This document shows, in pieces, positions 1-36,061 of a DNA stretch of 36,061 bases (positions are counted from its first letter, which is position 1; every line of letters starts with the position of its first letter). Source of the DNA: a virus (taxonomy: Duplodnaviria > Caudoviricetes). The stretch is from positions 1-36,061 of IMG/VR virus record IMGVR_UViG_3300025293_000017. One strand, written 5' to 3'. A program made the position numbers and the translations under genes. The notes below the pieces were generated by a model. That model was not told the origin of the DNA, did no database searches, and worked only from the letters and a program-made list of their open reading frames with translations.

Positions 1-10
1 CTGAATACAT
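1..10 (-). CDS. 5' end of a gene running off the left edge (MYS...)
   Basis: Minus strand reads AAGGAGAGTGTCATT-ATG TAT TCA: strong Shine-Dalgarno ahead of ATG at 10. Confidence 0.55.
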
Positions 11-40
11 AATGACACTCTCCTTGAGTAAGTAAAGTTT

Positions 41-645
41 GATGTGTTGTTCTTTCAGGATGTTCGTATGTCGTATGCCAAGAGGGTCGCACCTGAGATA
101 TTTATTAGGGCCTCGGCACGATACATAGTGATCGTCCTAGCCTCACACACGTTACCTTTGACTGCTTAACACACGAACACCCTAAGAGAACAACACATCC
201 AATGAAGACTCACCAGTACCGGAACTCTGCATCCGGCACCGGTGAGGTGACGCTAGCCTCAACTGAATCGGCGATACGTGGTGTCAACGTCCACGACATC
301 GTAATCTTCAAATATGGTGGATGCGAGGCTTCTCAGCAAGTTTGCCACACTTGCCTCGGTGACACTCGCGACCGCAAAGTTTCAAGATATTCGTTTCGCT
401 CTCTGGCGGCGACTGGCGTGCGTCTCATCTCAGCGAGAATGAACCTTTCGGCGACGTGATCACGCTCTTGGGTGTTTTAGTTGCTTGAACATCTCACGAA
501 CTTTGTACTGATCACTTCTAAGAGCTTGCTACTCTTCGCAACCCCTAGCGCGTCCTCTGTGGCTGTCTTGGCGTCGTGGCTATTAAGCTCGGCTCGGCTC
601 CTGGCGTTGTGCGCTACGGACGTTTGTAGCTGACCAGCTATTTAA
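41..645 (-). ncRNA. Candidate large structured RNA or structured 5' leader, family not recognised
   Basis: No credible ORF. Helices at 41-71/169-199 (30 of 31 positions paired, 3 G-U) and 209-223/232-246 (15 bp, 2 G-U), plus several shorter hairpins. Most non-Watson-Crick positions are G-U only on the minus strand. Lies directly downstream of a promoter and boxA. Confidence 0.6.
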
Positions 646-658
646 TTTTCAAAGAACA
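646..658 (-). promoter_or_regulatory. boxA-like antitermination element
   Basis: Minus strand TGTTCTTTGAAAA about 20 nt downstream of the -10 box; resembles rrn-leader boxA. Confidence 0.6.
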
Positions 659-678
659 CATTACTTACTTACATATAG

Positions 679-707
679 ATAATACACTAATTATACATAT
701 TACACAA
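679..707 (-). promoter_or_regulatory. sigma70-type promoter
   Basis: TTGTGT (707-702), 17-nt spacer, TATTAT (684-679), within a locally very AT-rich patch. Confidence 0.65.
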
Positions 708-811
708 GTTACCTCTCGCTTAGCTCCATGATTCACGGTGAAAAACACACGAAAACATTAAGGAAAACGCACGTCCAAAAAAGATTTGAACTCATTTGTG
801 GTACGCTGTGA

Positions 812-1108
812 ATGTCGATGGGAATCAAGTCAAAATTCGCACGATGGGCTATCGGTCAAGGCGTGTCTGACTACCTCAAAAAGATGGGCGTCGATAAGCC
901 GCATCGACAGCGAGTTGTGAAGGCGGTGCAAGATATGTTGAACCCGAAGAAAGAACCTGTGATGCTTGGCGGTGTGGTATCAGTCGCCGTCGCACTCGGC
1001 GCGGCGTTCGGACTTGACTTAACGGTCGAACAACTATCCGTCACAGTGGCAACGGTCATTGCCATCGTGACGTTCGTCCAACGGAAATTCGTCTCCCCTA
1101 AACACTAG
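812..1108 (+). CDS. Holin-like membrane protein
   Basis: Two C-terminal hydrophobic segments (EPVMLGGVVSVAVALGAAFGLDLTVEQLSVTVATVIAIVTFV) with a basic tail; next to the endolysin. Confidence 0.55.
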   Translation: MSMGIKSKFARWAIGQGVSDYLKKMGVDKPHRQRVVKAVQDMLNPKKEPVMLGGVVSVAVALGAAFGLDLTVEQLSVTVATVIAIVTFVQRKFVSPKH

Positions 1109-1117
1109 GAGGTCATC

Positions 1118-1381
1118 ATGGGATGGGTCACGATTGGCCTGAAGATCTTGCCGTTCATCGTAGAAGCGGTCAACTGGGTCGAGAAGTTTGTGACAAGAAA
1201 GGGTCAAGAAAAGCAAGACGCCGCTATCAAGATGTGTGTGTCGATGCTTGGGATTGCAGAGGCCGCACTCGAAAGAGACATCCTCGAAGATTCTGAAGTC
1301 GAAGAGGCGGCACGCAAGACAATTGATGCCGTGGTCGCGCTTCAGAACATCATCGCCAAGAAGCAAGCCGATTCGTCTTAA
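1118..1381 (+). CDS. Small lysis-region protein (amphipathic N-terminus, KGQEK motif), possibly holin-like
   Basis: AGGAGG RBS before ATG; 87 aa; stop codon overlaps the endolysin stop (TTAA). Confidence 0.5.
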   Translation: MGWVTIGLKILPFIVEAVNWVEKFVTRKGQEKQDAAIKMCVSMLGIAEAALERDILEDSEVEEAARKTIDAVVALQNIIAKKQADSS

Positions 1382-1878
1382 AGAAAGCGCATCGCCCGAC
1401 GTACCCATCCCACCAGGAAGACGACTTGTGAGGTGTCGCGTTGGGCGATTCGGCAGTAGCGTTCGACACGCGACCGCACCAGGTTGGTCAGAAGTTCCCC
1501 ACTCGGCACACCTGTAATCAGCGACAGCGTTTGCGGCCCGATGATCCCGTCCACCTTGGCATCTCTCAGGTGTCGTTGAAGACTCTTGATGGCGGTGGCG
1601 GGACCAGACAGCACCGCATCATCTAAGACCGCAGCTTGAACCGTGTTCGGCAGTTGGTCAATCTTCGTCTTTTGGAAATACTGCTCTCGATAAATCGTCA
1701 GGGCTTCGTCACGGGTCAGAGCCTTGACATCATCGATACTGACCGGCCCACGTCGCCATCGACGGAGCGTGGCTAGCGTGATGCCCATGTTCGTCGGGCC
1801 ACCATAATCCGATGCGTGATGAACGAATCCGCCTTCCGACTCGATCAGTGCGTCAAGCACCTCTCGACTACTGGGCAT
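1378..1878 (-). CDS. Endolysin, glycoside hydrolase family 108 with C-terminal peptidoglycan-binding region
   Basis: EGGFVHHASDYGGPTNMGIT catalytic motif; VDGIIGPQT; C-terminal FLVGWVRR. Confidence 0.9.
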   Translation of the reverse strand: MPSSREVLDALIESEGGFVHHASDYGGPTNMGITLATLRRWRRGPVSIDDVKALTRDEALTIYREQYFQKTKIDQLPNTVQAAVLDDAVLSGPATAIKSLQRHLRDAKVDGIIGPQTLSLITGVPSGELLTNLVRSRVERYCRIAQRDTSQVVFLVGWVRRAMRFL

Positions 1879-2161
1879 CCCGTCTTATACGCTGACTGCT
1901 GGTGAACTCGGCACGCAGTTCTCGAATGGCTTGTTCGCTGGCTTCGGTCACAGTCGTGTTCCTGGTAATCGCTTCTGAGTTCTGCGCGATAATGGTCAAC
2001 AACTGCTCCGTTAGTTCTCGTCCTTCTTTGAGACTTGCCTTCCATTCTGCTCGATGTCGGTTCGCGTCCTGCCGTGCATAATAAAACACAATTAAGGCCA
2101 ATGAACCGCCGATACCTAAGTGCGCGATGATGTCTCCAAGATTTCCGTTGAATAATTCCAT
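1868..2161 (-). CDS. Single-TM coiled-coil protein, holin/antiholin-like
   Basis: N-terminal TM (IIAHLGIGGSLALIVFYY) then helical region; overlaps the endolysin start. Confidence 0.55.
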   Translation of the reverse strand: MELFNGNLGDIIAHLGIGGSLALIVFYYARQDANRHRAEWKASLKEGRELTEQLLTIIAQNSEAITRNTTVTEASEQAIRELRAEFTSSQRIRRDAQ

Positions 2162-2170
2162 TCCCGTTTC

Positions 2171-3340
2171 CTAAGCTGGCACACCTGACGAGAGATCAAA
2201 GGCGGCTCCGTGCTTAAGCAACACCCGTCCTCTATCTTGTGCTTCTTTCAGTGTGCGCGTTGGTTTCCATTGCTGGCCCTCATAGACGAGGGGCAGAGAA
2301 TGTTCAAAGACCGCATTGACATGGTCTTCCAAGATGTGTCCTTGCTGAGCGTATTTCGCCATACGGTCGTGATTGCTCTGAATGAATCCTGCGGCTCCAT
2401 CGTACTGGTGTCCACCGCCAGGAGATGTGACCTGATCTTCGGGACGGTTCTTTCCACCAGTTGGAGTCTTGAATGATGTCTGAAGCCCACTGATGACCGT
2501 GCCTCCCACTTCGCGGAAGTCGTCCACTGGCACCTCAGTCAACCCGCGTTCATGCTCGGCTAGTGGAAGTTTCGGCGCACCACGACGCATCGCTCGGAAC
2601 ATGCCGTTCCTCTCAGGCATGTGGGAGCCATTGTAGATTTCCCCAAGCTCTCTGAACGGCACTGCGAGGTGGCAGATGTCACGCACAAGCTGACACGTCT
2701 GTTCAAGATAATCGAGAAGGCGGTCATGCTTGCGGCCAAGCGTTTGAATGAAGAATTCCTGGCTCATACACCAAGCGATAGGAGCCATGTCATGCCTGAT
2801 CACTTGGTCGAACACCTCTTGGACGTGATTTGAATTCTTGAGTCCGTCAAACGGTTCCTCGCCAATCTCTCGGCGGCTTCCGGTATTACAGCAGATGATG
2901 ATGTGGGTGTTGTCTTTGACTTGTGGGTGCGTCAGATATTGGTGAATCTTTTCCGGTGTCCACTTCATCATTCGATGGCTGGCAATCCATGTGGCTTCAT
3001 CGCCGGGATACAGCCACGCCGACCGAGCCTTGCGCCAATCGTGACGGAGGCCGTTCCCGTTTTCAACGGGCGGTGGTTCTGGCTCTGGCCCTGCGACATA
3101 CTTATTCTGAAGCCAGACGCGATAGGACTCCATCGAATGGCACTTGATCTCCCCGCCGTAGAAGGTAGACCCTCCAAGCAGCCACTTCGCTTCTCCGATC
3201 TGTTCCTCTGTTGGGAGATGCCCAACCACGTCTTGCCAAATGCCTTCGATATCTGCTGACTCTGTGCCGCACAGAGACTTCCAAGTGCCAGCCTCGCCAT
3301 CAGGTAAGTTGATGCCGGTGAACCGTTGGTGGTTATTCAT
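2171..3340 (-). CDS. Hypothetical two-domain protein (Pro-rich linker), possible carbohydrate-active enzyme
   Basis: 389-aa ORF tightly packed with neighbours; PEPEPPP linker; Trp/aromatic-rich alpha/beta C-terminal part. Confidence 0.45.
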   Translation of the reverse strand: MNNHQRFTGINLPDGEAGTWKSLCGTESADIEGIWQDVVGHLPTEEQIGEAKWLLGGSTFYGGEIKCHSMESYRVWLQNKYVAGPEPEPPPVENGNGLRHDWRKARSAWLYPGDEATWIASHRMMKWTPEKIHQYLTHPQVKDNTHIIICCNTGSRREIGEEPFDGLKNSNHVQEVFDQVIRHDMAPIAWCMSQEFFIQTLGRKHDRLLDYLEQTCQLVRDICHLAVPFRELGEIYNGSHMPERNGMFRAMRRGAPKLPLAEHERGLTEVPVDDFREVGGTVISGLQTSFKTPTGGKNRPEDQVTSPGGGHQYDGAAGFIQSNHDRMAKYAQQGHILEDHVNAVFEHSLPLVYEGQQWKPTRTLKEAQDRGRVLLKHGAAFDLSSGVPA

Positions 3341-3342
3341 GA

Positions 3343-3702
3343 TTATAACTTTGCCTTGATGCTGTCGATCACTTGGGCTTCTACATCTTCACCAGCCACA
3401 CTGGAGAGAACTTCTACAATAGCTTGCGCGACTCGTCGATCAGCAAGCATCGCAGTCGCAATACTTGTGAGATATACCTCGTTCGCCGCTTCCGCATCTG
3501 CATCGGACACCGCGTTAATTTCTACGATGGTTGGTTCGTCACCATAGCTCACATCAGGCGGAGTCCATGCTGCGATGAATGGGTCATCGCCCATTCCCTC
3601 ATCTTGCAGTTCGTACACGCACGTTCCATCTGGTTGATGGTGATGTGGATCACAACCACGTCCGGTGATTACTGCGTCAAGTCTATTCTTGAATGTGGGC
3701 AT
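3343..3702 (-). CDS. XkdW-like tail-fibre-associated protein
   Basis: YELQDEGMGDDPFIAAW motif; immediately follows the tail fibre gene. Confidence 0.5.
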   Translation of the reverse strand: MPTFKNRLDAVITGRGCDPHHHQPDGTCVYELQDEGMGDDPFIAAWTPPDVSYGDEPTIVEINAVSDADAEAANEVYLTSIATAMLADRRVAQAIVEVLSSVAGEDVEAQVIDSIKAKL

Positions 3703-3704
3703 CG

Positions 3705-4811
3705 TTACTGTCCGATGTAATCAATTGAAAAATATGTATTCGCTAGTCCGGCAACAAGCTCCGTATTACTGCCACGATTGTGCTGGCTATAGATCTGAAC
3801 ATAACCACTAGTGTCTATCTGGAGCGTGACGCCAACTGGGAGGTTCCCGCCGTGCATATTCTGAAAACGATTCAAGCGAACCTCGGTATTCGACACCCTG
3901 ATCTGTGTCAGACACGACGAATCGTTTGGGCCGTCGATATAGGCTGCGGCAGATATTTGGTAATAGCCAAATCGTGGCACGGTAAACTCAAAGTTGCCAG
4001 CGCCGTTCCAGCCGCCGAACGTGTCATAGACGGTGGTGTCGTAATTCACGCGACGGAACGCACCGGTCGCCACCGTCTGATTGGCGTTCAATCGCACCAA
4101 CCCGTGAATACTTTGATGCTCGCTCTCGACCCACCAGTTTGTGCCATCGCACGTCAGGACCACATAATCGCCTAAAGCGTAGAGTTTGAACCCGCCAGTC
4201 TGCCCGGGAGCATTAGCGATGGTGTCAGAGCCGTTCGGATCGACTGTGACAATATGGTTATCATCCGTTTCTTTCAGCACAGCGATGCGTCGTCCCGAAT
4301 TACCAGAGGCAGCATAAAGATCAATATCAAACGCTGCTGCTCCTCCGGTCATGTGACATTTAATGAGTGCATCAAATCCACAATCCGCAACTGTGCAAGT
4401 ATAGGCGGCCGTCTTTTGGAGAATCGTTGCAGTAGGACTCACCCAACTCACATCTGTGCCGTCAGTACCTAATCGGGTTCCTGCTGCGCCAACTGCCAGC
4501 CGTGTTCCTGTGACCGTTCCCGATGATGAGTACAGCACATCTCCGCGAGTGGTAAGAGGGCTTAAACTGGAGAAGGCAACTGTGTCCCACGATACAGAAC
4601 TGGCTCCGCTTTTCAGAAACTTCCCTGCGTCAGCCCCAAGCCTCGCAAGAGCCGTTGCGCTTGAGGCGTAGACAACATCTCCAGCCGCTTGACTGGTAAT
4701 CGCCAAGCGACCACCATCCAGCATATTCAGGTTGTCCCGAACGGCTGAGTTCATAATGGCTGCGGTGACAAGCTCACCGCTGACCCACGTTCTCGGACTA
4801 GTCCACGCCAT
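3705..4811 (-). CDS. Tail fibre / receptor-binding protein with C1q-like C-terminal beta domain
   Basis: N-terminal MAWTSPRTWVSGELVTAAIMN anchor; GDV(V/L)Y..S...RL repeats; C-terminal FTVPRFGYYQISA beta pattern. Confidence 0.75.
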   Translation of the reverse strand: MAWTSPRTWVSGELVTAAIMNSAVRDNLNMLDGGRLAITSQAAGDVVYASSATALARLGADAGKFLKSGASSVSWDTVAFSSLSPLTTRGDVLYSSSGTVTGTRLAVGAAGTRLGTDGTDVSWVSPTATILQKTAAYTCTVADCGFDALIKCHMTGGAAAFDIDLYAASGNSGRRIAVLKETDDNHIVTVDPNGSDTIANAPGQTGGFKLYALGDYVVLTCDGTNWWVESEHQSIHGLVRLNANQTVATGAFRRVNYDTTVYDTFGGWNGAGNFEFTVPRFGYYQISAAAYIDGPNDSSCLTQIRVSNTEVRLNRFQNMHGGNLPVGVTLQIDTSGYVQIYSQHNRGSNTELVAGLANTYFSIDYIGQ

Positions 4812-5199
4812 CGCTTACTCCGTGTATTTTATTTTCTTCCAATAATTCTTTAATCGATTCTGTTGTCCAGTTACGAGAAGCCTCGTCGGTTCTCCTAAGC
4901 AGAACGTCTTCAATTTTCTTGGCATTTCGAGGGAAGCTAACCGTCGTATAAACTGAGCCGCAATCAAAACAACACGCCACTTTTATAGTGCGGCTGGTGA
5001 GTCCTGCCCCGTTACACTTTGGGCAATCCACAACCCAGCGACCATGATTGATATAGGCGCGTTTCTGGTCTTGATCTTCGTATTCAACTTGCCCTTTGCT
5101 TGCTATCACCTTCCGATGCACATCACGATAGCTGTCCGTGTCAGTGACACCAGCATGAGCCATTCCTTCGCACGGTCCAAGAATACAATCGTCACTCAT
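4798..5199 (-). CDS. Cys-motif (CxxC...CxxC) protein in the tail-tip module
   Basis: NHGRWVVDCPKC...CCFDCG...RNW; start moved to ATG 5199, which overlaps the upstream stop (ATGA). Confidence 0.6.
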   Translation of the reverse strand: MSDDCILGPCEGMAHAGVTDTDSYRDVHRKVIASKGQVEYEDQDQKRAYINHGRWVVDCPKCNGAGLTSRTIKVACCFDCGSVYTTVSFPRNAKKIEDVLLRRTDEASRNWTTESIKELLEENKIHGVSDGVD

Positions 5200-5378
5200 T
5201 TTCTCGTCCATTCGAGAAGCGTCTGAATTAACACCACACCAGCCAGGGTTCCGGCTTCGCCGTCGAGCCGGAGGTCGTAATTCGTAGCGGTGAGCAGTTG
5301 TAACGTAAGCAATACACCGCAAACAGCGAACACCCTCGCCAGCTTCCACACCGGATGAGTCGGATCTGAGAACGACAT
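5196..5378 (-). CDS. Small membrane protein (60 aa, two hydrophobic segments)
   Basis: Coupled to both neighbours by TGATG and ATGA overlaps. Confidence 0.55.
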   Translation of the reverse strand: MSFSDPTHPVWKLARVFAVCGVLLTLQLLTATNYDLRLDGEAGTLAGVVLIQTLLEWTRK

Positions 5379-6955
5379 CAGGCAAATCCTAAAGTCGTCG
5401 TCAGGCCCATTTCACTCGCCCCAACTTGGTTAAGAATCCAGAAGTTCTGCTGTTCGGCTGGAGATAAGACCCATGACACTTTGATGATACCGCCAGCTTC
5501 AACGCGAAACTGGCATCCATTGATAAAATAGCCAACTTCACCTGCGCCAACAGTTTCCACGAGGCCAGTCATCGACTCCGCAAGGGTAATCTTGTCTCCC
5601 GGTTCCCGCGCAAGAGCTTGGGTCATTAGATATGTCGAGGCGTTCCCGACGATGGACATCTTCTTGATGACATAGCGAGGGTCTTTGTAACTATTCAGAA
5701 TCCACTCGGCGATATTAGAAGCAAACTCTCCAGCGTTGCTTTCGTACTTCATGTCGATGCGACTGTCGATTTCTCCGTAACTTGTCGCTGAAGATGAATC
5801 GGATGCCGCCATGACCGTTTCGCTGACATCAGCAATTTCTGTTCCACGAACCTGAAGCGTCGTGAGGTACGCTGTGACTGCTCCATTGTTGACAATCTGA
5901 AAGGTGACAGCGTTCGCGGCGGTAGTAGCCAGCGTCACAGCCACATCGCCCGTGATAACGGACCCTGAGCCGTCTGAGGCGGTATTGGCAATCCAATCGG
6001 TTCCTGCAACAGGCGTAACGATTGACGAACCAGCTACGCGATAACTCTTGATTGAAGCTTCACGGAACAGGGCTGTTATTTGAATAGTGACACCAGCCGC
6101 GACTTCTGGAACGCTATCGGTTGTCGTCAGTTCATACAGCACACTCGCTGAACCTGCTGTTGTCCGAGGATGCACCACCACGTACACGCGATTGATAATA
6201 TCGGCCCGTGAACGGCTGACCGACAGATCGACCATCGTTTCATCAAAGCTCCCAACGGCGGCTCCGAACTTCGGACGGGCATGACGATCTTCAAATCTGA
6301 GAACCCCGCCCGTTGTGCCACCTTTAACGTAGAGGTAGCCAAGCTCGCTGAGGGTAACGTCAGCCAAGGCACTCAGAACAGGTGTCTGAGTATCGTTCAT
6401 GTTGTCGAGAGCAATCACAAAAGTAGATTGGCCTGTGCTGTAGGATGTGGCGGCTGGTTGCCTGGTGACGGAGTTCGTCACAACAGTGGTAATAATCTCG
6501 TCGCTTCGCTTGTTGCTTTGAATACCGATGCCCCGAATCCGAGTTCTCGCGGCTTCGTCTATCCAATCCACAGCCGTGCAAATCACGGCTCGACGCTGAT
6601 ATTGTCCGGCGTCTGGAAAGACACTGATAAGGGTTCCCACGCCTTTGTAGTAATCCGTTCCTCCATACGTGAACTTTGCTCGAACGCCGATACCAATGTC
6701 CCATCCAGCCCGAGCATTCGTGTGGCCGGGAGTGTAATATCCGGCCTGTCCTCCGCTGTTTGATGAACTATTGTTCATAGCCCATGTCATGGTTCCCGTT
6801 TGAGCTACACGGTCGAGTGGGCCTGAGCCGCCTATGCCATACGTGATTTCGAGAGGTTGCACATCAATGCGCGTGTCAGCCGTGACATCTGTCCATCCTC
6901 CTCCAGCACCAGCGAGTTCAACCTGCATCACGACGGTCGCGGTAATCGTAGGCAT
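5378..6955 (-). CDS. Minor tail protein (tail tip / hub)
   Basis: Directly follows the tape measure gene; beta-rich; SELGYLYV...GVLRFEDR motif; C-terminal FWILNQVGASEMG. Confidence 0.75.
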   Translation of the reverse strand: MPTITATVVMQVELAGAGGGWTDVTADTRIDVQPLEITYGIGGSGPLDRVAQTGTMTWAMNNSSSNSGGQAGYYTPGHTNARAGWDIGIGVRAKFTYGGTDYYKGVGTLISVFPDAGQYQRRAVICTAVDWIDEAARTRIRGIGIQSNKRSDEIITTVVTNSVTRQPAATSYSTGQSTFVIALDNMNDTQTPVLSALADVTLSELGYLYVKGGTTGGVLRFEDRHARPKFGAAVGSFDETMVDLSVSRSRADIINRVYVVVHPRTTAGSASVLYELTTTDSVPEVAAGVTIQITALFREASIKSYRVAGSSIVTPVAGTDWIANTASDGSGSVITGDVAVTLATTAANAVTFQIVNNGAVTAYLTTLQVRGTEIADVSETVMAASDSSSATSYGEIDSRIDMKYESNAGEFASNIAEWILNSYKDPRYVIKKMSIVGNASTYLMTQALAREPGDKITLAESMTGLVETVGAGEVGYFINGCQFRVEAGGIIKVSWVLSPAEQQNFWILNQVGASEMGLTTTLGFA

Positions 6956-6958
6956 AAG

Positions 6959-9900
6959 CTATTGAGCCAGAATTATCGCGTCACGTAACATTATCGGCAT
7001 GTTCCGAAGGTCTGTCCGAACGCCTCGCAATTCATCAAGGAGTTCTTTGTCGCCTAGTTGTTCAAGAGGAATCACGGCTTCGGGGCCAGCTTCTCCAATG
7101 AGAGCGGCTGTCGGTCGTGTCACGATGCCGCCTTCAGCCATGCCGGGGAAATTGCCTCCACCGTATTTACTCGTGGCCTTTTTGACCTGTTCGATTATGT
7201 TGATCCTCGTCGTAATTTCTGAGGGTAATCCGCGTAGCCCTCGGTCGATTCCAGAGATGCGGTCGATGAAACGGTCAAGCGAATTCACCACCTTTAGCAC
7301 CGCTGACTCAACAGCGGCCCAGCCTGACTTCTGTTTGTCTTCAAGAGTGCCAGCCTGGCGAGCTTGATCGATCAGTTTCTTCGTGTTCTCATCAATTGGA
7401 ATCCCGAGCTTGTTGTGCGCCTCCATGATGGTCTTCAACGCTGGCCCCATCATCATGATCGCTTGGTGCTGGCTGAAGCCTGACTTGATCAACTTGTCAT
7501 ACATCCGAAGCCCTTGGCGTTCCATTGCCGCTAGGGTGTCGGCGTTCAGCGCACCTGTCCGAGACAGGGCGAGCATCGTGCCATCCAGTGCTTCGACTGC
7601 CGTTACCAGGGTGGCATTGGCTTGAATCCGTTCTTGGAACCGAGCTAATTCCTGAATGGCGATGTTGTCACTGGTGAGGCCGAGGTCTTCTTGGGCTTTG
7701 ATCACCGCGTCGATGGCAGGGCCATGCGCCTTGACCGCTTCGGTGAACGACATTCCGGCAGCTAGCGCCGACTCAAAACTGGCGACCGCCATCAGACCGA
7801 GGTCTTCAAGTTCGCCTTTGCTCTTGACGCCACTCGCCGCAATCGCGGCAACGCCTTCGGCAACAATCTTCGACTGTTCACCCACAAACTTGAGAGTCTC
7901 AGCCGTGGTTCCGAACTTCTCGGCCAGCGTAATCAGTTCGACGAATTGTGCGCTGGCGATACCGCCGGACTCAACCAGTTCGGTGGCAAGTAAATTAAAC
8001 GATTCGCCAAACGTCTCCGCGGCTTGGGCCGTTGTGATTGCACCCTGCTCAACGGCTGAAAAGATGTCTCTCACTCTGCGAATGGCTTTTTCCATTCCCA
8101 TCGCCGCGACGCCGCCCATTTCCTCGATGATGTCGCTCATGTGCATCATCATCGCGCCGAAGTCTGAAGCGGTATTCTCCCGCGTTTTCTCTATGGCTTT
8201 CGACAGTCCTTCGGAAAGACTTTTCCCGAACATTTTCTCTGCTGTCTTAGAAACGCTTTCGGCGACAGATGGCTTCCCAAACAGTTTGACAAGACCACCA
8301 ATGAGCGGCCCTGCTAACGCGCCAATCGCCATACCGATGGGGCCAGCTAGTCCTGAAATCATTCCCATGATTCCACCAGAGGCTTCTTCTCCTTCCTTGT
8401 CCTTGCCGCCGAACGAACCAAAGAGGCTCCCAACCAGTTCCGATCCGAACTGTGAGCCAATCGCCTTGATCGCGCCTAATGCACCGCCGCCGCCAGTAAA
8501 TGCGTCGGTGACGGTTTGCGGAATGTCTTTGATGATGGTTTGCCAGCCTTTGGTGAAACCCGTAGCCCACACCGACCCTGCACTGATCGCAGGTTCGGGC
8601 GGCAATGTCGGCAAACCGAGGCCGCCGATTCCCATGCTCGGCGCGAAAGCTTCAACACCGCCGAACATCTTATGGGCGTGCAACTCGTTGAACGCCACCA
8701 GCATGTCAGCGACCGACTGCTCGGTGACGTTTTTCGCTCGATCCATCCCTTGAACCCACCACTGGAACATCGCCTGATCTGGTTCCTCTCCAGCCGCTTT
8801 CATCTGGCGCATCGCCGTGCCTAGCTGCTCAGTCATCGTGGTGGTCTGAGCTTCAGTTAATGCGGCCACGCCTCCCACGTTTTCGAGGACTGCTATCCAA
8901 TCACGCGCAGGGGCAATTGCACCTCTCAACCCGTCTTTCAGTTTCTGCTGGTTTTCTGTAAGAAGTTCCACGGCCGGTGCGACCTCACGACTGATGACTT
9001 CTGCTATGTCGCTTGTCGCTTCTTCCGCGTTCCGTGAGGCTTCTGCCGCCTGATCAAAGCCGACCATCATGTCATCGAGGACGTCGATAGTCCCGTCGAT
9101 GGCGCGAGTCAATCCATTCTGAGAGAAGATGTTCTTACCAGACTCAACAACCTGTTCCTGCTGTTTGTCATTTAATGAATCAAGTCCGTCTGCCCACTCA
9201 CTAAGAATCGAGATGGTGTTGTCCATGCTTCCGCGCAAACCAGGGGTCATATTGATAATGTGCGCGATACCGAGAGCCACTTGGTTCAGAACTTCTGCGA
9301 CCGACAGTGCGACAACGGCAAACGCCCGAAACGTGAACACCACCGTGGCGAGTCCAGGCTTAACAAGTCGAATGGCTTGCAGCAAAACCTTGAAGGCACC
9401 AACCACCATCTTTGCAAACTTCGCCACCGCTCCCTGCATGTCACCGCCGAACGCACCGCGTAAAGCCTCAGCAATCTTGTTTGGAATTTCCTCCAGTGCA
9501 GGATTGCTCAACACGGTGTTCAGTTGAGAGACACCTTCCCGTGCAAACTCGAACAACGGTTTCAGGGCATCAGCGAGTGTAAGCTCAATGACATCCTTGA
9601 GCGTACTGGTGACTCCTTCCCACGTCGCCGCCTGTTTGACCATGCCGCCGGTGAACTTTTCAAGGTCACCTTGAAATGCGGCATACACTTCAGACGCACT
9701 CGCCCCTGCTTTCTGTAACTTCTCCATCTCATCTCGTGCCTTCGGAGACAGGACAGCGAGTTCTTGGAGTCGCATGGCTGCTTCACCAAAAGGCTTGCCA
9801 GATTGGAGTTGTGAATGTAGACGACCCACCCAAAAGCCAAGCTGATCAATCGGTGCGCCAGTTGCAGCACTCGCATCACCTAGCAGTTGAAGATTGGCCT

Positions 9901-10309
9901 TGGTGTTGAGTGCCTCGCCACCGAAGGTCTGCATCATGCGACTAGCTTCAATGATGGGGCCAGTCTCGAACGGTGTTTTCTTAGCGAACTCGAATAGGCC
10001 TTTCACATGCTCTTCGGCCTTTTCAGCATCGCCCATTAAGGTGGCAAATTGCAGGGTCGAGGTTTCCAGGGTGGCGTTCATGTTGATCGCTGAACTCGCG
10101 GCACCACTCATCGCTCGTGCGGCTCCACCAACGACTGCCGTCACACCACTGATGACTGCTTGCGCCCCAATGAACCCGCCCATTGTGCCGAGTGCTGTTT
10201 TGGTTGCACCACGAAACATGCCCATCTTCTTGGTCGCAGTATTTAGCTGCTTGGACATCTTATCGTCCAACTCTAGCTTTGCTTCGATGGTGCCGACGTT
10301 TACTGCCAT
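6959..10309 (-). CDS. Tail tape measure protein
   Basis: 1116 aa, Ala/Gly-rich helical; FAKKTPFE tape-measure motif; C-terminal MAEGGIVTRPTAALIGEAGPEAVIPL. Confidence 0.93.
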   Translation of the reverse strand: MAVNVGTIEAKLELDDKMSKQLNTATKKMGMFRGATKTALGTMGGFIGAQAVISGVTAVVGGAARAMSGAASSAINMNATLETSTLQFATLMGDAEKAEEHVKGLFEFAKKTPFETGPIIEASRMMQTFGGEALNTKANLQLLGDASAATGAPIDQLGFWVGRLHSQLQSGKPFGEAAMRLQELAVLSPKARDEMEKLQKAGASASEVYAAFQGDLEKFTGGMVKQAATWEGVTSTLKDVIELTLADALKPLFEFAREGVSQLNTVLSNPALEEIPNKIAEALRGAFGGDMQGAVAKFAKMVVGAFKVLLQAIRLVKPGLATVVFTFRAFAVVALSVAEVLNQVALGIAHIINMTPGLRGSMDNTISILSEWADGLDSLNDKQQEQVVESGKNIFSQNGLTRAIDGTIDVLDDMMVGFDQAAEASRNAEEATSDIAEVISREVAPAVELLTENQQKLKDGLRGAIAPARDWIAVLENVGGVAALTEAQTTTMTEQLGTAMRQMKAAGEEPDQAMFQWWVQGMDRAKNVTEQSVADMLVAFNELHAHKMFGGVEAFAPSMGIGGLGLPTLPPEPAISAGSVWATGFTKGWQTIIKDIPQTVTDAFTGGGGALGAIKAIGSQFGSELVGSLFGSFGGKDKEGEEASGGIMGMISGLAGPIGMAIGALAGPLIGGLVKLFGKPSVAESVSKTAEKMFGKSLSEGLSKAIEKTRENTASDFGAMMMHMSDIIEEMGGVAAMGMEKAIRRVRDIFSAVEQGAITTAQAAETFGESFNLLATELVESGGIASAQFVELITLAEKFGTTAETLKFVGEQSKIVAEGVAAIAASGVKSKGELEDLGLMAVASFESALAAGMSFTEAVKAHGPAIDAVIKAQEDLGLTSDNIAIQELARFQERIQANATLVTAVEALDGTMLALSRTGALNADTLAAMERQGLRMYDKLIKSGFSQHQAIMMMGPALKTIMEAHNKLGIPIDENTKKLIDQARQAGTLEDKQKSGWAAVESAVLKVVNSLDRFIDRISGIDRGLRGLPSEITTRINIIEQVKKATSKYGGGNFPGMAEGGIVTRPTAALIGEAGPEAVIPLEQLGDKELLDELRGVRTDLRNMPIMLRDAIILAQ

Positions 10310-10311
10310 AG

Positions 10312-10479
10312 CTATCTCTTACGGTTCGAGGCTTGACGACGTTCTCGATCTTCTTGTCTAAACATCTTCATCAATGGGTCGATATAGCTTTCTGGAAGCG
10401 CACAGTACTCAGCCCACGACCAACGCATCCGTCGCATGATGCTTAGGTCTGCTTCCGCTTGCGCGAGGAAGGCTTCACT
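10312..10479 (-). CDS. gpT-like extension of the tail assembly chaperone (-1 frame)
   Basis: Not in the ORF track. The -1 frame after the A8 run reads SEAFLAQAEADLSIMRRMRWSWAEYCALPESYIDPLMKMFRQEDRERRQASNRKR*, ending 2 nt before the tape measure ATG. Confidence 0.8.
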   Translation of the reverse strand, partial: SEAFLAQAEADLSIMRRMRWSWAEYCALPESYIDPLMKMFRQEDRERRQASNRKR

Positions 10480-10871
10480 TTTTTTTCCTCTGTTGACGCC
10501 CTTTCATGCTCATCGAGGGCATTGTCGATAATGTCAAACAGGCCTTGATGAAGCGATTCCAGTGTTTCACGCGACACTGTCATACGCTTGTCTTGACCAT
10601 TCATCAGTGACCAGTCCAAGAGATACGTCTCTGCTCTAGCGAAGCTGTACTCCGTCCACTCAAATTGAGCCTCCGGTGCTGCGGCCTCCTTAGCTTTAGC
10701 CGAAATCATAGGAGCCGTCACCTTGCTGATGCTTTTCAGCATTCGACGCTGTTCACCAACTGACAGACGTTTCTTGGCCTTAATCCAGAACGGACGATCT
10801 GTTCCTTCAAGGTCTGTCCAGTTCAGTTCGATCTTGACTTCTTCGGGTTCAACGACCCACGGATTAGACAT
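10443..10871 (-). CDS. Tail assembly chaperone (gpG-like)
   Basis: Position before tape measure; AAGGAG RBS supports ATG 10871; ends in EEKK slippery site. Confidence 0.8.
   Translation of the reverse strand: MSNPWVVEPEEVKIELNWTDLEGTDRPFWIKAKKRLSVGEQRRMLKSISKVTAPMISAKAKEAAAPEAQFEWTEYSFARAETYLLDWSLMNGQDKRMTVSRETLESLHQGLFDIIDNALDEHERASTEEKKVKPSSRKRKQT
10479..10487 (-). other. Programmed -1 ribosomal frameshift site (GAA AAA AAA)
   Basis: A AAA AAA heptamer in X XXY YYZ register at the chaperone 3' end. Confidence 0.8.
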
Positions 10872-11169
10872 TCGCTGGCACTCCTTTCTCAATACTTGGT
10901 GGCCCTTCGACTTCAATAACCAGGCGAGACTCCGTTAGCTTCTCGCCAACAACTACGCCGTTCCAGACCCACCGATTCGACCCAAACTCCAACCACACAT
11001 CTAGCGGTGAGCGAGAGGCCCACGGCTCATGTCGGGATACGACAGAGCCGGAGAGCCTGAATCGCTGAGTATGTGGGAGTATGAGAACGGGTTCAAGTTT
11101 CCAGTCGCCAAGACAAGCAGCAACTTGATACTTGAACCGCAGGAGGCCCGATTTTCCGGTCGCCCTCAT
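10864..11169 (-). CDS. Hypothetical tail-module protein
   Basis: 101-aa beta-rich ORF filling the gap between tail tube and chaperone. Confidence 0.55.
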   Translation of the reverse strand: MRATGKSGLLRFKYQVAACLGDWKLEPVLILPHTQRFRLSGSVVSRHEPWASRSPLDVWLEFGSNRWVWNGVVVGEKLTESRLVIEVEGPPSIEKGVPANV

Positions 11170-11178
11170 CAGGGAATT

Positions 11179-11592
11179 TTATGTCGCGGCAGTCGCCCGT
11201 GCCACATCACTCGCTGACTGAATCGTCACCGGAGCATCGAGGAGGCTTCCCACTGACCCGCCCTGCGGCTGATACGAATCAATCACGCCAATTGCTGAGA
11301 AGCGCGGATTGATTGCCGTCGAGCAGATGGCCTGGGGTCGCCACTCATAACAGGCCGTCGTTCCCACCAGGCTGAACAGCGTCGCGTCAACATTGGCAGC
11401 GGTGTAGTCTTGGTGAAAATTCACGTCAAGACTCCAGGTTTTGAGACCGCCCTTATTGATACGGGTGTCGTCACCCATCGCGGTTTCATCCTGTACCTCA
11501 CTCCCGTAGTTGAACGTCAACGATTCAACGTGGTCGCTCAGGTCTACGCCATTCACCTCGAATAGCGCGTTCTTGTAAATGATTGTTGCCAT
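11179..11592 (-). CDS. Tail tube (major tail) protein
   Basis: GAGGAG RBS; VNGVDLSDHV...DETAMGDDTR..GGL..WSLDVNFHQDY tube-type pattern. Confidence 0.8.
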   Translation of the reverse strand: MATIIYKNALFEVNGVDLSDHVESLTFNYGSEVQDETAMGDDTRINKGGLKTWSLDVNFHQDYTAANVDATLFSLVGTTACYEWRPQAICSTAINPRFSAIGVIDSYQPQGGSVGSLLDAPVTIQSASDVARATAAT

Positions 11593-11614
11593 TTGCCTAT
11601 ACTCCTCTTGGTTG

Positions 11615-11986
11615 TTATTGAATCCCCATAGACGCTAGAAATTTCTGTCCACCGCTTGTCGTGGGTTCCCAATTTGCTCGCCAGAACTGTCTGTGTGTGC
11701 TGGTGACATTTGCTGTAGTCAGTGGCGTTGGCCATTCACCCACACGACATGATGCACTAGTGAACTCCACATGGCAGGTGAACTTCCCGCTTCCGAACCC
11801 ACTGGATGATGACCCTTGAATCCGCACCTTGATTTCACCTGCTGTAGATGACGACAGAATATGAAGAGCCGCATATAACGATGTCCCTGCATAGACGCCA
11901 CCGATGTCATAGGCTGTCCCATATCCGCAGGTTGATACCGCCGTGCCGGATGCGTCCTTTAAGGGTGTGACTCGTGCGATTGCCAT
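11615..11986 (-). CDS. Ser/Thr-rich beta-sandwich virion protein
   Basis: LYAALHIL...VRIQGS...FWRANW beta pattern; about 25% Ser+Thr by hand count. Confidence 0.6.
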   Translation of the reverse strand: MAIARVTPLKDASGTAVSTCGYGTAYDIGGVYAGTSLYAALHILSSSTAGEIKVRIQGSSSSGFGSGKFTCHVEFTSASCRVGEWPTPLTTANVTSTHRQFWRANWEPTTSGGQKFLASMGIQ

Positions 11987-11989
11987 AAG

Positions 11990-12391
11990 CTATGCCTCGA
12001 TACCGCGACCTTCGATGGTCACGTTAAATGTAAGAAGTTCACCAACACCACCGCCGACCGTGAACTCCGAGATCACGCCTTTGAACGCAAAGCCGCCAGG
12101 GGCCGAATCGCCCACGGTCACGCCGTTGGCATAAAGACTCACCACCTTGTCGTCTGTTCCCATCAGTCCAAAGTACGCATCATCGGCAAGATTCGGTGCC
12201 GAGTTCTCCCAAAAGCCTGAACCCGTCACGCTGACGACCTGGAGACCACCTTTATTGATTCTCGTATCATCTCCAAAGCTCGTTTCGTCCTGCATTTCGG
12301 CAGAGTATTCGAGTGTTAATTCTGAATGTGCCGTCGATAGATCGTAGCCATCAATGAAAATGTTTGCGTCTTTATAAATGAGCGTTGCCAT
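11990..12391 (-). CDS. Tail tube-like protein, paralogue of 11179-11592
   Basis: Shares MAT(L/I)IYK, G.DLS and QDETxxGDDTRINKGGL with 11179-11592. Confidence 0.75.
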   Translation of the reverse strand: MATLIYKDANIFIDGYDLSTAHSELTLEYSAEMQDETSFGDDTRINKGGLQVVSVTGSGFWENSAPNLADDAYFGLMGTDDKVVSLYANGVTVGDSAPGGFAFKGVISEFTVGGGVGELLTFNVTIEGRGIEA

Positions 12392-12400
12392 AGTTATATC

Positions 12401-12799
12401 CTAAGCCGTGAGGTCTTTCACAATGCGATAATTACAGGCAATCCGTGTCCGTTCCTGATCGTCACGTTCAAGCATGAACGGCGACTGCAAGGCTTCGATA
12501 TACAGATACCGCGTGCCGTTGATAGTTGTCTGATACAGTCCATCCAATAAATCGAAACACTGATCGGCCGTTGTTCGAGCCGTTGAATAACTGGTCGAAC
12601 GAGTCACCACCTGAATCGACGGTTGCTCCGCGAGTGCTGTGCCAGGCGACCCACTCATCCCATGCACCGCAGGTGATCCTCCTGTTTCGTAAATCGTCAC
12701 CACGGTACTCGGATCACTCGGTTGCCGCCCTCGATAGATGGCAGTCGTCACACCAGAGGTCGTCAGATAGTCGTCCATGTCAGTCAATAATAATGCCAT
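12401..12799 (-). CDS. Tail terminator / tail completion protein
   Basis: IYETGG...EQPSIQVVTRS...Q.PFMLERD..ERTRIACNY pattern; position before tail tube. Confidence 0.75.
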   Translation of the reverse strand: MALLLTDMDDYLTTSGVTTAIYRGRQPSDPSTVVTIYETGGSPAVHGMSGSPGTALAEQPSIQVVTRSTSYSTARTTADQCFDLLDGLYQTTINGTRYLYIEALQSPFMLERDDQERTRIACNYRIVKDLTA

Positions 12800-12801
12800 C
12801 G

Positions 12802-13122
12802 TCAGACCGCCACGAATCCTGCCAAGCGCATGACATCCAAGGCGCGTACCTGAATCATCTTCGGTGTTGTATCACGTTCGGTCGAGTGTGCCAGATTCGT
12901 CACTTCAAGGGCTACCAGTTCCGCATAGGGTGTTAATTCCATCTCGCCCTTGTCATCCATGTGAAAGAGTCGATCTACTGCAATCGCAGACGTTAGAAAA
13001 TGGTCATAGACCAAGCCGCATAATTCCGGATCGTGTGACTCCTTCAACGTCGCCACCATCGTCCGCATCACGCTATCGGTGTGCGGAGAAAAGCTAATCG
13101 TCGCAGAGCAAGTCGAAGTCAT
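12802..13122 (-). CDS. Hypothetical protein in the neck module
   Basis: 106-aa ORF with ATGA overlap upstream and 2-nt gap downstream. Confidence 0.5.
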   Translation of the reverse strand: MTSTCSATISFSPHTDSVMRTMVATLKESHDPELCGLVYDHFLTSAIAVDRLFHMDDKGEMELTPYAELVALEVTNLAHSTERDTTPKMIQVRALDVMRLAGFVAV

Positions 13123-13562
13123 TTGCTTGAAAGGTTCGCTTTCACCCAGCCTCTATAGATCCGGTTTGCAACCTTCTTTCCAATAGTGTCTTTCACGGCC
13201 ATGAGTGGCTTTTCAAGATATTTCGACTGACCTCGCCCTTGATGTTTCAGTTTCATCGAGACCGCTCGACCTTTTTTTCTATCCCAATGTAAATCTTCAT
13301 GCTGGAACATCGCGTATTCGGTGTTATAGCCCATCTCCACCGTGAACGTGTTTGCTTTGTGTGTCGGTTGTTCGACGTGTCCACTCGATCGAAGAGGGTT
13401 GTCGTCGACCGGCACGATGCGCTTCGATGCCGTCATGATGAGTTCGGCTTCCGTATAGAGAGCTTGTCCAATCAATGTGTCGTTCAGGTGTTCCAATTTA
13501 TTCAAGTTCTTTACTACGTTCCTCACACCTGTTAACGAAAAGCCCTTCCCTTTCGTTGCCAT
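13119..13562 (-). CDS. HK97 gp10-like neck protein
   Basis: SKRIVPVDDNPLRSSG...YNTEYAMFQHE...QSKYLEKP; start placed at the TAATG overlap. Confidence 0.75.
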   Translation of the reverse strand: MATKGKGFSLTGVRNVVKNLNKLEHLNDTLIGQALYTEAELIMTASKRIVPVDDNPLRSSGHVEQPTHKANTFTVEMGYNTEYAMFQHEDLHWDRKKGRAVSMKLKHQGRGQSKYLEKPLMAVKDTIGKKVANRIYRGWVKANLSSK

Positions 13563-13906
13563 TACTTGAGCCAAATCTTCGTATGATGGAATCCGCTCTG
13601 GTCTGGCACATGATTTACTGCCAGAATGGTCGGACTCACGATCTCTTGTCCTGTGGACGCCACATCACCAGTCGAGAGCGTCACACGGTCGCCAGCCCCG
13701 ATTTTCACGTTGCTGCCGAGGTAGATGTGCGACCTTGAAAAGACTTCCTGCCCAGTCCAATCTACGACGTTCTCAGCCCGTCCAACGATACGAGCCTTAT
13801 AGGACACGTCTGCACCAAAAGAAGGCTCTCCAAAGTCATTCAGTGAGCTTCTAGGGGCAATGCTGACCGACTGGGGCATCATGTCGAACCATCGGCTCAC
13901 AGACAT
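13562..13906 (-). CDS. Head closure / head-tail adaptor
   Basis: NDFGEPSFG...GQEVFS...GDRVTL pattern; TGATG overlap with the connector gene. Confidence 0.7.
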   Translation of the reverse strand: MSVSRWFDMMPQSVSIAPRSSLNDFGEPSFGADVSYKARIVGRAENVVDWTGQEVFSRSHIYLGSNVKIGAGDRVTLSTGDVASTGQEIVSPTILAVNHVPDQSGFHHTKIWLK

Positions 13907-14574
13907 CAGAAGTACCGCCTCCACGGGTCGATTAACTGGGTCGCCATGTCTTCGGTGCCTTCGGTTGCGTAGGTAATCGCCAAGTCTCCAACCTTCTTAC
14001 TTTTCACCACGCCCTCGGCGTTGATATACAACTGCCGTGCCTTGATCATCGTGGCACGAATAATCTCCTGGGGCATCGTTGCTACCGTTGACGTGACCGC
14101 ATAGGTATCGGTATCGGTGGAACTCGACCCGCTCGTATTCAGGAATCCGGCTTCGTATTCCACCAACCAGGGTGCGGTCTCGGAATTCGGAATCGGGGTG
14201 TAGGTGATATTCCAGTAATTCTGGGCCGTCCACTGCCATCCGCGATCCCGATTTAAGAAACCACCATCCAGATCGACACGATAATCGGTGCTGCACAACT
14301 CAGTCGCGTCACCCGTATCGGTCGCGCTAAAGACGCGACGGACACCGCGAATTGGCGTTCTGGAGAGAGACAGATTGACACCGCCAAAGGCTTTGACGGT
14401 TTCAGAATAAACGGCTCGATGTAAAGGTTGGCCGATATAATTAGCTGTCCACCGGCTCGCGGCGAGATGCGCTTCGTCGATCCCACACGAACTCGCGGTC
14501 ACACCAATGACGCGCATCAGTTCGTCCATTGTCCCGATCAGTTCGTTTGTCGAACTGGCGCATACTGTGATCAC
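13906..14574 (-). CDS. Head-tail connector protein with Ser/Thr-rich insertions
   Basis: VEYEAGF...MPQEIIRA...VKSKKVGDLAITY...LIDPWRR connector pattern. Confidence 0.75.
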   Translation of the reverse strand: MITVCASSTNELIGTMDELMRVIGVTASSCGIDEAHLAASRWTANYIGQPLHRAVYSETVKAFGGVNLSLSRTPIRGVRRVFSATDTGDATELCSTDYRVDLDGGFLNRDRGWQWTAQNYWNITYTPIPNSETAPWLVEYEAGFLNTSGSSSTDTDTYAVTSTVATMPQEIIRATMIKARQLYINAEGVVKSKKVGDLAITYATEGTEDMATQLIDPWRRYF

Positions 14575-14575
14575 T

Positions 14576-15397
14576 CTACTGCTCCGTCATGATTGGAATG
14601 TTCGCACCCCTCGCCCGAAGCTCGGCAACCTGCTTCACATATTCAATCTCTTGCAAGGCTCCGTCGAGAGTGGCGGCACTCGCCATGTGTTTGTTCTTGG
14701 CGGCTCGTAAGGCATCGATACGCAGGGTCAGTTCTTCAAGGTTCGGCATCGGCCCCGTGCCTGGGTGTTTCGCGTAGCCATACCGATGGGTCTGAGTCAG
14801 CAAGGCGCATGACTGCGGGATATTGAGGTCAATGCCTTTCCCGTGGGCCACGCCAAGCCAGAACTCAACACATGCCTTCTGGACTTCGTATTCCGTACCA
14901 ACCACCAAGTCAATCCCGTAGAGATGAATCTTGCCGAACCCTTCGCTAATTGCTAGGGCCACCATATAGGCAACCGTCGAGGTGAAGTAATCCGATGCCG
15001 AGGCAATCATGCGTTCAATCGGAAACCGGATGGAGGTCGGCAGGTCAGGATTGCGTTCGACCATATAGATCGGAATCCCGCACTCTCTCAGCCACTTCGG
15101 ATGGTCGGTGCCTTCCACGTTATCTTCAGTCCAGTTCCGATGAATATCGAACCATCGGTCGGCGCGGTCAATATGTCGATACAGTTGATTGAGGCCCCAT
15201 ATCTCGACACGCTTATCATCAAACGGAATCAGGTGCCGTGTGCTTGAGGCGAATCCACAGATGGCAACTTCTGATCGCGGAGGATTGACTTCGACAATGG
15301 CCTCATCGCCATCAATGACCTTCGGATGGGCTGCACAAGGATGATCTGGATTAACACCCACACTCTCGGCTACTGCATCAGTGACATGACTACTCAT
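14576..15397 (-). CDS. Putative Maf/DUF115 (sialyltransferase-like) glycosyltransferase, copy A
   Basis: VAICGFASS...IWGLN...DRWFDIH...STVAYMVALAISEGFGKIHLYGIDL; C-terminal coiled coil. Confidence 0.6.
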   Translation of the reverse strand: MSSHVTDAVAESVGVNPDHPCAAHPKVIDGDEAIVEVNPPRSEVAICGFASSTRHLIPFDDKRVEIWGLNQLYRHIDRADRWFDIHRNWTEDNVEGTDHPKWLRECGIPIYMVERNPDLPTSIRFPIERMIASASDYFTSTVAYMVALAISEGFGKIHLYGIDLVVGTEYEVQKACVEFWLGVAHGKGIDLNIPQSCALLTQTHRYGYAKHPGTGPMPNLEELTLRIDALRAAKNKHMASAATLDGALQEIEYVKQVAELRARGANIPIMTEQ

Positions 15398-15639
15398 TGG
15401 TTTCCTTTGCGTTTGGCGGTAGAGACACGACGACGCACTCGCGCCTGTCGATGTTTCGGTGGGGTAGGTGGTGCGGCGGTGTGGACTGAGGAATCTGACC
15501 GCAGAGCAGTCGCTTTGACACGACCACTCTGGATCAGAGATTCCGCTACGTCATCATCGACACCAAGAGCTTCACCGCACCTGTAATGCACACCGGCTAA
15601 CGCTAAAGCTCTCCCGACAACAATCACCCGCATCGCCAA
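15394..15639 (-). CDS. Small basic hypothetical protein after the capsid genes
   Basis: GEALGVDDDVAESLIQSGRV motif typical of short post-capsid ORFs; ATGA overlap with the next gene. Confidence 0.55.
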   Translation of the reverse strand: MAMRVIVVGRALALAGVHYRCGEALGVDDDVAESLIQSGRVKATALRSDSSVHTAAPPTPPKHRQARVRRRVSTAKRKGNQ

Positions 15640-15653
15640 AGTCTAGCACTTCA

Positions 15654-16256
15654 CTACGCCGTTGTCTTAACAACAACTCCGGTGGACGTGCTATTCGGCA
15701 ATGACTCTGCCGCATCACCCAACGCCAACGCACCAGCGATCCGAAGCACGCTGCCACCTGACGATGATGCGTGAACTTCTGGAAGCAGGTTGACACTCAA
15801 GAATCGCTGTGCGCCTGTCAGCGCATACGTTCCAAGATCGCCATACCATACGGCTGTTCCGGTGCTGGTTGAAATTCCTGCATCGGTAGACATCCGGCCT
15901 GAGGCATTGCCTGTGCTGGTTGCTGTCGTGTTGGTGACAATATACAAGCCCTGCAAGCCCTTACGGTCTGCGGTGGACAACTCATTGAAGTCGCCAACAC
16001 AGGTCGTCGATGAGTGCATCATCTTGACTTGGAAGCCGACGAATCCGCTATCCACCGTCGTGGTGCCAATCTCGCCAACAGCCGTCATCACCGCTTTCAC
16101 GGAGTTGAAGCTATTCCCAAGACCCACTCTATCAACGATGAGGCCCATCACCTCATTGCCAGTGCTGGATGCGTTCACACTTCCACAGCTTGCGTCGAAT
16201 GTGTGGTGTTCTAGCACTGAGAACTGCGCTGTCTGACTTAATCCTCTATTGATCAT
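15654..16256 (-). CDS. Capsid decoration / cement-like protein, Ser/Thr-rich
   Basis: Immediately follows the major capsid gene, own GGAGAGG RBS; beta-rich; about 50/200 Ser+Thr by hand count. Confidence 0.65.
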   Translation of the reverse strand: MINRGLSQTAQFSVLEHHTFDASCGSVNASSTGNEVMGLIVDRVGLGNSFNSVKAVMTAVGEIGTTTVDSGFVGFQVKMMHSSTTCVGDFNELSTADRKGLQGLYIVTNTTATSTGNASGRMSTDAGISTSTGTAVWYGDLGTYALTGAQRFLSVNLLPEVHASSSGGSVLRIAGALALGDAAESLPNSTSTGVVVKTTA

Positions 16257-16286
16257 GATTCAACCTCTCCACTTATTCAGTGCTAA

Positions 16287-17564
16287 TTAAAAGTCTCCAG
16301 GTGCCCAATCGACTCCCGTGAGAACCGCAATGGCTGCGTCGTGTCGCATTCCAAAGTCATGCTCTGAGATGGCACGCACGACCGTCTGATCCTGCGAGTA
16401 GGCAGCGATGACGTTTGACCCGTCATGGTAGGCTGCCGTATCACTAGCACTGACTTGAAGAGATGCGCTTTCACCGATGATGGCCTGACTAAAATCGACG
16501 AAGTAGATTTCGCTTTCATCGTTACTGCCAGCACCAGTCGTGTCAAGTGTGATCGGAATACTGGTAGTGCTTCGAAATGGGAAGCCCCACAGTGTTCCTC
16601 CAGCCATCTCATCTCGGAAGGCAGGAACGCCATTCGCGTTGAGAGCGGTCATCAACATCTGCTCCGTGCGTGGCGCGAAAAGCCACCCTGGGGTAGTCAT
16701 CGGCACGTTGCCTTCTTGTAACGCCAACACCAATTTGCCAAGGTCTTGGAAGGTGTTGACAAGACTGACCGTGCCATCAGCAGCAATCTTGTTGCCACCA
16801 GGACACCAACTGAGGAGTCCGCGAGGCGCACCATCAGTGCCGTCGCCTCGGATGAACTTCTGGTCTTCTTTGACGCGCATCCCTTCCACTAGGTCAGTCC
16901 GAACCACTTGGTCGGCTCCCGGTGAACTGTAGCGAATCAGGTCATTGCTAATCGGCGTCAGCACCGCGAGCTTCTTGAACGACAACTTGAGATTGCCGAA
17001 CACTTGCTCGCTCTCAGCGATGTTCGTGTTTTCGCCGATGTAGGCCGCTGTCGCCCCACTCGTGAGCTTCGGAATGTTCAGCGTTCCAGATCCCGCGATG
17101 GAAATCGTGGTGGCACCCATTGCACGCACTACCGACCGTGCGCGCAGCAGTTCGATGAGTTCTGTGCTGTATTCCTCTGGCACGAGAAATCCACCACTCG
17201 CCGCATCACCAGCCGACAGTGCTTTGGTGCGAGCCTCCTGCCACTTGTCGGCAAGGTCATCATCGCCCCATCGCTTGAGTTGACTAATCGCGCCATCAAC
17301 ACCAGCGTCGTTGAGCTTGGCCCAGGCTGTTGCACGAAGGCAACGAGCAAGAGCGACCCCTTTCTCCCGTTCCCGTTTCTGCGGAACGCTCGATGCGGCC
17401 ATAGCTTTCGTGGTCAGTGCCTCCGTTCGTTCTCGAATCGGAGCCACCGCTTTCTCAATGTTGTCTCGTACTAGCTCGGCCACATTGTTGTCGCAGAATT
17501 CCTTGATCTCAGGAACGACCTGTTCCTTGATGTGGTCGGTTAGCTGTTCTCTGGTCAATCGCAT
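16287..17564 (-). CDS. Major capsid protein, HK97 fold
   Basis: SGGFLVPEEYSTELIELLR, AAYIGEN, FIRGDGT...PRGLL, N-terminal delta-like region; GAGGTG RBS. Confidence 0.95.
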   Translation of the reverse strand: MRLTREQLTDHIKEQVVPEIKEFCDNNVAELVRDNIEKAVAPIRERTEALTTKAMAASSVPQKREREKGVALARCLRATAWAKLNDAGVDGAISQLKRWGDDDLADKWQEARTKALSAGDAASGGFLVPEEYSTELIELLRARSVVRAMGATTISIAGSGTLNIPKLTSGATAAYIGENTNIAESEQVFGNLKLSFKKLAVLTPISNDLIRYSSPGADQVVRTDLVEGMRVKEDQKFIRGDGTDGAPRGLLSWCPGGNKIAADGTVSLVNTFQDLGKLVLALQEGNVPMTTPGWLFAPRTEQMLMTALNANGVPAFRDEMAGGTLWGFPFRSTTSIPITLDTTGAGSNDESEIYFVDFSQAIIGESASLQVSASDTAAYHDGSNVIAAYSQDQTVVRAISEHDFGMRHDAAIAVLTGVDWAPGDF

Positions 17565-17589
17565 GTGTATTCACCTCTTGTTAGAAAAG

Positions 17590-19149
17590 TCAGTCAACGC
17601 GACCCGATGCACGGTTGACCATTGCCCGAACTTCCTTGTCTACAACTTGCGCGACGGTGTTGGTTGTAGCATCGACAAGGGCATCCCTCAACATATTGGG
17701 ATCAATATCGACATGCAAATCAGAATCGCCCTCAATGAGTTCAATAAACTCATCATCAACGCTTGCCTGATTCGGCACGCTCTCCTTCTTTGGTTTTGGC
17801 TTGTCGGTGTAAAGCCCCGACCCTTCGACATATCGGAAAGTATTCTGGAACCTGTCCACGTTCTTGATCGTTTCTCTGACCGCAACCTTGATGTTATTCA
17901 TTTCCTTGCGAATAGCATCAAGGAACTGGTTCATGTCGTCCATGTGTTCTTCAGGGACGTCCTCGGCCTTTCCCTGTTCTTTGTTGTCTTGATCTGTGAT
18001 CTCTGGCATAGGTTCACTCATTAAGTCCTTATCATGAACAGCAACCGACTCGGCCTCATCGGTGAAGCCGTGCGTCTGAAGAAGTGCGCCCAACTCCACG
18101 TCACTGATATCGGCATGGGCATCTCGAACTTCAATAAACTTTGTCCATGACTCCACATCCCGTTCCCAGGGAGCCACGCGGTCAAATTCTTTGTAATGGT
18201 TGGCCAGATGTGCGCGAATCTTTCCGAAGTCGTCGGCAGTGAAGCCTGTCTGATCAAGTCGTCCAGCCGCCGCCGCGACACCACGAAATACCACATCAGC
18301 CCCTTGTGGGCGATGGTGCGGAAGTTTCAGGTCGCCATAATTTGCTGGAGGCATATCAACCGCATACGTGAAATGCCGTGAAATTGCTCTGCGTTTGTCA
18401 GCGTCAACTGAATCCCACGGAGCCGACGTAAAGTCTCTCAGCGATGGCCGACTCCACATTTCGTTCATCGGGGCCAGGCCATACTCGGACGGATTGTTCG
18501 GAACCATCCCCTTCGTCTCGGTTGATTTAGGGTCGGCTTGTGTCAGCCAGGACTTCGCCCATGCCGTTATCGGCTCAACATCAATGCCGTCTTTTGAGGC
18601 GGCGATTAAAGCGTGAGGATTGGCAGGAATCGGAACGACACTATATTCGAGCAGTTCTTGTTCCTCGAAGTCGAACCCTTGTTGCCCGTTGTCTCGCTCG
18701 GTAGACTTGAACTTCTGCGGTCTAAATCCAACAGATACCGCATTCAGAAAGCCTCCCTTGATCATCCGGTACACCGTATCGGCAAACGGATTCAGGTCGG
18801 CGGTGGCAAACTCGGCAGTCGAAACCAGGCTTCCATCTTCTTCTTCAATAGAGATGGCCCGTGCGATAGGGAGTTGCTTGTAGTCGTGCGCGAACATGAC
18901 CACTGGATTCTGTCGATAGGCGTTTAACACCCACCCTTCAGATCGTAGTCGGTCATTCTCGCGGTCAACGTCACCCGTGGAGATGGTGAACTTGATGCGA
19001 CGTTGCCCCACATCTTCGGCATTAGCAACGGCCTGTTTCCTGACAATCGTTTGCGTGCCGTCATCGCCACCTTGGACTCGCTGCTTCCAGTCAACCAGAT
19101 CAAGCACGGTCGGCACAGGTGTTGTGCCTTGTGTTTTAGAGTTGCTCAT
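17590..19149 (-). CDS. HK97-type prohead protease with extra central domain and scaffold-like C-terminus
   Basis: DREND...NPVVMFAHD...GFLNAVSVGF...LLEYSVVPIPANP; start placed at ATG 19149, downstream of the terminator. Confidence 0.9.
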   Translation of the reverse strand: MSNSKTQGTTPVPTVLDLVDWKQRVQGGDDGTQTIVRKQAVANAEDVGQRRIKFTISTGDVDRENDRLRSEGWVLNAYRQNPVVMFAHDYKQLPIARAISIEEEDGSLVSTAEFATADLNPFADTVYRMIKGGFLNAVSVGFRPQKFKSTERDNGQQGFDFEEQELLEYSVVPIPANPHALIAASKDGIDVEPITAWAKSWLTQADPKSTETKGMVPNNPSEYGLAPMNEMWSRPSLRDFTSAPWDSVDADKRRAISRHFTYAVDMPPANYGDLKLPHHRPQGADVVFRGVAAAAGRLDQTGFTADDFGKIRAHLANHYKEFDRVAPWERDVESWTKFIEVRDAHADISDVELGALLQTHGFTDEAESVAVHDKDLMSEPMPEITDQDNKEQGKAEDVPEEHMDDMNQFLDAIRKEMNNIKVAVRETIKNVDRFQNTFRYVEGSGLYTDKPKPKKESVPNQASVDDEFIELIEGDSDLHVDIDPNMLRDALVDATTNTVAQVVDKEVRAMVNRASGRVD

Positions 19150-19163
19150 AAACGTCCAGACAT

Positions 19164-19206
19164 AAAAAAAAGCGGCACAGGCTGACAGCACGTCAACCTC
19201 TACCGC
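19164..19206 (-). terminator. Intrinsic terminator overlapped by an alternative antiterminator fold
   Basis: GCGGUA-G-AGGUUGAC-GUGCU-GUCAGCCU-G-UGCCGC followed by U8. Confidence 0.75.
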
Positions 19207-19243
19207 AAACCTCGTCCTCGTGCGGAGAGCAGAACTGTCAGCA

Positions 19244-19272
19244 ATTCTGCATTACTGCAAACTGATTGTCAA
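19244..19272 (-). promoter_or_regulatory. sigma70-type promoter upstream of the protease-capsid genes
   Basis: TTGACA (19272-19267), 17-nt spacer, CAGAAT (19249-19244). Confidence 0.6.
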
Positions 19273-19278
19273 TGTTAA

Positions 19279-19473
19279 TCAGTCGTCATTCTTTAATTCT
19301 GTCGAGCGTTCGTGTTCCATCCCGACGACGACTGACCGCGTATCGCAGGAACCAGGCCGCAAGCGCACTGAAATATGCACTTGTCGCAGGTCTGTGGATT
19401 CATCGATCAAGGGTTGCCAGCGTTTGAGTTCTGTTTCAACTGCTTTCGCAACAGACACCGTGCGGCTTGGCAT
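19279..19473 (-). CDS. Small hypothetical protein
   Basis: 64 aa; ATG directly abuts the upstream stop. Confidence 0.5.
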   Translation of the reverse strand: MPSRTVSVAKAVETELKRWQPLIDESTDLRQVHISVRLRPGSCDTRSVVVGMEHERSTELKNDD

Positions 19474-19839
19474 TTAGTAGGTAGCTCTCTCGGCCATCCT
19501 TGCTTCGACCATTGACTCATTCAAATTCACACCATCAGCCCATACCGTTACCAACCATCGGCCATACTTGCCTTGAGCCTTTTCATTTGATGGGCGTGTT
19601 TCAATCATGACGTAATCAGCGTGATCCATTTCCTTTATCAACCAGTCACGCGACGCGATTCCTCGATCACGTTCTTCGCCTCGAACCTCTGGCGCATTGA
19701 TACCGTAGAGCCTACCCGTAACCGTTAAAGTGGCACTGAACCCTAAGTCAAGTCGCAATTCCATAAGCGTGTCGCCATCATAGACACGACAATCAAGCAT
19801 CGGAAACATCCAACGATGGCGTAACACTCCGATAGGCAT
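19474..19839 (-). CDS. Thermonuclease (SNase-like) family nuclease
   Basis: RVYDGDT...RLYGINAPE...GKYGRWL. Confidence 0.88.
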   Translation of the reverse strand: MPIGVLRHRWMFPMLDCRVYDGDTLMELRLDLGFSATLTVTGRLYGINAPEVRGEERDRGIASRDWLIKEMDHADYVMIETRPSNEKAQGKYGRWLVTVWADGVNLNESMVEARMAERATY

Positions 19840-20597
19840 CAGGTGACAAGTGTTTTGACCTGTTCGATGTGTTCGGCACGGTCAAGGTTCAGGTTTCTGA
19901 CTCGTTGCTCCGTCCACCGCTTTTCTGTCCAATACTCATAGCCGTAGCGGTGCGGGTGACGTAGGGTCGAGCTATGGTCAGGGAAGGCGACTCGACCACC
20001 GCGACCTTGAAAGAGTCCGAGCCAGTATGTGACAGATGGAAGCTCCACCTCACGTTCTCGGTCGCTACCGAATACCAAGTCCACACCATAGAGTCCAATC
20101 TCCTCAAAGCCTTCAACAATCGCCAGGGCAATTTGATAGGCAAACGTGCAGGAAAAGTAATCCGCATAGCCTAACGCTTCAATGGATTCCATCGGGAATC
20201 GAAGCGTATTCGGCAAATCCGGTTCGTGGTTCAACGTATACAGTGGGCGCGGATTGTTGTGAATCCACTCCATGTCGTCGGCGTTCTGCACCGACATCGG
20301 ATGCAGTTCAAACCATCTGTCAGCACGAAGTCGTTCGTGTGGGTCAAGACACATCACCAGATTACATGACCACACTTCGAGGTCGGGATCATCAAACGGC
20401 AAGGCATACCGCAACGGCATCCCGCCAATAATCGCCAACCGTTTGCGCTTCGGAGACAGGTCGAGTGTGCCAGCCGCCGCGTCCAGAATCGTCCACTTAG
20501 CGTTGAGTGGATGTTCGACGACCTGCTGACTTGCTCTTGGCTTTAGATGATCCACTGGTGGTCTTTCTCGCTGCTGCTGTTCGCTTGTGAGTGGCAC
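19839..20597 (-). CDS. Putative Maf/DUF115 (sialyltransferase-like) glycosyltransferase, copy B
   Basis: LAIIGG...VWSCN...DRWFELH...CTFAYQIALAIVEGFEEIGLYGVDL; collinear with 14576-15397; start uncertain. Confidence 0.6.
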   Translation of the reverse strand: MPLTSEQQQRERPPVDHLKPRASQQVVEHPLNAKWTILDAAAGTLDLSPKRKRLAIIGGMPLRYALPFDDPDLEVWSCNLVMCLDPHERLRADRWFELHPMSVQNADDMEWIHNNPRPLYTLNHEPDLPNTLRFPMESIEALGYADYFSCTFAYQIALAIVEGFEEIGLYGVDLVFGSDREREVELPSVTYWLGLFQGRGGRVAFPDHSSTLRHPHRYGYEYWTEKRWTEQRVRNLNLDRAEHIEQVKTLVT

Positions 20598-23031
20598 GGG
20601 CTTTCTTTCTAGGCTTTTGAGCTTTCTCTTTGGTGGTCTTCTCGACCAACACTAGCGCACATCGACAATTCGGATGCACGGGCGGTGCCGTTACACCACC
20701 AGGATTTAGCTTTGACGAAGTGTTCGGGAAGATGGCTCCCGCATCCATGCTTATTCGCTCACCTTCAAGTTGCACGCACAATGGGTCAACGTCATACCCT
20801 GCGGTTAGCCATTCACGTTCAACATCATCTCGGTCAAGCAGATTTGCCTCAACCGCTTCTTCCCATAAGATGTTCTGTCCGGCATTGGCTGCTTTCGCCA
20901 GTTCAGTTCGAGCAATCAACTTAGCTCGCATTCGCTTATAGGCGGTTTCGATTCGATCTACCTGCCCTGCAATCTTCTCCACGTCTTTCGGATACTTCTG
21001 TGACAGTTCTTCAACGGTCACACCGCGACGCTTGGCGGCTTTCTTGAGCAGACGTTCTTCTCTGTGAATGGCAGCGTTCTTATAGAAGTCGGTCAGCCCG
21101 ACCGCACTTCTGATATGCCGTGCGGTCTTGTCCGAACCCCATCCCTCTTTCACTGACGTGGCGATAATGGACTGGATGGTTTTCTTGTTTTCAATCCCCA
21201 TCTCGCTGATTAAGAGTGCGGCTTCAGTCTTTGCATAATTCACAGTCGCATTGTTCACCAGGTTAAAACTAATCGGAGCCACGCCCACAGTAATCTGCTT
21301 CCCTGTCTGGTTCTTTGTCAGTTGGATTCCCGTCTGGTCGGCGGCAAATGTCGCACCGCGTAAACACATCGACGCCAACTCGTCTTGGAGTTTGCTCATG
21401 GTATCGAGCCAGTCTTGGAGTATCGGGTCGATGAAGGTCATCACACGATTACTCCTAACGGCTACCAGTAGCTTCTCCAGGGAAATAGATTCCTCGATAC
21501 CTTTCCACTCGCTGATAAGTTGTCGGCGCATTGCCCCTTCGCGTCGGTCAGCAAGTCTGATCAGGGTCGGTAAGCCTTCTTCACTGTCATCCTCAGCTTT
21601 CTGCTCCACGGGGAGTTCAGCCTTTTGTGCCGTGTTGGTATCTGCGACTGCTTTCACTGGCTCAATCTTGCCAGTTTCTAATGACCCTCCTTCTGCCGGT
21701 GGCGGTGTCTGCCCGAGCGAGACTTCCAGTAGATTTGATGGCATCAAATGAACGTCACCTCGATCATCATCGAGCGGGTCGTAGCCCGACAGTTCCCGCC
21801 ATTCGTCAACCGTCAGGACAGCCGTGTTCGACTTAGCCGCATCGAGTTCGTGTCGCTTGTCTTCCTGCACAGGTGACTCGTAGTCCACAATCAATCGCTC
21901 GTCGTATTCAGGGATAAGCCGTTCCTGAAAGACTGACCGCAAGAACTCTAGCCGTGGTGTCAAGACATACTTGGCGAACAGGTAGTCAGCCGCGTCAATC
22001 GTGGCACGGTTCGAGTTCTCGATGACGCCAAGAATCTCAGGTGGCAATCCGAACGTCTGGATAATGATGTCCCGTTGCGCTGACCGGAGTTCACTGAACT
22101 GCATGGACCGAAAGTCGGTAGCCAGTTCTTTGACTTCAATCTCTCGACTCACAAAGTAGGGCTTGAAGGCTCGCCAGAAGCCTTGATTCTTTGACAGCCA
22201 GTCATGTTCGAGTCGTTCCACTTCTTCGGGTCGAAGTGGTGAGTCGGTTCCACTCTTTTGCTTCGGGGAGATGATCAGGTCAGGTCTGGCGCGATTGAAG
22301 AAGAACTGACGCAGATGCCGACCCGCATACTCATTTGTCTCCAGTTCGTCGGCTAACACGTTCCCCAGGCCACTTCCTCTCCCATACGGGTTCGCTGGAT
22401 TCGGATCACTGAGCCAGAGGATTTCCGTCTCTGGAATGTTGCCCTGCCATCCACGGAAGCCAATCTCGTAATGCTTTGTCTTTGGTGTTGGTGTGGCTCT
22501 GACCCAGTCCGGTGGAATCGGCCAGAAGGCGACCGGTGCTGACAAGCCGTTCCTCTGCTTGAGCAGAAACGCATCGCCAATCAAATCGAGATGCACCTGA
22601 ACGGTCTTCATCATTGCTCGACCAGTCTGGAGACTGTTCCCGTAGTTCAGGGCATCGAGGAGAATGTGTTCTTCTACCTCAGCAACGTCAGCCATCTTTT
22701 GTCGCGCCTGGAGCCGTGAGTCTGGTGAACCGACCTGCATGGCTCGTGTGCGAACCGCCCGTCCCTCTTTCTGATGCACATAGAGACTCCAATGTGTTGA
22801 CGCAATGGCGGTCGCTATCTTGGCACTGCACGCACGCAACCACGGCATCTCGGAATACGCATTCAGAAGATTCCTGGTGCCTTTCTGCGGGGCATCGCCT
22901 CGCTCGGAAGGAAACAGGGCGTTCAATAATCCGTGCGTGTCGGTATTGATTTTCGTGTCGTCGCTGAAGACACTGACTACCGCTTTGCTGGCGGCTTTTA
23001 ACTTTTCGACGAATGTGGCAGAACTATCCAT
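20497..23031 (-). CDS. Portal protein fused to a Mu gpF-like head morphogenesis domain
   Basis: HK97-type portal motifs (LDLIGDAF, YGRGSG, FGLPPEILG, LTVDEWRE); gpF motifs RAKLIARTE, REWLT, PPVHPNCRC; start at ATG 23031 with GAGG RBS. Confidence 0.9.
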   Translation of the reverse strand: MDSSATFVEKLKAASKAVVSVFSDDTKINTDTHGLLNALFPSERGDAPQKGTRNLLNAYSEMPWLRACSAKIATAIASTHWSLYVHQKEGRAVRTRAMQVGSPDSRLQARQKMADVAEVEEHILLDALNYGNSLQTGRAMMKTVQVHLDLIGDAFLLKQRNGLSAPVAFWPIPPDWVRATPTPKTKHYEIGFRGWQGNIPETEILWLSDPNPANPYGRGSGLGNVLADELETNEYAGRHLRQFFFNRARPDLIISPKQKSGTDSPLRPEEVERLEHDWLSKNQGFWRAFKPYFVSREIEVKELATDFRSMQFSELRSAQRDIIIQTFGLPPEILGVIENSNRATIDAADYLFAKYVLTPRLEFLRSVFQERLIPEYDERLIVDYESPVQEDKRHELDAAKSNTAVLTVDEWRELSGYDPLDDDRGDVHLMPSNLLEVSLGQTPPPAEGGSLETGKIEPVKAVADTNTAQKAELPVEQKAEDDSEEGLPTLIRLADRREGAMRRQLISEWKGIEESISLEKLLVAVRSNRVMTFIDPILQDWLDTMSKLQDELASMCLRGATFAADQTGIQLTKNQTGKQITVGVAPISFNLVNNATVNYAKTEAALLISEMGIENKKTIQSIIATSVKEGWGSDKTARHIRSAVGLTDFYKNAAIHREERLLKKAAKRRGVTVEELSQKYPKDVEKIAGQVDRIETAYKRMRAKLIARTELAKAANAGQNILWEEAVEANLLDRDDVEREWLTAGYDVDPLCVQLEGERISMDAGAIFPNTSSKLNPGGVTAPPVHPNCRCALVLVEKTTKEKAQKPRKKARATHKRTAAARKTTSGSSKAKSKSAGRRTSTQR

Positions 23032-23033
23032 AG

Positions 23034-24365
23034 TCAACCCTCTGGCCAATAGACACCATCGCTTTTCAGAGCATTCGACACGGTCTGCGAAGCTCGACTC
23101 TTGCGAATGGCGGCAAGGCGTTCTTGTGTGTCTGACGACGGTCGGTCAAATTCCAACAGCCGCCAATCTTTGTTGGCAAACCGACGACGGGCTTCAACGG
23201 CCAAGGCCAAGGCACAGACGCAATCATCGTGCATGCCAGGTGGCGCAGAATACCGCACGCCGGTCGGCGTATATTCATATTGGAAGGACATCAGTTCGTT
23301 CGACACGACACCATCGGGATATGTCACCTGCTGATTGCCTATCGCCACGACCAGTCCTTCGATGAGTTGTTGTTTACTGCTACTGCTAAATTTGAATCCT
23401 TCAAAGTGTGCGCCCGTATTCGACGCACGAGCCACCTTCTGTAGAGACTCTAACACCGGATCGCCCAATCCGGTAGAGTCAATCAGGGCAGGTCGGTCTC
23501 CGACAAGTTTTACAATGTCGTCAATCGTTTCATTCCACGGCCGTTGCCAGCGAAGCATCTGCGTACACTGTCCCGACTGGTCAAGGGCGATACCCACTGT
23601 CCAGTCCACTGACTTCGCCAAGTCCCATCCCCACACTGCCGTCTCCTCGGTGGACAGTTCCATCACACACGAGTTGATCGCGTCAGCCGTGCCGAACGGA
23701 CAGCCTTCGTCATCAGACGGTTCGGCTTCATAGAGTTCTTGAAAGGCGGCAGTGTTACCACGGAAGACACTCTTGGCATCGAGGACTTCGTCTTTGTCTA
23801 ACACGCCAGCGTCAATCGCGTCCCAGGCCGTGATCTTGGCGTAGTGCCAATCCGGTTCACCACTCTCGGCACGACGGGCGAGTTGGTACGCCCAGTTGCG
23901 TCGACCCTTGACATTGCCAATGACACGCACCGAACCGCCTGTGGCAGTGATGGTCGTCCGTGCGGCAATCCACGCATCTTCTTTACACCGTGACGCCTCG
24001 TCAATCACCATGCCATAGACATCCTCACCATAGAGGGCATCTGGTTTATCGGCTGACTTGAACGCGATGATCGTGTTCGACGGACGGACATGAATCTCTA
24101 AGCCTTGTTCATGGGCTTCATAGAGACTGGTATCGAGATATTGCTTGAGCCGTTTGAAGGCAATCTTGGACTGTTCTCGAATCGGCGCAATCCACCAGTA
24201 TTGATTCCCTGTTTTCCCTTGCAGGGCTTGCTCGAACAGCCAGATAATACAGCCGACCGTCTTGCCGCTTTTCGTGCTGGCCTCAATCACGCTATACCGC
24301 GCAGGAGAGAAGATGGCTTCTAACTGCTTGGGATACATCCACGGGCGAGAGTATCGCGCAATCAC
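23034..24365 (-). CDS. terL: Terminase large subunit
   Basis: Walker A ASTKSGKT, Walker B VIDEA, nuclease motifs GWDLA, IDSTG, HDDCVCALALA. Confidence 0.93.
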   Translation of the reverse strand: MIARYSRPWMYPKQLEAIFSPARYSVIEASTKSGKTVGCIIWLFEQALQGKTGNQYWWIAPIREQSKIAFKRLKQYLDTSLYEAHEQGLEIHVRPSNTIIAFKSADKPDALYGEDVYGMVIDEASRCKEDAWIAARTTITATGGSVRVIGNVKGRRNWAYQLARRAESGEPDWHYAKITAWDAIDAGVLDKDEVLDAKSVFRGNTAAFQELYEAEPSDDEGCPFGTADAINSCVMELSTEETAVWGWDLAKSVDWTVGIALDQSGQCTQMLRWQRPWNETIDDIVKLVGDRPALIDSTGLGDPVLESLQKVARASNTGAHFEGFKFSSSSKQQLIEGLVVAIGNQQVTYPDGVVSNELMSFQYEYTPTGVRYSAPPGMHDDCVCALALAVEARRRFANKDWRLLEFDRPSSDTQERLAAIRKSRASQTVSNALKSDGVYWPEG

Positions 24366-24805
24366 GTTTCGTCCTTCGTGGTGTTGCTGCTCAGAAGACG
24401 CTTTACGAGTGATGCCTTGTGTGGTGGTGGTGGAATGTTGAGCTTGATTTCAATCTCGTTGTTCTCGCCCTGCCCCATGTGTTCCACTTTGTCGCCGTAG
24501 GTTTCACGGCGATGCGCCTTGAGAATAAAGATGGCCGCGAGGTCGCTCTTCTCCCTGGCACGCTTATGCAATGAGGCAAGTGTGAGGTCAAGCCCGTCTT
24601 CAATAGCTTCGTTCCATGCTTCTCGAAACTGTTTATTCTTGTCGCGTTCCCGATAGACGACTGCACGGCTGACACCAGCCTTCCGAGCCGCAATCGCAAT
24701 CACCGGCATCACTGCCAGCGTCGCCAGGAACACCGGCTTCCATTCACCAGCCGACTTCGGGCTGACACCCTTCTTGCGTCCTCCGAGTTTCTTTGGTGCT
24801 ACCAT
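24362..24805 (-). CDS. Probable terminase small subunit
   Basis: HTH-like AARKAGVSRAVVYRER, AIFILKAHRRETYGD; overlaps terL start. Confidence 0.75.
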   Translation of the reverse strand: MVAPKKLGGRKKGVSPKSAGEWKPVFLATLAVMPVIAIAARKAGVSRAVVYRERDKNKQFREAWNEAIEDGLDLTLASLHKRAREKSDLAAIFILKAHRRETYGDKVEHMGQGENNEIEIKLNIPPPPHKASLVKRLLSSNTTKDET

Positions 24806-24812
24806 ATCGTCC

Positions 24813-25067
24813 TCACTGTGTCAGTCTCCGCGAGATCCACATGCCAAGTATCGCACCGAGACTTGCTCCGACGCCATACGACGCAGCGAACTCCCACGAC
24901 TGATACCCGCTCGATGTGCCAGCGTTTAGCCACCAGACAAAACTAATCAGGAACGCGGTGCATCCGGCATAACCATACTGCCCTCGGCTAATGAACACGG
25001 TCGATGCGCTGACGGGTGCGACTTGCAGACAGCCACGGAGTACCATCTCCAGCACGTCGCCCATCAT
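24813..25067 (-). CDS. Small membrane protein
   Basis: Three hydrophobic segments; ATGA overlap with the methyltransferase stop. Confidence 0.55.
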   Translation of the reverse strand: MMGDVLEMVLRGCLQVAPVSASTVFISRGQYGYAGCTAFLISFVWWLNAGTSSGYQSWEFAASYGVGASLGAILGMWISRRLTQ

Positions 25068-26299
25068 GTCACCTTGGTCGCGGTCTTCCCCGTGAACGCT
25101 TCCCATCGATCAATCGTGACCTGGCAATAGGACGGTTCGATTTCGATGCCGTAGCAATGACGGCTTAGTTGTTCGGCTGCAATAATCGTTGATCCAGAAC
25201 CTAAAAACCCATCGAACACTATGTCATCAGACACACAACTGTTGCGGATAGCTCGACTCATTAAATCATTTGGTTTTGTAGTCGGATGATCGGGACTGGT
25301 TGGTGGACGTGGTATTTCCCACACCGTCGTTTGTGTGCGGTCGTTTATAAAATAATGCGATTTGCCTGACTTCCATCCGTACCATAACGATTCGTGCTGC
25401 CAGTGGTAATCCTGACGACTTAAAACCATTCTGTCTTTAACCCACACAATCATTTGTCGAATTTCGTGTATTGTTTCCAACGCATTCACAACCTGTCGAT
25501 CTCCACCTGACGCACAAACATAAAAACTTCCACCAGACGACAATGGCCATGCTGCAATTGCGCTTTTAAGAAATAAAGCAAACGACTCCGGTGACAGAGA
25601 ATCGTTTGGCACAACCAATCCATCTGTGCGTCGTCTGCGCTTTTTTAATTGTTCTATGCTGGCATCATCTTGGTATCCGACGTTATAAGGTGGATCAGTA
25701 AATATCATTTGAGCTTTGTTTCCATTCATTACCAGCGCCACGTCATCGGCGTTCGTGCAGTCACCGCACAGCAACCGGTGGTCGCCAAGCGTAAACAGAT
25801 CACCCGTCTTAATATCCGTAGCGCGTTTCGCTGGCACATCATCAGGATCGGTAAGACCACCATCAGGCTCAGGAGTCTCCAATAGGTCAGCGAGTTCGTC
25901 CTCGTAAAAGAACGGCGACAAGTCCAGCCCATCCTCCGCATCCTTCAGCAACTGGCCAACATCCCACTCAGCTAATTCACCAGTGCGGTTGTCATACAAC
26001 GCCAGGTCGCGCTTCTGAGCCTCTGACAGCCCCGTACGGCGCACCGCGACAAGCTCTGACCCCTTAGCCTCAACCACCTTCAGGTCGGTGATACCAGCCT
26101 CGCCAGCGGCTTCTATGGTCGCGTTCCCTGCCAGCACTTCGTTGTTCTCATCAATGACAATCGAGCGACCGGTGCCGACCTTGTGTAGTGCCTCGACAAT
26201 CATGCCGACATTTCGTGGCGTGTGCTTGCGTCGGTTGTTCGGGTCAGGAACTAAGTCCTTGATATGAGTAAGCGGCTTTGCTCTTTTTTTAGGTGTCAC
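25064..26299 (-). CDS. ParB-N-like domain fused to N6A/N4C DNA methyltransferase
   Basis: PDPNNRRKH...LAGN...DNR N-terminal domain; TDPPYN, HPTTKP, FDGFLGSGST. Confidence 0.9.
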   Translation of the reverse strand: MTPKKRAKPLTHIKDLVPDPNNRRKHTPRNVGMIVEALHKVGTGRSIVIDENNEVLAGNATIEAAGEAGITDLKVVEAKGSELVAVRRTGLSEAQKRDLALYDNRTGELAEWDVGQLLKDAEDGLDLSPFFYEDELADLLETPEPDGGLTDPDDVPAKRATDIKTGDLFTLGDHRLLCGDCTNADDVALVMNGNKAQMIFTDPPYNVGYQDDASIEQLKKRRRRTDGLVVPNDSLSPESFALFLKSAIAAWPLSSGGSFYVCASGGDRQVVNALETIHEIRQMIVWVKDRMVLSRQDYHWQHESLWYGWKSGKSHYFINDRTQTTVWEIPRPPTSPDHPTTKPNDLMSRAIRNSCVSDDIVFDGFLGSGSTIIAAEQLSRHCYGIEIEPSYCQVTIDRWEAFTGKTATKVT

Positions 26300-26320
26300 C
26301 TTTTGAGACTTTCCTCTCTA

Positions 26321-26905
26321 TTAAGCATATCCTGCTGCCCCGCCTCTTACTGACGCACCGTCACGATAGAGATGTTGCTGGTGTTTATAGTGACGTAATT
26401 CATCAGGTGAACGAAGCTCACGAATCTTCTTGGCGTAGGCTTGTCCTGTGGAGAATGTTTTCAGATGGGCGCGGTCGAGAATCTCTGAATACAGACACCA
26501 ACCGAGAAGCGTATAGTCCGTCTTAATATCCTGCTCTGTCTGGTTCCACGTTTCACACAGCATGAGTGCATACGCATCCACTGATTTTAAGTCTCTGTTC
26601 TTTTTCAGCGGCACGATAAGATGGTCGGTGCGTCTGGTAACAGCTTTGACATCCACACGTAGACCAGAAGGCAAGACGCAATCGTAGCCACCGAAACGCG
26701 GTTCAGTCGTAAGGTCTGGATAAGCATTCATTAACTTAGAGAACGCCACCTCTGCACCAAAGCCACGTCGCTCCATGACCATTGGTGAGGAATTCGCATA
26801 GAGCGCATCTGTCACACCAGCCTTTCGGTTGCTCAGATACCGACAGTTCGAGACAAACTCAACGAGACGCAGTTCTGTCTTGTTCAATGTCGTGCTGTTA
26901 TCCAT
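26321..26905 (-). CDS. Hypothetical protein, PD-(D/E)xK nuclease-like
   Basis: GAEVAF...GGYD...RVDVKA motif spacing. Confidence 0.5.
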   Translation of the reverse strand: MDNSTTLNKTELRLVEFVSNCRYLSNRKAGVTDALYANSSPMVMERRGFGAEVAFSKLMNAYPDLTTEPRFGGYDCVLPSGLRVDVKAVTRRTDHLIVPLKKNRDLKSVDAYALMLCETWNQTEQDIKTDYTLLGWCLYSEILDRAHLKTFSTGQAYAKKIRELRSPDELRHYKHQQHLYRDGASVRGGAAGYA

Positions 26906-26907
26906 GT

Positions 26908-28140
26908 CTATCCCCTTTTCATATTCATTTCATAGACCTTCTGAACAGCTTGCCCCAGTACGGCTCCCACCCGCACAGCATCCGTGTCGCTCATGGATGC
27001 AATGATATTGCCACATGACCGATGTAACAAGATTCCCGCACGAAATGACAGGGCTAACACCTGGTTAAGCTCGGCGTCTGTAAGTCCAGTAAGACGAAAG
27101 TGAACTGGATACCCTTCCATTAAGCCAGGCGTTCCATTCGCCTCAGCATTGAAGGCTTCGCGTAGAACATGACCTCGTTCCCACATTCGTTCACTAATCG
27201 ACTCCGTGCGATATCGTGTGATGACTTCCTTGGCGGCTGATAGTCCAAGCAACGACCCGCCAAACGTGCTACTGATCAGTTGAGCTTCTTCCATGACATC
27301 TCGCGTCCCACAGATAGCGGCAATCGGGACACCGTTGCCAAGAGCTTTCCCAAAGCACGCAATGTCAGGAATCGTGTCGCTCTTGCACCAGAGTTGTTGA
27401 CTGCCACCGAGCGCATGACGGAAACCGAAAATCATTTCGTCGAAGATTAACAGTGCCCCATGCTTGTCAGCGAGTCGTCGAGCTTCGGTGTAGAACCGTC
27501 GTTGTGAATGCTGCGTGATATCCAGTGAGTCGGCAACAGGAAAACGATACGGCTCGATCACAATCGCTGCCACCGCATTAGGTAAGGGGTCATCGAGTGA
27601 GTCCAATACTCTTGCAAGGTCGGCGTGGTCGTTATCACGGAACGTCGTGATGTGATCGTTGACCTTGCTGTAGTATTCTGTCGCGTTCTTGGGATCGGCA
27701 TAGCGATGTGGAGCTTGACACCATTCATGCCAGCCATGATACGAATGTTGAGCCACTACCACTGTGCTTTGACCTGTAACGGCACGCGCAATCTGCACGG
27801 CTCCCTGCATGGCTTCGCTGCCAGTCATGACGAACCGCGTCATCTCTGCACACGGAATAACTTCTGACAACCTGGTGGCGACTTCATTCTCAAGGCGATG
27901 GGGCAATGACAGAATTGACCCCATCGTCAGGGCATCACTCACGGCCTTCGTGACTCCCACATCCCCATAGCCCAGTGAAATCGCGCCAAGTCCTGCGACT
28001 AAATCAATCACCTTGGACTCGTCAGAACACACGACACGACACCCTGACCCCGACTCGGCATAGCAAGGATAGACGTCGGTTGGCCCAACGGCACCAAAGG
28101 CTTTCGACCGTGTTTGCGAATCGCCTGGTGTGTGCAACAT
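26908..28140 (-). CDS. Class III PLP aminotransferase (GSA-aminomutase-like)
   Basis: TGSEA, SYHGW, FDEMIFGFR, PDIACFGKALGNG. Confidence 0.9.
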   Translation of the reverse strand: MLHTPGDSQTRSKAFGAVGPTDVYPCYAESGSGCRVVCSDESKVIDLVAGLGAISLGYGDVGVTKAVSDALTMGSILSLPHRLENEVATRLSEVIPCAEMTRFVMTGSEAMQGAVQIARAVTGQSTVVVAQHSYHGWHEWCQAPHRYADPKNATEYYSKVNDHITTFRDNDHADLARVLDSLDDPLPNAVAAIVIEPYRFPVADSLDITQHSQRRFYTEARRLADKHGALLIFDEMIFGFRHALGGSQQLWCKSDTIPDIACFGKALGNGVPIAAICGTRDVMEEAQLISSTFGGSLLGLSAAKEVITRYRTESISERMWERGHVLREAFNAEANGTPGLMEGYPVHFRLTGLTDAELNQVLALSFRAGILLHRSCGNIIASMSDTDAVRVGAVLGQAVQKVYEMNMKRG

Positions 28141-28836
28141 CTACGACGCCCCTTTCAACATCCCGCAGAGGCGTGCCCCCTCAAGGACGTTCTGTGCCGA
28201 GTAGTCGTGAGGCACGAGATATCCACACACCTGTCGAACTCGGTCAAGGTCTTTTTGTCGATCCACGCTGAGCTTCAGATAGCCATAGTCGTGTTCGGAT
28301 AATACGTCATGAGTTTTATAGTTCGAGCGAATCCACGGCGTAACGTGTTCACGGTCATGGCGAGCATTCGCACGTTGAGCCGCCTCATGTAAGACTTTGG
28401 CTGACATGACTTCCGTATCAAACCCATCCGGCCATCGCGCTTGACGGCCGACATTAGACACATAGTCATAGGTCGATTTCAGGTATTCGTCCAAAACGTA
28501 TGACGACACATCTGAGGCCAGCAACGGACAATCACCAGTGATACGCATCACCACATCGGCCTTCATAAATCGTGCAGCATGATCCATGCGTCCCAACACA
28601 TCCCACTCCGACCCACGATAGACACAGATACCACTCGATGGACGCTCAAATACTGCCGCCAACCGATCATCATGTCCGTTGACACTGGTAACAAGACAGA
28701 TTCCGGTGAGTCCTTCTATGCGAGAGACACGAGTTATGACGTGCTGAATCATGGACTGACCAGCAATTTGAGAGAGCGATTTTCCCGGCAATCGCTTCGA
28801 CCCCATACGAGCCTGAATCAGCGCGACAACTTTCAA
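28141..28836 (-). CDS. spsF: SpsF-type cytidylyltransferase (CMP-nonulosonate synthetase family)
   Basis: IQARMGSKRLPGK, RGSEWDVL, RITGDCPL, DREHVTPWI, LSVD. Confidence 0.88.
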   Translation of the reverse strand: MKVVALIQARMGSKRLPGKSLSQIAGQSMIQHVITRVSRIEGLTGICLVTSVNGHDDRLAAVFERPSSGICVYRGSEWDVLGRMDHAARFMKADVVMRITGDCPLLASDVSSYVLDEYLKSTYDYVSNVGRQARWPDGFDTEVMSAKVLHEAAQRANARHDREHVTPWIRSNYKTHDVLSEHDYGYLKLSVDRQKDLDRVRQVCGYLVPHDYSAQNVLEGARLCGMLKGAS

Positions 28837-29864
28837 TGGACCACTCTCTCGACAGCACGTGCCTGACAGGAGTGAATCGGTTGAAGAAAATCCTCACCCC
28901 CAAAGCCGCGACGGAAGAACTCGATATTGGATTCCTTTTCGGTGACGCTGCCTCCCTGATGACCCATCTCGTAATACTTCACACCGAGTTCCTTTAAGCG
29001 TTTGATGATGGCCCACTGAATTGGATGTGACACGTTCGGTGCAAGACTCGCAGCACTGGCATAGTAGGCATAGTCTTTCCATCGCAACACATACGCAAAT
29101 CCAAGAACGCTCTCGCCTTCTCTTGCCACAAACCACGACGCATGGTCAGCCAGCACGAAGCTATCCTGACAGACCCATGAATCGGACGGGCGCGTCACCC
29201 GACCGGAGGCGCGGTGGTGTAAGTCTTGGCACAGTTCCCTGGTGTGATCGTGCCGTTCCTCAGTGACCGTGATTGCCGAGTCTCGAATGATGTGCCTGTA
29301 GCTTTTTCTCACGTCAGCCCATAACCTAGTCAGGGGGATAGATAGATCGATAATACGTGTCCTGATGGAGTCTTCCTGCCAGCCGTTGTCTAATACCAAT
29401 GCTGAATACATCGGTGGATTGCACCACATTCCTTTAAGCATGTCATCAGGAACAAAGTGTGGATGAATCGGCATTATGCGAAAACCGACACGACTATCAG
29501 CGTGACTCACTACCGACTCCAACACTTCACACATGATCGGCAACACGACATCCATCGCAAACCGTTCGTCTGGATGATCCACCAACGCTTCATGCAACAG
29601 CAATGGGGCAGGGGCAGGAAGGTCGCCAAGCCCAAACAGGTTAAGCTCTGGATGATAGGTGAGAAGTTGTGCGGCCACGACTCTCCCGTCTACCGTCACG
29701 CCCCATGAATGATCGACGAGTGTCGGGTTCCGTGCTATCTCATAATCCCGCCAGAGCGGTCGATTCCAGAACCAGAGGGCGTCTTTTTTGATGACAAGCT
29801 CGTCAACTTGTTCTGTGATCTTTACACCTGACACCGGAACCACTTGGATTCGTGTGTCTTTCAT
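28833..29864 (-). CDS. GNAT/FemAB-like acyltransferase
   Basis: IIDLS...LWADVRKSYRHII, AYYASAAS, IQWAII..LKELG..YYEMG, FFRRGFGG; start at the ATGA overlap. Confidence 0.75.
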   Translation of the reverse strand: MKDTRIQVVPVSGVKITEQVDELVIKKDALWFWNRPLWRDYEIARNPTLVDHSWGVTVDGRVVAAQLLTYHPELNLFGLGDLPAPAPLLLHEALVDHPDERFAMDVVLPIMCEVLESVVSHADSRVGFRIMPIHPHFVPDDMLKGMWCNPPMYSALVLDNGWQEDSIRTRIIDLSIPLTRLWADVRKSYRHIIRDSAITVTEERHDHTRELCQDLHHRASGRVTRPSDSWVCQDSFVLADHASWFVAREGESVLGFAYVLRWKDYAYYASAASLAPNVSHPIQWAIIKRLKELGVKYYEMGHQGGSVTEKESNIEFFRRGFGGEDFLQPIHSCQARAVERVVH

Positions 29865-30388
29865 AACCGATAGTCCAGTGTCCAGATGTCTCCGCGTTGA
29901 CGACTCACCCAAAAGCCGCACGACCGAAACGCGCACAGCGATGGCTCGTTGTGTCGCTTGACGACTGCTTCAAGAGTTGGTACGCCGAGATCCTTGGCCT
30001 TGCGACAGACGGCACGAAGCATTGGTGTGGCATACCCACATCCTCGGTGAATCGGCGCGACAGTAATCGACACCCGACCATGACGCAGCAGATGGCGATT
30101 CGGTGAATGCGAGTCATCCTGCACAGAAGGTCGCAAGTCGAGGGCAACGGTTCCAAGATCATCCCACTGAGTATGAGCAATAAACGACGGCGTGAGCGGG
30201 TCTTCCATCATGCTGTGGAGCCACTCCAGATGGTCATCGAACTCAATCGGATCTGAGGAAAGCGAGTTTCGTCGTGTCTGTGGATCGTTGGCCCATCGAT
30301 ACAGCAGGGGTGCGTCATCTGCCGTGACCTTTCTCAGCCCAACCACGGGATCTGAACCCTGGTGATCCCTGGTATTACCTGGTCTCAT
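29861..30388 (-). CDS. PseH-like GNAT N-acetyltransferase
   Basis: LYRWANDPQTRRNS...HLEW, HRGCGYA, NEPSLCAFRSCGF. Confidence 0.8.
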   Translation of the reverse strand: MRPGNTRDHQGSDPVVGLRKVTADDAPLLYRWANDPQTRRNSLSSDPIEFDDHLEWLHSMMEDPLTPSFIAHTQWDDLGTVALDLRPSVQDDSHSPNRHLLRHGRVSITVAPIHRGCGYATPMLRAVCRKAKDLGVPTLEAVVKRHNEPSLCAFRSCGFWVSRQRGDIWTLDYRL

Positions 30389-31233
30389 ACTCCGACGCGA
30401 AACTGCGCCATCTCCGCTTCTTCGTCCACCTGTTGCTTGTCAGAAGTTCCCATCGCCAGTTCAGCGACCTCCACGTTCAGGACATAGCTCTGTAGCTGGT
30501 CAGGAGTCATGGCGTGTGCATAGTCTGGATTCTTCGGGTCGGTGTCAGGCACTCTGAAATGTGCCTCAAGAATCTCAGCACCCGCACAGACCGCAAGTGC
30601 GCCAGAGGTCACGTAGTTGGGAGCCGTATGATCTGAGAATCCACTAAACGCCAAGGCTTCACGCTTGTTGTCGCCCTTCGACGGAGCCAGGAACGAGCGA
30701 CGCAATACCTTCAAATTTAGCGACCCGTAAGAAGCCGGATACGCACTGACGCAATGCAACAGCTTGAGTTCGTCGGCGGTATAACTGAACGCGAAGTCCA
30801 GATCATTGATACTGGTCATGCCTGTGCTGACGATCATGGGCTTCATACATGCAGACATTGCGTCCCGCAACTCTGCATCCTGGCACTCAAATGACGAAAT
30901 CTTAAACATCGAGACATGCGGGGCGATGACCTCGACATCCTCTGGCAAATAGACGGTGCAAAGATAATCGACCCCTCGTTGCTTGGCGATAAGAGCAAGT
31001 TGTTCATGCCACTCGGCTGGCCATTGAAGGAGATTCTTATAGTGGGCCGCGAACGGAGTCTTCGTCGCGTGGCGGCGTTTCGCCATTTTCCTGGCTGAGC
31101 TTGTCCATTGAAACTTCACCGCACTTGCGCCAACAGAAGCCGCGACCGTGATGAGATGTTCCATCTTTGAAAGGGACGCATCCCCGCAGGATCCAGCTTC
31201 AGCGATGAGGGTCGTTTTGATATTGTTGGGCAT
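30385..31233 (-). CDS. neuB: NeuB/PseI/SpsE-family nonulosonic acid synthase, lacking the C-terminal SAF domain
   Basis: IAEAG, AVKFQ, FKISS, KPMIVSTGM, LLHCVSAYP, GFSDHT, ILEAHF. Confidence 0.9.
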   Translation of the reverse strand: MPNNIKTTLIAEAGSCGDASLSKMEHLITVAASVGASAVKFQWTSSARKMAKRRHATKTPFAAHYKNLLQWPAEWHEQLALIAKQRGVDYLCTVYLPEDVEVIAPHVSMFKISSFECQDAELRDAMSACMKPMIVSTGMTSINDLDFAFSYTADELKLLHCVSAYPASYGSLNLKVLRRSFLAPSKGDNKREALAFSGFSDHTAPNYVTSGALAVCAGAEILEAHFRVPDTDPKNPDYAHAMTPDQLQSYVLNVEVAELAMGTSDKQQVDEEAEMAQFRVGV

Positions 31234-32062
31234 CGTGAATCATCTCCACGACAAGCGCACCATCTGTGATAGTGGCTGCCGTTGTTGAAGGTTTCCGAAG
31301 TGTCAGAGCTTGCATGAAGTCCTTGAGTTCGTCTTTATACATCGGTGCAATCGCTGACGGTGGATGTCGCAAATTATAATTAGTCTTCGTCTGGTCGTCC
31401 CATGCGACAGTCAGGGTTCGACATTCCTCTCGTGGATGGCTGACATATTTCAACTCACAATCAATTTCCAAGTCTTCTTTCTTTTTGCGTGGCGCGGTAA
31501 GACCAATCCATGCCGAGGTCGGTTCCACCTGTGCGAAGTTGACGCGAGTCGCCCCAAAGAAGTGGCAAGCAAGATCAAGTTCATGACTGGCTTCATAAAT
31601 GACATCCCCATACGTCGAAGCGAATCCCGGCCAGAGACTTCGACACGAATAGCATGTCAGCTTGACATGGGTCGCTCTGGTTCCTTTTTTAAGCGTGGCA
31701 CACATCTCGCTCATGGCACGAATTATCGTGCGATTAAACCGCCAGCAGTAGCCGACCTGCGTGATACGTCCCACGCTCATCTCTACCAGGGAGGTCGCCT
31801 CGTCAAGCGATGAACATAACGGCTTCTCGATAAAGACTCCCGCCTCGGTCTGTTCAAGTGCATCTTTTGCGATGTCGTAGTGGGTTGAGAATGGTGTGCA
31901 GATCAGAATCCCATCAGGCTGACGAGACAATGCGTCCTCAAGTGGAGGCGAATCTGAGACTCGTGGGTCAACAATTTCGATGTCATCTTGGACACCGAGA
32001 GCGAGGGCGTTCCGATGATGACGCTTGCCAATGGAACCGAATCCAATAATGAGCAGTCGCAT
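31199..32062 (-). CDS. Gfo/Idh/MocA NAD(P)-dependent oxidoreductase
   Basis: IIGFGSIGKRH, ICTP...H, FIEKP, VGYCWRF, SHELD. Confidence 0.9.
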   Translation of the reverse strand: MRLLIIGFGSIGKRHHRNALALGVQDDIEIVDPRVSDSPPLEDALSRQPDGILICTPFSTHYDIAKDALEQTEAGVFIEKPLCSSLDEATSLVEMSVGRITQVGYCWRFNRTIIRAMSEMCATLKKGTRATHVKLTCYSCRSLWPGFASTYGDVIYEASHELDLACHFFGATRVNFAQVEPTSAWIGLTAPRKKKEDLEIDCELKYVSHPREECRTLTVAWDDQTKTNYNLRHPPSAIAPMYKDELKDFMQALTLRKPSTTAATITDGALVVEMIHDAQQYQNDPHR

Positions 32063-33061
32063 TCAATATCCCTGCTCGTCTGCTGATGCGATAAGTGACC
32101 GTAGCTGGGCGTCATTCATGAGCCTATCCGGTGCGTTGCTGGTGTATCGGTAGGTGGAAGGCACGGCTTTTCCTGCCCAGGCATCCTGCGTCCACGTTGG
32201 GCCAGATGGCGGGACAATGTAGAGGTCACACGACGAATCATAGAGTGTGCGGGTTACTTCCTCAGTCGAGAGCAAGACCTCATGCACCTTCTCGCCACCA
32301 GCCCGAATTCCAATAACAGACGCATTGAGTTCTCTGAAGTTCCCTGTCTGCCTAACGACTGTTCGCATCAAGTCATGCACGGATGCCGACTTGAGTGACG
32401 GCACGAAGATTTCGCCACCCACTTGACGATCTATCGCTTTCCAGACCAGTTCAACGGCCGCCGATAACGGCATCCAGAACCGTGTCATCTCGGTGTCGGT
32501 AATCTGTAGCCGCTCACCTCGCTGTTGCTGCTTGCGCCAGAGTTGCAAGACCGACCCGCGTGAGCCAAGCACGTTGCCGTAGCGCACGACAGACGCACGG
32601 AACGTCTCAGGGTGATAGGCATTGGAGCCAATCACGAAACCCTCAGCACTGGCCTTGGTTTTGCCATATTGGTTCATCGCCTCAACCGCTTTATCTGAAC
32701 TGATGAAGACCAACTGCTTGACCCCACAGGCAAGACAGGCATTGACGACGTTCATTGTGCCGATGACATTCGTCTTAATCAGTTCGCCGCCATCGGTGTG
32801 GGCGTTGACCCGTTTCAATGCCGCCGCATGAACCACCACGTCCGTGCCATAGAACGCCTGACACAGCCGATGATAGTCACGCACGTCCCCCAGGTAGGCG
32901 CGGAACTGGTGATAGGTTTTGAACTGGTCGCCAATCTGGTCAGCTTTCACCTCATCGCGTGACAAGGAAATCAGTCGCGTCACTTCTGGATGATGCTCTT
33001 GACAGTGCCCGATGAAGGCTCGACCAAAACTGCCCGTCCCGCCTGTGACCAGTATCTTCAT
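32063..33061 (-). CDS. pseB: UDP-GlcNAc 4,6-dehydratase (PseB/FlaA1 type)
   Basis: TGGTGSFG, SRDE, GDVRD, HAAALK, SDKAV..N.YGKTK, RYGNVLGSRGSV, MTRFW; start moved to ATG 33061 (GAGG RBS). Confidence 0.9.
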   Translation of the reverse strand: MKILVTGGTGSFGRAFIGHCQEHHPEVTRLISLSRDEVKADQIGDQFKTYHQFRAYLGDVRDYHRLCQAFYGTDVVVHAAALKRVNAHTDGGELIKTNVIGTMNVVNACLACGVKQLVFISSDKAVEAMNQYGKTKASAEGFVIGSNAYHPETFRASVVRYGNVLGSRGSVLQLWRKQQQRGERLQITDTEMTRFWMPLSAAVELVWKAIDRQVGGEIFVPSLKSASVHDLMRTVVRQTGNFRELNASVIGIRAGGEKVHEVLLSTEEVTRTLYDSSCDLYIVPPSGPTWTQDAWAGKAVPSTYRYTSNAPDRLMNDAQLRSLIASADEQGY

Positions 33062-33204
33062 GTGCCTCGGCTCATTCGGTTGATGTACCGATGATCGACA
33101 TTGATCCGACACTTCACTCGCATCCGTTCGTGGGCCGGAAGCGACCAGAACCACATCTTCTCCTCGATGACATATCGTAAACGAGGATAGATTCTGAGAG
33201 CCAT
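33058..33204 (-). CDS. Possible 48-aa hypothetical protein
   Basis: Fills the gap and ends in an ATGA overlap with pseB; weak RBS. Confidence 0.3.
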   Translation of the reverse strand: MALRIYPRLRYVIEEKMWFWSLPAHERMRVKCRINVDHRYINRMSRGT

Positions 33205-33241
33205 CCCACACACGCCAAGACCAGTCAACCAGATGAGATGG

Positions 33242-33796
33242 TTACACCACGAACGAGCGGTCGCAAAATGGGCAGGTGACATCAGAGGTTTTCCCTTCCG
33301 TGGTTGTTCCAGGAGTGAGTTCTTCTGGTTGGTTCTTTTTGTGCTGGTGTAGATGCTCTCGTAAGTCTTCTCGGCTTAATGCTTGATCGTCACAGTACGC
33401 CAGCAACTTGTTCCGGTCGTCCACGTCTTTCACCTTCATGGCTTCCTGGTGGTGTGACCATGACAGCTTCGTCGCAAACGGACGGTCATTCTGTGGGTAG
33501 GCTTTAGAGATACGCACCGCCTGAGAGAGCGTCCAGTACGACTTCTGTGTGAGTTCGACAGCCTGTGTGTAGGATTCACCGTAGTCGCCTCGACCTTCTC
33601 CGTATAACAGCAGGTCGCCAATGGCCCACATCGTGGCGTTCGCCATGAGGTAGCAGTTTTGTAGCCCGCTACAAAACTCCTCAATCGTGGGTTCACCTGT
33701 AATAACGGCTCCGGTAGCGGTCAGATTGATTCCACCTCCCAATTCAATCGACTGGTCTGGAGAGGCGATCAGAATAGTCTCGGCCTTTCTTGTCAT
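33242..33796 (-). CDS. LmbU-like DNA-binding protein with C-terminal CxxC
   Basis: WAIGDLLLYGE...YGESY.QA...LSWSHH pattern; CPFC. Confidence 0.55.
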   Translation of the reverse strand: MTRKAETILIASPDQSIELGGGINLTATGAVITGEPTIEEFCSGLQNCYLMANATMWAIGDLLLYGEGRGDYGESYTQAVELTQKSYWTLSQAVRISKAYPQNDRPFATKLSWSHHQEAMKVKDVDDRNKLLAYCDDQALSREDLREHLHQHKKNQPEELTPGTTTEGKTSDVTCPFCDRSFVV

Positions 33797-33813
33797 GTAG
33801 TCTGTTCCTCGGC

Positions 33814-34125
33814 TCAAAGAAGTGGATGGCTGAAGACCCGTCGAGCCATACGGATGTTCAGCACCAACGCATTCGCCTCGTCAACGGTTCGCACGATGAC
33901 CACGGGTGTGCCGCGCCATGACTGATGCCACGACCGTTGCAATTCATTCAGCTTGTTATTGCCGACCTTGACTTCGACCGGCACCGTCCACCCATCGACA
34001 CCAAGTATGAGGTCAGGCACCCCACCGCCAAGCGTGGCAGTACTGAAGACGCTCACACTAGGATGCCGACGAAACGCTTCCACGATGGCACCATGATTCC
34101 GGTCAACCTTGGCGAATCTCGTCAT
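33814..34125 (-). CDS. VRR-NUC-like PD-(D/E)xK nuclease
   Basis: GVPDLILG...VEVK...KLNELQRSW. Confidence 0.75.
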   Translation of the reverse strand: MTRFAKVDRNHGAIVEAFRRHPSVSVFSTATLGGGVPDLILGVDGWTVPVEVKVGNNKLNELQRSWHQSWRGTPVVIVRTVDEANALVLNIRMARRVFSHPLL

Positions 34126-34466
34126 ATAGGACGTGAGGATGTCACAGTTATCTCGCTATTGCACCCTAGCGACTCATCCTTAAACGAGAGCCAGATCTTA
34201 CGTGCATGCACTTTCTGATGACACTCCGCACATAACGCCAAACAATTTATCAGGCTAAATGTCTGTTCCAGTGGTAATCCTTTCGACCGGAAGACAACTT
34301 CGTGCATGTGGAGACTGCCACGTTCATGGCACACACGACAATGACGATCACGATTCATCACGGCGCTTCTGACTGAGGCGATTAAGTCGTTACGGACTTT
34401 TCGTTTGGCCCGACGACGGGACGATTGTTTCTGAGGCTTTGGAATGGCGATCATAGATATCTGCAT
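34122..34466 (-). CDS. HNH endonuclease
   Basis: RDRHCRVC...HMHE...NCLALCAECHQKVH. Confidence 0.8.
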   Translation of the reverse strand: MQISMIAIPKPQKQSSRRRAKRKVRNDLIASVRSAVMNRDRHCRVCHERGSLHMHEVVFRSKGLPLEQTFSLINCLALCAECHQKVHARKIWLSFKDESLGCNSEITVTSSRPI

Positions 34467-34475
34467 AATTCTTAT

Positions 34476-34551
34476 CGGTGGCGTGGAGGTGCGGAGACAG
34501 GATTATGAGCCTGGATAGCCTGGGAAGCCATCAAACACCTGCACACCACCG
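34476..34551 (-). other. Intergenic stem-loop
   Basis: 16-position stem 34551-34536/34491-34476 with one G-U and one mismatch; no U tract on the coding strand. Confidence 0.55.
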
Positions 34552-34567
34552 CCTTTCATTTTACCAT

Positions 34568-35194
34568 TTAGCCCCGCTTGTTGATCCGTCTTCGATGATG
34601 AAGTTGAGTTCTTGCTCGTTCGGCTTTGAGAACCGGACTGGCGTTCCAGCACAGACACCGTTCCACATAGTCATGGTCATAGAGATGGCGTTTACTAGTC
34701 TCGCATGAGCCACACAACTCCTTCTCTGTGCAGGAATACGACCGCCAGCCCGTATCACTACAGTGGTGGCAGTAGTAGGTCGCCACATGAATCGGTGCGG
34801 TTTTCCAGTTCTTGGCGTTTGGGAGTGAGTGGCCCGTGATGCGTTTATAGGTATCTAGGAACTCAGTACGCGCCTTCCTGAGCTTCTCTTCCTCATCACG
34901 TTCAATCTGCGCCGGTGGCAATTGTTTAGTGTTCTCCGTATCTCTCGCCACCCGTTGCATGGCGTCATTGTCAGCGACTTCGTACCAACTCCCATCATCT
35001 GGCATGAACGGATTCGCTTCTTTACACAACGTCTGTGCGGCCACCTCAACACTCTCAATCGGTAAGTCACCAAGCACTAGAAACGACGCTTCCAGTTTCA
35101 CTTCGTCCGTCTTGGTGTTCTTCGAGGCTGCGACAAAGTTAAACACGCGAGTGAATCGTTCTGGCGCATCACGAGTCAATAGGTAGGTTGTCAT
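34568..35194 (-). CDS. Hypothetical replication-region protein with Cys-rich C-terminus
   Basis: LGDLPIESVEVAA...PFMP N-terminal pattern; CHHCSDTGW...RCLC. Confidence 0.55.
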   Translation of the reverse strand: MTTYLLTRDAPERFTRVFNFVAASKNTKTDEVKLEASFLVLGDLPIESVEVAAQTLCKEANPFMPDDGSWYEVADNDAMQRVARDTENTKQLPPAQIERDEEEKLRKARTEFLDTYKRITGHSLPNAKNWKTAPIHVATYYCHHCSDTGWRSYSCTEKELCGSCETSKRHLYDHDYVERCLCWNASPVLKAERARTQLHHRRRINKRG

Positions 35195-35737
35195 CTATCC
35201 CTCCTTGGTGAGCGCATCAGAGATGGTGCGCCCAAATAATGTTCCCTGAATAACACCAACTTCAACGGGAAGATTCATTGGACAAACGCTTGACAGTCTC
35301 GTTATTTCCCATTTGCGCTTGTCGCACAAGGGATGATTGTCCTGTCGATTACGAGTGTTGTTATTCCATGGCTTGCCTTTGATCGTGCCGACCAGACACC
35401 AACCAGAGGCATTTAAGGTAATTCCAGGTTCACTGGCAAGTGTGTAAGTAATCAAACGGTGATAGCCCATAGACTTAGCGGCTTTCCATGCGGCTCCATA
35501 CAGTTTCGATGGCGCATTCTTAGTCCCATCGGTGCAGCATCTCGTAACCTCCAAGGTTAGTCCATCATCAGAGGCACGAGTCACGGGTCGTCCAACCATA
35601 ATCACGCCGACAACCTTAATGCCATCATTAACAGCGATGCCCCACTTCCACCCCTGTGGAGGCACATGGTGTCGATGATGGGTCTGAACAAACCGACAGG
35701 CATCCTTGTAGGTTAGAGGCTGGAGAAAGAGAGTCAC
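35195..35737 (-). CDS. XF1762-like protein (predicted GNAT/Mom-related fold)
   Basis: FVQTHHRHH, VGRPV...DDGLTLEVTR..TDGTKNA.S.LYGAAW.AAK.MGY, ITYTL.SE.G. Confidence 0.65.
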   Translation of the reverse strand: MTLFLQPLTYKDACRFVQTHHRHHVPPQGWKWGIAVNDGIKVVGVIMVGRPVTRASDDGLTLEVTRCCTDGTKNAPSKLYGAAWKAAKSMGYHRLITYTLASEPGITLNASGWCLVGTIKGKPWNNNTRNRQDNHPLCDKRKWEITRLSSVCPMNLPVEVGVIQGTLFGRTISDALTKEG

Positions 35738-36060
35738 TATCCCTCCTTTCGATGTCGTTCAAGAAAGCGTTTACTGGCATCAATCATGGTGAGTGTGTTC
35801 GTGGTCAGTTTCGGTTTCTGATTAACCTGTGGTTCATCTTCCCATCGGCGTTCCTTGAGAAACCGCACCGCGTGGCAAATGTAGCGTTCGTCAATATCTT
35901 CATCCTCCCATGCTTTGAGATACAGCGTCAGTCCGTCCATCACCTCCTGATAGAGTGGTGTGTCGTGTTCAATTTTCAACTTCTTCCAAATTTCCGATGC
36001 GGCTTTCTTTCCTCGATTTCGTGGATACCTCGACCAGAATGATTCAAATCGAGCCGTATA
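35737..36060 (-). CDS. C-terminal part of a phage replication initiator / replisome organiser (truncated by window edge)
   Basis: Frame is open to the edge: FESFWSRYPRNRGKKAASEIWKKL...YICHAVRFLKERRWEDE. Confidence 0.7.
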   Translation of the reverse strand, partial: YTARFESFWSRYPRNRGKKAASEIWKKLKIEHDTPLYQEVMDGLTLYLKAWEDEDIDERYICHAVRFLKERRWEDEPQVNQKPKLTTNTLTMIDASKRFLERHRKEG

Positions 36061-36061
36061 G

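Follow-up and report, generated by a model that had tools for sequence, protein, structure and literature searches.

Why would an uncultured tailed phage carry sugar-synthesis genes next to its packaging genes? The phage particle is usually regarded as protein without modification; the known exception, according to the cited papers, is the glycosylation of mycobacteriophages. The first-pass annotation of the DNA analysed here (the window, 36,061 nucleotides) placed three components of a candidate virion glycosylation system in one co-oriented gene run: a sugar cluster, two transferase-like genes and Ser/Thr-rich patches in virion proteins. All three are there. The phage likely sugar-coats its own particle, because pathway genes and predicted sialyltransferase folds go together with patches that are mostly missing in relatives without the transferases.

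The sugar cluster

From position 33,061, the ATG of the PseB-like gene, to 11,179 all genes lie on the minus strand (Table 1). Intergenic gaps are at most 87 bases and 4-base overlaps are frequent. The cluster ahead of the packaging genes is larger than first described: it holds seven genes and is kept across relatives, the oxidoreductase gene included. A 194-aa orphan, a DNA methylase and a 97-aa ORF lie between cluster and terminase. The orphan has no match in Pfam, PHROG or NCBIfam; it adjoins the aminotransferase in G003 and G030-G032 and not in the other relatives listed. A Mom-like gene lies close to the cluster, which the methylase abuts.

Table 1. Sugar cluster, predicted transferases and candidate acceptors (window coordinates)
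Feature	Position	Strand	Remarks
PseB-like UDP-GlcNAc 4,6-dehydratase	32063..33061	-	PF02719, E 6e-75
GFO/IDH/MocA oxidoreductase	31199..32062	-	PF01408, E 1e-12
NeuB-family nonulosonate synthase	30385..31233	-	PF03102, E 2.7e-42
PseH-like GNAT acyltransferase	29861..30388	-	PF13302, E 5e-15
FemAB-like GNAT	28833..29864	-	TIGR04421, E 1.4e-13; PF13480, E 3e-4
SpsF-like CMP-ulosonate cytidylyltransferase	28141..28836	-	PF02348, E 6e-25
Class-III PLP aminotransferase	26908..28140	-	PF00202, E 4e-40; best NCBIfam match PRK06209
194-aa orphan	26321..26905	-	after sugar cluster; cluster membership uncertain
T1, predicted GT42/Maf-like transferase	19839..20597	-	between portal-MuF and prohead protease
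200-aa decoration protein, predicted beta-sandwich	15654..16256	-	main candidate acceptor; follows capsid gene
T2, predicted GT42/Maf-like transferase	14576..15397	-	between decoration and adaptor genes
Head-tail adaptor	13906..14574	-	candidate acceptor; phrog_442, E 2e-19
Head-tail connector	13562..13924	-	weak candidate acceptor; phrog_3881
Tail terminator	12401..12799	-	candidate acceptor; PF12691; 23% Ser+Thr
Tail-tube accessory paralogue	11615..11986	-	matches C-terminal half of phrog_9522; 25% Ser+Thr
Major tail protein	11179..11592	-	phrog_4574; C-S-T motif, Ser/Thr-ending C-terminus

The dehydratase, N-acyltransferase, synthase and cytidylyltransferase of the PseBCHGIF pathway are present at family level, all under the NCBIfam equivalog cut-offs. 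The PseB-like protein reaches 287.6 bits against TIGR03589 (cut-off 407.75) and contains the patterns GxxGxxG, SxDKA and YxxxK. The PseH-like GNAT matches TIGR03585 at E 9.5e-8, under its cut-off. The synthase scores 129.8 bits for NeuB_NnaB and 113.9 bits for PseI, both under cut-off; a SAF domain match was not found in it, and E12, K40, Q42, K111, S136, H202, E223 and H225 are invariant in all eight phage copies.

The system had been called self-contained. This is not supported, because no hydrolase of the PseG/LegG/NeuC type was detected among the window's 47 proteins scanned with Pfam or the 15 scanned with NCBIfam. The cluster also yielded no PseC/LegC-type aminotransferase in either database; the class-III enzyme stands there instead. 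The FemAB-like GNAT, which may do aminoacyl or acyl tailoring, and the oxidoreductase further set it apart from Pse/Leg clusters. A cellular counterpart is the sps legionaminic acid route of Bacillus subtilis (PMC7439481), which is likewise UDP-linked, uses SpsE (NeuB) and SpsF and coats a dormant particle. That particle is a spore crust, and SpsC and SpsG, which act there, have no match here.

By analogy with Pse/Leg pathways, this late-gene cluster would supply a CMP-activated nonulosonic (sialic-acid-like) sugar. The PseB-like enzyme would dehydrate UDP-GlcNAc. The class-III aminotransferase and the two GNATs would then aminate and N-acylate the product, with the oxidoreductase as a tailoring enzyme. 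A hydrolase, host-supplied or unrecognised, would release the sugar from UDP, NeuB would condense it with PEP and the SpsF-like enzyme would activate it.

Two predicted transferases in the head module

Two paralogous transferase-like genes had been proposed in the head module, and T1 and T2 (252 and 273 aa) bear this out with 77 of 199 residues identical (39%, E 3e-45). We write T for predicted transferases of this type, and T+ or T- for records or clusters with or without one. Neither protein matches any Pfam family at E≤0.01, PF01973 and the GT42 families included.

Sequence profiles point to sialyltransferases. GT42 enzymes rank at the top for profile A2, part of the evidence for T1 (best E 0.019), and GT42 chains make up 9/12 of its matches and 9/10 of those of profile A11. 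T and GT42 share two colinear motifs, the donor-site motifs aligning at E 0.019.

The AF2 model of T2 (pLDDT 89.6) agrees. In a Foldseek search of the PDB, all nine matches at E≤1e-3 are GT42 and rank 10 is a GT29, with TM-scores to GT42 of only 0.36-0.41. The model superposes on the GT42 enzyme CstI (VIA Z 11.2, rmsd 3.3, 160 aligned) and on range 259-498 of the Maf enzyme 5mu5 (Z 10.6, rmsd 3.4, 160 aligned). The GT29 enzymes ST8SiaIII, ST3Gal, ST6GalNAc2 and ST6Gal1 score below both (Z 6.0-7.5). T2 is therefore predicted to have the modified GT-A core fold of GT42 and Maf enzymes. A missing GT42/Maf/GT29-like fold had been named as grounds for dropping the proposal; the T2 model and the profiles both predict one.

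Best matches in structure and profile are Campylobacter CstI/CstII and Pasteurella GT42 enzymes (2p2v, 2p56, 1ro7, 1ro8, 9c08), from which T differs in its 14-17% identity, its lack of a Pfam family match and, in T2, a long C-terminal helix of 43 residues. The label Maf-family, in contrast, goes too far. PF01973 membership is absent (2/87 T2 relatives match, best E only 0.23), CstI scores as high, and T is a protein of about 250-270 aa, whereas 5mu5 has 632 residues. T also lacks the flanking domains of Maf enzymes and is phage-encoded amid head genes.

T2 residues N70, H86, S140, D163 and E169 are invariant in 87/87 sequences, and T1 residues N79, H99 and E181 in 107/107. GT42 enzymes have a catalytic histidine in the lid region; the invariant His of T (H86 in T2, H99 in T1) lies upstream of the second motif. 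Maf activity needs a conserved Ser and two acidic residues, and in CbMaf S334 and D357 are required. S140 and D163 of T2 are 23 residues apart, the same spacing as this pair, a likeness of spacing without residue-level superposition. At the Ser140 position T1 has Cys in 97/107 sequences, and D/E occupies its acidic site in 78/107. The two paralogues probably act on different acceptors or at different steps.

The fold also resembles that of MptE/TPK kinases and SteA. T1 and T2 could be pyrophosphokinase-like, or non-catalytic nucleotide-binding assembly factors, and no glycosyltransferases at all. The T2 model scores Z 9.6 against HPPK/MptE (8sd5), 8.7 against SteA and up to 6.4 against TPK, and among named Atlas clusters the closest is MptE-like (0.80, for 16% of members). 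We regard this as extremely unlikely: kinases are absent among the matches of A2 and A11, which give GT42, the N, H, S, D/E and E positions are invariant, and in locus L357, of unrelated gene order, T overlaps the start of SpsF within the sugar cluster.

If T is a glycosyltransferase, it may still act on glycans. GT42 and GT29 enzymes have glycans as acceptors, not proteins, which counts against protein O-nonulosonylation. Virion proteins would then be glycosylated, but T could cap or extend a glycan started by another enzyme, or draw on a host donor such as CMP-Kdo or CMP-Neu5Ac while the cluster does no more than tailor the donor or raise its supply. The missing hydrolase step would fit, two paralogues could work in sequence, and Maf enzymes take both donors (bioRxiv 2020.06.03.131540). 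T also occurs apart from the pathway: the cultured Microcystis phage PP496355.1 has T with neither a NeuB or CTP_transf_3 match nor patches, and MAG locus L191 has T without pathway or patches, in a genome with its own CTP_transf_3. Yet relatives retain the seven-gene cluster, and Pfam and PHROG detect no further glycosyltransferase family in the window, which makes this reading quite unlikely.

Ser/Thr patches in virion proteins

The decoration protein has 25% Ser+Thr, nine Ser-Thr dipeptides and conserved patches. Its low-confidence model (pLDDT 60.8) gives jelly-roll-like matches and places three patches in segments below 50. The adaptor has two Ser/Thr-rich insertions, missing from four T- adaptors. 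Ser+Thr amounts to 21.4% over seven proteins (decoration, adaptor, connector, a 106-aa ORF, terminator and two tail-tube paralogues) and to 13.2% over the other 37 in the window, figures that are descriptive only since the set was picked after its composition was seen.

The independent test compares orthologues in T+ and T- clusters. Decoration proteins have 3.44 Ser-Thr dipeptides per 100 aa in 28 T+ clusters against 0.10 in seven T- ones; for adaptors the values are 2.01 (23 clusters) and 0.11 (eight), the T- adaptor of L315 having two such dipeptides. Hence Ser/Thr-rich orthologues are not equally common without T: patches are largely absent from T- sisters. The major tail protein ends in Ser or Thr in 14/14 T+ and 0/2 T- clusters, although the overall composition of this tail-tube protein does not differ significantly. 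Neither does that of the connector. For the terminator there is a single T- orthologue to compare with, and for the tail-tube accessory paralogue none. Capsid, protease and Neck1 show no Ser-Thr shift, and the major capsid protein is not Ser/Thr-enriched.

Order matters too. In candidate acceptors S-T exceeds shuffles (205 vs 73 and 107 vs 52; capsid 39 vs 45), as does C-[ST]-[ST] (decoration 15 vs 4, adaptor 19 vs 2, tail tube 8 vs 1). Of the Ser/Thr/Cys-rich patches first described, the Ser/Thr part holds and the Cys part does not: each protein has 0-3 Cys, few, yet adjoining Ser/Thr clusters.

Co-occurrence across related phages

Co-variation of transferase, neuB, spsF and Ser/Thr content, suggested at the outset, is found across viral records but rests on about one phylogenetic contrast, because all T- sisters fall on a single branch in the capsid tree. 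NeuB and CTP_transf_3 occur in 6/6 T2 records with a completeness of 90% or more (this phage among them), and in 9/29 and 10/29 T2 records overall. Sister records have T in 0/23 and CTP_transf_3 in 0/23, none of these controls being at least 90% complete and five being tail-only fragments. The complete NeuB record G040 has both T1 and T2, and T2 lies between capsid and adaptor genes in 78/80 loci (near-copies counted). A podovirus-like record (G038) combines NeuB, a T-domain protein and two proteins of 26% Ser+Thr. The L357 proteins that were checked have no Ser-Thr excess, and G037 (80% complete), with three NeuB and GT4 genes, lacks T.

The single contrast leaves room for another target. Pathway and T could modify the surface of the host (LPS, capsule, flagellin or S-layer) so as to prevent superinfection or change recognition, the patches being a lineage trait. 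CstI and CstII, the closest solved relatives, sialylate lipooligosaccharide, unlike the acceptors proposed here, and T also occurs in phages without patches. Cyanophage S-SCSM2R carries kdsA, kdsB and 13 glycosyltransferases, which its authors read as cell-surface modification (PMC12801897). However, the patches are discrete insertions limited to accessory virion proteins, and T1 and T2 are fixed amid capsid-assembly genes, a late position that would fit virion assembly and not a conversion moron. Overall we consider a host-surface target unlikely.

Alternatively, the cluster could provide for DNA hypermodification; T would then have a base, or the DNA being packaged, as its substrate. The adjoining methylase and nearby Mom-like gene are compatible with this. 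So are the methylases or queC/queD/queE/folE-type genes that relatives carry between sugar cluster and terminase, and DNA-modifying virus glycosyltransferases are cited in PMC12619734. But DNA-modification genes differ between relatives while sugar cluster, T1, T2 and patches stay. The T genes lie amid head genes and the window yielded no base hydroxylase, so this explanation is highly unlikely.

A probable sugar-coated particle

We consider Maf-like O-nonulosonylation of virion proteins the best reading and a probable one. On the model of Maf enzymes, T1 and T2 would modify Ser/Thr with the sugar while the particle assembles in the cytoplasm. They would recognise a loose small-S-T-small motif (S-T-G/A/S) within the patches of the decoration, adaptor and tail proteins. 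A charged, hydrated shell may then change adhesion, aggregation, or protease or grazer access, a likely though speculative benefit.

Maf systems resemble the phage in having donor genes nearby and filament or particle proteins rich in Ser/Thr that are likely acceptors. The glycosylated mycobacteriophages are reported to rely on different GT families and on donors from the host. Like them (Freeman et al. 2023, PMC10527164, as cited by others), this phage would encode its own glycosyltransferases. There, capsid and tail-tube C-termini carry glycans (cited in PMC12619734). In the present phage the proteins proposed to carry the sugar are those of decoration, adaptor and tail instead of the major capsid protein, and a donor-synthesis cluster accompanies enzymes of predicted sialyltransferase-type fold. 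Megavirinae also encode bacterial-type amino-sugar pathways and transferases for their own particle, the fibril clusters of PMC10117803. These are eukaryotic giant viruses with six-carbon sugars (viosamine, bacillosamine, quinovosamine), and the word nonulosonic is absent from the available text. In the literature searched, we found no description of O-nonulosonylation of virion proteins by Maf-like phage enzymes.

We lean slightly towards a wider claim: that uncultured tailed phages of one widespread clade have a complete writer-donor-acceptor system, with a phage-specific nonulosonate from a non-canonical seven-gene pathway, a new minimal family of protein O-nonulosonyltransferases with two specialised paralogues, dozens of Ser-Thr sequon insertions gained by virion proteins and a densely sialylated-like particle. 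If true, flagellin-type O-glycosylation reaches viruses, with their own nine-carbon acidic sugar and evolved acceptor patches. This would explain why sugar-synthesis genes sit amid packaging genes and are not genes of host metabolism. A Ser/Thr sialyltransferase of 250-270 aa with a short sequon would be a compact enzyme for glyco-engineering. The sugar coat would also predict a virion surface chemistry relevant to adsorption, aggregation and decay.

Ser-Thr patches in virion proteins

Decoration and adaptor proteins carry Ser-Thr patches in phages with T (T+), the family of the paralogous predicted GT42/Maf-like transferases T1 and T2 in the head module. For comparison we found sister phages with a related capsid and an empty T2 slot (T−). 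Among 23 control records, none 90% complete and five of them tail fragments, T and cytidylyltransferase each occur in 0 of 23 and NeuB in 0 of 5.

The contrast is observed directly. Decoration proteins hold 3.44 Ser-Thr dipeptides per 100 residues in 28 T+ clusters (each at least 3) vs 0.10 in 7 T− clusters (each 0 or 1); adaptors hold 2.01 (23 T+ clusters) vs 0.11 (8 T− clusters). The co-variation of Ser/Thr enrichment with the transferases that the first-pass annotation proposed to test is seen for these two proteins. It counts as about one evolutionary event, since the T-less sisters form a single branch of the capsid tree (a quick tree with two spurious outgroup rows, L195 and L196, and one long branch, L318). 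Orthologues were clustered at 70% identity, and the Mann-Whitney tests disregard relatedness. The comparison leaves out podovirus and MAG loci (L156, L167, L182, L183, L191, L192), sequences over 70% identical, fragments below length floors and, for small proteins, ORFs >330 aa.

Capsid, protease and Neck1 show no T+ vs T− difference in Ser-Thr; for the connector (3 T− controls) and the tail tube (2 T− controls) the difference is not significant. The orthologue comparison rules out the major capsid as a patch carrier. We discounted a P value for Ser/Thr enrichment within the window because its reasoning is circular.

The patches are discrete insertions. Their Ser-Thr order exceeds that of shuffled sequences (205 vs 73, 107 vs 52, 37 vs 18, 33 vs 12), and the residue that follows is mostly G, A or S. 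Three decoration patches lie in segments under pLDDT 50; fold matches of this protein are weak because its model is of low confidence (pLDDT 60.8, 10 sequences). The last residue of the tail-tube protein is Ser or Thr in 14/14 T+ and 0/2 T− clusters, reminiscent of the glycans at the C-termini of tail tubes in mycobacteriophages (as cited in PMC12619734). The candidate acceptors had also been called Cys-rich, which we reject as a statement of composition: only the placement of Cys beside the patches is of note. Both tail-tube Cys are lost together in L135, which suggests a disulfide.

Predicted fold of T1 and T2

T1 and T2 share 39% identity across 199 residues and have 206 and 528 database homologues, respectively. 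No family in Pfam, PHROG or NCBIfam matches either of them. The T2 model (pLDDT 89.6) has the GT42/Maf/GT29-like fold expected from the first reading. In a Foldseek search against the PDB, the nine matches at E<=1e-3 all belong to the GT42 sialyltransferases (TM 0.36-0.41), and a GT29 enzyme comes tenth. A wide search (VIA) gave Z 11.2 for the GT42 enzyme CstI, tied with 10.6 for Maf (5mu5, flagellin O-glycosyltransferase), followed by HPPK/MptE (9.6), SteA (8.7) and GT29 (6.0-7.5). Among viral models, the named matches are MptE-like/DUF115 and GT29.

Profiles against PDB sequences gave GT42 chains in 9/12 matches for T1 (best E 0.019, via two colinear motifs), GT42 in 9/10 for the joint T1/T2 profile, and nothing at E<=10 for T2. 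N70, H86, S140, D163 and E169 of T2 are invariant in 87/87 sequences; in T1 the residue corresponding to S140 is Cys in 97/107. CbMaf requires S334 and D357, according to bioRxiv 2020.06.03.131540, and the spacing of 23 between S140 and D163 equals theirs, which is suggestive only. In modelled fold (T2) and motifs, T resembles GT42 and Maf enzymes and, by the tests run, is a member of neither family. That T1 and T2 are not transferases at all we consider extremely improbable.

Genome layout and candidate donor pathway

The window is the whole of its record (36,061 bases, completeness 54% by CheckV). A longer record, G001 (47,034 bases, terminal repeats), has proteins 100% identical to those of the window. 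The gene set is of siphovirus type: terminase, portal-MuF fusion, HK97-type protease and capsid, connectors, three tail-tube paralogues, tape measure and lysin. The first two tail-tube paralogues correspond to the N-terminal and the C-terminal half of phrog_9522, respectively, and are a single ORF in the relative G006, so they may be a split or fused tube-accessory pair. From 33061 (ATG) to 11179 every gene lies on the minus strand, with intergenic gaps <=87 bases. The T1 profile found one locus in the genome collection (a 4.9-kb MAG contig), the adaptor matched 0 of 50,697 cultured phage records, and NeuB matched two of these, neither a close relative.

Seven adjoining genes make up the candidate donor pathway: PseB-like dehydratase, GFO/IDH/MocA oxidoreductase, NeuB, PseH-like GNAT, FemAB-like GNAT, SpsF-like cytidylyltransferase and class-III aminotransferase. 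None of the matches reaches an NCBIfam equivalog cut-off, and on this basis neither pseudaminic nor legionaminic acid can be given as the product. NeuB has no SAF domain match, and its conserved E, K, Q, S, D and H residues are invariant across 8/8 phage copies. The same genes, in varying order, occur in G002-G008, where G004 and G008 gave no oxidoreductase match, and part or all of the cluster in G030-G033, G039 and G040. The system was described as self-contained, which the gene content does not support: we detected neither an aminotransferase of PseC/LegC type nor a hydrolase of PseG/LegG/NeuC type. In our view it is improbable that virion proteins are glycosylated from another donor or after another priming step.

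DNA-modification genes adjoin the cluster in the window and in relatives, where the que-type genes suggest 7-deazaguanine DNA modification (table). This adjacency favours a role of the sugar genes in DNA modification, a reading we hold to be very unlikely.

Features of the window and of related records
Record	Positions	Strand	Feature
Window	2171-3340		389-aa orphan before lysis genes; homologue elsewhere in G005; no family match above threshold
Window	4798-5385		195-aa ORF, rich in Cys, flanked by tail genes; no family match above threshold
Window	11179-12391	minus	Three tail-tube paralogues in tandem
Window	13906-14574	minus	Adaptor
Window	14576-15397	minus	T2
Window	15654-16256	minus	Decoration protein
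Window	19474-19839	minus	Staphylococcal-nuclease-like gene in head module, directly after T1; elsewhere in relatives
Window	19839-20597	minus	T1
Window	20497-23049	minus	Portal and MuF-like domain fused, with a basic tail at the C-terminus; not fused in several relatives (G006, G008, G040)
Window	25064-26299	minus	N6/N4 DNA methylase with ParB-like N-terminus
Window	26908-33061	minus	Sugar cluster
Window	35195-35737		Mom-like gene
G006	17463-18236		Single ORF matching first two tail-tube paralogues
G010	14605-23513		Part of sugar cluster inverted between protease gene and T1; either a true inversion or an artefact of assembly
L176 (G040)	14451-17141		GNAT and class-III aminotransferase joined in one 896-aa ORF
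L109	4523-8670		queC/queD/queE/folE-type and phosphoribosyltransferase genes between sugar cluster and terminase
L111	9343-11555		As L109
L184	1122-5008		As L109
L128	8145-8966		GIY-YIG/NUMOD3-type endonuclease gene directly before T2 (Pfam checked)
L045	6261-6902		GIY-YIG/NUMOD3-type endonuclease gene directly before T2
L172 (G037)	19001-35000		Three NeuB, two cytidylyltransferase-like, three GT4 genes; no T
L192 (PP496355.1)	34781-35584		T homologue annotated 'type 11 methyltransferase'; 32% identity, E 3e-25
L195 (MG835450.1)	6587-8959		Pontimonas phage phiPsal1: GT1, GT2 glycosyltransferases and methyltransferase annotated right after capsid (T2 slot)
L357	226-11229		T-containing sugar cluster and extra genes among apparent virion genes, unrelated 45-kb contig

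Coupling of T with the pathway

The position of T is conserved. T2 follows the capsid gene or precedes the adaptor in 78/80 loci, a count that includes near-copies, and follows the connector in the other 2; where portal and protease are both in view, T1 is always found between them. Among 29 T2 records, the longest of those holding T2 loci, 9 have NeuB and 10 cytidylyltransferase. Both occur in 6/6 T2 records that are >=90% complete (one is G001). G009 (80% complete) has neither, but stops inside the portal gene. In the reverse direction, T occurs in 5/12 further NeuB records, including the one complete record. The misses are mostly fragments, but G037 (92 kb, 80% complete) lacks T and has a different sugar system.

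In the metagenome locus L357, T overlaps the SpsF start within a sugar cluster whose gene order differs from that of the window; the L357 proteins checked have no Ser-Thr excess. G038 combines a podovirus-type portal with NeuB, a T-domain protein of 541 aa and two proteins of 26% Ser+Thr.

T also occurs where patches do not. In the cultured Microcystis phage Mvi-Yong1342-1 (PP496355.1, complete) a T homologue directly precedes the terminase, and patches are absent, as are matches to NeuB and cytidylyltransferase; at the MAG locus L191, T stands among tail genes, again without patches. Maf enzymes are described as promiscuous for CMP-Kdo and CMP-Neu5Ac (bioRxiv 2020.06.03.131540), and by analogy such promiscuity could account for T without a pathway. 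In another reading of the system, the sugar genes would modify the host surface, as the authors of a report on a cyanophage with kdsA/kdsB read their case (PMC12801897). We consider this unlikely, if less so than the other alternatives.

Probable virion glycosylation

A literature search, mainly of titles and abstract openings of freely accessible papers, returned no report of a phage nonulosonate pathway or of a phage Maf/GT42-like enzyme acting on virions. Each element has precedent, in mycobacteriophage virion glycans, Megavirinae sugar clusters and Maf. The window contributes the arrangement of two T paralogues and the comparison of its orthologues with those of T-less sisters. We infer the sugar product, its transfer to Ser/Thr, a division of labour between T1 and T2, and a benefit. 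On balance, the phage probably decorates its own virion proteins by O-nonulosonylation.
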